Below, piece by piece: positions 1-64,000 of a stretch of DNA of 64,000 nt. A model generated the notes under the pieces. It made no database searches. It was not told the DNA's origin and saw only the letters and a list, made by a program, of their open reading frames with translations. Numbering within the stretch: position 1 is the first letter of the stretch; every line of letters begins with the position of its first letter. The translations under genes and the position numbers were made by a program. The DNA lies in the IMG/VR virus record IMGVR_UViG_3300003320_000853. One strand, given 5' to 3'. Source of the stretch: a virus (lineage: Duplodnaviria > Caudoviricetes).

Positions 1-237
1 ACGGCGGCCGGCTTCACGACGGCCGCCACCCGGCAAACCGAGCGGCTCCGGAGGACGGCGAACCACATCCTCGTCTCGCTCCTCGGCACCAGCATCCCTC
101 CCGACATCCCCACGGCGCATGCCTACACGGCGAGCTACATCATCCGGGGGGATAGTGGCGCGCACGACATCACGACCTCTGACGTCGAGTTCCTCGACCT
201 CGGATCCCTCACGGTCACATATAGGAATGCGACATGA
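1..237 (+). CDS. C-terminal end of a structural protein, probably baseplate J-like (partial)
   Basis: Frame +1 is open from base 1 to TGA at 235-237 (...HDITTSDVEFLDLGSLTVTYRNAT*); precedes a baseplate-wedge-like gene. Confidence 0.5.
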   Translation, partial: TAAGFTTAATRQTERLRRTANHILVSLLGTSIPPDIPTAHAYTASYIIRGDSGAHDITTSDVEFLDLGSLTVTYRNAT

Positions 238-392
238 CCAAGCGCGACCTCCGATGGTGGGCGTTGTGCATCACGCACAACTGCCTGGTCCACCCCATGC
301 TCCCCATCGCAGACTTTCTGGAGTCGCTGAAGTTCAAGCGCGTGTCCGAGGCCATCTACTGGCTCCACGACAACAGCTTCCCCGAGGAATAG
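234..392 (+). CDS. Small hypothetical protein (52 aa, W..HN...HP...WLHD type)
   Basis: ATGA overlap with the upstream stop; MTKRDLRWWALCITHNCLVHPMLP...YWLHDNSFPEE*; below the ORF-track cut-off. Confidence 0.55.
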   Translation: MTKRDLRWWALCITHNCLVHPMLPIADFLESLKFKRVSEAIYWLHDNSFPEE

Positions 393-444
393 GTCGTGTC
401 CCGCGAACATTTCCTCATCGCGCTCTTCGTTTTTCGGGTGATCT

Positions 445-1263
445 ATGGCCCGCTTCACGCCTGACCCCAATCGCATCAATCACACGGTCTCCCAGACGGG
501 GCGGGAGTACAACCTCCGGCTCCAACAGCGGGCGCAGACCATCTTCACGACGCTGCTCAACCTCCTGGCCTCGAACTACATCTCGGCCGTCGCGGGGCCG
601 AACTACACCCTGGAGATGAAGGCGGTCGCGGTCGAGCTGGCGCGAATCGAGCTGGCTCTGGAGGATGTCGACGCGGATCGGTCGATCACGACGACGCGTT
701 CCGATTTCCTCTACAGCATCATCGGCTACCTCATCTTCCTGAACGGCAAGCTTCCCTCGATGGAGTTCTCGGACGAAGGCTTCCGAAACTTCCTCGTGAG
801 CCTCATTCGAATCTATTTCCAGGGGTCGATCCCGAAATCTATTTCCGACCTCTCGACCCTGCTCCTCTCAGGGGACGTCCAAGTGACGGAGAACTTTCTC
901 CTCGTGCGCCAGGGGGCAAGCGGGCTCGACATCTCCGACCAGTTCGGGTTCAACATTGACGTGGTGATCCCGGCTGGGGGTACTTTTCCGGTGAACTTGT
1001 TCCAGGTCGACTCGACCCTCCGGATGCTCCTCGACATCATCCGGCCGGCGCACACGCTCTACAAGATCCGGTACATCTTCTCCGACACGTACACCCCGAA
1101 CCCAGATACGACCGGCAAGATCCTCGACGCCATGCGGTGGAGCCTCGCGATGTACGAGTATGAGGATCTGCGCTCCTATTGGAATGGGATCCGGGATCGA
1201 GATCGCCTTGGGGCCAAGGTCAACCAGGGGGTTGTCGCCGAAGACCATTCCGCGGACTTCTGA
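445..1263 (+). CDS. Putative baseplate wedge protein (gpI/DUF2313-like)
   Basis: 272 aa; C-terminal LLDIIRPAHTLY resembles the KPAH signature of baseplate gpI-like proteins; follows a J-like gene. Confidence 0.55.
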   Translation: MARFTPDPNRINHTVSQTGREYNLRLQQRAQTIFTTLLNLLASNYISAVAGPNYTLEMKAVAVELARIELALEDVDADRSITTTRSDFLYSIIGYLIFLNGKLPSMEFSDEGFRNFLVSLIRIYFQGSIPKSISDLSTLLLSGDVQVTENFLLVRQGASGLDISDQFGFNIDVVIPAGGTFPVNLFQVDSTLRMLLDIIRPAHTLYKIRYIFSDTYTPNPDTTGKILDAMRWSLAMYEYEDLRSYWNGIRDRDRLGAKVNQGVVAEDHSADF

Positions 1264-1268
1264 GGCTC

Positions 1269-1291
1269 TTCTTATCCCCGCGTTGCTGTAG
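1269..1291 (+). promoter_or_regulatory. Class L (structural/late) upstream motif TTCTTATC-N11-GTAG
   Basis: TTATC ends exactly 15 nt before ATG 1292; same spacing at 11807, 16947 and (TTAGC variant) 62530. Confidence 0.55.
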
Positions 1292-3760
1292 ATGGCAACG
1301 GCGACCATTCAATTTACCCAGGGTCTTACCGTTGGGAACGCGGGCCAATCTGTCATTGGTTTCGTTGCCAACGCATTCGTCACGTTGACGGATGCGGGAG
1401 GTCCGGCGTCGAACACGACGTGGTTGTGGCAGATCGTCTCATGGCCGGCACCTCTGAGCTCCGTGCCGCCGATCATCAGCTCGACCGCACAGGTGGCGAC
1501 GATGACCCCCACCATGGACGGGGTCTACATCTTCAGGCTCACGCGCGTCGAGAACTCCGTCACAACGGTCGACATCAGGTTCTTCGCCGTCCTCGACGTG
1601 GATGGGTTCTGTCTGCCATCCCCGGGTCAGACCGGGCACATGACCAACGTCGGAGCTTCGCAGGTCGCAGCGCAGAATGCGGGGTGGGCGGGTGGAGCTT
1701 CGGCGAGCACCAACGTTCTGCTCGACGGATATCTCCGTGGGCTGAAGTCCTTGGCCAAGTCTGTTGCTGGCCAGTTCAACGCCACGGTGGTCCTCGACTG
1801 GTACATCGCCACGAATGGCTCGGACACGAACAACACGGGGCGCTCGCCGAGCTCCCCCTTCGCGTCGTTCGATGGTCTTATCGCGGCGACAGGTTTGCAG
1901 AGGTACCCTACATTCACGCAGGTGAACGTTCATGTGGGTCCAGGGACATACACTCCCACTGCGACAGGGATTTTCGATGTCATGGCGGAAGCCCTCGAAT
2001 CCGTCGTGTTCAATTTTCAGGGGACGCGCACCTATGTTGGGGGAGCTCGTACGGCGACCCCTGTGGGATCCACGGGCACTGTTTCGGCGGTCACCTCATG
2101 GGATGGGACCGCGAAGACCGAAGGCCTTATCACGGTCTCGTCTGGGATCGACTTCAGCCAGTTCAACTGTGATGGGGGGTACTTCGCGGAAGTTGTCGGT
2201 GGGGCTCGGGACGGGCTCTCGGTCCCCATCATCTGGATCTCGACGCTCACGGCGATCAGTGGCAGCACCCTGAAGTTCAAGACCTCGGGTTCGTCGGACG
2301 TAACCCTTCCCCAGGTCGGGGATGTGCTGAGGATCTACACGGTCCCTGCGTTGAGGGGGCCGTGTCTCCTTGGGTCAGGCAATTACTTCGATCTCGACTT
2401 CGGGGCGAACCCTTTCGTTGTGCACAGCGTGACCCTCGGGAACGTGAACCCCGTCGAGGCGGGGTTCACGAACTGCATTCTGAGGGGTCTCGATGCGGGC
2501 GCATTCGGCGAAAAACCTCTCGCCCTGTTCACCTCGTGTGTGATCTATCGGAGCCATTTCACAGGGGCTATAACAGCAGGCACCACGACGTTTCTGGGTG
2601 GGGTCGAGATCCGTTATGAGGGAACGCTCACCCTCGACGACTGGAGCTACTTCCCCAACTGTGGGTTCGTGTGTGGTGTGGACTCTTCGGGGGTCGTGAT
2701 CGTGGAAGGGATCACGGCTTTCGAGGCCGCTCCGACTTCGATCACGCTGACCGTTCGATCCATCATGCGTTGCACTGCCCAGCTCTGGTTCCGCGACATG
2801 GGCAGCCTTCCAACGTCTCCCTCGATCCTGCTCTCCAGTGGATCCCTGTTGACCTACAGCGTTCTCCCGGCGTTCGTCGGGACGCATGCCTCCGTTGATG
2901 CCAATATCGCTGGCGTCGGGAAGAATGCCGCGGATCTCCCGTTCATCAACACCGCTGCCTTCGCAGGGATCCTCTCAGAAGGCGGAGCAGTGCCTCCTAC
3001 TCCCACACCTTCTTGGAATGTGGGGGGCAACACAGGTCTTACATCGCCTGCGGTCTTCGGGCCGACGGATGCCGTCGACCTGAACATGTCCGCGCAGAGC
3101 AACGTGTGGGCGACGGTCACCACTTCCGGCCTCTCGCTCAGCCAGCCGAATCTTGCGATCTCGATCGCCTGCGGAAACGCCGTGATGTCCTTCACCTCGG
3201 GGGTGGAGATCGACCTCACAGCCCCGACCATCACGCTCGCGGGGGCCGTGAACCTGACGGGACCGACGACCGTCACGGGAGCATTCTCTGCTACTACATC
3301 GGGCACTGACACCATCAACCTCACGGCTGCGGGAAATCTCAATGCTTCTGGCGCAAGCATCAGCCTCATCGCGTCTGACATCTTCGCGGGCGTTGCGTTC
3401 TTCGGATCTGCCTTCAGTGGCACCACAAATCTCGGCGCCGGTTCTGGGGGTCTCAACTTCAACGGGGCTGCGGTATTCAGCTCGGTAATTTCGGTCGGGA
3501 ACGCGACCGTCGACGGGAATTTCGGACAGAACACAGCGGCGAATACTGTCGACCGAGGCAACTACTTCGAGGTGAATCAGACCACGGCTGGGAGAACCCT
3601 CACAATCCCGGCCCCGACCGGAGGCAACGCTCGGAAGGGACAACTCGCCTTCGTCTCCAACATCGGATCGGCGTCTTTCACCATGCTCGGGAAGACAGTA
3701 AGCCCTGGCAGCGTCCTGATCGCAGTCTGGAAGGGCGCCACCTGGGTCCAGGGTATCTAG
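1292..3760 (+). CDS. Tail fibre/tailspike-like virion protein (paralog of 4317..5855)
   Basis: 822 aa, G/T/S/A-rich; N-terminal ~150 aa shared with 4317; WYIATNGSDTNNTGRSPSSPF motif typical of the entry into beta-helix fibre domains. Confidence 0.65.
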   Translation: MATATIQFTQGLTVGNAGQSVIGFVANAFVTLTDAGGPASNTTWLWQIVSWPAPLSSVPPIISSTAQVATMTPTMDGVYIFRLTRVENSVTTVDIRFFAVLDVDGFCLPSPGQTGHMTNVGASQVAAQNAGWAGGASASTNVLLDGYLRGLKSLAKSVAGQFNATVVLDWYIATNGSDTNNTGRSPSSPFASFDGLIAATGLQRYPTFTQVNVHVGPGTYTPTATGIFDVMAEALESVVFNFQGTRTYVGGARTATPVGSTGTVSAVTSWDGTAKTEGLITVSSGIDFSQFNCDGGYFAEVVGGARDGLSVPIIWISTLTAISGSTLKFKTSGSSDVTLPQVGDVLRIYTVPALRGPCLLGSGNYFDLDFGANPFVVHSVTLGNVNPVEAGFTNCILRGLDAGAFGEKPLALFTSCVIYRSHFTGAITAGTTTFLGGVEIRYEGTLTLDDWSYFPNCGFVCGVDSSGVVIVEGITAFEAAPTSITLTVRSIMRCTAQLWFRDMGSLPTSPSILLSSGSLLTYSVLPAFVGTHASVDANIAGVGKNAADLPFINTAAFAGILSEGGAVPPTPTPSWNVGGNTGLTSPAVFGPTDAVDLNMSAQSNVWATVTTSGLSLSQPNLAISIACGNAVMSFTSGVEIDLTAPTITLAGAVNLTGPTTVTGAFSATTSGTDTINLTAAGNLNASGASISLIASDIFAGVAFFGSAFSGTTNLGAGSGGLNFNGAAVFSSVISVGNATVDGNFGQNTAANTVDRGNYFEVNQTTAGRTLTIPAPTGGNARKGQLAFVSNIGSASFTMLGKTVSPGSVLIAVWKGATWVQGI

Positions 3761-3764
3761 AGGG

Positions 3765-3798
3765 TTCTTTTATCCTCCCCCTGCCGTAGGAGAGAGCC
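3765..3798 (+). promoter_or_regulatory. Class L motif TTCTTTTATC-N11-GTAG plus RBS (AGGAG)
   Basis: Intergenic; same N11 spacing to GTAG as at 1269. Confidence 0.5.
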
Positions 3799-4317
3799 AT
3801 GTCCAGGGAAAAGGTCGCCGGTCCTCGTGCCAGGGTTCACCTACGGCACGAGCGTGCCGTCACCTTCGACGCGATGCGCGGGATCTGGATCCGGCAGATC
3901 GTGAGCGATGAAGTAGTCTGGAATCTCGTCACGGATGCGGGACGGCGGCGGCTCCATGCCTACATCTATGGGACGACGCGGAACACTCTCGGGTCGGGGC
4001 TGAACTTCATTGCGTTGTCCAACGATGGGACGGTGCCTGCGCAGGGGGACACCATCTTGGCGGGCGAGCTGACCAATGGGGTGGCTCCGGGCTTGGGAAG
4101 ATCCCAGGCCACGGTCACCTTGCCGGTGGGTTCTGGAACCACGACAACCCTCGCGAACGTCTTCACCTTTACCGGGACAGGGCCCCAGGCGATCCAGAAG
4201 GCCGCCCTCTTCGATGACCCGACCGCAGGCGTCATGGCGCACGAGATCCAGTTCACGCCGAGAACGCTCTTCCCCAACGACACCATCACAATCTCCTACA
4301 CGATCGCGATTTCCTGA
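3799..4317 (+). CDS. Putative tail-fibre/baseplate adaptor protein
   Basis: 172 aa; NLVTDAG...IALS...DTILAGEL pattern resembles tail-collar/fibre N-terminal domains; structural context. Confidence 0.5.
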   Translation: MSREKVAGPRARVHLRHERAVTFDAMRGIWIRQIVSDEVVWNLVTDAGRRRLHAYIYGTTRNTLGSGLNFIALSNDGTVPAQGDTILAGELTNGVAPGLGRSQATVTLPVGSGTTTTLANVFTFTGTGPQAIQKAALFDDPTAGVMAHEIQFTPRTLFPNDTITISYTIAIS

Positions 4318-5855
4318 TGGCGAACGCGACTTGCCAGTTTACACAGGGGGCTATCGTAGGCGGCAACGGCCAGTCGGTCGTTGGGTTCGTGGTGAGCTCG
4401 GTCGTCACGATGACCGATGCCGGGGGGAACGCCGCCAACACGACGTGGCAATGGACGATCATCTCGTGGCCCGGGCCGCTTTCCGGCCCGCCCCCGATCA
4501 CGAATGCGACCACCCGGGTTGCTACGGTCACGCCGACTCTCGACGGCGTGTACATCGTCCGACTCACCCGGGTCGAGAACACCGTCACGACGATCGACAT
4601 CAAGTTCTTCGGGGTCATCGACGCGGACGGCCTGATCCTCCCCTCGGCGGGTCAGACGGGGGCGATGACCAACGTCGGAGGAAGTCCGCTCCTCGCACAG
4701 GCTGCGGGATGGATGGGCCGCCTGGACGCATCGACGGACCTCTTCGTCGATGCGTACCTTCGGTTCCTCAAGGCGCACAAATATTCGGCCGGCGGCGACC
4801 TCGCTGGCTCGGGAAGTGTCGCGACGGTCACCGCGATCCAGGGCATCCCGGTCAAGAGTGGGACCCCCTCGGATGGGCAGGTTCTTACCTTCGTCTTGGC
4901 CAACAACAGATGGGAACCCCAGACGATCTCGGGTGGTTCCGGCAAGTGGAGCATCGGCGGCGACTCGATCCCCTCGGATTCCGACTTCGGTGCGCTGACG
5001 GATTTCGTCGTCAATATGAAGCAGAACGGGATCACCAGGATCTCGCTCGACTCCTCGACGTCCGCAGACCCTGGGGGCATCACCATCGCCTCCGACCCCA
5101 CGCTTCATGGTCCCATCAACGTCACTGCCGACGGGGATCTGAACATGCAATCGACGACCGGCAACGGCTCTCTCCAGGCCATCGCCGGCAACATGACGAT
5201 CGACAGCGCAAACCAAATGCGTGTCGGATCTACCTCCACCTTCTGCCGCTTCGGCAACACCTCCAACGGCAGCACGCAGCTCGATGGCAATGGTATTTCT
5301 CTCACGGCCATCGGATCGGCGATCAATCTTCTGGCCATCGACCCCAGTAATGGCTTCGTTCAGATCGAGTCCGACAGCAACCAGCCGATCATCTTGGTAG
5401 GGGGTAGTTCGGTTACCACGAACCTGAACGGAGCCGGCTTCAACAAGGGTCGTTGGGTGGCCACCCAATGCCTCACCAATGCCGCGGATCAGTACATCCC
5501 TCTCGGAGGTGCATCTGCGACCAGCTTGACCGAGCTGCCTGGATCGGTGCAGGACACCCCGGGCGACGTGTCACAGATCGCTGTGAGCTACGTCGGGAGC
5601 AGCTCGAACACTACACAGACGCTTTCATTCCGGGTGCAGAAGAGCACCAACGGAGGCGCCTACGCCGACGTGTCTGGTCTGACGATCACGGGGGTGCCGA
5701 CCACTGCGGGAAGGCATGTCTTCGCCGTTCCTGGACTGTTCGGTATCCCGCTCACACCGCAGCCCCATTTGGCCAGCGATTCCTACGTCGTTCTGGTCAA
5801 GCCTTCGGCCCCTCTGGGGGCAGTGTGCACCAACATCATGGTGTCCGTCTCGTAG
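4317..5855 (+). CDS. Tail fibre-like virion protein (paralog of 1292..3760)
   Basis: 512 aa; MANATCQFTQG... N-terminus homologous to 1292; AGGDLAG and PSDGQVL...W fibre motifs. Confidence 0.65.
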   Translation: MANATCQFTQGAIVGGNGQSVVGFVVSSVVTMTDAGGNAANTTWQWTIISWPGPLSGPPPITNATTRVATVTPTLDGVYIVRLTRVENTVTTIDIKFFGVIDADGLILPSAGQTGAMTNVGGSPLLAQAAGWMGRLDASTDLFVDAYLRFLKAHKYSAGGDLAGSGSVATVTAIQGIPVKSGTPSDGQVLTFVLANNRWEPQTISGGSGKWSIGGDSIPSDSDFGALTDFVVNMKQNGITRISLDSSTSADPGGITIASDPTLHGPINVTADGDLNMQSTTGNGSLQAIAGNMTIDSANQMRVGSTSTFCRFGNTSNGSTQLDGNGISLTAIGSAINLLAIDPSNGFVQIESDSNQPIILVGGSSVTTNLNGAGFNKGRWVATQCLTNAADQYIPLGGASATSLTELPGSVQDTPGDVSQIAVSYVGSSSNTTQTLSFRVQKSTNGGAYADVSGLTITGVPTTAGRHVFAVPGLFGIPLTPQPHLASDSYVVLVKPSAPLGAVCTNIMVSVS

Positions 5856-5874
5856 TCGATCCTAGGATGTTTGC

Positions 5875-8800
5875 ATGAGTTACGGTCAGGCCCCCTACGG
5901 ACAATCCCCCTACGGTGGGGTCTCCTTCGACCTCACGGGGCCCTCGCTTGTCTCGACGGTTCCGACGGACAACTCCACAGGGATCTCTTCTACCACTGCT
6001 GTCACCGCGGTCATCACCTCACCGTCGACGTTCGATCCCTTCTCGGTGAACGTTACCCTCAACGGGTTGCAGGCGGTCGTCGCGAGCACCTTCCTCCCGG
6101 GCTACTCCGGCACGATCCTCTTCGACGGGGTCAACTGCACGATCACGATCTCCGGACACCCAGACTTTCCGGGCGGTACCCTGATCCCGGCTTCGTTCGT
6201 GGTGACCGACCTCGCAGAGTTGAGCGGTACCTTCTCGTTCGCGTTCAATACGACCCCCGGAACGGTCCTCCTCTCCGAGACCTTGGGGGTCGTCGAGACG
6301 CCCGTGATCATGCCCGGGCACGCATTGACGATCGTGAATCTCGATGCGACGACCGTGCAGGTATCGCTCTCCGAAGAGCTTCGAATCGACGACATCACCG
6401 ACGTCGCCCGGTTTCTCTTCATGGGGATCGATGGGGGTGTACCTCTGTGGGTTTCCAACGCAACGCCGGGTTTCACGACAAAGCAAACGGGGACGGCAGG
6501 GGCGACAGGAACACCGGATGCGAATCCCCTCTTCTCCCATGTCTTGACGCTCGACGGATCGTTTTCCACCGACAACATCGGGGACTACATCACCTTCACC
6601 GGCCCGACCCGCTCATGGAACCAGGGGGTGGTGACGCGCATCGTGGGGGTCATCTCGACGCATACCGTCCAGGTGGATGCCTCTATCTTCCGGGATGATC
6701 CTAGGAACGGATCGCTTGCCTGGACGCATACGAGCGCCGTTCAGACGCTCACGCTCACGGTCAACAAGGCGACGAACGGCAAGACCTACGGCCTCGTCGT
6801 GGGGCCGTTTCTATCGAAGACGAACGGGCCTGTGACCCTTGCGGGATCGTTCGTTGCTTCGGTCCCCCTGCCGCAGCTTGCCTCTGCAACGTTCTTCCCT
6901 GACGGGTTCGTGCTCGTTGCGTTCGGAGAAGCCATGCGCTCGGACGGGGATCTGACGAGCGCCGCCGAGTATGCGATCACTGGGCCGAGTACGGTCGAGG
7001 TTGCCTCGGCAGCACCTATCGACGAGACTTCCGTGCTCCTCCGTACGACGGGGCTCGCCGTGGGATCCTACACGCTCACGGTCAACGCCTCGGGGACGCC
7101 GAAGGATGTGGCGGGCAACCCCATCGACCCGAGCTTCAACACGGGGATCTTCACGGCCGCCGTTCCGCTCGCGCCCCGGAGTATCTTCACGGATCGCGGG
7201 CCTATTGCGAAGCCGAAGAGCATCGTTGCTTCCGGCAGCGGTGCGACGCTCAGCAACTTCACGGACGTTACGCTCCCGGGTGCGAACCTCAGCCTGAGCC
7301 ACGTCGGGCTCTATGTGAGTCTCACCACGACGAAGAACGGTGGGACGTACCGGATCGCAGCCGTGCTCGGAGCGACCAAGGCGACGCTCCTCGCGAGCTT
7401 CTCTCTGCCCGACCCGCAGAACGGAAGCATCGCTTGGCAGCTCATCGACCCGCAGAACGGGCAGATCGCAGACGATCCCGCCGATGTGATGGTCACGGTG
7501 AACAACTCCCCGGTGACGCCAACGGCTGTCCTCGGGCTCCTCGGCCAGATCGTTCTTCCCACGATCCCGGCCCATGGGAGCAGCGTCAAGGTGAGCTACT
7601 CTTGGATCAACAACCCCACGGTCGACGTTCGCCGGTTGAACTCGAAGGAGTTCCGTCTCAACGCGTGGAACCGAGATGTGGGTCTCCCGACCGATGCCTC
7701 GAACGGACACAAGTACAGGTTCAACAATACCCTCGTCCAACCCACAGAATTCGTCGCGGCCGACATGCAGGCGGTCTTGTCGCAGCCGCTGCAACGCGAC
7801 CTCAAGTACCGCGCCTACGAGCGGGCATACACTGCGGTATTGAACGACCCCACGCTCCTCCTGCTCAACTCACCGACGCATTCGATCGCCTTCCCGCCCC
7901 TCCAGCGGATCGTGACGCAGACGTTCATCTCGTACGAGCCGAACGTTCTTCCCGAGAACGACGCGAATCCCTGGACGCGCTTTGGCAACGGCACAGCCTC
8001 CGTCGTGGCGGGGGAGCTAGTCGTGCAAGATACGCAGAGCGGGCCCTTCCCGGCGGGAGCGCCCATCTACTGGTCGAAGACCATCGACCTCACCTTCCCT
8101 CACGTCTTTGCCGCTACGTGGCAAGTCGTCGTGAATTCGGTCCCCACCCTGGAGGGCGTCTTTACTGGGATCGCGGCTGGCTTCTCGGACTCGCAGAGGG
8201 CCTTCGTCGTCGGCTTCCTGATGGATGGCTCGACCGCCAAGGTCGGCTTCTTCACGGGGGGAGACCCCACGTCGATCGCCTCATGGACGGGGGGGATCGA
8301 CGTGCATGGGAATCCGAGCGGCGCGCCGGTTGCCCTTGACTGGACGATCGTCCACTCCTTCCGGATCTTCCGCGGGACGGATCAGGTCGTCAAGCTCTAC
8401 ATCGACGGGGCGGTCACGGAGAGTCTCCGTCTCGCCAGCTCGGGGTTCCTTTTCCTGAGCGACCTCCACGACCCATTCAACAGCCTCGAAGGGGTGTTCT
8501 TCGGATCCCTCTCTTACATCGGGACGTCAACCTCGACGTGGGACTTCGTTCGCTACCTCATCCTGCCGACGAACCCGATCCAATCGAGCCCGTCGGTCTT
8601 CGTCTCCTACGAGGCGAACACGACTCCAGAAAAGGGAACTCTTCCCTGGACGCCGGTCGGCGCTCACGGTACGGAGACCATCCTGGGGGGAGACTTCCTG
8701 CTTCTTGACTCGACGAGCGCGACGACCCCGTCTGTGGCTACGCTCGCGGGACTCGTGGACGGAGACTTCCGGGGCTTCGTTCGCATCGAGCCCCTGCTCT

Positions 8801-11028
8801 CCAATGTCGCCGATGTCACCCTCGACATCAACCTCCAGATCCGAACGTTCACACACGGGATCACGCCGAACGCCGTCATGGCGGCCATCGACGACGGCGA
8901 CCGCCTCACACAGCTCTGCTTCCTGTCGGACACGTCGGCGCCGAAGCTCTCCTACGGAGGCCGATCCTTCCCCGATCAAGTCCAGCCGAATCCGTGGACG
9001 TCAATGGGCGGTGCGGGCGTCGCCATGATCGGCCAGCTCCTCCGCATCACCGACACGTCAACGAGTGACGGGCGGGTTTATTTCGTCGACGACACCGCCC
9101 CGAGCGGCGACCCGGATCGTGTGGTCGACTCGACGATCGACTTCATCCTGGAGAGCCGATTCACCGTGCATACCTACACGATGGATGGTGGAAACTTCGC
9201 GGGGGCCATGGCGCAGGTCTTCGATGGCGTCCGCTCCGTCGGGTTCATGATCCTAGATGTGGGTGGAACGCGAAACGTGGCGCTTCACGCGGACGGCGTC
9301 GTGGTCACCCAGTTCGCCTTCGAGTGGAACGACGGCTCCGCGCATACCTACCGCCTCTCGAAGAGCACGGGGGGCAACCTCGTGTCCCTGTTCATCGACG
9401 GGCTCTTCGTCGGCTCCGCAGCCTACAGCGCCTTCGCGGCCTCCACCCCGCAGCCCATCGGAATCGTGTCTTTCGGATCGTCGACCCCGGCCTCGATGCA
9501 GTCGACGTCGACGGTCGACTGGACGTATACGAACGCCTGGCGTGTCATCTCGGGCTTCCGAGCCTTCGTCGGCATCTGGAAGGGATCCGATCCCAACGCG
9601 CTCACCGGCTACCACCTCCCGCTCAAGGGATCGGGCCGGGAGGTTGCAGTTTCAGGCAACGTCCTCGCCGATCCCCTCGCCAACTTCATGAGTGCGGGCG
9701 TCGTGTCGAACGATCTGCTCATCATCGACGACGGGCCCAACAAGGGCGTCTACACGGTGCTTTCTGTTCCTGGCTCGACACACCTCACGGTTGATCCCAT
9801 TTTTGCAGTACAGCCGTCGATTGTTTCCTACCGGATCCCGCGGCAGACCCCCTGGACGACAGCACACAAGTATCGGATCCAGCGCACCATCGAGGGCGCG
9901 GTCGTGATCTTCGAAGATGCAACCGAAATCATGACCCTCGGGTACAATTCGGTCGATCTGCCGTCGAGCAGCGTTGGAGTGCCTACGATCTTGGCTGGCG
10001 GGATGCCATCGATCGTCTTCGGCGCCTTCGACCCCACAAATCTCTCCCAGACGAGCTGGGATTTCGTGAGGTACGGGATCACGCGTTCGCCCGGCGAGAT
10101 GCGAATCGTACCGCATCACCAAGTGCTGAACCAGCGGAACGTCATTGCGTCCCCCGAGCATCTGACCACGGGGATCGTGCATCCCCACACAGATTTCTGG
10201 AGCAGCTCGACGGGGATCCCGCCCGCGACCGCCCCCGACCTTCTCACAAATCCAGGGCTTGTCGCTTTCACCCTCTTGAACGAGGACACGCCGCTCGTCC
10301 CCTCGACGCAGACGGCCGAGGTGCGGCATCTGACGACGCAACTTGTCCCGGTTGCATCGCTCAACCAACCCTCGGACGTGCTCAACTCCAGTGGGAGTTT
10401 TACGCTGAACAATGGGGCCTTCGAGTTCGAGTTCGTCGTGCCGGACGACGTGCTCTACAACTCCCTCCAGGTCATCGAGACGGACACGGGCACCCGGAAC
10501 CTCCTGGCGCCGGCCGACGACCTCCTCCTCGACCTTGGGACGTTCTCCTGGCAGGATGAAGTCTGCCTCGTCTACACGGGGGACACGCTCCCCGAGCAGG
10601 ACACGACGGCGAGCACCCCGTGGATGCTCGCCTCGGACGACCCCAGCCATGTCACACGATCGGCCTTCTCGGGAACCCTCACGTACGGCACCGATGGCAC
10701 CGGAACGCGGACGGTCTACAAGAACGTGACGCCGCTCCTGGGCACCACCTTGAACAGCCAGGTGTCTTTCCGGCTCAAGGTCTTGAACGATTCGACCGGG
10801 GGCACCGGGGATTCACAGATCCGGGTCGGCTTCTCGGCCGCGGGCATCACCATGGCGCTCGCCTTGGTCACCTCGGGCCTTGGGCAGCGCTACATTCTCG
10901 TCTACGACTTGACCGCCAACCGGGTCGTGGGTGGAGCCCCGTTCAACTTCCTCGACGGCAACTTCCACACGTACCAGATCGCCGTGAGCCCCAGCGGAGG
11001 GACGGTGACCATCACCGTCGACGGGTGA
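5875..11028 (+). CDS. Giant virion structural protein with Ig-like N-terminus and repeated lectin/LamG-like modules
   Basis: 1717 aa; YGQAPYGQSPYGG start, PSLVSTVP.DNSTG Ig-like motif; four SY....LPE....PW repeats; WDFVRY twice. Confidence 0.65.
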   Translation: MSYGQAPYGQSPYGGVSFDLTGPSLVSTVPTDNSTGISSTTAVTAVITSPSTFDPFSVNVTLNGLQAVVASTFLPGYSGTILFDGVNCTITISGHPDFPGGTLIPASFVVTDLAELSGTFSFAFNTTPGTVLLSETLGVVETPVIMPGHALTIVNLDATTVQVSLSEELRIDDITDVARFLFMGIDGGVPLWVSNATPGFTTKQTGTAGATGTPDANPLFSHVLTLDGSFSTDNIGDYITFTGPTRSWNQGVVTRIVGVISTHTVQVDASIFRDDPRNGSLAWTHTSAVQTLTLTVNKATNGKTYGLVVGPFLSKTNGPVTLAGSFVASVPLPQLASATFFPDGFVLVAFGEAMRSDGDLTSAAEYAITGPSTVEVASAAPIDETSVLLRTTGLAVGSYTLTVNASGTPKDVAGNPIDPSFNTGIFTAAVPLAPRSIFTDRGPIAKPKSIVASGSGATLSNFTDVTLPGANLSLSHVGLYVSLTTTKNGGTYRIAAVLGATKATLLASFSLPDPQNGSIAWQLIDPQNGQIADDPADVMVTVNNSPVTPTAVLGLLGQIVLPTIPAHGSSVKVSYSWINNPTVDVRRLNSKEFRLNAWNRDVGLPTDASNGHKYRFNNTLVQPTEFVAADMQAVLSQPLQRDLKYRAYERAYTAVLNDPTLLLLNSPTHSIAFPPLQRIVTQTFISYEPNVLPENDANPWTRFGNGTASVVAGELVVQDTQSGPFPAGAPIYWSKTIDLTFPHVFAATWQVVVNSVPTLEGVFTGIAAGFSDSQRAFVVGFLMDGSTAKVGFFTGGDPTSIASWTGGIDVHGNPSGAPVALDWTIVHSFRIFRGTDQVVKLYIDGAVTESLRLASSGFLFLSDLHDPFNSLEGVFFGSLSYIGTSTSTWDFVRYLILPTNPIQSSPSVFVSYEANTTPEKGTLPWTPVGAHGTETILGGDFLLLDSTSATTPSVATLAGLVDGDFRGFVRIEPLLSNVADVTLDINLQIRTFTHGITPNAVMAAIDDGDRLTQLCFLSDTSAPKLSYGGRSFPDQVQPNPWTSMGGAGVAMIGQLLRITDTSTSDGRVYFVDDTAPSGDPDRVVDSTIDFILESRFTVHTYTMDGGNFAGAMAQVFDGVRSVGFMILDVGGTRNVALHADGVVVTQFAFEWNDGSAHTYRLSKSTGGNLVSLFIDGLFVGSAAYSAFAASTPQPIGIVSFGSSTPASMQSTSTVDWTYTNAWRVISGFRAFVGIWKGSDPNALTGYHLPLKGSGREVAVSGNVLADPLANFMSAGVVSNDLLIIDDGPNKGVYTVLSVPGSTHLTVDPIFAVQPSIVSYRIPRQTPWTTAHKYRIQRTIEGAVVIFEDATEIMTLGYNSVDLPSSSVGVPTILAGGMPSIVFGAFDPTNLSQTSWDFVRYGITRSPGEMRIVPHHQVLNQRNVIASPEHLTTGIVHPHTDFWSSSTGIPPATAPDLLTNPGLVAFTLLNEDTPLVPSTQTAEVRHLTTQLVPVASLNQPSDVLNSSGSFTLNNGAFEFEFVVPDDVLYNSLQVIETDTGTRNLLAPADDLLLDLGTFSWQDEVCLVYTGDTLPEQDTTASTPWMLASDDPSHVTRSAFSGTLTYGTDGTGTRTVYKNVTPLLGTTLNSQVSFRLKVLNDSTGGTGDSQIRVGFSAAGITMALALVTSGLGQRYILVYDLTANRVVGGAPFNFLDGNFHTYQIAVSPSGGTVTITVDG

Positions 11029-11031
11029 ACC

Positions 11032-11256
11032 ATGAATTGCATTAGATGTGGAAAAGAAGGCGCAACCCATGAGATCGCTAGGAAGGGCGTCTCCACTTGG
11101 TATCATAGGACTGCCGAGTGCTACCCGGGGTTGACCTCCGAGGAATACAATGCCCATCTTGAGGACCCCGTCAAAAGGGAGAATCTTCTCAACCTCCTGC
11201 TCCATCTTCGGGACAAGTTCCTGAACGAATACGGGATGAAGGGCCACATTAGTTAG
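11032..11256 (+). CDS. Small hypothetical protein with N-terminal CxxC
   Basis: 74 aa ORF exactly filling the gap; more AT-rich than its neighbours. Confidence 0.55.
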   Translation: MNCIRCGKEGATHEIARKGVSTWYHRTAECYPGLTSEEYNAHLEDPVKRENLLNLLLHLRDKFLNEYGMKGHIS

Positions 11257-11258
11257 TC

Positions 11259-11777
11259 ATGGCCGTCACGATCGTCGTCAAGCTCGAAGACTTCACGGGC
11301 CTTGTGCAAGGCGGCCTGCTCGGCAACGCTCCGGGCCAGGTCTTCTTCTCGCCGGCCCTGGTCTCGCCTGCGGCAAACTCTACGATCCAGGTGGACGAGG
11401 TAAGTGCCTGTACGTTCGCCTACGATACATATACCTTCCCTGTCCTCGTCGATCCGCCGCTCCTCTTCACGGCCCCGATCAAGTCGGGGCCCACGACCCC
11501 GGTCGCGATGCTCGGCTCGGCTGTGCTCTTCGCGATCCCCCAACGCCTCGGTGAGGCCACGTTCGCGTTCACCTGGCAGAACACAGACACGGCGAACCAG
11601 GCGACCGACTCGCGGGCCATCGCCACGCTTGCGGAGCCTCTCGATTCGACCCGGGTTTCCTTTCTGAACAACACCCACTGGAAGCTTCGCGACGGCACTG
11701 ATCCGCCCTTCATTACGGCGGCGAATCTCACAGCGATCCCGCCCGGTCCGACGACGGTGATCACCCTGGAAGCGTAG
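11259..11777 (+). CDS. Hypothetical virion structural protein
   Basis: 172 aa, in the structural operon, codon usage like neighbours. Confidence 0.65.
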   Translation: MAVTIVVKLEDFTGLVQGGLLGNAPGQVFFSPALVSPAANSTIQVDEVSACTFAYDTYTFPVLVDPPLLFTAPIKSGPTTPVAMLGSAVLFAIPQRLGEATFAFTWQNTDTANQATDSRAIATLAEPLDSTRVSFLNNTHWKLRDGTDPPFITAANLTAIPPGPTTVITLEA

Positions 11778-11783
11778 AGGTTT

Positions 11784-11806
11784 TTCTTATCGTTGCGGCT
11801 CGGGTG
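11784..11806 (+). promoter_or_regulatory. Class L motif TTCTTATC, 15 nt before ATG 11807
   Basis: Intergenic T-rich box at the same spacing as 1292 and 16947. Confidence 0.55.
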
Positions 11807-12469
11807 ATGCTCCACAAGGACAGCACCGTCCAAGCTTCGGATCCCGCGTGGCAGATGGCGATGGGGATCCAGTACGAGGAGGATCTCCGGCGAGAACTTC
11901 CTCGCGAAGGGTACTACATCCGAGGCGACGTCTCCATCAAGCTCCAAGACGCCGCGACCGGCGAGGAGACGAGCTACGAGCTGCGGAACCTTGTCGTTCT
12001 CGATGCCTCGATCTTGATCGCGCGGCTCCTGAAGAACTCCCAGGAGCCGCCCCATGGGATCTTCGCGCTGGCCATCGGTACGGGGGACGTCGGCTGGAAC
12101 CCGATGAGCCCTCCTGCGGCGACGAACACTCAGAGGGCGCTCTTCTCGGAGCTGACGCGGAAAACCTTCGCGAACACACAGTTCATCGACTCGGGCGGCC
12201 TACCCGCATCGATCCCGACCAAGGTCGTGGACTACACGACTACCTTCGCTCAGTCGGAGGCCGTGGGCCCTCTCGTCGAAATGGGTCTCATCGGGGGCAA
12301 CATCTCCTCGAACCTTGCGGTCAAGAACCCTGTATCTCCGCCGAACGGATCCTATGACCCGACGGTCGATCTTACGACCAAGGAGACGATGATCAACTAT
12401 CTCACATTTCCTGTGATCAACAAGCCGGCGACGTCGACAATGACCATCGTCTGGAGACTCACGACGTGA
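11804..12469 (+). CDS. Putative baseplate/tail-fibre attachment protein
   Basis: 221 aa; RNLVV...LAIGTG...EMGL...INKP pattern of tail-collar-like proteins; real start may be ATG 11807. Confidence 0.6.
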   Translation: MMLHKDSTVQASDPAWQMAMGIQYEEDLRRELPREGYYIRGDVSIKLQDAATGEETSYELRNLVVLDASILIARLLKNSQEPPHGIFALAIGTGDVGWNPMSPPAATNTQRALFSELTRKTFANTQFIDSGGLPASIPTKVVDYTTTFAQSEAVGPLVEMGLIGGNISSNLAVKNPVSPPNGSYDPTVDLTTKETMINYLTFPVINKPATSTMTIVWRLTT

Positions 12470-15036
12470 GCAAGAACTTCGGACCCAACGTCTCCGGATA
12501 CCTGGACCCCACGGGTCGCAATTTCGAGACGACCGTCTTCCAGGCGGGCAAGGCAGTCCTCGACAAGGAGCTGAACCTCGTCCAAGACGCGGAGCATCCC
12601 CCGGACTTTCCCGTCTCGGGATGGGTGGCCTTGGACTTCACCGCGACGAGCAGCTCGACGTCCATCTTCGTCCAGAGCTCGACCGCGAACCAGCTCCACC
12701 TCCGCGGCTCTGCCCTTGCGATCGTTCAGGGTCGCACGCTCAGCATCAGCTCGACCAACGATGCGACCGACAACATCCTCGACCTTGGCGCCGGGCCAAG
12801 CGGGGCGGGGGCAAAGCGCACCGACCTCGTGATCCTCGAAGTCTGGCGGATGCTCATCTCGGCTTCGCCGAGCACGGTGGGAAAGAGCGGGTCGGGACGC
12901 ATCTGGTTCCTCGGCAACGTGAAGATCCCGTCGGGATCCGATCTCACGCTGAACTTCGTGGACGACATCCTCGACACGAACGTGGCGTCGGAGACGACGA
13001 AGCGCGTTCAGATCCAGTACCGGCTCCGGGTGATCAAGGGTGTCGATCTCTTTGCTCACCCGTATGGGATCGACGACCCCACGGTCTTCGCGAACACGGT
13101 GCCCACGAACGCCGCCACTCCCGACGGGACGGCATCAACCTTCGCCTACGTGAACCAGTCTTCGAACGGGGACCCCGGCTTGTGGTTGGCGGGTGATGGG
13201 AACCCTTCCAATGCTCTTGGCACGGTCGACGGCTTCATGTATGCGATCCCCCTGTGCGCCGTCTTCCGTCGGAACACGACAGCCTTCAGCAGGAACACGA
13301 ACCACAACGGGGGTGTGGCGAGCCCCGGCCCGAGCGATCGTCCGGACGGTCTCTTCCAGGACATCATCGTGCCGCGGGACTTCGTCGACCTTCGACATGG
13401 AGTCGCACCTGGCGGTTGGAACTACGCCGAGATCCTCCAGAAGAGCTTCAACCTCCTGCTCGACAACCAGACGCAGACCGAGTGGATGACCACGCCGAAC
13501 GGCGGGGGATACAACGGGCACACGGTCTTCTGGGGGGACGAGATCGGCATCTCCACCGGCAACGGAGGAGACGGAACGACCACGGGGGACACGCCGGGCG
13601 CCACATTCATCGGGCAGTTCGATTCGACCCGGAGGACGATCTCTGATCGCTCGATCTACGAGGTCATGACGGTCTCCATCCCGGCACCCGGTGGCGGATG
13701 GGCGAGCGACGCCACGATTACGATCGACCCCTCGACGCTCGCGATCTATCCGTTCTCCGCCATCAACTGGGCGAGCTTCGCGCCAACGGGCGTCCAGTTC
13801 CTCGACGTCCTCGCGATGAACTTCATCGCGACGTCGAGCCCGACCGCATCGGTGCATCAGGGCCTGCAATACGTGCAGAACATCACGGGGATCAACCAAT
13901 CCCCTGTGGCGTCGATCGTGATCACGCTCGGCACGATTCCAGGGGCGATCCTCACACAGACCTTGTACGTCGACATCCTCGTGGCGTACCCCCCTGGCGT
14001 GGGGCTCACCATGACCCCCACGGGCACCTACTCGGGAACGTTCAGCGTCAACAACCCCAGTGCTCTTTCGGCTTCGTCCCCCATCTCTTTCAGCGCGATG
14101 GCGGGGTCGAATGCGATCGACTTCCCGCATCGGGAAGCTCTCATTCAGTACCAGACGTCACAGCTCTCTCTCACGATCACGGCGGACACCTCGGGGAGCC
14201 ACGTGATCTTCCTTCCGGAGAGGGCGACTTCGATCACCAACGTCCAGAAGAACGGTGTGGGGATCACCGGGTCCGTCACGCTCGACGGGACGGGAAGGTT
14301 CTTCACGTTCAACAATGGCGCAGATTTCCCGGCTGCGGGGGACGCTATCTCGTTCAACTACGTCGCGATTCGTCCGATCCCTCAGTGCGGCGTCCAGATG
14401 ACCCTCTACTACGACGCCCGGGCACCGCAAACGGCTCGATCGTCGCTCGTCGGATCTACGATCACCCTCACCCCTCGACTCATCGGGAACGCGGTATACG
14501 AGATCACGACGGGGAGCGGGTCGCAGGACGAAGGCTATCCCTTCCCATCCGCCTACGCACAGATGGGCGGCGTCTACCCGACGTCCGCCAGCTCGTTCGC
14601 GGGCGAGCACGAGCTGGCGGCGAGCGGCGAGATCGACTTCCCTGGCTTCACGATCGCGTCGGGCTTCGCACAGCTCGGGAGCTTCATCCCTTTCGTGACA
14701 GCTCCAGAGGCCATGACGTTCAACCGGGCGAACGGAGACATCGACATCGAAGGCCGGACGTTTTTCAAGTCTGTGCCTGGCGGGGGTTACATCCCGAACG
14801 CCTTCGGGGTGTCGATGGTGAACGCGAAGCGGCACCGAAACGTACTTCCCGTGCTTGCCGAGATCGCAAGCGATGGGTTGCTTGGGGCCTCGGGCCAGCT
14901 CGTTCTCGTGCTGCTCCTCCGAGATGCCGTCTTCGATGACACGAACGGGGTGTTCTTCGTAAACGACCTCACGCAGAACCGAACGTCGGCTGCCGTTTTC
15001 CGCATCAAAGGCCACCCGCTGATCCGGAGGTTCTGA
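12466..15036 (+). CDS. Large baseplate/virion structural protein (paralog of 17595..21899)
   Basis: 856 aa; FQAGKAVLDKELNLVQD, ETTKRVQIQYRLRV, GDPGLW.AGDG, RPDGLF blocks shared with 17595. Confidence 0.7.
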   Translation: MSKNFGPNVSGYLDPTGRNFETTVFQAGKAVLDKELNLVQDAEHPPDFPVSGWVALDFTATSSSTSIFVQSSTANQLHLRGSALAIVQGRTLSISSTNDATDNILDLGAGPSGAGAKRTDLVILEVWRMLISASPSTVGKSGSGRIWFLGNVKIPSGSDLTLNFVDDILDTNVASETTKRVQIQYRLRVIKGVDLFAHPYGIDDPTVFANTVPTNAATPDGTASTFAYVNQSSNGDPGLWLAGDGNPSNALGTVDGFMYAIPLCAVFRRNTTAFSRNTNHNGGVASPGPSDRPDGLFQDIIVPRDFVDLRHGVAPGGWNYAEILQKSFNLLLDNQTQTEWMTTPNGGGYNGHTVFWGDEIGISTGNGGDGTTTGDTPGATFIGQFDSTRRTISDRSIYEVMTVSIPAPGGGWASDATITIDPSTLAIYPFSAINWASFAPTGVQFLDVLAMNFIATSSPTASVHQGLQYVQNITGINQSPVASIVITLGTIPGAILTQTLYVDILVAYPPGVGLTMTPTGTYSGTFSVNNPSALSASSPISFSAMAGSNAIDFPHREALIQYQTSQLSLTITADTSGSHVIFLPERATSITNVQKNGVGITGSVTLDGTGRFFTFNNGADFPAAGDAISFNYVAIRPIPQCGVQMTLYYDARAPQTARSSLVGSTITLTPRLIGNAVYEITTGSGSQDEGYPFPSAYAQMGGVYPTSASSFAGEHELAASGEIDFPGFTIASGFAQLGSFIPFVTAPEAMTFNRANGDIDIEGRTFFKSVPGGGYIPNAFGVSMVNAKRHRNVLPVLAEIASDGLLGASGQLVLVLLLRDAVFDDTNGVFFVNDLTQNRTSAAVFRIKGHPLIRRF

Positions 15037-16532
15037 TGCCCAGCATCAAGGATCCGTCTTCGCTTGTTCGACCCACGGACGGTTCTCCGCCGGCCGGAAC
15101 CTCTTCCTCCACGACCGGAGGAGGAGGGATCTCTATTCTCTACGGCCCGGGTCCGAACTGGGCCGATGGGACGACGAACCCCGCGACACCTCTCCCCGCA
15201 GAAGTCTCCAAGATCATCTTCGACCTTTCCTCCCTCACGGGTGGCACGGCGAAGATCGGTGGGGCAGCGCTCGTCGGCGCCCACGATACGATCGCGTCCG
15301 GCACGCTCTTCTCTCAGCTCGGCCTACTCAAGCAGGCGGCCCACATCGAGTATGCAGGCGGCGGCAACTGGGCGGATGCCACGACGAACCCCGCGACCCT
15401 CGTCTCGTCTCAGCTCACCAAGATCATCTCCGACCTCGCGGGAGCAACCGGCACGGCGAAGATCGGGGGTGCGGCTCTCACCGGCACATCGGGTACGATC
15501 GCCGCTGGGGAGCTCTTCACCCAGCTTGGCGCGCTCAAGCTTGCTGCGAACCTGGAGTACGCGGGCGGAGGCAACTGGGCGGACGGCACCACGAATCCGG
15601 CTACCAGCATCGAGGCACAGCTCGACAAGAACATCGCGGATCTTGCCGGCTCAGGGGGAGCGGCAAAGGTCGGGTCAGCGGCGCTCGTTGGCGCGAACGA
15701 CACGATCGCGGCCGGGACTCTCGCAAGCCAACTGATCCTCCTGAAGCAGGCGGCCCACATCGAGTACGCGGGGGGCACGAACTGGGCTGATGGAACGATC
15801 AATCCATCGACCTTGGTCGAGAATCAACTCGACAAGATCCTCTCTGATCTAGGCGGTTCTGGGGGTTCGGCAAAGATCGGTGCCACGGTCTCTGGAGGCT
15901 TCGACCCGAGCGAACAGTCTGTTCGAGCTCAGCTCGACGGCCTCGACACCCGCAAGTTCGACAAGGATGGGGGAACGATCACGGGCACTGTGAGGCTCGA
16001 TGGTGGGGGTACTGTATCCCAATACCCGATCCTCCAGAACTCCGTCAACGAGACCCGGGACTTCCTCAACCTCTACGCCGGTGGAGGAGTTCTCACCCTC
16101 GGCAGCCTCTTCGTCGCCAATACCCCCAGCATTCAGTTCGTGACTACGGGGTCTCCGATCACCGCGTGGGTCGAGCTTCGTCTTCCGGCGGGAGCGACCG
16201 TCGATCAGGTTACGGTTTCGTGGGCGGGAGCCATCCCTGGTTCCGGAGCTCTGACTGCGGCTACCTACCAGATCGTTTCCTTGGCAGGAAACGGGGCTTC
16301 GCCCACGACTATGATCACGTCCCCGGTTTCTGGAGTCACGACGGATACGAATGGAGGAACGTTCCTCCAGATGAACACCCAGGTCGTCACGCCGACGGGC
16401 GGCGTCTTCATTGCCAACCCGTTGGTGCGCTACTTCCTGATCATCACGTCGTTCGCCTACGCGTCGGGCACGACAACGTCCGAGGTGTACCGCGTCCAGG
16501 CGAGATTCAAGCCTTCTGCGCTCCATCCGTAG
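15036..16532 (+). CDS. Fibre-like protein with 69-70 aa tandem repeats
   Basis: 498 aa; NWADGTTNPAT-type units start at 15156, 15366, 15573, 15780. Confidence 0.7.
   Translation: MPSIKDPSSLVRPTDGSPPAGTSSSTTGGGGISILYGPGPNWADGTTNPATPLPAEVSKIIFDLSSLTGGTAKIGGAALVGAHDTIASGTLFSQLGLLKQAAHIEYAGGGNWADATTNPATLVSSQLTKIISDLAGATGTAKIGGAALTGTSGTIAAGELFTQLGALKLAANLEYAGGGNWADGTTNPATSIEAQLDKNIADLAGSGGAAKVGSAALVGANDTIAAGTLASQLILLKQAAHIEYAGGTNWADGTINPSTLVENQLDKILSDLGGSGGSAKIGATVSGGFDPSEQSVRAQLDGLDTRKFDKDGGTITGTVRLDGGGTVSQYPILQNSVNETRDFLNLYAGGGVLTLGSLFVANTPSIQFVTTGSPITAWVELRLPAGATVDQVTVSWAGAIPGSGALTAATYQIVSLAGNGASPTTMITSPVSGVTTDTNGGTFLQMNTQVVTPTGGVFIANPLVRYFLIITSFAYASGTTTSEVYRVQARFKPSALHP
15156..15880 (+). repeat. 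Intragenic tandem repeat, ~3.5 copies, period 207-210 nt
   Basis: aactgggcNgatg/aactgggcggacg anchors spaced 210, 207, 207 nt. Confidence 0.85.
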
Positions 16533-16533
16533 T

Positions 16534-16839
16534 TCAGTCGTCGCAGGAGGCCACCGCCACTGCCACCTTGGCATGCACCGTGGCGCAGTCGATGGCGCAT
16601 GCCTCCTCCCCGCTCGGGCAGACACCGTCGAGGCAAAGTTGTGCGGATCCGGGGGCTCCCTCGATGCCCTCACAGATGCACGTCCAGCGTCCGCACTCCG
16701 TGTAGTTGCTACAGGGCTCGCCGACATGACCCTCATCGTAGGGTTGCGACCCTCCAACGCCCTCATTGGGATCGGTTGCGCCACACGCCGCGAGAGCAAA
16801 CCACATGGTAAGAACCACCAACTTCGCACAGGATCTCAT
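16534..16839 (-). CDS. Cys-rich lipoprotein on the opposite strand
   Basis: 101 aa; signal peptide with lipobox FALAA/C; eight further Cys in the mature part; exactly fills the gap between structural genes. Confidence 0.7.
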   Translation of the reverse strand: MRSCAKLVVLTMWFALAACGATDPNEGVGGSQPYDEGHVGEPCSNYTECGRWTCICEGIEGAPGSAQLCLDGVCPSGEEACAIDCATVHAKVAVAVASCDD

Positions 16840-16924
16840 GTCTTTGGCCTTTGTTTTGGGGGTTTCCCCATCCTGCCCGTTCTACAGGAGAGCCGTGTCG
16901 GTAATCAATCAAACCGGAGGATTT

Positions 16925-16946
16925 TTTTATCCGCGGGCTGACGTTG
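16925..16946 (+). promoter_or_regulatory. Class L motif TTTTATC, 15 nt before ATG 16947
   Basis: Same spacing as 1292 and 11807. Confidence 0.5.
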
Positions 16947-17579
16947 ATGAGCAGCCTGTTCGTGGCCGATCTCTTCACGGATAAACTGATCGACCGTCGG
17001 ATCCTCTTCCCCGGAGGCTCGACTTCCTTCACAGGGGTCTACGGCGTCTTGGTGCCTGACGGCATCAATGTGGGCCACCCCCCAGACGTCAGCACCCTGA
17101 TCGCCTCCAAGTACGCAGGACTGCAACAGTTCTACGGCTTCCAGGGCCACATCTTCATCGACGAGAACTTCTCGAACGTCGACACGAACGCCTCGTCGCC
17201 CGTTCAGCTATCCGGGAAGTTTGGGGTGGCCATGCTCCTCCCTCCCTCGGGGAGCTCGATCGCGAAGACGCCCAATATCGAGCTCGATATTGTGCCCACC
17301 CAGGCCGTCATCGTCTTCGACATGTTCTACTTCGCAGACCAGGACGTCGCGGCGGGACGTTTCACCCGAAGCTACGTGCTCCCTGGGCCTGGAGACACTG
17401 AGGCCCAGGTGGTGTGCACCGCGAGCTTCAACGGCGGCAACAACTTCATCACCGTACCCCCCGGGTCGGTCTTTTCGATCCCCACCGATATCCATGGCCC
17501 CGCCTTCGTCCTCCAGTTCACGCGGACTGGGGGCACCAAGCGCCTGTTCATCGGGTCGTGGGCGGTTCTCTACCAATAG
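16947..17579 (+). CDS. Hypothetical virion structural protein
   Basis: ~210 aa beta-rich ORF (ASFNGGNNF) in the structural module. Confidence 0.65.
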   Translation: MSSLFVADLFTDKLIDRRILFPGGSTSFTGVYGVLVPDGINVGHPPDVSTLIASKYAGLQQFYGFQGHIFIDENFSNVDTNASSPVQLSGKFGVAMLLPPSGSSIAKTPNIELDIVPTQAVIVFDMFYFADQDVAAGRFTRSYVLPGPGDTEAQVVCTASFNGGNNFITVPPGSVFSIPTDIHGPAFVLQFTRTGGTKRLFIGSWAVLYQ

Positions 17580-17594
17580 GCCGCCAGAGGGTAC

Positions 17595-20500
17595 ATGAGC
17601 AACAACTACGGCTCGGGCGCCAGCCGCGTCCTCGACCCCACGGGCACCTCCTTCACGGACGTCATCTGGCAGATGGGCAAGCCTCCGCTCGATGCGGAGC
17701 TGAACCTCCTCCAGGATCTGGCCCAAGACTTCTGCCGGAAGATCGTCCTTCGAGGCACGCCTTCGGGATGGCTCGGGAACGAGACGAACACGCAGGAGGA
17801 CTTCATCACGAATCCCCTGTGGTCGAACTGGATCCAGTTTGGGCGGCAGCGCTTGGGAGAACAGTCGGCGATCCAGTGGGCGGTCGTGAACGGCTGGCTC
17901 ATCCCGGTCACGGGGACGCGGACGGGGACGCCGCCGGGCAGCCCGAACGACGCCGCGACGTGGAACGTCCTCGCCTTCGACCCGCCGCCTTCCAACAGCG
18001 GGGACTTCCGGATCGACTTCGCCTTCCTGGAGGTGTGGCTTGCCCGCATTCCGTCGAACCCTTCTACGCTGAACAAGCCGTCAGCGAATGCCGTGTTCAG
18101 GTACGGCAATGTGGAGGGCGGGTATTCGTTCCTCGCGGACGACCTCATCGACCCGAACCTTGGTTTCGAGACGACGCAGCGCGTCCAGGTGCAGTACCGG
18201 ATCCGGGTGGCCAAGGGTGTCCTCGGCTTGACGAGCTTTCCGGACGGGTTCGATACCACGGCGGTGAAGGCTCAGGGCGCGGCGACGAACCCGACGAGCT
18301 TCGTCTTCACCAACATGAGGCAGACGCTCGGTGATCCGGGTCTCTGGCGCGCCGGGGATGGAACCTCGTCGAATGCGCTCGGCACCGTGGACGGATATGT
18401 GTACGCGATCCCGATCACGGCGGTCTTCCGGCGCAACTCCGTGGCCTGGAACGGCGATCCTTCGCAGAACCTCAACGGGGCTTTCAACCGAAACCCGACC
18501 GCGGTCGATCGGACGGGGATCGCCACGTTCGCTGCATCCGTGACCCTGGCGGTCGATCTCTCCTCGACTGCGACCTCGATTCAGCTCGCGGCGGTGAACA
18601 ACCTCCCGATGCCGGCGACGCCCTCCCTGCCCGTTCTGATCCAGATCGGGGACGAGCTGCTCACCTACTCCACGATCTCTGGTTCGCCGCCGGTGCTCAA
18701 CGGCCTCACCCGCGGAGTCAATGGCTCGAAGGCTGAGCTGCACCGGGCGGGCACGCCGGTCACGGTGCTCTCTGGTCGTCCGGACGGCCTGTTCTCGGAC
18801 CAGATCGCTCTCACGGATGTCTACGACCTCCGACACATCGTGAACCCCAACGGGTTCGACTACGACGCGCTCCTCAAGACCAGCTTCGACAAGCTTCTCC
18901 GGGGGCAGCTCCGGGCAAACTGGAAGCGCTCGGGAGCGGGCCCGCAGGGCACGTTCGTCCTCTACCAGGACAAGATCGTCAACGGATCGTCGGCGCTCGG
19001 GGTCACGAAGCTCGACGGGCCGGACAACACTCGCCTCGTGTTCTCGGATGCGGCTGTGGTTCAGCCGATCGAGGTCATCGTCCAGGCGAATGCCAACTCG
19101 CTCCCGGCGCCGATCAACGTCTCCTGGTCGCTCACCCTCAACGCGAGCCAGACGGTGAGGGCGACGACCAATACGTTCAGCCCCAACGATGTCATCGTTG
19201 TCCCGATCGCACAGCTCAAGTCCGGGCTCCCCGGGGGCGACGCCGACCAGGTTCGGTGGGTGAACGACAACGTCGCGAACGCGGTCGTGCTCCACATCGA
19301 CGGCCAGGTGAATCCGATCGACCCGAGTTTTTTCACGGTCACGCCGACGAACCCGGGCCCGAACGACGACCTCACGATCACCCTGGGGGCGAACTTCCCG
19401 ACGACAACGAGCCAGCTCTTCATCACCCTCCAGGCAATGTATGGGCCGGGCCGCGGGATCTCGCGGCGTCCCGATGCGCTTCACTCGATCGCCTTCGTCA
19501 ACCCGAGCACGGAGCTTCTTCTCCAGACGTCTTCGGTGCCGCTCTCGAACCAGGCGCTCCGCACAGGATGGTTCCCTCTGTGGAGTAAGTTCCGGAGCTC
19601 GGTCTACCACGGTCTTGTCCCGGTGACGGCGGAGTCCCTGGCGGATCTCGGGAGCAAAACGGTGGCCATCACGCCGTTCCGCCGTATCGAGTGGCCGATC
19701 GTCTTCCGAACGAAGGATGGGACGGCGGCCAACCCGAAGACCACCGGGTACTTCACCAGCACGACGGGGGCCGGCAATTCGACGACCACCTTCACCGATT
19801 CGTCTGCGAACTTCTCGACGAACGGCGCCACGATCGGCGACGCTCTGGTGATCACCTCGCCCTTCCAGGCGCAGTACACGATTACCCAGGTCGCGCCGAG
19901 TGGCAACAACACTCGCCTCGTGCTTGATCAGGTCGTTCCGACCGTGAGCAACATCACCTACAGCCTCGCCAAGGCTCAGGGTGTCATGCCGCTTCTCAAG
20001 AAGGACGGGGTCACGTCCAAGTGGACGACGACCGACCCGCTCCAGCTCTTCTCTGGGACGACGGAGGCGCAGGCTTCGACCAAGAACATCTTCATCACGC
20101 TCCCGCGACACATGGTGCCTGGCTGGGGAGCGTTCTTCGTGCCGACCATCTGGCAGGACACCGCGACGTTCGCCGAGGGCGTGAACTTCATGATGCTCTC
20201 GAAGAAGGGGGGCTCTCCCTTCGCGGACGCCGACAAGAACTACAGCCCCTACTCAAACGGGCCCCTCACCTATGCGGTCTTCTCGACGCTGAACTTCAAC
20301 CCCCCCGGGACGAACGCGGCGACATTCAACGCGGCCTTCTCCTTCGGCGGCAAGACCTTCGCGGGGATGCGGTTCTTCACCGACGCCCGAGGGCTCGGGC
20401 GTCAGGGGTTGGAGATGCCCCCGTTCTATGGCATCGCTCGCCTCTTCGCGGTCTACGAAGCCAACGACTACAAGACCAATGGGTCGGCCTTCGACGCGAC

Positions 20501-21899
20501 GACGCGGAATGTGACCGGCAGCGGGGCGACGAACCTCCTCCGACAGAACTTCTCGGGCCCTACCTTCTGGATCGAGATCGACGACGACGGGGACTCGACC
20601 TTCATTCTCAACGCGAGCGCGATCGACATCACGCGTTCGCCGAACGCGATTTCGACCTTCGCTTCGGGCAACTACGTCATCGAGGCGAACATCTTCGGCT
20701 TCGACCGGGGATCCTTCGACATCACGAAGGACTTCCGCCTCGTCCTCACGCGGCCGACGAGTTCCTCCCTCATGCGAAGCCAGGCGGCCGATTCGGTGAC
20801 GCGGGCGAACAACATCGGGGTCACCGTCGCGGGCCCGGTGAGCGTTCTGCCGGGACCCGCGACGAACTCGGATGCGATCGTCATCAACTACAGCCGGGCC
20901 GTGTACCAGGGGGACGCCTGGGGGTCGCAGACGAACTACATGGACATCGGGTACGCGCCCGGGCCTGTCCAGTCGGGAACGGCCTTCCAGGTAGCGTCAA
21001 CGAATCTCAACCTCCAGGCCCTCACCCGGCCGAACATGAAGTCCGTCGAGGTGCTTGCCTCGGTCGGGTTCTCGACGACGCTCGGCACTGGACGCTTCTC
21101 CGGCGACTACAACCGCACGCCTCCGAACATGCTCGACGTGGGCTATGAGGACAAGTCGAGCTATCCGCCAACCTCGTCCAACGCCCCTCGACCTCGTGTT
21201 CTCGGGGATGCGTTCCAGGGGGAGCCGCGGGTCATCGAGATCGGAACGGACTACCACGGGTGCACGGAGAGGCTCCCCCTCGGGGCGCTCTTTCGGGACA
21301 AGGACTTCCGGGGCGGGACGTTCGGCTATCCGACGAGCATGCCCTTCGTTCTTCTTCCCGGAGTGGGTCTCGGCGCGATCAGCTCCCTCAGCAACGCCAA
21401 GAAGCTCGAACAGAGCGAGGTCAATGTCTCCACGGCATCGCTCGCGAGCGGCATGCCCGGGGACATGGTCGTCCACGTCGACGGGGAGCAGGGCAACTAC
21501 GCCCTGCTCGTCAATTTCAGGACGTTCCGCGGGGGAAGTCTCTTCACGGCTTCGGGATCGCATCCGGGGGGAGAGATTGCGGCCGTCCATCCGGATGCCC
21601 ATGTATCCACACAGGGCAACCTACTGTCCGGCCGGGCCTTCCTCGTGCGCAACACGGTCACGTTGGTCGGCGCCACGGAGGTCTCGGCGGGCGACGAGCT
21701 GATGCTGGTCGTCGTGACGACCGTGATCCCCCTGACCAATACGGCCACGCCCGCGGAAGTTCTCATCGGCACGAATGGGTCAGGAGAGGGCTTCTCGGCG
21801 GCGGACATCTACCGGATCGATGGGCACCCCATCGTCAAGAACAACGGTCGATACTTCCTCGACCCCTCGACCATCCCTCTCACGTTTCCCATCGGTTAG
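17595..21899 (+). CDS. Large baseplate/virion structural protein (paralog of 12466..15036)
   Basis: 1434 aa; WQMGKPPLDAELNLLQD N-terminal motif; shared blocks with 12466; IQIGDELLTY...LTRGVNG insert. Confidence 0.7.
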   Translation: MSNNYGSGASRVLDPTGTSFTDVIWQMGKPPLDAELNLLQDLAQDFCRKIVLRGTPSGWLGNETNTQEDFITNPLWSNWIQFGRQRLGEQSAIQWAVVNGWLIPVTGTRTGTPPGSPNDAATWNVLAFDPPPSNSGDFRIDFAFLEVWLARIPSNPSTLNKPSANAVFRYGNVEGGYSFLADDLIDPNLGFETTQRVQVQYRIRVAKGVLGLTSFPDGFDTTAVKAQGAATNPTSFVFTNMRQTLGDPGLWRAGDGTSSNALGTVDGYVYAIPITAVFRRNSVAWNGDPSQNLNGAFNRNPTAVDRTGIATFAASVTLAVDLSSTATSIQLAAVNNLPMPATPSLPVLIQIGDELLTYSTISGSPPVLNGLTRGVNGSKAELHRAGTPVTVLSGRPDGLFSDQIALTDVYDLRHIVNPNGFDYDALLKTSFDKLLRGQLRANWKRSGAGPQGTFVLYQDKIVNGSSALGVTKLDGPDNTRLVFSDAAVVQPIEVIVQANANSLPAPINVSWSLTLNASQTVRATTNTFSPNDVIVVPIAQLKSGLPGGDADQVRWVNDNVANAVVLHIDGQVNPIDPSFFTVTPTNPGPNDDLTITLGANFPTTTSQLFITLQAMYGPGRGISRRPDALHSIAFVNPSTELLLQTSSVPLSNQALRTGWFPLWSKFRSSVYHGLVPVTAESLADLGSKTVAITPFRRIEWPIVFRTKDGTAANPKTTGYFTSTTGAGNSTTTFTDSSANFSTNGATIGDALVITSPFQAQYTITQVAPSGNNTRLVLDQVVPTVSNITYSLAKAQGVMPLLKKDGVTSKWTTTDPLQLFSGTTEAQASTKNIFITLPRHMVPGWGAFFVPTIWQDTATFAEGVNFMMLSKKGGSPFADADKNYSPYSNGPLTYAVFSTLNFNPPGTNAATFNAAFSFGGKTFAGMRFFTDARGLGRQGLEMPPFYGIARLFAVYEANDYKTNGSAFDATTRNVTGSGATNLLRQNFSGPTFWIEIDDDGDSTFILNASAIDITRSPNAISTFASGNYVIEANIFGFDRGSFDITKDFRLVLTRPTSSSLMRSQAADSVTRANNIGVTVAGPVSVLPGPATNSDAIVINYSRAVYQGDAWGSQTNYMDIGYAPGPVQSGTAFQVASTNLNLQALTRPNMKSVEVLASVGFSTTLGTGRFSGDYNRTPPNMLDVGYEDKSSYPPTSSNAPRPRVLGDAFQGEPRVIEIGTDYHGCTERLPLGALFRDKDFRGGTFGYPTSMPFVLLPGVGLGAISSLSNAKKLEQSEVNVSTASLASGMPGDMVVHVDGEQGNYALLVNFRTFRGGSLFTASGSHPGGEIAAVHPDAHVSTQGNLLSGRAFLVRNTVTLVGATEVSAGDELMLVVVTTVIPLTNTATPAEVLIGTNGSGEGFSAADIYRIDGHPIVKNNGRYFLDPSTIPLTFPIG

Positions 21900-21911
21900 G
21901 AGTGCATCATC

Positions 21912-22283
21912 ATGAAGTTCCTTTTCCCCGTTTGCGCGTTCCTCTTCTGCTCGCTCACGTCGTGCGTGAACGGCAAGGTCAACCCCCAGGTGGCCCAGGC
22001 GCTGAGCGCCATCGACACCACGGGGTGCGAGCTGGTGACCGTCTACGTGAAGGACCAGGAGGCCGGTGACATCTGCGATCGGGCCTCGAATCTCTTCAAC
22101 TTCGTCCTCGCGAACGCCTCGGCTCCGGCTGCGTCGGCGACGAAGTCGACCGAGAAGCCGAAGAAGTACCCCGTGAAGTACCAGGGGGTGACGGTCGGCC
22201 ACTTCCTCAAGCCGTATGCGACCTTGGTCCAGGAGAAGCTGGACACGCTGTCGACCGACAAGGCGCGCGAGCTCACACAGTAG
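21912..22283 (+). CDS. Lipoprotein, function unknown
   Basis: 123 aa; MKFLFPVCAFLFCSLTS/C lipobox; GGAG RBS upstream. Confidence 0.65.
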   Translation: MKFLFPVCAFLFCSLTSCVNGKVNPQVAQALSAIDTTGCELVTVYVKDQEAGDICDRASNLFNFVLANASAPAASATKSTEKPKKYPVKYQGVTVGHFLKPYATLVQEKLDTLSTDKARELTQ

Positions 22284-22287
22284 CTCC

Positions 22288-23220
22288 ATGGTCACGGCCG
22301 ATCTGAACCCTCCGCTTGGCAAGCCCGGCGGCCCTTGTCAGGTCGTTGACCGGATCGTCAAGCGCGTCCGCGACGAGCGCCTCCAGAAGGGTCTCGTCAA
22401 CGAGGTTCAGAAGGGGGAGGATCTTTCCAACGCCGAGGCTTCGAAGGTCTACCCGATCGAAGCGGAGCCCGGCGTTGGGCCGATCCACAAGATCGTCATC
22501 ACGTCGCATGGTCAGTACCGGATGGATCTACGGGAGATCACCGTTGACGATGTCCGGGGAGCGCTGGCGTCCTTCGTGAAGCAGCTCGAAAACTGGCGGG
22601 CCCTCAAGAGCCCGGCCTACGACACGTTCATGGGCCGGCTTGAAGGCAAAGAGCACGTCGAGTGGGTCGACCCCCGCTCGAAGCTCAAGGTCGTTTTCGC
22701 ACAGGAGTCCCCAGGCACGGTTCGCCTCATCACGACCTTCTGGCGGGGACAGCAGTCAGCTCCACCACCGAAGGGTACGTGCAAGATTCCCGGAAAGGCC
22801 GCCATGGATCCCCTCGTTCTTCGCGTTGCAGCCCGTTTCCAACGTCAGGCCGCAGTCCCCAAGGGTGCGAAGAAAGTCTTCCTGGATGCGGTGAGGGAGC
22901 AGGTATCTCTGGCCAGGGTCGTATGGGGTCAGCTCCGGGATTCTTCGAAAGCCGCGCTGGTCGCTGTCCGGGTGCTCGCCGAGAGCAACGCCCGGGAAGA
23001 GGCCAACATCACGGAACATGTCCTGCATCCCATCATCCGGAACGACATGGAGGATGCGAGAGACATCCCTGAGCACGCCCACCAGGTGGCGAGCCAGCTC
23101 CACTGGGACATCGTGGAGAGCGCTGCGTTCGCCGTGGCGCTCTTGGAGGCCGCCGGGCAGGCGGCCTTGGCCAAGAAACTCTTCAACGCCCTCCTGGCGG
23201 AGGTCGGTCAGTACCTCTAG
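22288..23220 (+). CDS. Two-domain protein: DUF4258/RelE-like RNase-fold domain, internal RVAARF tag, helical domain
   Basis: IVITSHGQYRMDLREIT...LKVVF...VRLITTFW resembles DUF4258; DPLVLRVAARFQRQAA at 22807-22854. Confidence 0.55.
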   Translation: MVTADLNPPLGKPGGPCQVVDRIVKRVRDERLQKGLVNEVQKGEDLSNAEASKVYPIEAEPGVGPIHKIVITSHGQYRMDLREITVDDVRGALASFVKQLENWRALKSPAYDTFMGRLEGKEHVEWVDPRSKLKVVFAQESPGTVRLITTFWRGQQSAPPPKGTCKIPGKAAMDPLVLRVAARFQRQAAVPKGAKKVFLDAVREQVSLARVVWGQLRDSSKAALVAVRVLAESNAREEANITEHVLHPIIRNDMEDARDIPEHAHQVASQLHWDIVESAAFAVALLEAAGQAALAKKLFNALLAEVGQYL

Positions 23221-23579
23221 TTCTCCGTCCCGAGGCACCAGCCGCCGCCCTTGACGGGCTTGATCCAGCGCTCCTTGACGGCCTTGAGGCCGATGGCCTT
23301 CGCCCGCTCCTCGGTCAGGCCCTGGCGGACGAGCCCGGTCGTCAGGGTGCGGGAGAGGGTGCGACCCCACCCGGCGTGAAGAGCGTCGCACACGCGCTTG
23401 TAGTCGGACGGCACCGGGGGCGGAGGGGTGCGGTCGTTGGCCGCCGTGGGGTCGGTGACCGTGAAGCGGCGGACGAGAACGCGCTGGCAGAGCTTCTTGT
23501 GGGGCCCCCGGCGGCCATTGTGTCCGCAGGAGCACACGGTGGTGGAGGTCTTGGGGTTCTGAGCGATTGCGGTGTTCAT
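23217..23579 (-). CDS. Hypothetical protein (N-terminal CxCxH)
   Basis: 120 aa; convergent with 22288, divergent from the SNF2 gene; GATGTA motif variant 8 nt upstream. Confidence 0.6.
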   Translation of the reverse strand: MNTAIAQNPKTSTTVCSCGHNGRRGPHKKLCQRVLVRRFTVTDPTAANDRTPPPPVPSDYKRVCDALHAGWGRTLSRTLTTGLVRQGLTEERAKAIGLKAVKERWIKPVKGGGWCLGTEN

Positions 23580-23620
23580 GGCTCTTCTACATCCCGGATC
23601 CGATTCCGATCAATGCCTTT

Positions 23621-23645
23621 CTACACCATATCGCTTGTGGTGTAG
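23621..23645. promoter_or_regulatory. Back-to-back GGTGTA motifs (divergent class M sites)
   Basis: CTACACCA-N9-TGGTGTAG is a perfect 8-bp inverted repeat between divergent genes; the plus copy lies 10 nt before ATG 23655. Confidence 0.6.
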
Positions 23646-23654
23646 GGGGCCCCG

Positions 23655-25415
23655 ATGACCGTCTCTCCCCAAGATGCGCAAGTCTACGAGACCCTCAAGA
23701 AAGTCCGGACTTCGACGACCGTCGCGTTGAAGCCGACTCCCATGCTCCGATCGGAGATTCGAGGGATCGACGGTAGAGCACAGGAGTTCAAGCTCCGCTA
23801 CTATCAGGTCCAAGGTGTCTTCCATCTCCTCTCGATGAAGCGGATGCTTCTGGGGGATGGGACGGGTCTCGGCAAGACCGTCCAGGTGATCGCAGCCCTC
23901 TGCTATCTCCGGCCGAGGGAGCCAGAGAACCGGGTGATCATCGTCACCCCGAAGTCTGTGCTCCGCCAGTGGGGGGAGGAGATCGAACGGTTTTCGACGG
24001 GCATCCGATGTTACGTCGTGAGCGGGACGCCCGAGGAGCGCATCGCGATCTACGAGGAGTGGGCAGCGGCGAAGGTGGGTGAGAACCACCCGCTCCCCGT
24101 CCTCATCGTGAACTACGCCTTGCTTGTCCGGGATTGGGAGCAGGGCAAGAAAATCACGACGCCCGCCAAGGGCAAGGGCAAGCCGATCGTCACCCCGGGC
24201 CTCGTCGACCGGCTGACGAAAGACATGGCGGGCCTCGTGGTCGTCTTCGACGAGGCCACGGCGTTCAAGAACTCCGAGACGAAGACGTGGCAGACGTGCC
24301 GGTTGCTCTCCGATAGGGCGCACCGGGTCGTCGGGCTCACGGCGACCCTCCTGAAGAACAACCTCAAGGAGGGGTTCTCGATCTACAAGGTTCTCGTTCC
24401 CCGGCTCTTCGGGACGAAGACTTCCTTCCTCGAAACCTTCTGCGTCGTCGAGATGAAGAAGATCGGCTTCAACCGAAAGATCCCCATCATCGTCGGCTAC
24501 CGGAACCTCGACCAGTTCCGGGCGCTCATCGACCCCTATTTCCTCGGGCGTCCGAAGCATCTGGTCTCGGCCGAGCTGCCGAAGCTCACGACGAAGCAGA
24601 TCATCGTGAGGCTCACGGCGGCGGAGGACTCGAAATACCAGGAGGCACTCACGGGGGTCTTGGAGCTGGGGGACGGGTCGATCAAGGACTACGAGGAGCA
24701 CAAGGCGTTCGTCGCTCTCGGGTACTGCCAGCAAGTCGTCAACTCGCTCACCATGCTCAAGTACCGGCCGGGCGACGACATCGCGACCGGAGCGCCGTGG
24801 GAGAAGTTCGACGAGGGTGCCGAGACCAAGCTCAAGGATCTCGGGAGCAAGGAGCAGGCGCTCTGTGACCTCATCACGGACGAGCTGGATGGCGAGAAGG
24901 TCATCGTCTACACGCGTTTCGAGAGCCTTGTGGGCCGGCTCATCGACATCCTCAAGGCCGAGGGGATCAAGAGCGTACGCATCACGGGTAAGGAGAACGA
25001 GAAAGCTCGGCTCGACAACCAGAGGGTGTTCCAGGATCTCAACTCCGACACCCAGGTCATCTTCATCACGGACGCCGGATCGGAGGCCATCAACCTCCAG
25101 GCGGCAAGCGCGATCGTCTTCTACGACGCCCCGTGGTCGTGGGGCAACTACGTCCAGACGCTCGGGCGACCGATCCGCATCGGCTCGCCACACCCGAGCG
25201 TCGTCGCCTACCACATCGTGGCGGAACGACCTCGGACGAAGCCCAAGGAGCAGAAGACCATCGACCACCACATCCTCGGGCTCCTCCAGAGCAAGAAGAA
25301 CCTCATCGACCGCGTCCTTGGAGAAGCCGCGGTCGGAGCGCTGACCTTCGAGGCGGACAGCTCGACGAAGGACTTGCTCCGGCGCATGCGCTCGGACGAT
25401 GACGACGCGGTGTAG
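23655..25415 (+). CDS. SNF2/SWI2-family helicase
   Basis: LGDGTGLGKT (motif I), VFDEAT (II), LTAT (III), AGSEAINLQAA (V), QTLGRPIRIG (VI). Confidence 0.92.
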   Translation: MTVSPQDAQVYETLKKVRTSTTVALKPTPMLRSEIRGIDGRAQEFKLRYYQVQGVFHLLSMKRMLLGDGTGLGKTVQVIAALCYLRPREPENRVIIVTPKSVLRQWGEEIERFSTGIRCYVVSGTPEERIAIYEEWAAAKVGENHPLPVLIVNYALLVRDWEQGKKITTPAKGKGKPIVTPGLVDRLTKDMAGLVVVFDEATAFKNSETKTWQTCRLLSDRAHRVVGLTATLLKNNLKEGFSIYKVLVPRLFGTKTSFLETFCVVEMKKIGFNRKIPIIVGYRNLDQFRALIDPYFLGRPKHLVSAELPKLTTKQIIVRLTAAEDSKYQEALTGVLELGDGSIKDYEEHKAFVALGYCQQVVNSLTMLKYRPGDDIATGAPWEKFDEGAETKLKDLGSKEQALCDLITDELDGEKVIVYTRFESLVGRLIDILKAEGIKSVRITGKENEKARLDNQRVFQDLNSDTQVIFITDAGSEAINLQAASAIVFYDAPWSWGNYVQTLGRPIRIGSPHPSVVAYHIVAERPRTKPKEQKTIDHHILGLLQSKKNLIDRVLGEAAVGALTFEADSSTKDLLRRMRSDDDDAV

Positions 25416-25424
25416 GCCCGGCGG

Positions 25425-25703
25425 ATGCACATCAGGACCAAGGCGATCGTCACGAGGGTCAAGAGCGCGAAGCTCGTCTGGTTCCAGACGGAGCACGATC
25501 CCGAGACGACCATGGTAGGCCGCAAGCGCTACTTTCAGGCCAAGCTGGCCTGCGGCCACACGGAGCACCGCTACCTCGGCGGTCGACAGCGGCCCGCACG
25601 CCTCGCCTGTCGGGACTGCACGGGTCGGCCCCTCACGAAGAAGGAACGCGACATCGGCTGCACAGGCTGCTCCTGCAAGGTCTGCCGAGGGACGAGCACA
25701 TGA
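25425..25703 (+). CDS. Small Cys-rich hypothetical protein
   Basis: 92 aa; LACGH...CRDC...CxCxxC; GGTGTA 10 nt upstream. Confidence 0.7.
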   Translation: MHIRTKAIVTRVKSAKLVWFQTEHDPETTMVGRKRYFQAKLACGHTEHRYLGGRQRPARLACRDCTGRPLTKKERDIGCTGCSCKVCRGTST

Positions 25704-26371
25704 GCGTCCCCGAGGACAAGGCGAAGGCCTTCCTGGAAGACCCCCAGCGTCTCGTCGGCACCCGGTGGGCCTGGTTCCGACGCCCTTCTAGCTACCACAA
25801 TCACGAGACTGTTGTCGAAGTCGTACACGTTCAGGGGGACAACGCACTCCTCGTGAGCCTCTTCTCGGAGGTCTTCGAGACGAAGAACGTACCTGTCGTA
25901 CTTCTACTCTCCGAGTTCTCGACTTTCGATTTCACAGGCACGGCGGAGGAGTTTCGGTGGATCATGTCGGGGGTGCTCATTGTAGACATCAAGGATAGCC
26001 GTGTACCGAAAAGGGTTTACAGGATCCAATCCATTCAGAGGGGTGGCGTCCATTTCCAGGCCATCTGGGTTTTGGACCCGGAGACTCAAGAGAGACTCAC
26101 GGACAACACGAGCGGTGGGATCACGTACCATGTGTTCGCTCGCACGTGGCGGCAGGCTACGGATGCCGAGCTGCGAGACTATGAGCAATATGCTGTCGAA
26201 GAGAATCGACAGCATAGAGTACGCCTCTCGGAGCAAGCAGACGGAGCCAGGAATATGATCCGCTCTCTTGCAGAAGAAGCCTCTGGGAAGGCCGAAGAAC
26301 CTTCCGAACCGAGGTCCCCCGGGCCCACCTCATGGGAAGTGCTCGACCGAGAGAACGACCTCGATGAGTGA
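25700..26371 (+). CDS. Hypothetical protein ending in the T-S-W-E-V-L-D acidic motif
   Basis: 223 aa; ATGA overlap; lower GC; C-terminus GPTSWEVLDRENDLDE. Confidence 0.7.
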   Translation: MSVPEDKAKAFLEDPQRLVGTRWAWFRRPSSYHNHETVVEVVHVQGDNALLVSLFSEVFETKNVPVVLLLSEFSTFDFTGTAEEFRWIMSGVLIVDIKDSRVPKRVYRIQSIQRGGVHFQAIWVLDPETQERLTDNTSGGITYHVFARTWRQATDAELRDYEQYAVEENRQHRVRLSEQADGARNMIRSLAEEASGKAEEPSEPRSPGPTSWEVLDRENDLDE

Positions 26372-27212
26372 CGAGAAGCCTCCCTGCCAGAAATGCGGTG
26401 GATCTGGGAAGATCCAGATCGACGACAGCACGGTGACGCAGTGCATCTGCGCTTTCGCTCGGGCGATGAAGGAGCACCTTGGGTCGGAGATCGCGCTCGC
26501 GCCCGTGGTCAAGAGCAGCCCCCTCTTCGTCGCCGGCCAGCCGGATCCCAAGGTTGACCGGACGAAGGACAACCTCTTCCTCAAGGGGTACTGGGCCGAC
26601 TTGCTCCCACATTTCAAGGCGGCGCTCATCGGCAAGGGTCTGTTCTTCCAGTTCAAGATCGTGACCGACGAGAAGCTCAAGACCGTCTTCGTCGGTGACG
26701 AGAGCTACAAGGTTCGTGCGAGGAGCAAGCGCGACGACATCGAGACCAACAACTCACTCGCGGATCTCGTTGGGCCAGACAACGCCCTCGTGATCATTCG
26801 GCTCGGGTTCCTCGGCTACAAGAACGTCGCCATGCCGGGGATCCTTCGAGAGGCTCTCTTGCTCCGGGAGGCTCTTTCGAAGGCTACGTGGATCGTCGAG
26901 GATCCCGATCAGGGGTACTTCGGCCCCGGACACCTCGCGTACAGCGACGAGGCTGCCGAGGTCATCGACCGCATCTTCACGGTCGTCGATCTCACCAACA
27001 AGAAGCGCACCCCCACCGCGTGGGAGCATGTGTCGAGCGACGTCGAGGAAATCGGGGTCGACGATCCGCCGCCGCCTCCTCCGAAGGTCTACGTCGAGAA
27101 GTCCCGCTTCGAGGCGCCTGTGGATCTCGGGGCGCTAGAAGGTGGCGGGTCGCGGGGCAAGAAGGCTCCCTGGAAGGGCAAGAAGGGCGGCGGAGGAGGC
27201 CCTCTCGGATGA
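26364..27212 (+). CDS. DnaC/IstB-like helicase-loader homolog, apparently lacking Walker A
   Basis: N-terminal CQKCGGSG...QCIC Zn finger typical of phage DnaC-like loaders; directly upstream of and overlapping dnaB; no GxxxxGKT seen. Confidence 0.5.
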   Translation: MSDEKPPCQKCGGSGKIQIDDSTVTQCICAFARAMKEHLGSEIALAPVVKSSPLFVAGQPDPKVDRTKDNLFLKGYWADLLPHFKAALIGKGLFFQFKIVTDEKLKTVFVGDESYKVRARSKRDDIETNNSLADLVGPDNALVIIRLGFLGYKNVAMPGILREALLLREALSKATWIVEDPDQGYFGPGHLAYSDEAAEVIDRIFTVVDLTNKKRTPTAWEHVSSDVEEIGVDDPPPPPPKVYVEKSRFEAPVDLGALEGGGSRGKKAPWKGKKGGGGGPLG

Positions 27213-28672
27213 AGCGTCTTCTCCGATCCATCATCGACTTCGACGGGTCTCTGAGCCAGGAGCATCTGACCCAGAACCTACAGAAGATCATCGCGTCGCA
27301 GATCGCATGGTCGCGGCCGGACGACGAGAAGGTCTTCCGGTACGTCGTCGACTACTTCCAACAGAGGCTTGAGATCCCCGCGGCGCAGACGGTGCGGGAC
27401 TATTTCCTCCGCATGGATGACGTCGAAGCCCAAGAGCGTATCGACGACATCGCGGCGGCGCCGGCCTACATCCGGACGAACTTCCAACACCTCCTCCAGA
27501 CGCTCATGGAGGAGCAGAACAAGGAGAAGGCGATCAAGCTCCTCAAGGAGACGCACGAGATCGTCACCAAGGGGGTCGAGATCGTCGAGGGGCGGGAGAA
27601 GGTTCGCCGACACGGGGTACGAGATGCGCTCCTCCACTTCTCACAGAGGTCGCACGACCTCATCATCCCGGAATACAACGCCCGCACCTCGGGAGACATC
27701 CGTCGCGACGGTCAAGCCGTTCTCGACGAGTACCAGACGGCCAAGGTCAACAAGGACAAGGTCTGGGGCAAATTCTGTGGTCTCAACGAGATCGACAAGC
27801 TGTGCCACGGGATCAAGCGCGGCGAGCTGTGGGTCCATGCCGCGTTCCCGGGGGAGTTGAAGACCACGTTCGCCGAGAACTGGTGCTACAACCTGGTCAC
27901 CAGGTACCGTACCAACATCGTCTTCTGGTCTCTGGAGATGCCCTACGAGCAAGTCCGGAGACACTTCTACGTCTTGCACTCGGCGAACGCCAAGTGGCGG
28001 GCCGAGGGGTTCGAACCCCTCGACTACCGGAAGGTACGAGACGGAGAGCTCTCTCCAGAGGAGGAGAAGTTCTTTGAGCGGGTCGTCGACGACTTCACCA
28101 ACAACCCGGACTACTGCCATTGCGAGATCATCTCCCCCGACCGGGAGGTGACCATGGACGACGTCAAGCTGGAGACCGAGCTACTCCACAAGCAGATGGA
28201 GGTCGGTCTCGTGGTCATCGACCACGGGCAGGAGGTCGAGGCCCGGAAGACGAAGCGCTCGAAGGACTACGTCGTCGAGCTGAACTCCGTCGTTCGCGAC
28301 GCGAAGCGGCTGGCGCTTCACTTCAACCACGGCGAGCGGATCCCCGTGCTCATGCTCTTCCAGATCAACCGTCAGGGCAAAGAAGAGGCATCGAAGAACG
28401 AGGGGAAGTACAAGATGAGCGCCCTCGCCTACGCCAACCAGGTCGAAAAGTCCGCGGACGTGCTCACCACGACCTACCTGGATGACAACCACAGGACGAA
28501 CGGGACCACCTTGTTCTGCAACCTCAAGAACAGGGACAACCCCCTGTTCGATCCCTTCCTGGCCAGCGTCCATTTCGCCTCGAAGCGCATCTACAACATG
28601 AACATGTACCAGGGGAAGGGTATGAGCGTGGAGGAGCATACCCAGCTCGGGGAGGCGATGTTCAACGTCTAG
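27209..28672 (+). CDS. dnaB: Replicative DnaB-like helicase
   Basis: Start MKRLLRS with GGAGG RBS; GIKRGELW...AFPGELKTT, FWSLEM, VVIDHGQ, FQINR, VEKSAD, KNR motifs. Confidence 0.85.
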   Translation: MKRLLRSIIDFDGSLSQEHLTQNLQKIIASQIAWSRPDDEKVFRYVVDYFQQRLEIPAAQTVRDYFLRMDDVEAQERIDDIAAAPAYIRTNFQHLLQTLMEEQNKEKAIKLLKETHEIVTKGVEIVEGREKVRRHGVRDALLHFSQRSHDLIIPEYNARTSGDIRRDGQAVLDEYQTAKVNKDKVWGKFCGLNEIDKLCHGIKRGELWVHAAFPGELKTTFAENWCYNLVTRYRTNIVFWSLEMPYEQVRRHFYVLHSANAKWRAEGFEPLDYRKVRDGELSPEEEKFFERVVDDFTNNPDYCHCEIISPDREVTMDDVKLETELLHKQMEVGLVVIDHGQEVEARKTKRSKDYVVELNSVVRDAKRLALHFNHGERIPVLMLFQINRQGKEEASKNEGKYKMSALAYANQVEKSADVLTTTYLDDNHRTNGTTLFCNLKNRDNPLFDPFLASVHFASKRIYNMNMYQGKGMSVEEHTQLGEAMFNV

Positions 28673-28703
28673 CCGGTGTACTCCTCCGGGAGGAAGGCGA
28701 TCT

Positions 28704-28886
28704 GTGAGACTCGAAGAAGCCATCAAGCACGCGGAAGAGAAGGGGCAGGGATCGGGCCAGTGCGCTGCCGAGCATCGGCAGCTCTCGAAGTGGCTCAAGG
28801 AGCTGCATCAGCGCCGGGAGGCCGAGCGGGCCCAGGCTCGGATGAAGAGAGCAATCGAGGCGGTGTACCTCGATCCCCGGCCATGA
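28704..28886 (+). CDS. Small hypothetical protein (LEEAIKHA...CAAEHRQL..WLKEL type)
   Basis: 60 aa; familiar small phage protein pattern; RBS and GGTGTA (28675) upstream. Confidence 0.7.
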   Translation: MRLEEAIKHAEEKGQGSGQCAAEHRQLSKWLKELHQRREAERAQARMKRAIEAVYLDPRP

Positions 28887-29101
28887 GCGACCCCCTCGTC
28901 TGCGCCGGCTGCAACCAACCCCAGGTCGTGCCGTGCCCCTGCGGGACGTGCGACCTCCGCACAACGTACGCAGCATGCCCCACGTGCGATCCTGAGCGGG
29001 TTGCGAGGCTCCAGAAGATGCAGGGCGTCAAGGTGTGCCGGAAATACACCATGGCCCAAATCTTCGGGGAGAACTACGGCTCCCAGGACGACGGTGGCTG
29101 A
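28883..29101 (+). CDS. Small Cys-rich hypothetical protein
   Basis: ATGA overlap; MSDPLVCAGC...CPCGTC...CPTC. Confidence 0.55.
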   Translation: MSDPLVCAGCNQPQVVPCPCGTCDLRTTYAACPTCDPERVARLQKMQGVKVCRKYTMAQIFGENYGSQDDGG

Positions 29102-29702
29102 TCAGGAGGCTGTCTGGCGCTGGATGCGCGCCCGGATCGAGACGATCCATCGGACGGTCTCGGCGAGCGATGTCCTCCGCAGGAACGGCGTCCGCCTCCA
29201 GTACGGGGATCGGAGGGAGCAGTTCTCGTGCCCCTTCCACGGCCGGGACAACAAGCCCTCAGCCAGGATCTACCCCGAGGTTCCGGGCAAGCCCTCCCAC
29301 GTATGGTGCTTCGTCTGCCAGGAGCGTTGGGACGCCATCGCTCTCTGGAGGAAGTTCGAGGGCCACGAGAAGGACGTCTCCTTCGGTCGGGTCCTTCGAG
29401 AGATCGAGCGCGCCTATGGGATCGTTCCCCCCGAGGGCCCGCCGCCCGAGGAGGCCGAATCCGAGGACGTGTCGGCTTTCGTCGAGGTCATGCGTCTCTA
29501 CGAGGTCTGTGAGCGTCGCCTTCGGGCCGCGAAACCTCTCTTCGACATGCGGGGCTACCTCATCCTCGGTACGATCCTCGACCGACTCTGTGCTCGCGTG
29601 GACGAGCGCAAGACAACCCCGGAGAAGGCGAAGGAGACCATCCGCGTCGTCCTCGACAAGATCGGGGCGAAGGAGAGATGCTCTGATGCTCCTACAGTGT
29701 GA
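29094..29702 (+). CDS. Stand-alone CHC2 zinc-finger (primase Zn-binding domain) protein
   Basis: SCPFHGRDNKPSA...WCFVC...DAI; no TOPRIM domain in ~200 aa; GTG start inferred. Confidence 0.8.
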   Translation: MADQEAVWRWMRARIETIHRTVSASDVLRRNGVRLQYGDRREQFSCPFHGRDNKPSARIYPEVPGKPSHVWCFVCQERWDAIALWRKFEGHEKDVSFGRVLREIERAYGIVPPEGPPPEEAESEDVSAFVEVMRLYEVCERRLRAAKPLFDMRGYLILGTILDRLCARVDERKTTPEKAKETIRVVLDKIGAKERCSDAPTV

Positions 29703-30012
29703 GAGATGCGGGAGACAGTGTTTCTCCACAGCTCAAAGGTATTTCGAGCACTTGCCCGTCCCTTGTGTATATCGGGGAGACTATGTGGTGATGTGTCTCC
29801 CCTGCGCTCTTTCTCTCGGCGCCCCGCTCGTCGAGGTAGTCGTGACTTCCGGAGCCGACGGGTGCAAGGCGTTCGCCCCGTGGGGGGCGGGCAAGACGGT
29901 AGGGACCCCGGAGGAAGCTGTGAACAGTCTCCTCCAGCATCTTCCGATGCGCTCGTTGAAGTCCCCTAAGACGGCCTGGGAGCACTTGCTCGACGAATGC
30001 CTCGACGATTGA
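29686..30012 (+). CDS. Zn-finger protein ending in PKTAWEHLLDECLDD
   Basis: 108 aa; CERC...CLPC; AGGAG upstream. Confidence 0.65.
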   Translation: MLLQCERCGRQCFSTAQRYFEHLPVPCVYRGDYVVMCLPCALSLGAPLVEVVVTSGADGCKAFAPWGAGKTVGTPEEAVNSLLQHLPMRSLKSPKTAWEHLLDECLDD

Positions 30013-30443
30013 GACTTCGGACGAACGAGATGGGGTTCCAGGAGCTCTTCCTCATCTACGAGACGGCCGGCGTGTGGGAGCCTGCCTGGGCTCCGCTGCG
30101 GGGGCATCCGTTGACTTCTCTCTTCGCCATCGTGTCGAAAGAGGACATGGACCATGCGCTCCACGGCTGGACGCGCCCGCTCGTCGACCGGCTTGGTCCG
30201 GCTCCGAAGTTCCTCCTCCGGAAGCTGCCATCGCACGCGTGCGCCCTTCGAGCTCGGTGTTCGCTCTTTCAAGCGCGCTTCTGTGTCCCAACGCACCCGA
30301 AGATGCCGCTGTGCTTCCAGCCCGACGACACGGATGACCAGACGGGGATGCTCGCGTCGGAAGCGATCAGACTTTGGCGCGAAGGGGTGTATGTGATCGT
30401 CGTCGTAGATGCCGCGAACGACGGTCGTCAACCGAAAGCGTAG
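30009..30443 (+). CDS. Hypothetical Cys-containing protein
   Basis: TTG start overlapping the upstream TGA (or ATG 30030); C..C...C...C cluster. Confidence 0.6.
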   Translation: MRLRTNEMGFQELFLIYETAGVWEPAWAPLRGHPLTSLFAIVSKEDMDHALHGWTRPLVDRLGPAPKFLLRKLPSHACALRARCSLFQARFCVPTHPKMPLCFQPDDTDDQTGMLASEAIRLWREGVYVIVVVDAANDGRQPKA

Positions 30444-33400
30444 TCCCTTCGACGTCTACATAGGGCGCCCCTCGAAGTGGGGGAACCCGTTCTCGCACCA
30501 GGCGGGCACCCTGGCGTCCTTCCGGGTGTCTTCTCGGGAAGAGGCTATCGCCAGGTACGAAGCCTGGATCCTGGGACAGCCCGAGCTTCTTCGGCAGATC
30601 GCGACAGAACTTCGAGGAAAGCGGCTCGGTTGCTGGTGCAAACCCCTGGCTTGTCACGGGGATGTTCTGGCCCGGCTTGCGGATGGAGGCGTGATGTCAG
30701 ACATTGGCGACGAAGACTTCGACTTCCTGAACCTTCCAGAGAATTCGGCCGAGAAGAAGCTCGTGACCCCGCCGGAGCCCGAGGGTGTTTTCGGTGAGGG
30801 CGACGGGCTGGACGATTTCATGGCGTCCACAGGGATGCAGCGGGAGCGAGATGTTCCCGATCCCGCGAAACCGTGGATGAAGTTCCACGAGTTCAAGCTC
30901 GTCCAGAGCTTGGCGGAGGTCGAGGCTCTCGTCGACGCAGCCATCGCCGCCAAGAAGTGCTCGCTCGATCTGGAGACCGAGGGGCTCGACAACCGCATCT
31001 TCTACACGCCCGATCGCAAGCCGTACACCGTTCACCAGATCGTCGGCTACTGCATCTCCATCGACGGCAAGGCGGGCTACTACATCCCCGTCCGACACAA
31101 GCCCGGAGAGGGTCAGCCCGACCTCAATGTCAAGCCGATCGAGGCCGTCGAGTCTGCCATCCGGCGGCTGTGTCTCGCGGCGCAACCGAAGCCGAAGGAA
31201 GCCAACCCGAAGGATCCTCTCGCCTTCCGGGAGTTCGAGACTGGGCCTCAGCTCGTCATCGAGTTCTGGAACGCGAAGTTCGACCAAGAGATGCTCTTTC
31301 CAGTCACCGGCCTCGATTGGTGGCACCCGGAGAGCTTCGAGGATGGCTGCCTGGGCGCCTTCACCGTCAACACGGCGGATGCCGAGGAAGGCGAGCTTGG
31401 GCTGAAGGACAAGGCGAAGAGCCATCTCTCCGTCGAGGAGACCATCAACGGGAAGGTCGTTCGGCATCCCTACGAGATGATCGAGCTCAAGGAGCTGTTC
31501 CTCAAGGGACGCGAGATCCATTTCGATCTCCTGTCCCCCGATGAGCCGGGCGTCATCAAGTACGCGTGTTCCGACGCCATCTGCACGACGCTCCTCTGCC
31601 AGCGCGACGATCTCGTGAAGCTCGCGAAGGCGAAGTATGGTTTCACCTACCGTCTGGAGAAGCAGGTCACGGAGGTCGTTCGACACATGGAGCGCAACCG
31701 TGTGAAGATCAACCGCCAGAAGGCGCAGGTGCTTCACGAGTACCACACGAAGAAACGGGCCGACCTCGCGGCGCAGATCGGTGCGCTCGCGGAGAGCCGT
31801 GGTTTCTATGGCCTCGACATCGAGAGCCCGAAGCAACTCGGGGAATTTCTATTCGGGGAGAACGGGCTCGATCTCAAGCCCAAGCCGGACAAGAACGAGA
31901 AGAGCGGCCAGTACAAGACCGACGGTGACACGCTGGAGGGGATGGCCAAGGATCTCGGAGAGGAGGCTCCCCCGATCCTCAAGTGGATCGTCTCGTACCG
32001 CGAGGAGGCGAAGCTCCTTGGCACCTACCTCGACAAGCTCTGCAACAACTTCGACTCCCACGTCAAGACGCTCTCCGAGATGCGCTTCAACTTCAAGCAA
32101 ACGGGGGCCGAGACGGGGAGGTTCTCAGCCCCGGCGCAGAAGGACAAGGTGTCCCACGGGTTCGCTGGGCTCCCGATCCACGGGGTGCCCAACTCGACGG
32201 CTTTCCGAGCTCTCTTCGAGGCTCGGGAGGGGTACGCGATGGTCAAGTGCGACTATGCGGGGCAGGAGCTTCGTGTCGTCGCCAACGTCTCCGGAGAACC
32301 TGTCTGGATCAAGGAGTTCCTGGAGGGCACCGGCGATCTTCACAGCATCACGGCCCGGGCCTTCTTCAACAAGCCCGAGGTGACCAAGGAGGAGCGCGGC
32401 AAGGGCAAGATCGCCAACTTCGCCCTCATCTACGGCGGCGGCGCCGCCGCGATCATGCGAGCTACGGGATGCGACAAGGTCGAGGGCCAGCGGCGCAAGC
32501 AAGCGTTCGACAAGGCGGTGCCGGTCTTCGCCAACTGGCTCAAGAGTCAGCACGCTCGGGTCAAGAAGGAGAAGGGTGTCTGGACGCCCTTCGGCCGATG
32601 GATCTCGATTCCGGATGCCACCGTGAAGGAAGGGGATGTCCTCAACGGGCACACCCTCACGTGGCAGGAGGCCAAGAAGATCCAGGCTGCATGCGAACGA
32701 AACGCCGTCAACGCCCCCATCCAGGGTGCCGGCGCGGACATCATGAAGATCAGCATGGTCCTGCTCCACAAGGAGTTTCACCGGCGCGGCTGGCTTCGGG
32801 ATGGCGGGGACGACTCGGTGCGGATGCTCCTCACCGTTCACGACGAGCTCGTCTTCGAGATCCGCTACGATCGTGTCGCCGAAGCTCTCCCGATCATCGT
32901 CGAGCAGATGGAGATGCCGTGGAAGATGGCCCGGCCTCCCTATTCGCCTCCGTGGCAGGTTCCGCTCATTGTCGAGCCCCTCATCGGGTTCAACTGGGGC
33001 GCCGGGTACAAGGTCGAGCGCTACAGCGAAAAGCACCCGATCAAGGACACACAGGTGGTCATGCACGGGTACGTCTACTCCCTCACGCGTGTCTGCGAGA
33101 AGGAGAACGAGATCCAGGAGAACGAGACCATCGTCAAGGCGAACGAGAAGGACGGAAAGAAGACGTGGACGGTGCGTCTGACGGATCCGCCTCCGTGGGT
33201 GCGCGACATCAAGGACGTCCCTCCGCCTCCCACGCCGCCCTCCACGGGCGCGGAGCCGCCTCCACCCGCCTCTCCCAGGCCGGCGCCCGCCCCGGTCTCC
33301 ACGACGCCGAAGAATGGGAAGATCGCCACCATTCGGCTCAAGGAGCTGACCCCGACGTCGATCCGACAGGTGCGAGGGGTGTGTGCTCAGCACATCGACA

Positions 33401-33549
33401 TCGACAAGGGCACCATCCTGCGTCTCATCGACCCCTACGGGGAGCTGCTCATTGATCCCAAGCTCGGGGTGATGGTCGATCCTGAGATGGTCGCGGCGAC
33501 GCTGCGAGAGCTGCATCTGTCGGACGGCCTCTACGTCCTCAACGCATAA
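30409..33549 (+). CDS. polA: Family-A DNA polymerase (3'-5' exonuclease + polymerase) with in-frame N-terminal DUF4326-like domain
   Basis: ExoI LDLETEG, ExoII NAKFD, ExoIII YACSDA; motif A DYAGQELR, B KIANFALIYG, C TVHDEL; first ~92 aa DVYIGRPSKWGNPF...LGCWCKPLACHGDVL. Confidence 0.93.
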   Translation: MPRTTVVNRKRSPFDVYIGRPSKWGNPFSHQAGTLASFRVSSREEAIARYEAWILGQPELLRQIATELRGKRLGCWCKPLACHGDVLARLADGGVMSDIGDEDFDFLNLPENSAEKKLVTPPEPEGVFGEGDGLDDFMASTGMQRERDVPDPAKPWMKFHEFKLVQSLAEVEALVDAAIAAKKCSLDLETEGLDNRIFYTPDRKPYTVHQIVGYCISIDGKAGYYIPVRHKPGEGQPDLNVKPIEAVESAIRRLCLAAQPKPKEANPKDPLAFREFETGPQLVIEFWNAKFDQEMLFPVTGLDWWHPESFEDGCLGAFTVNTADAEEGELGLKDKAKSHLSVEETINGKVVRHPYEMIELKELFLKGREIHFDLLSPDEPGVIKYACSDAICTTLLCQRDDLVKLAKAKYGFTYRLEKQVTEVVRHMERNRVKINRQKAQVLHEYHTKKRADLAAQIGALAESRGFYGLDIESPKQLGEFLFGENGLDLKPKPDKNEKSGQYKTDGDTLEGMAKDLGEEAPPILKWIVSYREEAKLLGTYLDKLCNNFDSHVKTLSEMRFNFKQTGAETGRFSAPAQKDKVSHGFAGLPIHGVPNSTAFRALFEAREGYAMVKCDYAGQELRVVANVSGEPVWIKEFLEGTGDLHSITARAFFNKPEVTKEERGKGKIANFALIYGGGAAAIMRATGCDKVEGQRRKQAFDKAVPVFANWLKSQHARVKKEKGVWTPFGRWISIPDATVKEGDVLNGHTLTWQEAKKIQAACERNAVNAPIQGAGADIMKISMVLLHKEFHRRGWLRDGGDDSVRMLLTVHDELVFEIRYDRVAEALPIIVEQMEMPWKMARPPYSPPWQVPLIVEPLIGFNWGAGYKVERYSEKHPIKDTQVVMHGYVYSLTRVCEKENEIQENETIVKANEKDGKKTWTVRLTDPPPWVRDIKDVPPPPTPPSTGAEPPPPASPRPAPAPVSTTPKNGKIATIRLKELTPTSIRQVRGVCAQHIDIDKGTILRLIDPYGELLIDPKLGVMVDPEMVAATLRELHLSDGLYVLNA

Positions 33550-33590
33550 TCCTGGCGTCTGCTCGACCGTTCGGGTAGGATCGGCCCCGG

Positions 33591-34178
33591 ATGGGTATGC
33601 CTCGACGCGATCTCTTCGGCGAATGCAACGTGGACGGAGCACCGATCGACGTGTTCTCCGCGGAGTGCTGCGTTCGTTGTATCAACCCGGAGTGCACCCG
33701 CTCGGCCCGTGGGGGGAAGTTCGAGCTTCGCGTCCAGACGTGGCAGGATCGTCTCTTCGACAACCCTGCCAGGATGCGCCCGGACGATCCCCGCTATCGC
33801 AGTATCGCCGGACAGAATTTCCTGGCGGTCGATGTAGGGCCTGTACCCAACGTGCGGGGGTCGAGTGGATGGATCGATCCCCTAGCCGTGAAGGAAGCGA
33901 AGCGGGCCGAGCTCGTGGCCATGGCCGAGAAGGCCGGACCGCTTCCCACGACGGCGCTCGCATCGGCAGAGGCCGTCGCGGAGCCGAAGCCCAAGCCGCC
34001 AAGTCCCAGGCACCTTCTCCTCGCCAACGCGCCGGATCAGTCTGGCAAGACGGTCGGGCCTGCTCCAGCTCCTCCGGCTCCGAAGCCCGATCCGTGGGTT
34101 CAGAAGTCTCCTCCAGCCTCTCCAGGGACGATCATTTCTCCTGGGGCGACTGTGAAATTCGGGGGCGGTGGTGTATAG
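33591..34178 (+). CDS. Hypothetical protein (Cys-rich N-terminus, Pro-rich C-terminus)
   Basis: 195 aa; ECCVRCINPECTRS. Confidence 0.7.
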   Translation: MGMPRRDLFGECNVDGAPIDVFSAECCVRCINPECTRSARGGKFELRVQTWQDRLFDNPARMRPDDPRYRSIAGQNFLAVDVGPVPNVRGSSGWIDPLAVKEAKRAELVAMAEKAGPLPTTALASAEAVAEPKPKPPSPRHLLLANAPDQSGKTVGPAPAPPAPKPDPWVQKSPPASPGTIISPGATVKFGGGGV

Positions 34179-34218
34179 CAAGGGGGAACAGCCAGCCAAC
34201 GGGCAGGAGTAAGAACTC

Positions 34219-34398
34219 ATGATGCGGATCAAGGCGACCATCAAGAAGGATGGCCAGGTGGTGACCGAGGTCGTGGAGCGGAACGAGCACCTCTGCTCAC
34301 AGGTGTATCAGGTCACGAACGCGCTCGGCAGGCAGGTGTCCGACGAGAACATCGGCCCCGAGTGCGACACCCAGACCGAAGGCGTCAGCGGGTCCTAG
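34219..34398 (+). CDS. DUF2997-like small protein (59 aa)
   Basis: Not in the ORF track; AGGAG RBS; MMRIKATIKKDGQVVTEVV...CSQV..VTNALG; adjacent to DUF1257-like and AAA genes. Confidence 0.7.
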   Translation: MMRIKATIKKDGQVVTEVVERNEHLCSQVYQVTNALGRQVSDENIGPECDTQTEGVSGS

Positions 34399-34448
34399 CC
34401 TTCGGGCCGTCCCGCTCTAGTTCCAGTAGAGAAGAGAGGATCACGAAC

Positions 34449-34778
34449 ATGTCCCACAGGGTCACGACCGAGACCGAGATGACGGATCGGACTCTGGTGA
34501 AGTCCGCCTGCAAGCAGCAGGGCGTCAATTTCACCGAATCCGGCGACACCATGCACTTCACCGGCGGGCCGCTCAACGGCGCGACGCTGAACCTCAAGAC
34601 CGGCCAGATCACCGGCGACACCGACTACGGTCACAGCCGGGCGTCGCTCGGCGCCCTCAAGCAGGCGTACGGCGAGGCGAAGTACCTCTTCGAGTGCCAG
34701 AAGCAGGGCATCCAGGTCGAGTCGCGCACCGTCGACACCAAGACCGGCGACATCATCCTGATGCTGGCGATGGCCTGA
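34449..34778 (+). CDS. DUF1257/Ycf35-like protein
   Basis: MSHRVTTETEMTD...ITGDTDY...LKQAY...QGIQV; GAGG RBS. Confidence 0.7.
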   Translation: MSHRVTTETEMTDRTLVKSACKQQGVNFTESGDTMHFTGGPLNGATLNLKTGQITGDTDYGHSRASLGALKQAYGEAKYLFECQKQGIQVESRTVDTKTGDIILMLAMA

Positions 34779-34812
34779 TCCCCGGCCACGTCGGCGCGGG
34801 CCGACGCTCGGG

Positions 34813-34855
34813 TGCGAACGCCCGCCCTACGCAAGGGGGCGGGCGTTCGCATTTT
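34813..34855 (+). terminator. Intrinsic terminator
   Basis: 15-bp stem TGCGAACGCCCGCCC/GGGCGGGCGTTCGCA followed by TTTT, just after stop 34778. Confidence 0.8.
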
Positions 34856-34873
34856 AGGGTTTGATTCGTAAAC

Positions 34874-34889
34874 GGTGTAGAGGGATCCC
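34874..34889 (+). promoter_or_regulatory. Class M motif GGTGTA, 10 nt before ATG 34890
   Basis: Immediately downstream of a terminator, where a new promoter is required. Confidence 0.65.
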
Positions 34890-36506
34890 ATGTCGAGCGA
34901 GAGCGCAACGTCCAGCGATTTCATCTTCCACCTCCGGGCCTTGTCCCGCGTGATCTACGTAGTGACAGACGAGGAAGACCGCTTCATCGTCCGGCTGCGG
35001 GACATGCTCGCCAAGGCCAGGAACACGACTTCTGGCACGTACTATGTCGATCGGTGCTGGGTCTATACCAGCACGTTCGGGATGGTGCCGATCAAGTCGC
35101 TGATCCAGGACTGGACGACGAAGGCCCATGTGGTGGACACGGACACGCTCGGGTTCCACCAGGCCATGGAGAAGATTTACAAGGACGACCCCAAGGAGGA
35201 GCGCAATTTCTACGTCATCACGGACCCGGAGCGCTGGATCACCGATCCGCAGATGTGCCGGCGCGTCCTGAACGTGATCCACCAGGTGCACAACGACAAT
35301 CGGACCTTGAAGATCCTGATCTTCGTGTCGCACCGCAAGGTGATCCCCGACGTCCTGGCGAATTACATCGAAGTCGTGCACGACACGATGGACGCGGAGC
35401 ACACCATGGCGGTCGTCGAGGCGGCCTGCAAGCACCTCCCCGGCGTCGAGCCGCCCCCGAACGTGCTCAACCTCTTCAAGGGGCTGACTGGTTTCCAGGT
35501 CGACATGGCCATCGCGCAGTCGATCACGGCCACGAAGAAGGATCCGAGGGGGCCGAAGCGGATCGATCCGGCGATCATCGCCGACTACAAGCGCCGGCAG
35601 CTCAGGAAGACCAGCCTCGTGACCTATCTCGACCAGCTCCCGAGCTTCGATGAGGTCGGCGGCAACGACCGCTTCAAAGAGTGGGCGAAGGAAACCAAGT
35701 CCGCGTGGAGCGAGGAGGGTCAGCGCTTCGGTCTCAAGCCGCCGAAGGGTGTGCTCCTCGTCGGCATCTGGGGCTGCGCCAAGTCGCTCTCCTCGAAGGC
35801 CATGGCGCGGGAGTGGGGTCTGCCCGTCGTTGCTCTGGAGATGGGCAAGCTCCGCTCGGCGAACGTCGGCCAGTCGGAGCAGAACGTCTACCAGGCGATC
35901 CGCATCATCGAGGCGGCGGCCCCGTGTGTCGTGTGGGTCGACGAGGCCGAGAAGACGCTCTCGGGCGGCCAGTCGAGCGCTCAGAGCGATGCCGGTACGA
36001 CCAGCCGGACGATCGGCATCCTGTCGACGTGGCTCCAGGAGACGACGGCCCAGGTATGCCTCGCGCTCACCGCGAACGGCCTCAAGACGCTCCCCGTGGA
36101 GTTCGTGAACCGCATGGACGAGCGGTTCTTCTTCGACCTCCCGAACGACGACGAGCGGATCGAGATCCTCCGCATCCATCTCCGCAAGGCGGGGCAGAAG
36201 CCGGAGAACTATCAGCTCGCGGAGCTTGCCGAGAAGGCCCGGGGCATGGTCGGTCGCGAGATCGAGCAGGCCATCCAGGCCGCGATGCGGAAGAGCTTCG
36301 TGACCCGCCGTCCGCAGCTCGACGAGAAGGTTCTCCTCGACATCCTCGGAAGCAAGCCCCGTATCCTCAAGACCATGGTCGACGACGTTCGCGAGCTGGT
36401 CGAGTGGGTCGGCTTCGACCCCGACGCGAACGACGGGATCAAGGCCCGTCTCGCCTCGGCTCCCCGGGAAGGCAGCTCGTTCAAGATCGTTGGCGCGGAT
36501 GGCTGA
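34890..36506 (+). CDS. Ycf46-like AAA+ ATPase
   Basis: N-terminal IYVVTDEEDR; FDEVGG..FKEW, PKGVLLVGIWGCAKS (variant Walker A), VWVDEAEK, RMDERFFFDLP. Confidence 0.85.
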   Translation: MSSESATSSDFIFHLRALSRVIYVVTDEEDRFIVRLRDMLAKARNTTSGTYYVDRCWVYTSTFGMVPIKSLIQDWTTKAHVVDTDTLGFHQAMEKIYKDDPKEERNFYVITDPERWITDPQMCRRVLNVIHQVHNDNRTLKILIFVSHRKVIPDVLANYIEVVHDTMDAEHTMAVVEAACKHLPGVEPPPNVLNLFKGLTGFQVDMAIAQSITATKKDPRGPKRIDPAIIADYKRRQLRKTSLVTYLDQLPSFDEVGGNDRFKEWAKETKSAWSEEGQRFGLKPPKGVLLVGIWGCAKSLSSKAMAREWGLPVVALEMGKLRSANVGQSEQNVYQAIRIIEAAAPCVVWVDEAEKTLSGGQSSAQSDAGTTSRTIGILSTWLQETTAQVCLALTANGLKTLPVEFVNRMDERFFFDLPNDDERIEILRIHLRKAGQKPENYQLAELAEKARGMVGREIEQAIQAAMRKSFVTRRPQLDEKVLLDILGSKPRILKTMVDDVRELVEWVGFDPDANDGIKARLASAPREGSSFKIVGADG

Positions 36507-37695
36507 CACCGATCTGGTTCCCCTCGCTCCCGCGATTCAGACTCCTGCGGATCCCGTGGCGGGAGTTCTCATCTGCGCTCGCCACGAGATCCAGAGGAAC
36601 CCCGCGCTCCGCCAGCTCTTCCAGCGGGCGGAGCGCGAGGGGTGGGACGCGGAGTATGCGGCGCGTGTCATCGCCAACGGTCTCGAAGACAAGATCCATG
36701 TAGACTTCTCGGATCTTCGCGAGGCCGCCCGTTACCTCTTCGACGAATACCGGCAGCTCGGCCCAGGAATGCTCGTTCTCCTGCCCACGGGGCGAGCGCT
36801 CTACAAGGTGACCGAGGACGACCTCTGGCAGCCCCCGGAGGTCGTCCGGGAGGACGGACGGACGATCGTTCCCTCGCCTCGCCTCCGGCCAGAGCTCCAC
36901 GGCTTCCTCGTCCAGTGGATCTTCGAGGAGGCCCGAGACGCGCAAGTCCTCGCCGAGACGCAGGCCTCCCTCCCCACGACGAACTTCCTCGCCGAGACCG
37001 GAGACCCAAGGCTTCAGCTCGTCACGCGAGCCGGTCGGAAGACCATCGTCGAGGAGATCCGGGATCGACTGCCGAGTCTCCTCACTGGAGGCTGGATCGG
37101 CACCGAGGGCTTGTTCCTGGGCCACTTCCACGTGCGCCGCGACGATCCCGCCGAAGATCCCGTCGTCACCTCGAACACGGATCTTCGTCCCCTCATCCAG
37201 AGCGTGGCGATGGCGAGGATCCGCGTCGGACTTCAGGACGTGAAGTCGTTCAACCTCCAGTTCGACCACAAGCGCATGATCCTGCATCAGATCGTGTCGC
37301 AGTGGATCGCCGAGATCGCCCGATCGCTCACCCTGGCCGCCCATCAACGTGGGGGCCGGCACATCCTCTTCCGAGACTTCACGCCGACAGACATCCACTA
37401 TGGGGCCTGCATTGTCAGTCCCGAGGAGTATCGTGCGATCCGGGATACTTCCCTTCGGCGGAATATGCACCTGTTCCTCCCCGTCCCCGGAGCGCGAAGC
37501 ACATCCCTCTCGGGATTGGTGGGGATCCTCGCCATGTGCCCGGACGGGTACGAACTTCGGGCACGAGAAGTCCACGATCGGTGGGAGATCCTCGCGAAGT
37601 GCGAATATACCCTCTGGCTCAACTGGAACTACATCGACCCGTTCGTTCTGGAGGAGCTTCCCATCGTCCCCCCACACACGGAGGTCGTGCGATGA
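36499..37695 (+). CDS. Hypothetical protein (~398 aa)
   Basis: Long ORF overlapping the AAA stop; no motif recognised. Confidence 0.75.
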   Translation: MADTDLVPLAPAIQTPADPVAGVLICARHEIQRNPALRQLFQRAEREGWDAEYAARVIANGLEDKIHVDFSDLREAARYLFDEYRQLGPGMLVLLPTGRALYKVTEDDLWQPPEVVREDGRTIVPSPRLRPELHGFLVQWIFEEARDAQVLAETQASLPTTNFLAETGDPRLQLVTRAGRKTIVEEIRDRLPSLLTGGWIGTEGLFLGHFHVRRDDPAEDPVVTSNTDLRPLIQSVAMARIRVGLQDVKSFNLQFDHKRMILHQIVSQWIAEIARSLTLAAHQRGGRHILFRDFTPTDIHYGACIVSPEEYRAIRDTSLRRNMHLFLPVPGARSTSLSGLVGILAMCPDGYELRAREVHDRWEILAKCEYTLWLNWNYIDPFVLEELPIVPPHTEVVR

Positions 37696-37937
37696 GAAAA
37701 GGCCAGTTCTACGTCTTCAACGTGTTCGCCGTGGAAGAGGTCGATCTTCCTGAGCACTTCCTCGTCATCGAGCCGGGGCTGAATACCTTCTCGGCTGTCG
37801 TGGAAGACCTCGACGCCTTCACCCGCATGCTCACCGAGGCCAAGGTCACCGTGCGGAAGGTACATACAATCGGGGAAATCGACCCCGCGGCCGACGGTCT
37901 CTCGACCTTCCAACTCCCGGGAACGGAGGGCACGTGA
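37692..37937 (+). CDS. Hypothetical protein (81 aa)
   Basis: ATGA overlap, GGAGG RBS; MRKGQFYVFNV. Confidence 0.65.
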   Translation: MRKGQFYVFNVFAVEEVDLPEHFLVIEPGLNTFSAVVEDLDAFTRMLTEAKVTVRKVHTIGEIDPAADGLSTFQLPGTEGT

Positions 37938-38260
37938 TCGGCAAGCCTTCGATCGACAACTTGGTCGGCAAGTTCCTCTTCCCCATCATCAAGACCAAAC
38001 CTGTCCCTGACCCTTACAAGGGCGAGCGTTGCGTGTACGAGCCTGGCATCTGCATGCGCCAGGGCTGCGGCGAGCCTCGTTGGAACGAGCCGCCGATGGA
38101 TTCGGTGCTCTGTCGGGATCATACGCAGGAAGTTCTTCGTGGAGAGGCCAAGGCACCCCCGCTCCGTCCCGTTCTTGACTACGTGAGCACCGCCCGCAGG
38201 TCTTGGCTCGTCGAGCAATTCCCGGATCTTCCGGTGAAGGACGACCCCGAAGCTTCGTGA
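37934..38260 (+). CDS. Hypothetical protein with a C...C...C..H cluster
   Basis: 108 aa; GTGA overlap, GGAGG RBS. Confidence 0.6.
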   Translation: MIGKPSIDNLVGKFLFPIIKTKPVPDPYKGERCVYEPGICMRQGCGEPRWNEPPMDSVLCRDHTQEVLRGEAKAPPLRPVLDYVSTARRSWLVEQFPDLPVKDDPEAS

Positions 38261-38280
38261 TCCCGGTGTAGCCGCGGGGG

Positions 38281-38745
38281 ATGATCTACATCTCCTCGTC
38301 CTGGAAGAACCGCGCCCGCGTCCGAGACTTCGCCGAGAAGCTTCGAGCGCTCGGGATCGACGTCTACGACTTCACGGATCCCTCGTGCCGAGATACGCCG
38401 GAGATCCCGCCCGAGACCTTCCCGGAGGAGTTCGACCCCGAGAAGCACGACTACGAGACCTACCTCCGGGCCGCCCCCGAGTGGAAGAGCGCGGTCTTCT
38501 GCAACCGGCGAGCGTTGGAGCGATGCTCCGGCGTCGTCCTGCTCCTCCCGTGCGGTCTTGACGCTCATTCGGACTGGGCTTTCGCACATGGGCGAGGGAA
38601 GCCTTCCTGCATCGTCGGCGCGCCGAAAGCGGGGGATCGGATCCCGACCCATCTCTGGGCCGATGCGTTCGCGAAGACTGATGCGGAGGGCATTGCCTGG
38701 TGCAAGCGCCTCTATACTCGTCTACGCGACGCCCGCCTGGTGTAG
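38281..38745 (+). CDS. Nucleoside 2-deoxyribosyltransferase-like (NDT-fold) protein
   Basis: MIYISSSWKN...LRALGIDVYDF...CSGVVLLLPCG..AHSDW..A.G.GKP; GGTGTA 10 nt upstream. Confidence 0.7.
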   Translation: MIYISSSWKNRARVRDFAEKLRALGIDVYDFTDPSCRDTPEIPPETFPEEFDPEKHDYETYLRAAPEWKSAVFCNRRALERCSGVVLLLPCGLDAHSDWAFAHGRGKPSCIVGAPKAGDRIPTHLWADAFAKTDAEGIAWCKRLYTRLRDARLV

Positions 38746-38755
38746 GGCGCCGGGC

Positions 38756-39241
38756 ATGAGCCGGATCTGCAATCGGCCGGGATGTGGGAAGACCCTCCCT
38801 GCCGATCGCAAGAATCCCCGTTGTCGAGACTGCCAACGGGAGGCAATGGCGAAAGTTCGCGCCAAGGATCCGGAGACTTTCGATCGCCTCAAGTACGAGC
38901 GGCGTCAGAACTGGTACCAATTGAACCCCGAGCGAGGTCGGGCGATTGCCAAGAAGACGCGGGACAAGCTGCGCCAAGAATTTCTGAACGCCTACGGAAA
39001 TCGGTGTACATGCTGCGGGGAAGCGGAGCCCGCTTTCTTGACCGTTGAGCATCTTGCAAGGGATGGCCATCAGCACCGATCAAGGGTGGGAGGGGATTCA
39101 ACCTCTGTCCTCCGAGATTTGAAGCGTCGCGATTGGCCGCCAAATTACACGATACTTTGCTTCAACTGTAACCACGCGAAGTGGATCTTGGGGGCATGCC
39201 CCCACCAGAGGGTACATGCGAAGATTTCTACTGGACATTGA
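38756..39241 (+). CDS. HNH-type endonuclease
   Basis: AYGNRCTCCGE...LTVEH...LCFNCNHAK..GACPH; lower GC; GGTGTA 11 nt upstream. Confidence 0.8.
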   Translation: MSRICNRPGCGKTLPADRKNPRCRDCQREAMAKVRAKDPETFDRLKYERRQNWYQLNPERGRAIAKKTRDKLRQEFLNAYGNRCTCCGEAEPAFLTVEHLARDGHQHRSRVGGDSTSVLRDLKRRDWPPNYTILCFNCNHAKWILGACPHQRVHAKISTGH

Positions 39242-39947
39242 TGGGGTCGTAGCTGACTTCCTCGCCTCGGCGTTCGACATCCTCCACAAGATCACCGGGC
39301 GTCGCTACGTCGCGACCGATCTCCACGACTGGGACATCTTCGAGACGGTGCCCCGAGAGCACGAGGACGCCTTCTACGACGCGTGGGGGGAGCCTGGCAC
39401 ATGCTTCTCCATCCCTGTGATCCCTGGCTCCCACGAGGGCGTCCAGGGACTCCAGGAGCGCGGAGACCTCTACGTCGTCACGTCGCCCATGGCGAGCGTC
39501 AAGACCTGGACCAACGAGCGGGATAGATGGCTCCAGAAGCACTTCGGCATCCCCCACAAGCGCGTCGTTCACACGGCGTCGAAGTTCCTCGTCTCCGGCG
39601 ACGTACTCATCGAGGACAAGCCATCGAACCTCATCAAGTGGTTGGAGCACCACCCCGAGGGCATCGGCATCCTGTGGTCGCAACCGTACAACGAGCGGGT
39701 CAACCTCGGCTCCAGGGTTCATCGTGTCCGGAGCTGGGAGGACGTCTTCGCTGTCCTCGACGCTGCGCCGAAGGAAGATCCCTTCGCGGACTACTTCGAG
39801 ACGGAGCAGAAAGTCGCGGGGGCCGACATCGTCGAGCTCTCCGCCGAAGAGGCCCGGCGGCAAGGGATCCCTGGCCCCGACGTGCTCAAGCATCCGGAGG
39901 GTCATGAGGGTCCTTGCCTCTGCCACGAGTGCATCACCGGAGACTGA
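39216..39947 (+). CDS. 5'(3')-deoxyribonucleotidase (HAD, NT5C-like)
   Basis: LLDIDGVVADF, VVTSP, WLQKHF, K...GDVLIEDKP, QPYN. Confidence 0.88.
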   Translation: MRRFLLDIDGVVADFLASAFDILHKITGRRYVATDLHDWDIFETVPREHEDAFYDAWGEPGTCFSIPVIPGSHEGVQGLQERGDLYVVTSPMASVKTWTNERDRWLQKHFGIPHKRVVHTASKFLVSGDVLIEDKPSNLIKWLEHHPEGIGILWSQPYNERVNLGSRVHRVRSWEDVFAVLDAAPKEDPFADYFETEQKVAGADIVELSAEEARRQGIPGPDVLKHPEGHEGPCLCHECITGD

Positions 39948-39949
39948 CC

Positions 39950-40261
39950 ATGAGCAACGAATGTGAATCTCCGTCGAGCCCCTTCTTCTTCATTCCCGAG
40001 CCATTCAGAGCTGTGTTCAAGCTGATCCAGCCTGGGGATCTGTACGTTCTCACCGAGACCCGGTGGGGGGAATGCGTCGGAATGCGCCACATCAAGGGCG
40101 ATGACTCCGCTCGGGATCTTTTCAACGCGCAGAACAGCCACAATGCCGCCCAACATCTTCGGGGGCGTACGATCTCGGGGCGTGCGCTCCGAAGTTTGAT
40201 CATCGAGCTGGCTCGCGCCGATGGTCGTTACATTCCCCACGCACCTCTGGATGCGGAATGA
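39950..40261 (+). CDS. Hypothetical protein
   Basis: 103 aa filling the operon; GGAG RBS. Confidence 0.55.
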   Translation: MSNECESPSSPFFFIPEPFRAVFKLIQPGDLYVLTETRWGECVGMRHIKGDDSARDLFNAQNSHNAAQHLRGRTISGRALRSLIIELARADGRYIPHAPLDAE

Positions 40262-40599
40262 ACCCCTGGTCGTGGATCTACGGGGTCATCGGCGCGGGCC
40301 TCGGAGTTTTCGGGGACTTCATCATCCTCTCATCCTACAAGGACAAGGCCCACGCCACAGTCAAGCTGACGCTCGGGGTTGTCGCCTGGATGTTTTGTGC
40401 GCCGGCATGGTACTTCCTCATCCGAGAGACGCACGGGAAGTACGCGCCGGGGGCCGTCGCCTGGACAACGTCGGGTGCTCTCATGGGCATTGCCCTGGCC
40501 CTCGCTCTTCGTGAGAAGTTGACCTTCTGGCAGTGGGTCGGGTTCGTCATCACTGGTCTCGGGGCCGTGATCCACGCCATAGCAACCCCGAAGGACTGA
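40258..40599 (+). CDS. Small 4-TM membrane protein, SMR/DMT-like
   Basis: 113 aa; four hydrophobic helices; REKLTFWQWVG resembles the SMR/EamA motif. Confidence 0.6.
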   Translation: MNPWSWIYGVIGAGLGVFGDFIILSSYKDKAHATVKLTLGVVAWMFCAPAWYFLIRETHGKYAPGAVAWTTSGALMGIALALALREKLTFWQWVGFVITGLGAVIHAIATPKD

Positions 40600-40603
40600 T
40601 GTC

Positions 40604-40903
40604 ATGAAAATTGGGTTCGTCGTCCGCGAGTACATCGGCCGCCCGGTCTACAAGGATCTCGACGCTGAGGGCAATCCTATCCCCCTCATCCGGAGGGAGG
40701 ATCTCCAGGAAGGGGACATCGTGTACGCCTGGGGTGGGCAAATGCAGTTTCGGATCGCTCGCGGAGAACATGGCCATCTTCAAGGTGGGGATGGGAGCCG
40801 CACGATCTTCCTCAACTTCGCTGAGGATGACCGGAAGTGTTGGATCGCCGTGGGCGTCGCCAACCTGAAAGCCCTCAAGAAGCTGGACATCTACAAGGAA
40901 TAG
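40604..40903 (+). CDS. Hypothetical protein
   Basis: 99 aa; AAGGA RBS. Confidence 0.65.
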   Translation: MKIGFVVREYIGRPVYKDLDAEGNPIPLIRREDLQEGDIVYAWGGQMQFRIARGEHGHLQGGDGSRTIFLNFAEDDRKCWIAVGVANLKALKKLDIYKE

Positions 40904-40909
40904 GATTGC

Positions 40910-42169
40910 ATGTACGCATACAACGAACTCGTCAGCCATGTGTTGGAGCACGGCGTCCGGAAGGAGAATCGGACGGGCATCGACACCCTGTCGACCTTCA
41001 ACTACAACTACGAGCTGGCCTGGGATCCCGCGGTCTACCCTCATCGTCCCGCGAGTGGGGAGCGCTGCCATCTCATCGATCGCCTTTACGGCGTGGAACC
41101 CCCCGATGTTGCCGCGCAGAAGACCGGCATCCCTTTCCCGCTCCTGACCACCAAAGCGGTGAGCTGGAAAAATATCGTTACGGAAATGTTGTGGTTTCTC
41201 TCGGGGCAGACGAACCTCGACATCCTCCGACGCCACGGGTGCAAGTTCTGGGACGACTGGGCCGACGAGAGGGGCGAGGTGCCGAGCGCCTACGGCAACT
41301 TCTGGCGACACTTCCCGGTTCACACGCCCAAGCCGCTGTGTTCCGGTTGCGGCCAAGTCGTGTACGGCCCCCATGGGTGTCCGGGGCCCGATTCGAGCCG
41401 GCCTCCGGCCAATCCTCCACCGGAGCCCGCCTTCAACGACCAGATCGCGTGGGTGCTCGCCGAGCTGCGGCGAAACCCCATGAGCCGGCGCATGGTCGTT
41501 TCGGCGTGGGCCCCGGGGAACGCGCAGACGAGCAAGCTCCCGCCCTGCCACGCGATGTTCGTGCTCAACGTACAGAACATCTCGCCCACTGCGCAGGAGG
41601 TTCACTATGGCCACAATTTCGGTTCGACGCCCGTTTGTGGCAATCGCGATAGTCGCGTCATCCTTCCCCATGGGACGGGCATGCAGCCTGGGATGGTTTG
41701 GTGTCCCGACTGTCAGAGCACCATGCAACAGGTGGGCGGGATTCCATTGAAGAATCCCGCCTCTGATCCGGATCCTCGACGACTCTGCCTTCACCTGACG
41801 CAGCGATCGTGCGACGTCGCCCTGGGGGTGCCCTACAACATCGCGTCCTACGCTCTGCTCCTCTGCCTCTTCTCACACCTGAGCGGAATCAAGCCGGGCA
41901 TCTTCGCCCACACGCTGATCGATGCCCACATCTACACGGCGAAGCCGGACGGCTCGAAGGCTGAGTTCGACCACGTGCCGGGTCTCAGGGAACAGATCGG
42001 GCGCTCGCCGCGTCCTCTCCCCCGCCTCATCATCGATCCGAGCATCCGCGAGCTGTCCGACATCGAGGCCCTCATGGCTCCCGGGGTCACCACGGACGAG
42101 ATCCTCCAGAAGTTCCGCCTGGAGGGGTACGATCCGCACCCGGCGATCCCCTTCCGCGTTGCGGTCTAG
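40910..42169 (+). CDS. thyA: Thymidylate synthase ThyA with three insertions
   Basis: NRTGIDT, FPLLTTK, EMLWFL, WDDWAD, SRRMVVSAW, LPPCH, QRSCDVALGVPYNIASY, DAHIY. Confidence 0.95.
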   Translation: MYAYNELVSHVLEHGVRKENRTGIDTLSTFNYNYELAWDPAVYPHRPASGERCHLIDRLYGVEPPDVAAQKTGIPFPLLTTKAVSWKNIVTEMLWFLSGQTNLDILRRHGCKFWDDWADERGEVPSAYGNFWRHFPVHTPKPLCSGCGQVVYGPHGCPGPDSSRPPANPPPEPAFNDQIAWVLAELRRNPMSRRMVVSAWAPGNAQTSKLPPCHAMFVLNVQNISPTAQEVHYGHNFGSTPVCGNRDSRVILPHGTGMQPGMVWCPDCQSTMQQVGGIPLKNPASDPDPRRLCLHLTQRSCDVALGVPYNIASYALLLCLFSHLSGIKPGIFAHTLIDAHIYTAKPDGSKAEFDHVPGLREQIGRSPRPLPRLIIDPSIRELSDIEALMAPGVTTDEILQKFRLEGYDPHPAIPFRVAV

Positions 42170-42207
42170 GGGTTGATCGGCGATCCCCCGGCGGTGTATG
42201 TTGGTAC

Positions 42208-42624
42208 ATGCACAAGCCGATCATTCTCCGCGCCCTTCGCGCGGCACAGACCCCCACTCGGTTCGAGCATCTGACCCCGGCTCTTCGGGGCGCCATCTGC
42301 GGCGCCCTCTCGGAGTTCGAGACGATCCTGAGCGTCCGGCTGGAGAAGAGCCTCCCCACGGAATCGGTGATGGATGACCTCGGCGGCGTCCTCGCCGTCA
42401 TCTTCGTGATCGAGACCCTGGGGGAGCCCGGAGACAACCGGCCGATGATCGACAGCATCCAGCGCCAGGTGGACCGGGCCAAGGCGAGCCTGACGACGGC
42501 GCTCAAGCCGCCGGCCGAGAAGCGGGCCAAGCCCCTGGCCCGTCAGGAGCAGCCCAACATCGGCGGAGCTGGGTCTTCGGCCGTCAGTACCCCGTCCAAC
42601 ATTGGCGGCGCCGCCGGCCATTAG
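42208..42624 (+). CDS. Hypothetical protein
   Basis: 138 aa; GGTGTA 9 nt upstream. Confidence 0.65.
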   Translation: MHKPIILRALRAAQTPTRFEHLTPALRGAICGALSEFETILSVRLEKSLPTESVMDDLGGVLAVIFVIETLGEPGDNRPMIDSIQRQVDRAKASLTTALKPPAEKRAKPLARQEQPNIGGAGSSAVSTPSNIGGAAGH

Positions 42625-42646
42625 TTTCTGGTGTAAGGTCTCCTTC

Positions 42647-43105
42647 ATGGAGACCACCAACCGTCGTTGGAGGAAGGTAACCCCTGACGACAACATGTTC
42701 GACGTCTTGACGTGCGACACATGCGGTGCGCGGGCCTTTTTCCTCCAGGAGCAGGGCTCGGGAAACACGCGGCGTGTGATCGAGCGCCGGTGCACTTACC
42801 ACACGAATCTGGAGGCCATGTGCGACATGGCACAGGATGCTTTCGAGCGCCTCACCCCAGAGGAGCAGCGGCAGCATCGGCGGGAGCAGACGATCAGCTT
42901 CGTCGTGGGGAACCTTCACCTGGACGGCATCCCGGTCACCGCGGAGCAGGTTGCTCGGGCCATCGACCTCAAGGAGTTCCAGCGCTGCATCCGCGAGACG
43001 CGGGCTGCCTTCGCCAAGCTGTCCCCCACCGATCAGATGCTCTACAAGGCCCATCAGGCGGACTGGTACGACGACGGCGGGCTGAACCTCCCGGATCTGG
43101 CATGA
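42647..43105 (+). CDS. Hypothetical protein (CxxC...CxxH)
   Basis: GGTGTA 11 nt upstream supports start METTNRR. Confidence 0.65.
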   Translation: METTNRRWRKVTPDDNMFDVLTCDTCGARAFFLQEQGSGNTRRVIERRCTYHTNLEAMCDMAQDAFERLTPEEQRQHRREQTISFVVGNLHLDGIPVTAEQVARAIDLKEFQRCIRETRAAFAKLSPTDQMLYKAHQADWYDDGGLNLPDLA

Positions 43106-43380
43106 GCGACTGGAAAGAGCGTGCCAGGGATCGGAAGGAGGCGCGGCAGTCGAAGGGGCCCGACGAATCCCCGCCCATCCCGGCGAAGAAGGACAAGAAG
43201 CGCTGGTGCGGCGGGCACGTGGGCCGGGAGCACGAGAAGGTCTGCATGCCCTACGACAACACCCAGGGCATCTTCAAGAACTGGCGTGTCCTCGCCTGCA
43301 AGAACTGCGGCAAGCGCTTCGAGTTCTACTACCCCTTCGGGCACTGGAAGAAGTCGAAGCCGACGTGGGTGACCTCATGA
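43102..43380 (+). CDS. Small basic Zn-finger protein
   Basis: ATGA overlap; KKDKKRWCGGHVGREH...CKNCGK. Confidence 0.7.
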   Translation: MSDWKERARDRKEARQSKGPDESPPIPAKKDKKRWCGGHVGREHEKVCMPYDNTQGIFKNWRVLACKNCGKRFEFYYPFGHWKKSKPTWVTS

Positions 43381-43886
43381 ACGTAGGCATCATCGCGGCC
43401 ATGACCCCGGACGGCATCATCGGGGTCGACGGCACCCTCCCCTGGCACTACAAGGCCGACCTCCAGCGATTCAAGCGCCAGACGATGGGTAGCTCCATCG
43501 TCTTCGGGGCGCGCACCTACGAGACCCTTCCTGGCCGACTCACGGGCCGGGTCGTCGTCGCGGTGAGTCGAGAGAGGCACCGGACGTGGGATCACAATAA
43601 TTGGCCCGACGGGGTCTATGGGAGTCTCGGCGCTGCGATCCACTTCGGAAAAGTGAGGACGGGCACTGTGTGGATCGGCGGTGGAGGGGAAATCTACCGC
43701 CTCGCGCTCGAACAGGGACTCGTGGAATTCATCGATCTCACGATCGTCCCCCCCGTTGAGGTTTCTCCGACCTTCAAGGTCACGAGGTTCCCTGTGGATC
43801 TTCTTGTTGGGTGGTCTCTGATCGAAGAGGCCCCGAACCCTGATGATCCTCGACTCCTCCAACGACGATACGAGCGTCTCGCATAG
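43377..43886 (+). CDS. folA: Dihydrofolate reductase
   Basis: IIAAMTPDGIIGVDGTLPWHYKADLQRFK..T, FGARTYETL, WIGGGGEIY. Confidence 0.9.
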   Translation: MNVGIIAAMTPDGIIGVDGTLPWHYKADLQRFKRQTMGSSIVFGARTYETLPGRLTGRVVVAVSRERHRTWDHNNWPDGVYGSLGAAIHFGKVRTGTVWIGGGGEIYRLALEQGLVEFIDLTIVPPVEVSPTFKVTRFPVDLLVGWSLIEEAPNPDDPRLLQRRYERLA

Positions 43887-45105
43887 GGTCTTCCGTCGCT
43901 TTCTTGCGGACATGATCGCGGACGTGCCCGTCCAGCTCGACAAATTCCGAAAGGAAATCGTCGAGCCCGCTCTCGCCAGAGAGAAACACGTCGAGGATGT
44001 GATGGTTCTGCTCCGAGCTTTCCTCAAGGCGCGTGAGGAAAGCAACGATGCCGAGAGCCAGCGTCTCTCCCAGGATCTCCGGCAAGAAGATCGGTTCATC
44101 ACCGAGGTGAAGCTTCATTTCAGCTCGGACTACTGGTATCGCAAGGGCAAGGTGATCGCCGCCCCGCTCTTCTGGGCGATCATTCAGCAATACGCGATGC
44201 CCCCGCGGGTGCGGACGGTTATCGAGGGCGCCTCTCGATTCTGGTCGAAGACCCGGATCATGGTGCGTCTCAAGGCCAAGCCTTACAGTGATGCCGGCCA
44301 CCTGGAGTATTGTGAGGCATACCTCAAGCTCTGCGGTGAACTGCGGAAGCAACTTGACGCGGGCCAGATGTCCGTCGACAAGGGACAGCTCCATTCATCT
44401 CCGGATGCGACGACGAAGCTCAAGGCTGGGAGTTTCACCCTCATCAACACGGGCGGCTTCGATGACGACTTGATGAAGGGCGTCGTCGAGACCGTGGAGA
44501 AGGCTGAGCACGCGATGCGAGGCATCGGTCTCGGCAAGGTATGCTACGGGGACATCATGGTCACGAAGACCATCAAGTCGAAGACCACCGTGGCGGCCTT
44601 CTATGTCCTCGTCAACGATGAGATGTTCGTTCGAGCGAACGTCAAGCCCCACTGGGACACGGTACAGGTGGTCTGCCATGAGCTCGCGCATCGCTACCAG
44701 AACAAATTCCTCAAGGGTAAGCAGCGCGAGATCGACGATATTTACCGGCAGATCAGCAGAGCGAGCCGGATCACCGAAGACTTCCCCATCGAGATGTATC
44801 CGATGGCTGGTGACACGATCGTCGATCCGAAGTATGGTGAGCTCCAGGTCGTCAAACCTGACTATTCCAAGCAGAGCGTCAAGCTGATCTCGGATCAGAT
44901 GCCGGGTGTCTCCCTGTCGCTCCCTCTGGCCGCTTGGCTCAAGGCCAAGCACATTCAATGGCCCCCTCACGACGACACCAAGCTTCAATGGGTGACGGGC
45001 TATGCCAAGAAGGATCCCGACGAGAACTTCGCAGAGATGGTGTCCTTTCATGCGCTCGGAAAGCTCCCGCCTCCGCTGATCTCTTTGCTCGAACCCCTGC
45101 TATGA
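43843..45105 (+). CDS. Zincin metallopeptidase-domain protein with N-terminal RVFRRF tag
   Basis: HELAH at 44677-44691 and distal YAKKDPDENFAE (lethal-factor/MPTase-like arrangement); start could alternatively be ATG 43912. Confidence 0.75.
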   Translation: MILDSSNDDTSVSHRVFRRFLADMIADVPVQLDKFRKEIVEPALAREKHVEDVMVLLRAFLKAREESNDAESQRLSQDLRQEDRFITEVKLHFSSDYWYRKGKVIAAPLFWAIIQQYAMPPRVRTVIEGASRFWSKTRIMVRLKAKPYSDAGHLEYCEAYLKLCGELRKQLDAGQMSVDKGQLHSSPDATTKLKAGSFTLINTGGFDDDLMKGVVETVEKAEHAMRGIGLGKVCYGDIMVTKTIKSKTTVAAFYVLVNDEMFVRANVKPHWDTVQVVCHELAHRYQNKFLKGKQREIDDIYRQISRASRITEDFPIEMYPMAGDTIVDPKYGELQVVKPDYSKQSVKLISDQMPGVSLSLPLAAWLKAKHIQWPPHDDTKLQWVTGYAKKDPDENFAEMVSFHALGKLPPPLISLLEPLL

Positions 45106-45512
45106 TGCCCACATCCGACGCGAACGATGCCCTCCCGCTCAACACCTACTTCGCCGTCCAGCTCTTTCCTGGGGAGTTGGACAGTACGGCGATTGAGCCA
45201 GTCTTTCGGGTCTCAGCCGAGCACCGGAAATTCTTCCGGCGGCTCGAAATCCTCGACACCTTCTCCATGGGGTCGAACACTTTCCTTCGTTGCCGCGTAG
45301 ACCAGCCGGAGATGGCCGCCGTCCTCAACGAGGTCTTGCAGACCGGGCGCGGCGTTCTCTTTCGCTTGGGGGTGTCCTACATCGCCATGCTCCCTGGGGG
45401 CCGCACGGGCACAGTGGACCCTATGAAGATGCACTCCGCTTTCCAGGGGGGCCATCGCCGTCTCTACAAGGGGACGAAGATCAAGGGGTGGGAGCGGCAA
45501 TTCGCCGCGTAG
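45102..45512 (+). CDS. Hypothetical protein
   Basis: ATGA overlap; MMPTSDAND, 136 aa. Confidence 0.6.
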   Translation: MMPTSDANDALPLNTYFAVQLFPGELDSTAIEPVFRVSAEHRKFFRRLEILDTFSMGSNTFLRCRVDQPEMAAVLNEVLQTGRGVLFRLGVSYIAMLPGGRTGTVDPMKMHSAFQGGHRRLYKGTKIKGWERQFAA

Positions 45513-45538
45513 GGATCCTTCTATGGCTTCGTGAAGAC

Positions 45539-46315
45539 GTGGATCTTCGCGTCGCCGCCGTCCAGTTCGCCCCCACCTTCGGAGACTTGCACGGGAACCT
45601 CCGGAGGATCGCCCATCTCGTGCTTGCCGCAACCGAGAACGGGGCCAGGCTCGTCGTCCTACCCGAGCTTGCAACGACAGGCTACGGGTTCATGGACGAA
45701 GAGGAGGCGGCTCCCTTCGCCGAGGTCATCTCCCCCGAGAGCCTGACGATGAAGGCGATGATGGCGCTCGCCAAGAGCCGCAACGCCCATCTCGTGTGGG
45801 GGATGGTCGAGCGCGACAAGGGGACCGGCGACCTCTACAACACACAGGTGATCGTCGACCCCACGGGATTCTTCGAGAGCTACCGCAAGGTCAACCTATG
45901 GGGGAACGACAAGCTGTGGGCACAGCCCGGGCGGGGGAGTCCTCCGGTCATCCGGGCGCGGTTCGAGATCGGCATCGGCGAACCCACCCTGACGAAGAAG
46001 GTCGGGCTTCTAATCTGCCGGGACGTCCGGAACAAGGACGGCAAGGATGGAGAGCTGTACGAGAAGGGCGACGCCGACATCGTGGCCTTCTCGGCCAACT
46101 GGGGTGACGGTGGCTTCCCGGCGACCGCCTGGTGGGAGTTCGCGGAGGACAACAAGGTGTGGCTCATCGTGGCCAACCGCTACGGCAAGGAAGTCCCCAA
46201 CGACTTCGGCGAGGGCGGGATCTGCGTCATCTCCCCCGAGGGGAAGGTGCACTGCAAGGGCCTCAAGGGGCACTGGTTTCAGGACTACATCGTGTACTGC
46301 GACATCCCGGAGTGA
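45539..46315 (+). CDS. Carbon-nitrogen hydrolase (nitrilase superfamily)
   Basis: LRVAAVQF, VLPELATTGY (E), YRK (K), LICRD (C): complete triad; VANRYG; GTG start inferred. Confidence 0.9.
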   Translation: MDLRVAAVQFAPTFGDLHGNLRRIAHLVLAATENGARLVVLPELATTGYGFMDEEEAAPFAEVISPESLTMKAMMALAKSRNAHLVWGMVERDKGTGDLYNTQVIVDPTGFFESYRKVNLWGNDKLWAQPGRGSPPVIRARFEIGIGEPTLTKKVGLLICRDVRNKDGKDGELYEKGDADIVAFSANWGDGGFPATAWWEFAEDNKVWLIVANRYGKEVPNDFGEGGICVISPEGKVHCKGLKGHWFQDYIVYCDIPE

Positions 46316-46317
46316 TC

Positions 46318-46956
46318 ATGCTCCCGGCGCTACCTGTGATCGATCTGCTCTCTGTTCAACCCGATGCGGACGGTTTGGACATCTGGGCCGAAGATTTCGA
46401 TCGGAATTCTGTTCCGGCAGGGATCGGCGTCTACTGCTTCTACGACCCTACCACAGGAATGCCCCACTACATCGGGTCAGGTTGCGCGATCCACGCGAAT
46501 GGGGTGGGGGTATGGCGTCGGATCCTCGACTATCGGAAAGGCCCCAAGCAGTTCGTAGCCGCGCACAACAGGCGGATCGGCGAGGCTGTTCGCACCCTGG
46601 GTCTCCGACTCAAGGTGTGGTTGGTGGCCAGCAACGGGGACGCCAGGAAGTACGAGATGGATGCCATCGCCAAGTACCGGCCGTCCCTCAATAAGGTTGG
46701 CGCAGATGACCCGACACAAACGCTCGAAGCGGAGCGAGCCCAGGCACAAGCCTGTCACGACCGATCTCGGGCCAAATGGCTTGGAGTCTACGATCCCAAC
46801 GCTGTGAAACCTTGTAGCCGGTGCAAGACACCCAAGAAGTGTTCGGAATACCGTCGTTGTGATGGTTTCCCATTCGGCGTTCACAGGGCCTGCAAAACTT
46901 GTGAGAAGCTATCGAGGGCACAGATCAAGCAGCACAGCGTGGAGGGCGCGGAATGA
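46318..46956 (+). CDS. GIY-YIG endonuclease with C-terminal Zn finger
   Basis: GVYCFY...HYIGSG...RR; E..AI...P.LN; CSRC...CKTC. Confidence 0.75.
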   Translation: MLPALPVIDLLSVQPDADGLDIWAEDFDRNSVPAGIGVYCFYDPTTGMPHYIGSGCAIHANGVGVWRRILDYRKGPKQFVAAHNRRIGEAVRTLGLRLKVWLVASNGDARKYEMDAIAKYRPSLNKVGADDPTQTLEAERAQAQACHDRSRAKWLGVYDPNAVKPCSRCKTPKKCSEYRRCDGFPFGVHRACKTCEKLSRAQIKQHSVEGAE

Positions 46957-47990
46957 ATCTCGTCGCTCGTGTCGTGGCTCGCTTCCTCCAGGCCGAGGAC
47001 GGTGAGGAGAAGAAACCCGGTAAGGGAGGCGTCCCCGCACGTTGGCAGGAGTTCCTCGACAAGGTTCATCACGGGGGCAAGGAAAGGGTCAAGAATCCCA
47101 ACCCGAAGACCCAGAGCCGCCACAAGGAAGTCGCTTACAGTACCGCCCTCAAATACCCGAAGTTCTTCTTGGAGGCGATGAAGGAGTACAACGAGTGGGC
47201 CAAGAAGAACCCCAAGGACAAGGGTGAGGGCGGCGCCAAGGGGAAGGCTCCCGAGGAGAAGCCGAAGTCTAGGACGCCGCTTCCGGAGGCCATCAAGGAT
47301 GCGGTCACGCGCGTCTTCGGGGACAACCCTCCGAGCGTGGAAGACTTCGAGGAGATGTTCTCGGTCGGGAAGGACCACAAGACCAAGATCACGAAGATCC
47401 GTCACGTCAAGGGAGCGGTGACCAACGATTTCGACTTCGAGGGGGATCCCGCCGAGCATGTCGTTCGGGGATCGGTCGAGGTCAACTACGAGATCCATGA
47501 CAAGGACGGGAAGGTCATCGGCCACGGAGCCCAGAACTTCAATACTGTCGACGGGGAGAAAGTCGTTTTCAACCAAGAGGTGAAGCTCGACGAGAAGTCC
47601 CAGGGACAAGGTCTCGGGAAGACCATGTTGAAGAACAACTTCACGGCGTTCAAGAAGATGGGCGTCAAGAAGTCCATGCTGAACGCCGACTGGAAGGGGC
47701 GCTACGTTTGGCCGCGCATGGGGTATGACTCGGACCCCGATACCGTGAATGCGATGAAGGACGACCTCCGGAAGCATCTTCGCACCGAGGTTGGGATCTC
47801 GAAGGCGGCAGCGGACAAGATCCTCGATGCCTGCAAGACGCTCCACGACATTTCTTCGGTTCGCGTCGACGGAGAACACGCGGGGAAGGATTTCCTCTTG
47901 AGCAAGAGGGCGAGAGTGTTCAGCGCCAGCATCTCGTTGGACGATGACGACCCGGGCTTCAAAATTTTGAAGGAATACGTGGGACTATGA
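46953..47990 (+). CDS. GNAT-like acetyltransferase-domain protein with N-terminal RVVARF tag
   Basis: MNLVARVVARFLQAE; KLDEKSQGQGLGKTML (acetyl-CoA motif A) and GRYVWPRMGY. Confidence 0.7.
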   Translation: MNLVARVVARFLQAEDGEEKKPGKGGVPARWQEFLDKVHHGGKERVKNPNPKTQSRHKEVAYSTALKYPKFFLEAMKEYNEWAKKNPKDKGEGGAKGKAPEEKPKSRTPLPEAIKDAVTRVFGDNPPSVEDFEEMFSVGKDHKTKITKIRHVKGAVTNDFDFEGDPAEHVVRGSVEVNYEIHDKDGKVIGHGAQNFNTVDGEKVVFNQEVKLDEKSQGQGLGKTMLKNNFTAFKKMGVKKSMLNADWKGRYVWPRMGYDSDPDTVNAMKDDLRKHLRTEVGISKAAADKILDACKTLHDISSVRVDGEHAGKDFLLSKRARVFSASISLDDDDPGFKILKEYVGL

Positions 47991-48181
47991 AGGCGGATGG
48001 TGATCTCACGTCTGACTTGGAAGGCGAAGTCGACAAGGGCGACTTCCTTGAATTCGACAAGGAGGGGAACCCCAAGAAGGCCAGCCTCGCAGCCCGCGTA
48101 CTCGCTCGTTTCCAACAAGCTTCAACAGGAGATGCCCATGACCATCGCCGCCACGTGCTTCCTCCTCGCTCCGACCGATAA
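47987..48181 (+). CDS. Small protein carrying the RVLARF tag
   Basis: ATGA overlap; ...KKASLAARVLARFQQAS; overlaps the next gene by 44 nt. Confidence 0.45.
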   Translation: MKADGDLTSDLEGEVDKGDFLEFDKEGNPKKASLAARVLARFQQASTGDAHDHRRHVLPPRSDR

Positions 48182-48695
48182 GGCTCGGCTCAAGCTTCGC
48201 CGGTACAAGAGCGGCTCCGGGACGTGTGAGGGCGCCGATGCCTATCACAATGCGTCGACCCCATTTGCCGTCGTCCCGGCGAACCTCGACAAGCAAGGGT
48301 ACCTCCAGCCTTGCGACCAGCTCGCGCCCTCTCACGACGACCCCCGCTGGCCTACGAAGTGCGAGGGGTGCGCCTACGAATTCCAGGAGGAGGACAAGTG
48401 GCAGCTCTTCCAGGAGATGCTCTACGTGCGCCCGGACACGGGCGAAGTCTTCACCCTTCGGGAGGCGCCGGTCGGGGCCATGTGGGACGCCTTCTGGCTC
48501 CCCTGGAAGGGGTCGGACGGACGCTCCCTCGTGGTGATGACCCCCGCTGGCGAATGGTCGATCGACGGCCCCTCCGAAAGCGGGGGCTACTGGACGCGGA
48601 CGGGCGAGCCCCCCAGGATCTCGGTGCAGCCGTCGATCCACTTTCCGGGGAAGTACCACGGGTGGCTCACGAACGGCGTGCTCACGCCGTGTTGA
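48138..48695 (+). CDS. Protein with C-terminal DUF6527-like domain
   Basis: AGGAG RBS; WSIDG...WTRTGEPPRISVQPSI....YHGWLTNGVL. Confidence 0.65.
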   Translation: MTIAATCFLLAPTDKARLKLRRYKSGSGTCEGADAYHNASTPFAVVPANLDKQGYLQPCDQLAPSHDDPRWPTKCEGCAYEFQEEDKWQLFQEMLYVRPDTGEVFTLREAPVGAMWDAFWLPWKGSDGRSLVVMTPAGEWSIDGPSESGGYWTRTGEPPRISVQPSIHFPGKYHGWLTNGVLTPC

Positions 48696-48725
48696 TTGTG
48701 TACGGCTTCGGCTTGTAGCAGGGGC

Positions 48726-49121
48726 ATGAGGCTCAAGTTCGTTTGGTTGGTTCGGAATCCAGACCCTCTCGTTCTTGCCGACGACCCTGTTTTCCTCGCC
48801 GACGAGGATCCGGAAGCGCGGAGGATCAACGAGTTCTGCTCCGAGGTTGGGGTCGAGAACGAGGCACTGTTCCGGGTCTATCTCGGGACATCGGATGCGA
48901 AAGATCCGTACCGCTGGGAGAACGAGAAGACAACCCTCTACACGGAAGAGGAGGAGGCCAAGGTAGACGCTCGCAAGCGGCTTGCGGCGCTCAGGCGGAA
49001 GTACACCGGGGCCAAGTGCCCCACGTGCAAGGGTCGTGGAATCGTGGGGGATATCCCTCACGGTGCCTGGGAGGTCTGTTCCGCCTGTCGCGGGGGTGGT
49101 CACGTTCCGCGGACGGTGTAG
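48726..49121 (+). CDS. Hypothetical protein with DnaJ-type CxxCxGxG Zn finger
   Basis: CPTCKGRG...CSACRGGG. Confidence 0.65.
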   Translation: MRLKFVWLVRNPDPLVLADDPVFLADEDPEARRINEFCSEVGVENEALFRVYLGTSDAKDPYRWENEKTTLYTEEEEAKVDARKRLAALRRKYTGAKCPTCKGRGIVGDIPHGAWEVCSACRGGGHVPRTV

Positions 49122-49129
49122 GATCGGAC

Positions 49130-50392
49130 ATGGCCGAGAAGCCCATCCCGAGGTGCGGGTTCTGTAAGAAACCGCGCAACGAAGTCAAGAACCTGGCAGG
49201 GGCCGGAGACGATGGCCCCCTCATCTGCGACAAGTGCGCTCGGCAGTTCACCCAGACGTTCGTCGAAGCCGAGCTGAAGAGGACCGAAGAGAAGCGCTTC
49301 GTTCTCCGCAAGCCGCGGGAGATCCGGGCCTTCCTCGACGACTACGTGATCGGGCAGGAGCGCGCCAAGCTCGATGTGAGCGTGGCGATCTACGAGCACT
49401 ACAAGCGCCGGAAGGCCGCCAAGGCCGGGGATGACCTCGGGGTCGAGATCCAGAAGAGCAACATGCTCGTCCTCGGACCAAGCGGCACGGGCAAGACGGA
49501 AATCTTCCGCACCGTGGCCCGCATGCTCGGGGTGCCTTTCTTCGTCGCCGACGCGACGAAGCTCACCCAGGCAGGGTACGTCGGGGACGACGTCGAGTCC
49601 ATCCTCCAGGGGCTCATCGCCGACGCAAACGGGGACATCGAGCGGGCGCAGTGGGGGATCATCCTCATCGACGAGATCGACAAGCTCGCCCGGAAGAGCG
49701 GGCGGGGCGCGACCGGCTACCGTGACGTGACCGGGGAGGGTGTTCAGCAGGCGCTGCTCAAGCTCCTCGAAGGCTCGCGCGTGAATGTCCCCCGGGGGAT
49801 GGGCAAGTCCATCATCGCCAACATGGAGTTCGACACGATCGACACGTCGAACATCCTCTTCATCGGAGCGGGCAGCTTCGCCGGGATCGAAGAGGCCATC
49901 AGCCGGCGCCTGAACAAAGATTCGGGCCTCGGGTTCGGCGCCGCCGACCGGAAGAAGGTCTCGAAGACGGACGCTTATCTCGCGGTCGAGGAAGACGACA
50001 TCCTCGACTTCGGGATGATCCCCGAGCTGATGGGCCGCATGCCGGTCATCACGACCACGATCGACCTCACCGAGGACGAGCTGATCGAGATCCTGACCAA
50101 GCCGAAGAACGCGATCATCAAGCAGTTCGTCGCGTCCTTCCGGATGGACAATATCGACCTCCAGTTCGACGAAGCTGCCCTCCGGGCCATCGCTCGCGAC
50201 GCGAAGAAGCGTCCCACCGGAGCCAGGGCGCTCCGGGCCATCGTCAAGCGGACCATCCGCCAGTTCAGCTACGACGCCCCGAGCGACCCGACCATCGGCT
50301 CGATCCGGGTCACAGAGGAGACCGTCACGAACGGCGCCGCGCCGGTCATTCTCCGCCGGGAGGCACCGGAGAAGCAGGAGGCGACCGGATGA
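49130..50392 (+). CDS. clpX: ATP-dependent Clp protease ATPase subunit ClpX
   Basis: CGFC/CDKC Zn domain, YVIGQERAK, KSN..LGPSGTGKT, AGYVGDD, DEIDK, RDVTGEGVQQALLK, LGF loop, TGARALR. Confidence 0.95.
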   Translation: MAEKPIPRCGFCKKPRNEVKNLAGAGDDGPLICDKCARQFTQTFVEAELKRTEEKRFVLRKPREIRAFLDDYVIGQERAKLDVSVAIYEHYKRRKAAKAGDDLGVEIQKSNMLVLGPSGTGKTEIFRTVARMLGVPFFVADATKLTQAGYVGDDVESILQGLIADANGDIERAQWGIILIDEIDKLARKSGRGATGYRDVTGEGVQQALLKLLEGSRVNVPRGMGKSIIANMEFDTIDTSNILFIGAGSFAGIEEAISRRLNKDSGLGFGAADRKKVSKTDAYLAVEEDDILDFGMIPELMGRMPVITTTIDLTEDELIEILTKPKNAIIKQFVASFRMDNIDLQFDEAALRAIARDAKKRPTGARALRAIVKRTIRQFSYDAPSDPTIGSIRVTEETVTNGAAPVILRREAPEKQEATG

Positions 50393-50766
50393 ACCTCGAC
50401 GAGGCCGCCAAGCAGGTTCGGGCTGGCAAGCGGGTCGCTCGCAAGGGCAAATCTCACAACGTCCTCTATGTCAGCGGACATTCGGTCACGATCTCCGATG
50501 AGGTGTGGTGCTCCTTCCGTCCCCTCACCGACGAGGAGCGGTCGGCCACCGACTGGCTGGCCGAGCACATCACCTGGGCGGTCAAACACCGCGTCAGAGG
50601 GATCTACATTCAGGAAGTCGATGACTGGCGCCTCGGGGGAACGCGCACACGTCGTGAGGCCATGCGTTTCCTGACGCTCGAAGCAGCCCGGGAGGAGCGG
50701 AACGGATGGGTCAGCCGTAAGAACCGCAAAAACTACGCCATCGTGAAGATCACGACGCGGGCATGA
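50389..50766 (+). CDS. Hypothetical protein (DUF2829-like N-terminus)
   Basis: MNLDEA...GKRVARKG...ATDW. Confidence 0.6.
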   Translation: MNLDEAAKQVRAGKRVARKGKSHNVLYVSGHSVTISDEVWCSFRPLTDEERSATDWLAEHITWAVKHRVRGIYIQEVDDWRLGGTRTRREAMRFLTLEAAREERNGWVSRKNRKNYAIVKITTRA

Positions 50767-51098
50767 CGGATCTCGCCGACACCGCAGCCCGAGCTCGGGA
50801 GGTCAGCCGCCAGCTCAACGAGGCCATGCGTGAGCTGAACGAGAGCCTGGTGAATGCGGAGAGCGCCATGGCCAAGAGGCTCGGCCGGCAGGTGGTCGCC
50901 AACGTTCCGTTGACCCCCGGGACGTACCTGGTCTTCGCCGACGGGAAGCTCTTCTACGCGAACCAGGAGCATCGCGTCTCGATCCTTCACGTTTCCAAGA
51001 GATACCGGATGCTCGCCTGCTCCCGTCTGTATGCCCTCTGGCTTGCAGCCGGCGGCGAGCCCCTTCGAGGTTTCCATGGGCATTCCCCGCAAAGGTAG
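50763..51098 (+). CDS. Hypothetical protein
   Basis: 111 aa; ATGA overlap. Confidence 0.6.
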   Translation: MTDLADTAARAREVSRQLNEAMRELNESLVNAESAMAKRLGRQVVANVPLTPGTYLVFADGKLFYANQEHRVSILHVSKRYRMLACSRLYALWLAAGGEPLRGFHGHSPQR

Positions 51099-51399
51099 TC
51101 GTTGGGTCTACGTCCAGGGGAAGAGATACCTCTTCCTCGTGAAGGAAGGGCACATCCCCGACCATCACGACCAGCCAGCGAACACGGTGGTCATCCAGGA
51201 GGACGACGAGAAGCCGGGCCGCGTTCTCCGGGGATGGTTCTTCCACGGGATCGAGATCACGCCGGCTCTCGTGCGGAAGCTCATCATCGAGGGCCACCAG
51301 ATCGGGTGGAACCCCTCCGATCGGGGCAGCGCCTTCGATCTTCCGCCGGATCGTGCCTCGGGCCGGTTCAACGAAGGCGACGTCTCGTCCTACCGCTGA
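51076..51399 (+). CDS. Hypothetical protein (MGIPRKGSR...ITPALVR.LI..G...GWNP type)
   Basis: GAGG RBS; coherent small-protein pattern. Confidence 0.7.
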   Translation: MGIPRKGSRWVYVQGKRYLFLVKEGHIPDHHDQPANTVVIQEDDEKPGRVLRGWFFHGIEITPALVRKLIIEGHQIGWNPSDRGSAFDLPPDRASGRFNEGDVSSYR

Positions 51400-51431
51400 T
51401 CCATACAATCCTCTTGTGTGGGGACTCGAAC

Positions 51432-52010
51432 GTGAGTCCCAGCTCCTACAGGGTTGCCGCCCGTTTCATCGCCGAGCAGACCAAATCGGCCCCCAAGAAG
51501 GTCGACGACCTCTTCAAGGAAGTCAAGGACGGCAACCCGTCGTACTCCGACGAACAGGCGTGGGCCACAGCCTGGTCGATCTACTGCAAGCACGTCGACC
51601 CGGGCGGGTCCCACTGCAAGAAGTCTCCGGGGGAGTACCTCAAGGAGGCGTCCGCTCCTGTGGGATCCTGGGGCTCATACATCGAGAAGTGGTGCGAGGA
51701 TGTGCTCACGGCTCTTCAACGGAAGCTGACGCCGATCATGCGGGGGTGGAAGCCTACGGACATTCGTCGGAGCGGCTCAAGGCAGATCCTCGACTTCATC
51801 CGAGGGGATCGAGGGGATGGGACCCGGGAAGATGCCGGCGTCTCCCTTCAATGGGACGGATCCGGCATCGAGATCCGTGTGGATCTGGTCTCTCCGAAAT
51901 ATCACAACGTTGTGGTTCTATTGCAACAACGCGTTGCGTTCGATGAGACAGCCTTTGACGTATTGAAAAACGTCGAGCAAACATTCAAGTCGGAGATTTT
52001 TGCTCGATGA
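51432..52010 (+). CDS. RVAARF-tagged protein with a ChaB-like segment
   Basis: GTG start inferred; SYRVAARFIAEQTKSA then NPSYSDEQAWATAWSIYCK. Confidence 0.6.
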   Translation: MSPSSYRVAARFIAEQTKSAPKKVDDLFKEVKDGNPSYSDEQAWATAWSIYCKHVDPGGSHCKKSPGEYLKEASAPVGSWGSYIEKWCEDVLTALQRKLTPIMRGWKPTDIRRSGSRQILDFIRGDRGDGTREDAGVSLQWDGSGIEIRVDLVSPKYHNVVVLLQQRVAFDETAFDVLKNVEQTFKSEIFAR

Positions 52011-52294
52011 GCACCCTCGAACAGCGGGTCGTTTCGCGCTTCATTGAAGCCGTCTCCAAGGACGATGCCGAGGAGATGGCTGAGTTCAAGAGGATGATCC
52101 ACGAGATGACCGAGGAGATGCTCGGCTTCGCGGAGGAGATGGATCGCTTCAAAGGCAAGATGGGTCGCTGGCGGGACAAGCTGCCGAAGAACGCCTTGTG
52201 GGAGGACGTACCGAACGACCTCGACGGCGCCATCAGCAGCATGGACAAGTCGGTGAGCAAGCTCCGTGGGTACGCTCACAAGTTGGGGACGTGA
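52007..52294 (+). CDS. Small helical protein with N-terminal RVVSRF tag
   Basis: MSTLEQRVVSRFIEA; ATGA overlap. Confidence 0.7.
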   Translation: MSTLEQRVVSRFIEAVSKDDAEEMAEFKRMIHEMTEEMLGFAEEMDRFKGKMGRWRDKLPKNALWEDVPNDLDGAISSMDKSVSKLRGYAHKLGT

Positions 52295-52299
52295 GGTCT

Positions 52300-53502
52300 A
52301 TGGACATCGCCAAGCGTGTTCTCGCCAGAGTCAAGGCCACCACCGACGCTACCGAGCGAACGCTCGAAGCTGCGGAGTTCATGAACGGTGATGGGGTTCA
52401 GCGGATCTCCATCGTCGAGAAGACCCATCCACGCGCAGGGGGAGATGTCTCCCACACGTACGTCCTTCGCACGTATGCCGACCATTTCGGGCTCAACGTG
52501 GCGTCGGAGACTTCGATCGGTAGCTGGCCGGCGGCAGCGTGGCTTGCGGATGCTCTGAGCCGGACGGCAGGCGCGATGCGGTCGGTCCGCCCGCTACCCG
52601 ATCCCGACTACTGGCCCGACATCTTCATCAAGAATGGGGAACAGCATCTCCGCCGGTGGGAGAAGGGTCAAGAGACGTCCTCCCAGTCGATCACGGCCCG
52701 CGTTCTCGCTCGTTACCGCCGATCGATGGAGCACCCGACCGAGAAGGACCGCAAGCAGTACCTTCACGATCACCCGCACGCCGATCCGGCGAACCACACG
52801 GTGGCGAAGCCTGGAGACCACGGTGGGGGGCACGGCGAGCATCACGAAAACAAGCCGAAGAAGTCCCTGAAAGAGCGTCTTCAGAGCATGGGCGAGAAGG
52901 CCAAGAGCTTCGTCAAGAACGCACCGGGCGACCTCAAGAAGTTCTTTGAGGACGAGGGTCATAGGCGCAAGGTGCTCCAGGGGGCTCACGAGAAGCTGGT
53001 GAAGGCCCCCGAGAAGCTCATCGCGAACGCCGTGCACACGGTGAAGCACGAGGTCAAGGAATTCAAGGAGGCCGGGGAGGGAGTCGCTGCCGTCATGAAG
53101 GGCGGCAAGATGAACGACCACCAGAAAAAGGCCCTCAAGACCGTGGGCTTCCATCTGGCTCTCACGGCAGTCGCCACAGTGCTGACGACCACGGGTGGTC
53201 CCCTGGCGGGTGCGGCCGTCTTCGGCAAGTCCATGGCGAAGCACGTCGCCATGAAGTCGGTGTCCAACGCGCTCGGACACCTCCACGTCCTCGAAGAAAT
53301 GGGGCATATCGGCCATGGGATCCATGGCGTGATGGAGCATCTCATGGACAAGCTCGCCACCGACGAGAAGGCGAACCCCGAGGATGTGATGGCTCAGTTC
53401 TTCGTCGCAGCGGCGGCGAAAGAGCTGGCGAACGTGGATGACGACACGATCGCCGACGCGATCGAGGGGATGGACAAGGCTGACGAGGCGCCGTCGGAGT
53501 AG
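52300..53502 (+). CDS. Two-part protein with two tags (RVLARV, RVLARY); second part His/Lys-rich with a hydrophobic segment
   Basis: MDIAKRVLARVKA; SITARVLARYRRS at 52687-52725; YLHDHPHADP; LALTAVATVLTTTGGPLAGAAVF. Confidence 0.7.
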   Translation: MDIAKRVLARVKATTDATERTLEAAEFMNGDGVQRISIVEKTHPRAGGDVSHTYVLRTYADHFGLNVASETSIGSWPAAAWLADALSRTAGAMRSVRPLPDPDYWPDIFIKNGEQHLRRWEKGQETSSQSITARVLARYRRSMEHPTEKDRKQYLHDHPHADPANHTVAKPGDHGGGHGEHHENKPKKSLKERLQSMGEKAKSFVKNAPGDLKKFFEDEGHRRKVLQGAHEKLVKAPEKLIANAVHTVKHEVKEFKEAGEGVAAVMKGGKMNDHQKKALKTVGFHLALTAVATVLTTTGGPLAGAAVFGKSMAKHVAMKSVSNALGHLHVLEEMGHIGHGIHGVMEHLMDKLATDEKANPEDVMAQFFVAAAAKELANVDDDTIADAIEGMDKADEAPSE

Positions 53503-53529
53503 ATCCTGGGAGACGGTGTAGAGAGGGGC

Positions 53530-54048
53530 ATGAAGCTCAAGATCGCGCTTTCTGTCCTCTTCGCTGGCATCTTCCTCGCGTTCTGCATCACGGACATCTT
53601 CAAGAGCTACGACTTCGAGATCGGGTGCGAGGGCCATCTCAAGCGGGCAGCAGACGCCAACACGGTCGAGCTCGCGCTCTCCGAGCTGGACGTCGCCATC
53701 TCCTACGCGGAGCAGAAGGGTCTCACCTCGGGGTCGACGTCGATCTTTCTCCAGACGCCGGCCAACGATCTCGGGTTCTGGTACCAGAACCTGGTGGCCT
53801 CCCGCAACGAGCTGCGCAAGCTCGGGCCGGATGCCCCCATGCTCGTCCGCACCAACATGCTCATGAAGCTCCGGGAAACTCTCCTGGACAAGACGCAGAG
53901 CGGCGAGAAGGTCACGGCGCCGGGGGACATCTCCGTCTTCCCACACCAGCGGCTCTTCACGGCGTGGGGTGCTGGGTCGGCCCTCATCCTCTTCATCTCC
54001 CTCGTGCTCGTCTTCACGCCAGCCTTTAGCTTCTGGAGTCGCCGGTAG
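53530..54048 (+). CDS. Membrane protein (N- and C-terminal TM helices)
   Basis: 172 aa; GHLKRAADANT...GFWYQNL; GGTGTA 9 nt upstream. Confidence 0.75.
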   Translation: MKLKIALSVLFAGIFLAFCITDIFKSYDFEIGCEGHLKRAADANTVELALSELDVAISYAEQKGLTSGSTSIFLQTPANDLGFWYQNLVASRNELRKLGPDAPMLVRTNMLMKLRETLLDKTQSGEKVTAPGDISVFPHQRLFTAWGAGSALILFISLVLVFTPAFSFWSRR

Positions 54049-54083
54049 TTGACCCCCGTTCGCCTGAGCTTGTAGAGACGACC

Positions 54084-54950
54084 ATGAATCTTCGGAGCGG
54101 TCTCGCCGAATCCCTGCCCTACAGCCTTTCCCGCTGGACGGACGTGCCTGCGGCGAAGTGGCCCTGGTTCCTCGACCGGATGAAGGCCGGCTACATGGAA
54201 GGGTTCGACCCCCGGACAGCCATCCCGGCCTACTGGTCGCTCAAGCCCGAGGACACGCTCGGGCTCATCTTCTGGACGAAGAACCCCGAGAACCTCATCG
54301 AATACGCGGATCTGCTTCGGCCGTACAACCTTCGTGTCCACGTGACGATCACGGGATGGAAGGAAGAGGAGCCTGGCGTTCCTCGCTGGGTCGACACGGC
54401 GACCATGGCGCGCCGGCTGGGCGTCCTGTTCGGATGGGATCGGATCACGTGGCGGTTCAGTCCGGTACCCATCGGCCTCGACCGGCACGACCTTCTGACC
54501 CGCTTCGACCACATCGCCTGGTTCATGAGTCCGTTCCAGTCCGTGCCTGGCGGCGGGATCAAGAACGTCTTCCTCTCGTTCCTCCAGCCGAACGACCGTA
54601 TCGGGGAGGATCGCGGCCTCGCCGAGCGCGTCTCTCTCATGCGGGAGATGGCTACGATCGCGGCGCGGTGGGGGATGAACGTCCGCCTCTGCAACGAGGA
54701 TCGCACCCTCCTCGGGGTGGATGGTCTCCCGGCCAACCTCTCCCCCGGGGTGTGCGCTCCGCCGGAGGACTTCTCCCTCCCCGGCATCGCCAAGCCCCCT
54801 TCCGAGGGGTGCGGATGCACCCTTGCCGTCGAGGCCTTCACCATCAACGAATCGTGCGCCTACGGCTGTCGCTACTGCTATGCGGCCGACGAGACCCTCT
54901 CCGGCCGGAAGCGCAACACTACCAAGGGCCATCTGCCCGTCGTCCGCTGA
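54084..54950 (+). CDS. DUF1848-family (radical-SAM-like) protein
   Basis: SRWTDVPA, FWTKNP, WRFSP, C-terminal CGC...CAYGCRYCYA. Confidence 0.8.
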   Translation: MNLRSGLAESLPYSLSRWTDVPAAKWPWFLDRMKAGYMEGFDPRTAIPAYWSLKPEDTLGLIFWTKNPENLIEYADLLRPYNLRVHVTITGWKEEEPGVPRWVDTATMARRLGVLFGWDRITWRFSPVPIGLDRHDLLTRFDHIAWFMSPFQSVPGGGIKNVFLSFLQPNDRIGEDRGLAERVSLMREMATIAARWGMNVRLCNEDRTLLGVDGLPANLSPGVCAPPEDFSLPGIAKPPSEGCGCTLAVEAFTINESCAYGCRYCYAADETLSGRKRNTTKGHLPVVR

Positions 54951-54995
54951 TCCAGCCTGGACATCCAGGGCATCCCCGAGATACACTTCGGGGCC

Positions 54996-55268
54996 ATGCC
55001 GAATCCGCTTACCGCCATCCCTGAAGAGGACTCGACCGACTTCACCACGGACGAGGCGAGCGGAGCGATTCCCACATCCGGACCCGCTGCGGTAGCGGCT
55101 GCCTTGCGGGGCCAACCTTGCCTCTCCTGCGGTGCACGCCTGATGGCGAAGAGCTACGCCCTTCGCCGGCTCGCCGGTCATCTCTACTGGAGAGTGACGA
55201 CGGCCTGTCCATTTGGGCATCCGCGCACCTTGGTCTTTCAGACGGACTGGCTTCGCGGAGGATCATGA
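54996..55268 (+). CDS. Small Zn-ribbon protein
   Basis: CLSCG...CPFGH. Confidence 0.55.
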   Translation: MPNPLTAIPEEDSTDFTTDEASGAIPTSGPAAVAAALRGQPCLSCGARLMAKSYALRRLAGHLYWRVTTACPFGHPRTLVFQTDWLRGGS

Positions 55269-55651
55269 GCAGCGAACATCATGGGCACGACCCGAGCAAG
55301 CCTTGCCGATGCGATCGGTGCCGCCCGTGCACGAAGTGTGATCGGGACACGAACAACAACGTGTGGCTCGAACGCGGGACGCCGGGTGCCATCGGCATCT
55401 GCCTCCTCGACACGATGACGGAAGATCAGGTGATCTATGTGCTCGAACACGATCCGCGGGCACAGAAGGATCTGCTCCGTGTGACGAGCGACCCGCACCT
55501 CTTGCACCTGGCGCATACCATCACCCGGCTCCCGGTGGTGGAGGAGATGGACGCGATCCAGAAGGACATGAACCGGGAGGGGCCCGCAACGAACGTCCTC
55601 CACTCGACCTTCCACGGGGTGCCCCCGTTCGTGTCTCCCTTGTCCAGGTGA
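55265..55651 (+). CDS. Hypothetical Cys-rich protein
   Basis: ATGA overlap, GGAGG RBS; CRCDRC.PCTKC. Confidence 0.65.
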   Translation: MSSEHHGHDPSKPCRCDRCRPCTKCDRDTNNNVWLERGTPGAIGICLLDTMTEDQVIYVLEHDPRAQKDLLRVTSDPHLLHLAHTITRLPVVEEMDAIQKDMNREGPATNVLHSTFHGVPPFVSPLSR

Positions 55652-55661
55652 GCTGTGCAAC

Positions 55662-55904
55662 ATGAAGACCCGTCTCCTGAACCCGCCGCCGTCATCCCCC
55701 GCGCCCCGGAACCCGATCGAGTGGCGCAAGTTGATGCTCGCCTCGATCGAGATGGCCGAGAAGGTCGACTCCCGCCACGCCCCAGGACTCCGGCAAGCCT
55801 TGGCCTCGGGCCAGATCGAGTCCACGCTCCGGCGGATGGGCATCATCAGCGCGGCGGACATCGCGCGGGAATTCCCCGAGAAGACCTCGGGGACGCAGCG
55901 CTGA
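55662..55904 (+). CDS. Hypothetical protein (80 aa)
   Basis: ATG after AGGTGAG; typical codon usage. Confidence 0.5.
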   Translation: MKTRLLNPPPSSPAPRNPIEWRKLMLASIEMAEKVDSRHAPGLRQALASGQIESTLRRMGIISAADIAREFPEKTSGTQR

Positions 55905-56188
55905 TCTCGTTCGAGTCGGGAGACCCGCACGTCATCTACGAGGCCGTCCAGGAGCTCGCGGCAGCCTATCGGGAGATGCACGCCGAGGCGGCCCGGCTTC
56001 GGTTCAAGGTGAATTTCGGGACGGCCGTCTGCGAAAGCTGCGATGGACTCAAGGCGGGCCCGGGGATCGTGGCGACATGCTTCCAGATTCGCCGGTGCAA
56101 CTACGAGAACGTTCGGGAGGGGGGTCCGTCCGACCCGCACCGACGCATCATCCAGTCCCTCGACCTCACCCCCAAAATTCGTCCTTGA
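55901..56188 (+). CDS. Hypothetical Cys-containing protein (possible CTG start)
   Basis: Coding-like frame LISFESGDPH...CESC...C...C with no ATG at its start; CTGA overlap and GGGGA upstream. Confidence 0.45.
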   Translation: MISFESGDPHVIYEAVQELAAAYREMHAEAARLRFKVNFGTAVCESCDGLKAGPGIVATCFQIRRCNYENVREGGPSDPHRRIIQSLDLTPKIRP

Positions 56189-56276
56189 CATACCCATAAG
56201 ATGGAGGTTTTCTCCGGGGAACTCTTTCCTCCGTTTGTCTAGGACGGACGGGGATGTGCATCTGGAGAAGACAGAC

Positions 56277-57056
56277 ATGGACAGTCTCAAGCACGCCCGC
56301 GAGGAGCTGGCGGCCGATCTCAAGGCGAAGCAGGAAGCGGTCGCCAAGGCCCAGGACAAGCTCACCAAGTTCGACTCCATCTTCGGCGACGAGGTTCCGG
56401 TGCGGAAGAAGCCCGGGCCGAAGCCCAAGGCTGCGACCTCCGAGGCGGCGCCGCCCGAGAAGCCCCGTGGCAAGCCCGGGCCGAAGCCGAAGCCCAAGAC
56501 CGAGCCGGAGGCTCCGGCGAAGCCGAGGGGCAAGCCCGGTCCCAAGCCCAAGGCGAAGGTCGAGTCGGAGGCGAAGACCGAGACGGGCAAGACGGCGGGC
56601 AAGAGCCGAGCTGCCGAGGGTCGTCGGGCGGTGGCGCGTGGGGAGCGTCCCCCGATCAAGCAGGCCATGGCACATGTCATGGGCGGGGATACCTGCAACC
56701 CGGCCATGGTTCTGGAGCGCCTCGTGGCCAAGGGGTGGACTCCTTCGGCGGGCGACCCGAAGACCTACGTCGGGTACATGCTTTCGTCCACGAAGGAGAT
56801 GTTCGTCCGCGTGCCCGCCAAGGGGCGGGGCTTCTACCGGGTCAAGGACGGTGTGAGCACGGATCTGCCGGGCTCGAAGGCCGAGGTGACCGAGGTGGTG
56901 AAGACCGAGGCGGCTCCCGCTCCGGCGAAGGTCGAGACGACTGAGGAGAAGCCCGCCCACAAGCCCAAGGCTGTCGTCAACGGTGCCGCCAAGCCGAGCA
57001 CGGATGACATCCTGGCGGAGGCCGGCTTCGACCTCTCGGGCCCCTTCGGTTCCTGA
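56277..57056 (+). CDS. Histone-like/nucleoid DNA-binding protein (KPGPKPK repeats + putative winged helix)
   Basis: GGAG RBS; N-terminal coiled coil, 3x KPGPKPK, then ...YVGYMLSS..EMFVRV...RGFY. Confidence 0.65.
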   Translation: MDSLKHAREELAADLKAKQEAVAKAQDKLTKFDSIFGDEVPVRKKPGPKPKAATSEAAPPEKPRGKPGPKPKPKTEPEAPAKPRGKPGPKPKAKVESEAKTETGKTAGKSRAAEGRRAVARGERPPIKQAMAHVMGGDTCNPAMVLERLVAKGWTPSAGDPKTYVGYMLSSTKEMFVRVPAKGRGFYRVKDGVSTDLPGSKAEVTEVVKTEAAPAPAKVETTEEKPAHKPKAVVNGAAKPSTDDILAEAGFDLSGPFGS

Positions 57057-57086
57057 TCGCGTCGGGCGTCGGTGTCTCTTGATCCG

Positions 57087-57467
57087 ATGCGCCTCCTCCC
57101 CTCCGTCCTGAAAGCGAGATCCATTGCCAAGAGGCTGATCCGCTCCAAGGCCCGTAAGTCAGTTTACATTCCCAAGGGTCGTCAGGAAGAGCTGGGGGGC
57201 CCGTACACGCGGCTCCTCGGCCTCGAAAACGACTACGAGCAGAGAGCCCTGGAGGAATGGCAGGACCATCTCCAGGGCTGGGATCTCTCCCGGCCCCCCG
57301 AACGGAAGCAGCTCGTCGAGATCATCCTGTCCGCGGCCGAGGACGCTCTCTCGGATGCTCGCCGGTCTCTCGAAAGTGACGACCCGGAGACCACGCAGCT
57401 CCTCGACGAGTTCAAGGCACGGTTCGACGCCGATCTTCTTCTTCGGCCCCCTGTAGGAGAAGCATGA
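57087..57467 (+). CDS. Hypothetical protein
   Basis: 126 aa; SIAKRLIRSKA is a borderline tag variant. Confidence 0.6.
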   Translation: MRLLPSVLKARSIAKRLIRSKARKSVYIPKGRQEELGGPYTRLLGLENDYEQRALEEWQDHLQGWDLSRPPERKQLVEIILSAAEDALSDARRSLESDDPETTQLLDEFKARFDADLLLRPPVGEA

Positions 57468-57967
57468 AGCTCGGTGACCTGGTTCAATACAAGGGCACAC
57501 ATTGGATCGTCCGCCGCCACGACCCGAAGCGGACGCGCATGGCAACCCTTGTCGCGGCTTCGGGTCAGTCGGAGGAGGTCGCCCACGACTCTGACGCGAA
57601 GGGTCAGGTGGTCGTCATCGCGAACCCGTCCACTGAGTGGCCTTTCATCGTGCTCAAGGAGCGCCCGAAGTTCGGCAAGCTCGTCGAGATCATCCGCTTC
57701 CGGGGGATGACCGTCACGGCGCATCTCCAGCTCAACGTCGACTGGGTGCCGAGCGATCCGCTCCGGAGCGGGGGTGCCGTGTTTTTCTCGCCTACGCTCG
57801 GACTTCTCGTGGGCGAGACGCTCTCCGCGCTCCATGAGCACGGGCGGGCGTCTTTCACTGTTCCCGCGAACTTCACTACGGTGCGGGCACGGGTCGAGAA
57901 GGCAACTCCGAAGCCGAGGGAGCCGAAGTCGGCCTACGACCATCTCCTCGACGAGGACGAGCTGTGA
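57464..57967 (+). CDS. Hypothetical protein ending in PKSAYDHLLDEDEL
   Basis: 167 aa; MKLGDLVQY SH3/KOW-like start; AGGAG RBS. Confidence 0.7.
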   Translation: MKLGDLVQYKGTHWIVRRHDPKRTRMATLVAASGQSEEVAHDSDAKGQVVVIANPSTEWPFIVLKERPKFGKLVEIIRFRGMTVTAHLQLNVDWVPSDPLRSGGAVFFSPTLGLLVGETLSALHEHGRASFTVPANFTTVRARVEKATPKPREPKSAYDHLLDEDEL

Positions 57968-58578
57968 AGCGGCAGCTCCCCGTCATCCTCGAACGCGATC
58001 TCAACAAGGTGCGGACAGAGCGGTACCTGCGTTCTGAGAATTTCGTGAATGGTGTGCGGGATTCGGCGGAGATTTCATGCTCCGTCGGATGCTCGGCGTG
58101 CTGCTCGCACCCTGTGATGATCGGCCTCCTCGAAGGCTTCCTGGTCTACCGTTGGCTCTCCTTGCATGGGATGTGGACGACCGATCTGCAAGCTCGTCTC
58201 CAGAAGCACGCGAACGAGACGTGGACGCTCGCCCATGAGGTCTGGTGGCTCAGCAACATCCCCTGCCCGCTCCTCGTGAACGATCGTTGCTCTGTCCATG
58301 AGGGTAGGCCTTTCGTCTGTCGGGTGACGCTCTCCACGGGCGACCCCGTTTTCTGTCATCCCCATCGCCTTGGGTTGGAGACGGGCATTGTCTCTCGTGC
58401 CGATGTGGTCGGGGAATTCCAGCGTCTGGAGGAGCAGAAGCTCCGGGCTCATGGTCTCGTGACCCTCCAGTTCCCGATCAGCAAGGCTCTGCTCCTCGCC
58501 GAGGCCATCCTTACCGGAACGCTCGCGATCGAAGCCGTGGCGGCCTTACTCGTGAAGGATTTCAGGGCTGAAGCATGA
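57964..58578 (+). CDS. YkgJ/CxxCxxCC family zinc- or Fe-S-binding protein
   Basis: CSVGCSACC, CPLL...CSVHEGRPFVCR. Confidence 0.8.
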   Translation: MKRQLPVILERDLNKVRTERYLRSENFVNGVRDSAEISCSVGCSACCSHPVMIGLLEGFLVYRWLSLHGMWTTDLQARLQKHANETWTLAHEVWWLSNIPCPLLVNDRCSVHEGRPFVCRVTLSTGDPVFCHPHRLGLETGIVSRADVVGEFQRLEEQKLRAHGLVTLQFPISKALLLAEAILTGTLAIEAVAALLVKDFRAEA

Positions 58579-58850
58579 AGTGCTGCGTCTGTTCCGCCGA
58601 CCGGGAGTGCGTCGTCCTCACACTCACCGACGACGAGAAGGCTGCCATCCGAGCCATGGGGCAGACGCCACAGGAGACCCTCGCCTACTGCCGGCCGTGC
58701 TTCCGTCTCCTGTCGAACCCCGAGCAGGGAGCGCAACTCATCCGGGGTACCTTCCAGGTCGGTCTCCAGAACGCGGGTATCGCGAACGCCGAGAAGCTGG
58801 CTCGCAGGTACTACGACTTCCTCCTCTCGAAGGCCAAGCGCCGCAACTAA
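58575..58850 (+). CDS. Small Zn-finger protein
   Basis: MKCCVC...YCRPC; ATGA overlap. Confidence 0.7.
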   Translation: MKCCVCSADRECVVLTLTDDEKAAIRAMGQTPQETLAYCRPCFRLLSNPEQGAQLIRGTFQVGLQNAGIANAEKLARRYYDFLLSKAKRRN

Positions 58851-58863
58851 CCCGGAGACGAGC

Positions 58864-59430
58864 ATGAACGAGCAGCAAAGGCAGACCATCAAGGAGCTTC
58901 TCCAGAAGGCTGGGATCGATCCCGAGGGTCAGGACGTGGAGACTGCCTTCGCACAGATGGTGAAGGCGAGGATCCCGGGGATGTCCTCCCAGGCGCAGCA
59001 CACCGCCTTCATGTCGGGTTTCGACGCCTACTGTTTCACAATGCAGGCCATCTGCTCGGGCAACGCGGAGAACGAAGCGCTCGGGCGAAAGACGCTCTAC
59101 CAGGCGTTCGATGTTGCGAAGAAAGCCACCGAAGTCACCGAGAAGCTCCGGGAAGTGCCCGAAGCCGCGACGAGTGAGGCTTCGGAGGTGTTCAAGCGGC
59201 CCCCACCGGAGTTCGCCGAAGCTCAAGAGCAACAAGCACTTCTGGCCGAGCTGAACGCCATCTCAGACATCGCCGGACTCACCGAGTGGTACGTGGAGAC
59301 AAGGGCGCGGAGGGATCTGGTGCGAACGCAGAGCCTCCGCAACAAGCTCTACGACGCCATCCGTGAGCGACGCAACAATTTGACCGAGCGTTTGAGGATC
59401 TCGGTCGTGGAAGGACAGACAGAGGAATGA
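58864..59430 (+). CDS. Hypothetical helical protein
   Basis: 188 aa; GGAG RBS. Confidence 0.7.
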   Translation: MNEQQRQTIKELLQKAGIDPEGQDVETAFAQMVKARIPGMSSQAQHTAFMSGFDAYCFTMQAICSGNAENEALGRKTLYQAFDVAKKATEVTEKLREVPEAATSEASEVFKRPPPEFAEAQEQQALLAELNAISDIAGLTEWYVETRARRDLVRTQSLRNKLYDAIRERRNNLTERLRISVVEGQTEE

Positions 59431-59822
59431 AGGTATTGGTTACTGGCGGTCGCGACTACATGAACCGCGACCGGATCCGTCAGGTGTTCGAGAAGCTCGC
59501 GGCGAAGTATAAGCGAGTCATCGTCGTCCACGGGGATTGCCCCACGGGTGCGGACCACATCGCGGACGAGCTGGCCAAGGAGTTCGGCTTCGAGGTGCGG
59601 CCCTATCCCGCCGACTGGGACCGAGCGGAGGCTGAGGGGCACCGGAATTCAGCCGGGCCGAAGCGCAACTCCACGATGATTCGGGAGGAGCATCCAGACA
59701 AGGATGGCACCCCCATCGATCTCTGCCTGGCCTTCACCACGGACCTCAAGCGCAGCCGCGGGACCAAGGATTGCTTCCAGAAGGCTGGCGCCGCGGGCAT
59801 CAAGGGTCTCGTCTTCGGCTAG
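59427..59822 (+). CDS. YspA-like SLOG protein (DUF2493)
   Basis: VLVTGGRD, VVHGDCPTGAD, YPADW, AGPKRN, SRGT. Confidence 0.85.
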   Translation: MKVLVTGGRDYMNRDRIRQVFEKLAAKYKRVIVVHGDCPTGADHIADELAKEFGFEVRPYPADWDRAEAEGHRNSAGPKRNSTMIREEHPDKDGTPIDLCLAFTTDLKRSRGTKDCFQKAGAAGIKGLVFG

Positions 59823-60005
59823 TTCAAGACCCTGCCCCATCTCCATGCGGGGTGCGGCCCGCGAAAGGCCCCCCAGAGGAACGTGCAGAGAAATCGAGGA
59901 TCCCCAGCTTCCCGTTGCTCTTGAATGTAGCGAAGGGCCGATGGCGAGATCCTGGGTCGAGGGTACATACGTGGAGGGTGCACCTGTTTGGTGTACCGTA
60001 CGGGC

Positions 60006-60215
60006 ATGGCCCGTACCATTCCCATCCCGACCCGCGAGGACGAGCGGATCTCCGCCTTCATGACGAAGCATGAGGCGGCCCACAAGGGCGTCGACGTGGG
60101 CGACATTGGGGGCCGGTACACCTACGAGATTACCCCGACGAGTCTCGGCACAAAGATCGTCATCCGGTGCGCGTGCGGCGACCATGCGGACGTGACAGCC
60201 TATGACGAGTGGTGA
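60006..60215 (+). CDS. Small hypothetical protein (IGGRYTY.ITPTSLG...CAC...DVT.Y..W type)
   Basis: GGTGTA 10 nt upstream; familiar small phage protein pattern. Confidence 0.75.
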   Translation: MARTIPIPTREDERISAFMTKHEAAHKGVDVGDIGGRYTYEITPTSLGTKIVIRCACGDHADVTAYDEW

Positions 60216-60216
60216 A

Positions 60217-60663
60217 ATGAACTACCGCATCGTCAACAACCTCTTCACGCCGATCGAACGGGTGCTGCTCCTCGGGATGGGGGATCTGACACCGGGATGG
60301 GTCCCAGGGAGGCAAGGCACGGGGTACGAGCGGGCTCCCGTCCAGTTCGACGAGCTGGAAGCTCGGTGCCTCAAAGAGCTGGGCGTCCCTCCCGAGACCG
60401 GGCACGACGCCTACCTCATCCGGTATCGGGAAGGTGCGTTCATCCCTCCCCACAAGGACGACGCGCCCTTCGGAACCGAGCACCGGAGGATCAACATCTT
60501 GCTCTCCCACGCCGAGGAGGGCGGCGTGCTCCGCTTCGATGGGGAAGTCATCGAGCTCGATGAGCTGGACGCGATCGTGTTCCGGCCCGACCTTGTCCTC
60601 CACGAAGTCTCGCCGGTCACGAAGGGCCAGCGTGTGCTCTGGACGGTGGGGGTGCTGGTGTAG
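60217..60663 (+). CDS. 2OG-Fe(II) oxygenase
   Basis: LIRYREG..IPPHKD (HxD), EGG.L, HEVSPV..GQR. Confidence 0.85.
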   Translation: MNYRIVNNLFTPIERVLLLGMGDLTPGWVPGRQGTGYERAPVQFDELEARCLKELGVPPETGHDAYLIRYREGAFIPPHKDDAPFGTEHRRINILLSHAEEGGVLRFDGEVIELDELDAIVFRPDLVLHEVSPVTKGQRVLWTVGVLV

Positions 60664-60672
60664 CCGGGGCGC

Positions 60673-61653
60673 ATGCCCAAGATCGAAAGTCTCAAGTCCG
60701 TCAAGACCATCGTCTGCCATGCGAATTGTTCGGATGGTCTCGCATCCGCGATGATCCTCCACAACGTGCTGCCGGACGCCAAGATCGTCTTCCTCCAGTA
60801 CAACACGCCCGAGCTGGCCGCCTTCGAGGCGACCGAGGGACAGCTCTGGTGTGATTTCTGCCCGCCGGCCGATCGTTTCCAGGAGTTCGTCGCGGCTGGT
60901 GCCATCGTGCTCGACCACCACAAGACTGCCAAGATCACCGTCGCGGAGTTCGGTGAGAACGGCGTATTCGCCGACGAGAAAGACGAGCCTGGGGTCTCCG
61001 GCGCGCTCCTCGCCTACCGTCACGTGTGGGTACCTCTAGCGGCGGAGTGGCACGCGGGGGTCGGTAGCGGGAAAGAGTACGCCCGCATCGTCGAACGCCT
61101 CGCCACCCTGGCGGGGATCCGCGACACTTGGCAACGCCAGAGCCCCGACTGGATGGCGGCAATGGCTCAGGCCGAGGCGCTCCAATTCTGGCCGAAGGAA
61201 GAGTGGCTCGACGAGGACGTGTGGGACTGGGGGGAGAAGGCCAAGATCGGCATGACCTTGCTCGCGAAGCACGCGGAGAAGGTCGACAAGGCCGTCAAGG
61301 GTAGCTTCCGTTTCACCTCGTCCAAGGGCAATCGCGTCCTCATGTTCCAGGGGGTGTCGACGACCAGCGACGCCGCCGAGAAGATCGGGGATGGGGCCGA
61401 TATCATCGTCGGCTTCCGGTACGAGACCGATGCCGAAGGGCACAAGATCGTTTTCTCGCTTCGGAGCCACACGGGCTTCGATTGCTCGAAGCTCGCGAAG
61501 GAACACCCGGGCGGCGGTGGGCACACGGCCGCCGCCGGGTTCGCCTATCGGTTTCGGGCCACTCACGACCCCTACCTTCTTTTCGAGGGGATGCTCGACG
61601 CCCATGAGCGGGGACTGTCTTGGCCCCAGGAGATGCCCCTGTGCCCTCGATGA
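60673..61653 (+). CDS. DHH/DHHA1 phosphoesterase (NrnA/NrnB-like)
   Basis: HANCSDG, DF, LDHH, SLRS, GGGH..AAG; GGTGTA 10 nt upstream. Confidence 0.88.
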   Translation: MPKIESLKSVKTIVCHANCSDGLASAMILHNVLPDAKIVFLQYNTPELAAFEATEGQLWCDFCPPADRFQEFVAAGAIVLDHHKTAKITVAEFGENGVFADEKDEPGVSGALLAYRHVWVPLAAEWHAGVGSGKEYARIVERLATLAGIRDTWQRQSPDWMAAMAQAEALQFWPKEEWLDEDVWDWGEKAKIGMTLLAKHAEKVDKAVKGSFRFTSSKGNRVLMFQGVSTTSDAAEKIGDGADIIVGFRYETDAEGHKIVFSLRSHTGFDCSKLAKEHPGGGGHTAAAGFAYRFRATHDPYLLFEGMLDAHERGLSWPQEMPLCPR

Positions 61654-62114
61654 GGAGCCATGAGAGGGGTCAGAGGAAGCAACTCCGAGCTCTGGCCCAA
61701 CAGGTGAGCCGGAAGCTCGCCGACATCAACCAGCGGGTCAACATGCAAGCCTTCGGCTTCTCCCTCGCCCTGGTCTCGTCCCTTCTCGTGTCGGGCGTCT
61801 CGCGCTTCTCCACGCAGGGCGGTCGGCTCGACCGAGCTATCAAGCTCGCCGTCGAGCGAGGCGCCTTCACCCCGTGGAAGAACTCCCTCGCCTTCGTCGA
61901 CACCATGGTGGGTCTCCGCTGCGTCCAGTTGCAGGAGACCCTCTTGATCGCTCAGATGGCGGGGATCCTCTGGTTCGTGGGGCCGTCCTTCAACGAGGCC
62001 GAGATCGTCATCTCGGTCGAGACCGCAAGGACGATGCTCCGGAGCAACAAGCTCGACGAAGAGACGGCCCGGAGTTGGGGGGCCGCCTTGGTCGCGGCCC
62101 TCGCCGAGGTCTAG
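61650..62114 (+). CDS. Hypothetical protein
   Basis: ATGA overlap; 154 aa. Confidence 0.55.
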   Translation: MRSHERGQRKQLRALAQQVSRKLADINQRVNMQAFGFSLALVSSLLVSGVSRFSTQGGRLDRAIKLAVERGAFTPWKNSLAFVDTMVGLRCVQLQETLLIAQMAGILWFVGPSFNEAEIVISVETARTMLRSNKLDEETARSWGAALVAALAEV

Positions 62115-62428
62115 CCGTTGTAGCTCTCGAAGCCGCGGGGGTCGGGCGGCGTCGTGTTCGGGATCTTGGTCCTGGCGAACTCGATCGCGCTGGATGCCGC
62201 ATTCGCGGCGGTTTCTCCCGCCGCGAAGACGCCGAGCAGGGCGTTGATGCGGGGGGCGTTCTTCTGAACGACCGCGATGGCCGCCATGACGTCGCCGATC
62301 TCCGCGCCGGTGAGGATCATCTGGAGGACGTGTCCGGCCCACTTGGCCTCGACGAGAGCCTTGCGGGTGTTGTTCAGCCCGTCGTGGGCGGCCATCAGCT
62401 TCTCGTGAGTCTCGTCTGCAATGAACAT
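62111..62428 (-). CDS. Hypothetical protein (105 aa)
   Basis: Minus strand; upstream GGTGTAAGGAGACCCCT-ATG (motif 11 nt upstream plus RBS). Confidence 0.7.
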   Translation of the reverse strand: MFIADETHEKLMAAHDGLNNTRKALVEAKWAGHVLQMILTGAEIGDVMAAIAVVQKNAPRINALLGVFAAGETAANAASSAIEFARTKIPNTTPPDPRGFESYNG

Positions 62429-62529
62429 AGGGGTCTCCTTACACCAAGGCGCCCGTCACGGGCACGTCTTTCCTACAACGCTCTGGCGGCGCCGATCAAC
62501 ATTCTGTCTTTAGCCCGGCCTCCCGTAGG

Positions 62530-62805
62530 ATGGACATCGCTCGCCGGGTCGTTCTTCGAGTTCTTGGGCATCAGGTCGGGACGTTTACTCTCCCGAAAGA
62601 TCATCTCTTCGGGATGCGAGTACCCGATGGGGGGTCGAGCTGCGCCAAGTGCCTCTTCGTGAGCGACGACGGGAAGCACTGTGGTAACCCCTACTTCCAG
62701 GACTGGCGAAAATCTCTGAAGGAGAAGGATCCGAGCCTGCTCCCCCACCCGGCCGACAGCTATTGCTGCGACGTCTTTCAGGCGCAGGGGTCCGATGACA
62801 CCTAA
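62530..62805 (+). CDS. Small Cys-rich protein with N-terminal RVVLRV tag variant
   Basis: MDIARRVVLRVLG; GMRVP.GGSSCAKC...YCCD; TTTAGC 15 nt upstream. Confidence 0.7.
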   Translation: MDIARRVVLRVLGHQVGTFTLPKDHLFGMRVPDGGSSCAKCLFVSDDGKHCGNPYFQDWRKSLKEKDPSLLPHPADSYCCDVFQAQGSDDT

Positions 62806-64000
62806 GACCGCCAGCACGGTGCGCGTCCTCGTCCTCGTCGAGGACACCCGGAAGGCTCGGGCTCGCTGGCCGGCTCTCGATGAGCTTGTGGTTGCCGAGT
62901 TTATGGGAACCATCCCGCTCTACCGCATCTTCGACGAGAACGAGCTGCAACACATCCTTCGCTCGGGGAAGATCACGGGTGGGAACTACTCCGTTCCCGC
63001 CGAGCGCTCTTTCGGTGCTTCCTGGGGGTCGAACGTCACACAGGTGATCGAGTGGGGGAACCGACTCCGAGGGAAGAGACTCGGCTCGAACCTATACCTG
63101 GCCAAGATCGACGGCTACGGACACCGATTCTTGCACCTGAGCCCTGAGATCAAGTTCGACATCGACAATCCGGAACCGCAGAAGTCTATCGTGGATTCAT
63201 CCCGATTCAACGTAGGGCTCGGTTGCTCCGTTGCGGATGTCGGCACGAACGAAGCGGAGTTCTACGTCATCACGGAAGACCACCGGATGCACAGCCTCGA
63301 CGATCAGGAGCTCCGGGCCCTGAAGAAGGGATCTTCTGCGCAGCGGGTGGCGGCTCGATTCCTTCAAGCTCGGGATCAATATTTCGAGCTTGGGGACATT
63401 GTAACCTACGGGAAATACAAGAACCACCGTGGGAAGATCGTCAACTTCGGAAAGGACAAGTGGGGCAACCCCACGGTCGAGGTCGAGCCCATCCCCAAGG
63501 GTCGGAAGCAAAACAAGGTCTTCGGCCTGTTCAAGATTTGGAGGGCGGACGTGAAGGAGAAGGCGCTCGCGGAGCAGGCAGCGAAGGAAGGTCTGACGGC
63601 TCGGGTCATCGCTCGCTTCGAGCAGGCCAAGGGGACGCCGCGGGGCTGGGAGCACCGGAAGGAGAAGGACGACTTCACGGAGCAGAACATCCCTCCCGAG
63701 TACCTGGTTCTCTGGCGGAAGCTCAAGAACCGCTTCAAGGGCACCCCTCATGAGCGTGCCGAGCAATTCATGGAGTACGTGGAGGAGCATCCTGGGGAGA
63801 ACACAGAGGCCCTCCAAGAGAACGCCGACAAGGAAGTCGCCAAGATGACCCGGGAGTGGGCACAGAAGCACCGGGAACAGGTGAAGCTGGAGAAGGAGTG
63901 CGACAAGACCCAGACCAAGTACGAGGACGCTTGGTACAAGGAACAGGAGCGGGCCACCAAGGAAAAGAACAACCTCAAGCAGTTGCAGGAGAAGGCAGAA
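62795..64000 (+). CDS. Multidomain protein running off the window (ART-like domain, tag, SH3-like domain, tag, helical region), partial
   Basis: Not in the ORF track (no stop in window); open for 402 codons; PLYRIFDENEL..I..SG.I...ASWG; QRVAARFLQA at 63341 and ARVIARFEQA at 63599. Confidence 0.75.
   Translation, partial: MTPKTASTVRVLVLVEDTRKARARWPALDELVVAEFMGTIPLYRIFDENELQHILRSGKITGGNYSVPAERSFGASWGSNVTQVIEWGNRLRGKRLGSNLYLAKIDGYGHRFLHLSPEIKFDIDNPEPQKSIVDSSRFNVGLGCSVADVGTNEAEFYVITEDHRMHSLDDQELRALKKGSSAQRVAARFLQARDQYFELGDIVTYGKYKNHRGKIVNFGKDKWGNPTVEVEPIPKGRKQNKVFGLFKIWRADVKEKALAEQAAKEGLTARVIARFEQAKGTPRGWEHRKEKDDFTEQNIPPEYLVLWRKLKNRFKGTPHERAEQFMEYVEEHPGENTEALQENADKEVAKMTREWAQKHREQVKLEKECDKTQTKYEDAWYKEQERATKEKNNLKQLQEKAE

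Follow-up and report, generated by a model that had tools for sequence, protein, structure and literature searches.

A short basic helix on unrelated proteins of uncultured huge phages resembles an address or docking label

In a clade of uncultured huge phages (300–530 kb), one basic helix of 12 residues recurs on many unrelated proteins. It has the look of an address or docking label and suggests that the tagged proteins, nearly all of them unannotated, share one destination. The fuller consensus of this tag (hereafter RV tag) is [DSN]-[LI]-x-x-R-V-[AVL]-x-R-[FY], with a Lys-rich linker behind it. An earlier note had listed eleven copies of the shorter pattern R-V-x-x-R-[FYV] in a 64,000-nucleotide stretch of IMG/VR record IMGVR_UViG_3300003320_000853 (the window), and the coordinates and frames of all eleven were correct. 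To our knowledge, no conserved address tag on giant-phage head proteins has been described so far, and a full-text literature search for the tag's motif strings returned nothing relevant. In SPN3US the majority of head proteins undergo no processing (PMC10052503). New here are copies at extreme C-termini and domain junctions, tandem duplication of the tag, a substitute tag, and putative fossil gene starts.

Conservation and build of the tag

Among the proteins of the window, the strict pattern RV..R[FY] was found nine times, against a mean of 0.375 in 1000 shuffles (maximum 4), with four N-terminal matches against 0.024. In the window and four relatives together (1049 proteins) there were 35 strict copies, against 4.2 after shuffling (maximum 12), and 19 of the 35 fell in the first 15 residues, where 0.28 were expected. 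A weight matrix built from tag copies gave 56 matches of at least 16 bits, and none in shuffled proteomes. As had been claimed, the tagged ORFs belong to separate BLAST families, and the codons differ between copies: identical residues share a codon in 34% of pairs, approximately as codon usage predicts, so the tag is conserved as a peptide and not as DNA. With gene starts in the window taken from codon-model gene calls, six copies lie near the N-terminus, 6–15 residues past the start codon (ORFs 43843, 46953, 51432, 52007, 52300 and 62530), also in agreement with the note; four are internal (22822, 52699, 63344 and 63602), and the copy at 48095 is residue 37 of a doubtful 64-aa ORF overlapping the next gene.

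After the tag, helix formers (L, Q, A, K, E) are favoured at positions +6 to +9, and Lys is 2.3-fold enriched across 25 residues; tag and flank are strongly basic. The Ala reported to follow the tag proved to be a mild preference, one that K and Q share with it at +7 to +9. The x-x-A cleavage site proposed near the tag did not hold up: the residues that follow resemble a continuation of the helix and a Lys-rich linker, we found no conserved protease site at these positions, and C-terminal copies end just 3–7 residues beyond the tag. A basic amphipathic N-terminal helix, reading RRF in a few copies, could also bind membranes or serve as an export signal, for example of Tat type; this we consider scarcely credible, given that a hydrophobic core and a signal-peptidase site are absent, that charged linkers come next, that there is no conserved twin-arginine pair (the two in the tag stand four residues from each other), that C-terminal and internal copies exist, and that the sequence is conserved more strictly than membrane helices require.

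The tag recurs in related phages: 18 genomes or fragments of the clade have 4–17 copies apiece, and the three complete genomes have 9–16. It marks about 3% of the genes of the complete genome G005. The same cargo families may bear a second tag, Y[SD]YDRR (YD), in its place: each of the zincin, DUF4258 and G005_288267 families carries either one or the other. The genome-wide fraction of genes with an RV or YD tag is about 3–4%. In rough pattern scans two other tags were about as numerous as the RV tag, and a helicase carries the sister tag. The note had seen no tag on core replication enzymes, which is true in the window; in the clade, however, topoisomerase IB is tagged (G002 and G005, and G004 on sequence likeness). 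A possible J-domain protein, with a J-domain match under the Pfam cut-off, is tagged as well.

Tagged genes of the window and gene fusion at the tag

All the genes described here lie on the + strand. The last gene of the tail operon (22288..23220) consists of a DUF4258/RelE-like domain, the tag and a helical bundle. Its tag copy, LVLRVAARFQRQ (22813..22848; 30.3 bits), is at the junction of the two domains, with a Met seven residues upstream. The DUF4258-like domain that the note had named is supported by PF14076 in homologues; matches to the RelE/HigB/ParE fold are weak. In the AF2 model the tag (residues 175–186, pLDDT about 62) is an isolated helix between two confident domains, predicted with low confidence and lying within what appears to be a flexible linker. 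The homologue in the relative G001 has another module after the tag, and stand-alone DUF4258 homologues (about 176 aa) carry the tag at the N-terminus or at the C-terminus.

The zincin assignment was likewise upheld for the ORF at 43843..45105, which has an HExxH motif (PF15890 in homologues) and a tag at residue 15 (nt 43876–43911). In this family 70 of 120 homologues have the tag at the N-terminus, some with two in tandem, and those without an RV tag begin YSYDRR or YDYDRR; the bodies are just 30–45% identical, and the tag is nonetheless kept. Together with the spread of the tag over the whole clade and its position on an isolated helix, this supports the idea of a portable label under selection on unrelated proteins. 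For the protein at 46953..47990 the proposed GNAT domain gave a match (E = 0.0055), weak and under the cut-off. Here the tag, at residue 6 (nt 46959–46994; 33.1 bits), precedes a Lys/Glu-rich linker of about 100 aa, and the G002 orthologue is the immediate upstream neighbour of ClpX. In the ORFs that the note had described as ART-like and ChaB-like, Pfam and PHROGs gave no match.

The doubtful 64-aa ORF (47987..48181; tag at residue 37, nt 48086–48121) overlaps the start of the gene at 48138–48695 and is absent from the codon-model gene calls; the relative L164 has a small, weakly tagged ORF at the equivalent position. In the middle of the tagged cluster lies a gene that the note overlooked, for a phage ClpX unfoldase (49130..50392; Pfam zf-C4_ClpX, AAA_2 and ClpB_D2-small). 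The gene at 51432..52010, which begins with GTG, encodes a 192-aa protein tagged at residue 7 (nt 51441–51476), with tagged homologues immediately 3' of ClpX in L166 and L169; by the codon-model calls it replaces the 302-aa ORF that the raw list had placed over this copy. It is followed by a 95-aa helical protein (52007..52294; residue 7, nt 52016–52051, 24.4 bits) and by a two-module protein (52300..53502) tagged at residue 6 (nt 52306–52341) and at residue 134 (nt 52690–52725). Of the latter G001 shares residues 126–392 only. In G004 and L161 this module is a gene of its own, located downstream of ClpX, and has at its N-terminus a diverged RLVARY, under the matrix threshold. Towards the end of the window, a 91-aa Cys-rich protein (62530..62805) is tagged at residue 6 (nt 62536–62571, Val for Phe, 23.8 bits), and a multi-module ORF that runs past the window end (62795..64000) has tags at residues 184 and 270 (nt 63335–63370 and 63593–63628). 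These flank a small beta module (residues 181–278), the only part that G001 shares.

Internal copies had been thought to mark polyproteins. The data point elsewhere: a Met lies 3–9 residues upstream of 13 of the 22 internal copies, against 12% in controls, and the modules that flank internal tags are stand-alone genes, or exchanged, in relatives. From the upstream Met and these modules we infer that most internal copies are probably fossil gene starts, that is, scars of gene fusion. Tag-bearing genes thus fuse and exchange modules at the tag. Since such exchange occurs exactly there, and tagged genes are concentrated in variable islands, the tag might be no more than a shared ancestral leader or a recombination junction moving with gene cassettes, kept only as a harmless helix and without any common reader. 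This is very improbable: six tag positions are unchanged across the clade even though its DnaB helicases are only 55% identical, the zincin family keeps its tag on diverging bodies, and placement at either terminus is convergent; moreover, with codons not conserved, the tag cannot serve as a DNA recombination site.

Head genes and the possible destination of tagged proteins

The note had put the destination in the capsid. Some tagged genes do belong to the head module, in the neighbourhood of portal, protease and terminase, and lend partial support to this destination, for which the proteins would have to be packaged. In G001, tagged genes sit between portal and prohead protease, and beside terminase. 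In addition, the protein encoded directly after portal (the post-portal protein, 940–1370 aa) has, near residue 75, a YKxVGGSxxxRVxxR[FY] that is conserved in 13 or more of 30 loci from the clade.

Capsid loading by the tag is plausible, and, reading from sequence, we tentatively hold it a serious possibility that the tag is a docking helix that loads cargo into the assembling head, to be delivered with the DNA. The portable helix, of about three turns, would expose a hydrophobic face (L, V, F/Y) between two arginines, and a flexible Lys-rich linker would connect it to unrelated protein bodies. A single conserved partner in the clade would read it, most likely in the interior of the assembling head, where the helix may bind a conserved assembly component: scaffold, shell interior, portal, or the tagged post-portal protein. 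The zincin protease, the RelE-like domain, topoisomerase IB and the possible J-domain protein would be packed and delivered in this way. Cleavage beside the tag is, in our view, probably no part of the mechanism.

The capsid protein is common to at least 587 contigs, and within the clade conservation of the shell protein exceeds 90%. Tunturi_5, the nearest cultured relative, has a related head module (capsid protein 48% identical) and essentially no tags. LR745208, with a capsid protein 82–83% identical, has only three good tags, so the shell itself is no obvious reader. Two of these three are in the head module, and one is at the N-terminus of a zincin-family protein. One of the head-module tags belongs to a fusion, encoded between portal and protease, of an N-terminal domain with an FDFDGT motif (HAD-like by eye), the tag and topoisomerase IB.

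Several observations speak against head loading. Roughly half of the window's tagged genes are interspersed with ClpX and genes for nucleotide metabolism; they lie in compact gene runs that open with a 'non-structural' GGTGTAG element and lack the T-rich element found upstream of tail genes. Topoisomerase, the possible J-domain protein and the helicase with the sister tag would be ordinary enzymes of the cytoplasm. Finally, the strongest gene-neighbourhood signal is ClpX, not head genes.

Head loading has a known parallel in T4, whose internal proteins are diverse anti-defence proteins with a capsid targeting sequence (CTS) as their sole common feature (PMC3012670). Like the CTS of IPI–III and Alt, the RV tag is a short peptide shared by proteins that are otherwise unrelated, evolve fast and in many cases are anti-host enzymes. 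The T4 genes are scattered too, and their cargo is loaded into the prohead (PMC3012670), as the tagged proteins here would be. The T4 CTS, however, is strictly N-terminal and is removed by the prohead protease at a defined site, whereas the RV tag, unrelated in sequence, is N-terminal in 19 of 35 strict copies, also occurs in functional-looking copies at extreme C-termini and at one conserved internal site, as well as at junctions, and lacks a conserved prohead-protease site after it. The tag is also built like the peptides of encapsulins and microcompartments, in which a short terminal peptide or amphipathic helix on a flexible linker is likewise used on unrelated cargo enzymes and at either end. 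Encapsulin shells and phage capsids share the HK97 fold; those peptides serve cellular nanocompartments rather than virions, and their sequences are unrelated to the tag. Polyvalent proteins of phages and conjugative elements (Iyer et al. 2017, as cited in PMC7824862) are described there as stringing together zincin, toxin-like and other effector domains and are thought to be injected with DNA. The modules here, in contrast, are mostly separate small genes, all with the same label, and become multi-module by occasional fusion.

ClpX and other candidate readers

Two variable slots, filled for the most part with tagged genes, flank ClpX. Among the four genes closest to it, 12 of 17 genomes have one or more with an RV or YD tag, against the genome-wide tagged fraction of about 3–4%, and these neighbours belong to at least six different families. 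The gene is present in every clade contig of at least 255 kb and in all three complete genomes. The ClpX of the window, 46–48% identical to bacterial ClpX, is of a type that retains the C4 zinc domain with its ligands, the GYVG loop and the ClpP-docking [LIMV]GF loop, and that has lost the RKH loop (14 of 14 orthologues examined); in the window the ClpP-docking loop reads LGF. A search of four relatives turned up no phage ClpP. The tag could dock proteins on the phage ClpX, either at its zinc-binding N-domain, in the manner of the SspB adaptor's tail, or at a rewired pore. On this view a private ClpX of the phage, in partnership with ClpP of the host, would have the tagged proteins as its clients or adaptors and would serve to remove them at set times, to unfold them or to remodel them. 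Interchangeable tag classes at either terminus, tandem copies and the peptide-plus-linker build fit the logic of degrons and adaptors, and two outgroups without ClpX have 0–3 tags. The tag may also resemble the 'LRVVK' tail of SspB.

Such a role for ClpX is nevertheless unlikely. LR745208 has its three good tags, one on a zincin-family N-terminus, without ClpX, and Bacillus phage G has ClpX and no tags. Across the clade, no folded part of ClpX is less conserved than the zinc-binding domain (40% identity; the large AAA domain reaches 61%), whereas the tag hardly varies. Five degron classes and N-domain tethering are described for ClpX (PMC12723719); the tag falls outside the E. coli classes, with no match to N-motifs 1–3 and, by inspection, no consistently hydrophobic residues at –2 and –1. 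The conserved internal copy and the C-terminal copies fit a terminal degron poorly. In an extended version, quite unlikely in our estimate, the RV helix, Y[SD]YDRR and an acidic PTAWE tail would form a private sorting code, each label attachable to the same cargo families and at least RV and YD read by the RKH-less ClpX, either as a private-degron degradation system or as an unfoldase passing cargo to the assembling head.

It is possible, if rather doubtful, that the tag docks on a hub other than capsid or ClpX, such as a factory for replication or packaging, an organiser bound to DNA, or a hub protein of the host. The tagged set mixes topoisomerase IB, the sister-tag helicase, the possible J-domain protein, proteases and orphan proteins, the tags are scattered over four or five genome islands, the basic tag and flank would suit an acidic partner or nucleic acid, and the tag is assignable to no known reader. 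No candidate hub was found, however, and the conserved post-portal copy and the clustering around ClpX would be left unexplained.

If one partner does read the tag, a whole set of proteins is marked out in phages widespread in soil and sediment. The tag would then offer a direct way to find effectors of uncultured phages that are injected or co-localised, supply a small natural peptide with which foreign proteins could be loaded, and provide a testable example of how interchangeable address labels evolve on one and the same cargo.

The RV tag and the proteins that carry it

The window has a G+C content of 62%, with almost all genes on the plus strand. Large tail-type genes occupy positions 1-23220, and downstream of 23220 we found genes for an SNF2 helicase, DnaB, a family A polymerase, an AAA ATPase, a 5'-nucleotidase and thymidylate synthase, along with a CN-hydrolase, a ClpX homologue (49130-50392), a DUF1848 protein and a DHH protein. 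A megablast search gave no close match to the region among GenBank phages; the window, whose parent contig has 376,986 bases, shows synteny to IMG/VR contigs 275-437 kb long. Five relatives (G001 to G005) were retrieved whole, G005 being complete with terminal repeats, and their genes were called with a purpose-built codon model.

All eleven copies of R-V-x-x-R-[FYV] that an earlier note had located in the window were recovered where it placed them. With corrected starts, six begin 6-15 residues past the start codon; of the other five, four are internal and the last belongs to a doubtful 64-aa ORF. The strict form RV..R[FY] occurs 9 times in the window proteins, against 0.375 in shuffles, and 35 times in the 1049 proteins encoded by the window together with four relatives, against 4.2; the first 15 residues of these same proteins hold 19 copies, where 0.28 are expected. 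A weight matrix gave the fuller motif [M]-[DSN]-[LI]-x-x-R-V-[AVL]-[A]-R-[FY]-[LQ]-x-[AK]-[AK], with 56 matches at a threshold of at least 16 bits and none in shuffled proteomes. Identical residues use the same codon in only 34% of pairs, as expected from codon usage; the conservation is therefore in the peptide, as the note had read it, and a DNA repeat or recombination site is ruled out. Over the 25 residues past the tag, Lys is enriched 2.3-fold and Cys, Trp, Asn and Ile are depleted; judging from the sequence downstream, a Tat or other signal peptide, or a membrane helix, was rejected.

The tag is spread across the clade, with 14 copies in G001, 11 in G002, 7 in G003 and 18 (on 17 genes) in G005, and of 19 large contigs examined by profile search, 18 had 4-17 copies. 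A full-text literature search with motif strings returned nothing relevant. In PHROG and Pfam searches, most tagged bodies had no match or family. Those that can be named include a zincin, a DUF4258/RelE-like domain and a topoisomerase IB (by Pfam in G002 and G005, by sequence likeness in G004); a possible J-domain protein falls under the Pfam cut-off, and a GNAT match is weak.

Two DNA elements recur upstream of genes. GGTGTA(G) precedes the SNF2, AAA ATPase, ClpX, DHH and other window genes at a fixed distance of 15-16 nt from the start codon; it has 27 matches in the window versus 7.7 expected (for example at 23639, 25409, 34874, 38265, 42193, 49115, 53515 and 60657), and a copy 13-23 nt ahead of the gene start was found for 53 genes in G001 and 45 in G005. 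Its role may be that of a promoter for near-leaderless transcripts, or of an unusual signal for ribosome binding. Across 39 tagged genes, not one is preceded by its own GGTGTA element; operon assignment was crude, and promoter class yields no expression timing for the tagged genes. A T-rich element (TTCTTATC-like) precedes four tail genes by 20-30 nt (1269, 3767, 11784 and 16924), was absent upstream of genes in the non-structural part of the window, and may be a late-gene signal. We also observed, by Pfam, an in-frame fusion of a DUF4326 domain to the family A DNA polymerase (30409-33549), for which the gene caller favoured an internal start at 30694.

Candidate partners of the tag

The capsid protein, prohead protease, portal and large terminase were located in G001. 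The gene right after the portal encodes a 988-aa protein with an RV tag near residue 65, and further tags are carried by a pair of small genes immediately upstream of the protease and by one gene adjoining the terminase. The post-portal copy, of the form YKxVGGSxxxRVxxR[FY], is present in at least 13 of 30 clade loci; in the window, the tagged ORF 22288 is the last gene of the tail operon. The 485-kb relative LR745208, from outside the clade and with a capsid protein 82-83% identical, has only three tags, two of them within the head module; one of these two is in a gene between portal and protease (LR745208.1 404201-405727), at the junction where an N-terminal FDFDGT-motif domain, which by eye appears HAD-like, is fused to a topoisomerase IB. 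There is a precedent in T4, where diverse anti-defence proteins have a capsid targeting sequence as their sole common feature (PMC3012670).

No tag-like motif was found in the scaffold, protease or portal, and the post-portal protein has no homology to the "DNA ejection protein" of Tunturi_5. This phage is the nearest relative in culture, and its host is an acidobacterium. The capsid C-terminus (LTRVVVQRF) was considered as a built-in tag and rejected, since its arginines are one residue wider apart; at 10.5 bits, the resemblance is probably due to chance. Covariation of F or Y with the reader, the hypothetical partner binding the tag, was likewise discarded: orthologues in near-identical phages swap the two residues freely. 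The earlier note had proposed that the tag loads proteins into the head. The presence of some tags in the head module favours this, and the capsid is, tentatively, our best single guess for the destination.

At least 587 IMG/VR contigs encode the clade's capsid protein at more than 90% identity. In the best 80 of them (L079-L158), this protein (293 aa; G001 L016:469-1350) is 90-100% identical, against only 55% for the DnaB helicases of these phages, which is an unusually strong constraint on the shell.

The tag could instead be read by the phage ClpX. Every clade contig of at least 255 kb has this gene, and its place is always between those for the CN-hydrolase and the DUF1848 protein. Most occupants of the two variable slots next to it are tagged genes, drawn from at least six families, and in 12 of 17 genomes at least one of the four genes nearest ClpX carries an RV tag or a second label, the YD tag (Y[SD]YDRR). 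The protein retains the C4 zinc domain, the GYVG pore loop and the ClpP-docking [LIMV]GF loop; the RKH loop is lost in all 14 aligned orthologues, and a search of four relatives (G001-G004) turned up no ClpP. Docking on ClpX is nevertheless unlikely: LR745208 lacks ClpX yet retains three tags, one of them on a zincin; Bacillus phage G is the converse case, with ClpX and no tags; and among the folded parts of the clade's ClpX, the zinc domain is the least conserved. Tunturi_5 has neither ClpX nor tags. A match to ClpX N-motif-1 (polar-hydrophobic-hydrophobic-basic-hydrophobic) was dismissed, as only a few tag copies fit. That some other hub, neither head nor ClpX, reads the tag is a doubtful possibility. 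In two relatives (G012 280070-282382 and G015 215750-218074) the ClpX match is broken by a gap of about 350 residues, both parts lying in a single open frame of about 780 aa, which looks like an intein-type insertion.

Interchangeable labels

Among homologues of the zincin ORF 43843, 70 of 120 have the RV tag at their start, several with two in tandem, and those without it begin MYSYDRR or YDYDRR. The same Y[SD]YDRR forms the end of some DUF4258 homologues, both ends of a helicase, and N- or C-termini of 3-8 unrelated proteins each in G001, G002, G003 and G005 (in stitched contig coordinates, G001 72625-72957, 151789-155301 and 335387-336106; G005 259297, 275230, 275515, 287878, 288267 and 302151). 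In G001 and G005, the gene immediately upstream of ClpX is YD-tagged, and G005_288267 has the YD tag where its ClpX-adjacent homologues in two other genomes have the RV tag; the YD tag takes the place of the RV tag in three cargo families. No Y[SD]YDRR was seen in the window, nor any other YSYD-tagged neighbour on a contig with a YSYD-type zincin homologue.

A third label, the acidic C-terminal PTAWE tail (P-[TS]-[AS]-[WY]-[ED]-x-[LV]..DD), ends three window proteins (26318-26365, 29962-30009 and 57920-57964) and has 18 copies in G005; none was found in the complete G012, which has nine RV tags, or in LR745208, Tunturi_5 and phage G. Except for a weak case at 51432-52010, RV tag and PTAWE tail never share a protein, although only about 0.2-0.4 such cases are expected per genome. 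Direct pairing of the two was set aside, given that G012 has the tag without the tail and that they give no sign of co-evolution.

Position and nature of the RV tag

For the DUF4258-like domain of ORF 22288, most homologues are free-standing proteins about 176 aa long, with the RV tag N-terminal or forming the final 10-15 residues; longer ones have it where the domain meets a second module, which varies and in one case is a topoisomerase IB. AlphaFold models ORF 22288 with a mean pLDDT of 88 and renders the tag as a short helix (pLDDT near 62) within a loop separating two confident domains; Foldseek returned only weak RelE-like matches.

A Met lies 3-9 residues upstream of 13 of 22 internal copies (12% in controls), and the modules flanking internal tags are exchanged between relatives. 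Where the earlier note saw polyproteins, these features point to gene fusion, of which the internal copies are probably the scars. Its proposed cleavage site was not borne out either, as no conserved site follows the tag and C-terminal copies leave no space for one. The idea of a label, in contrast, is well supported. Position independence, an isolated helix, fusion scars and interchangeable labels go beyond the first reading, and together they are what one expects of a docking or address peptide rather than a structural element.
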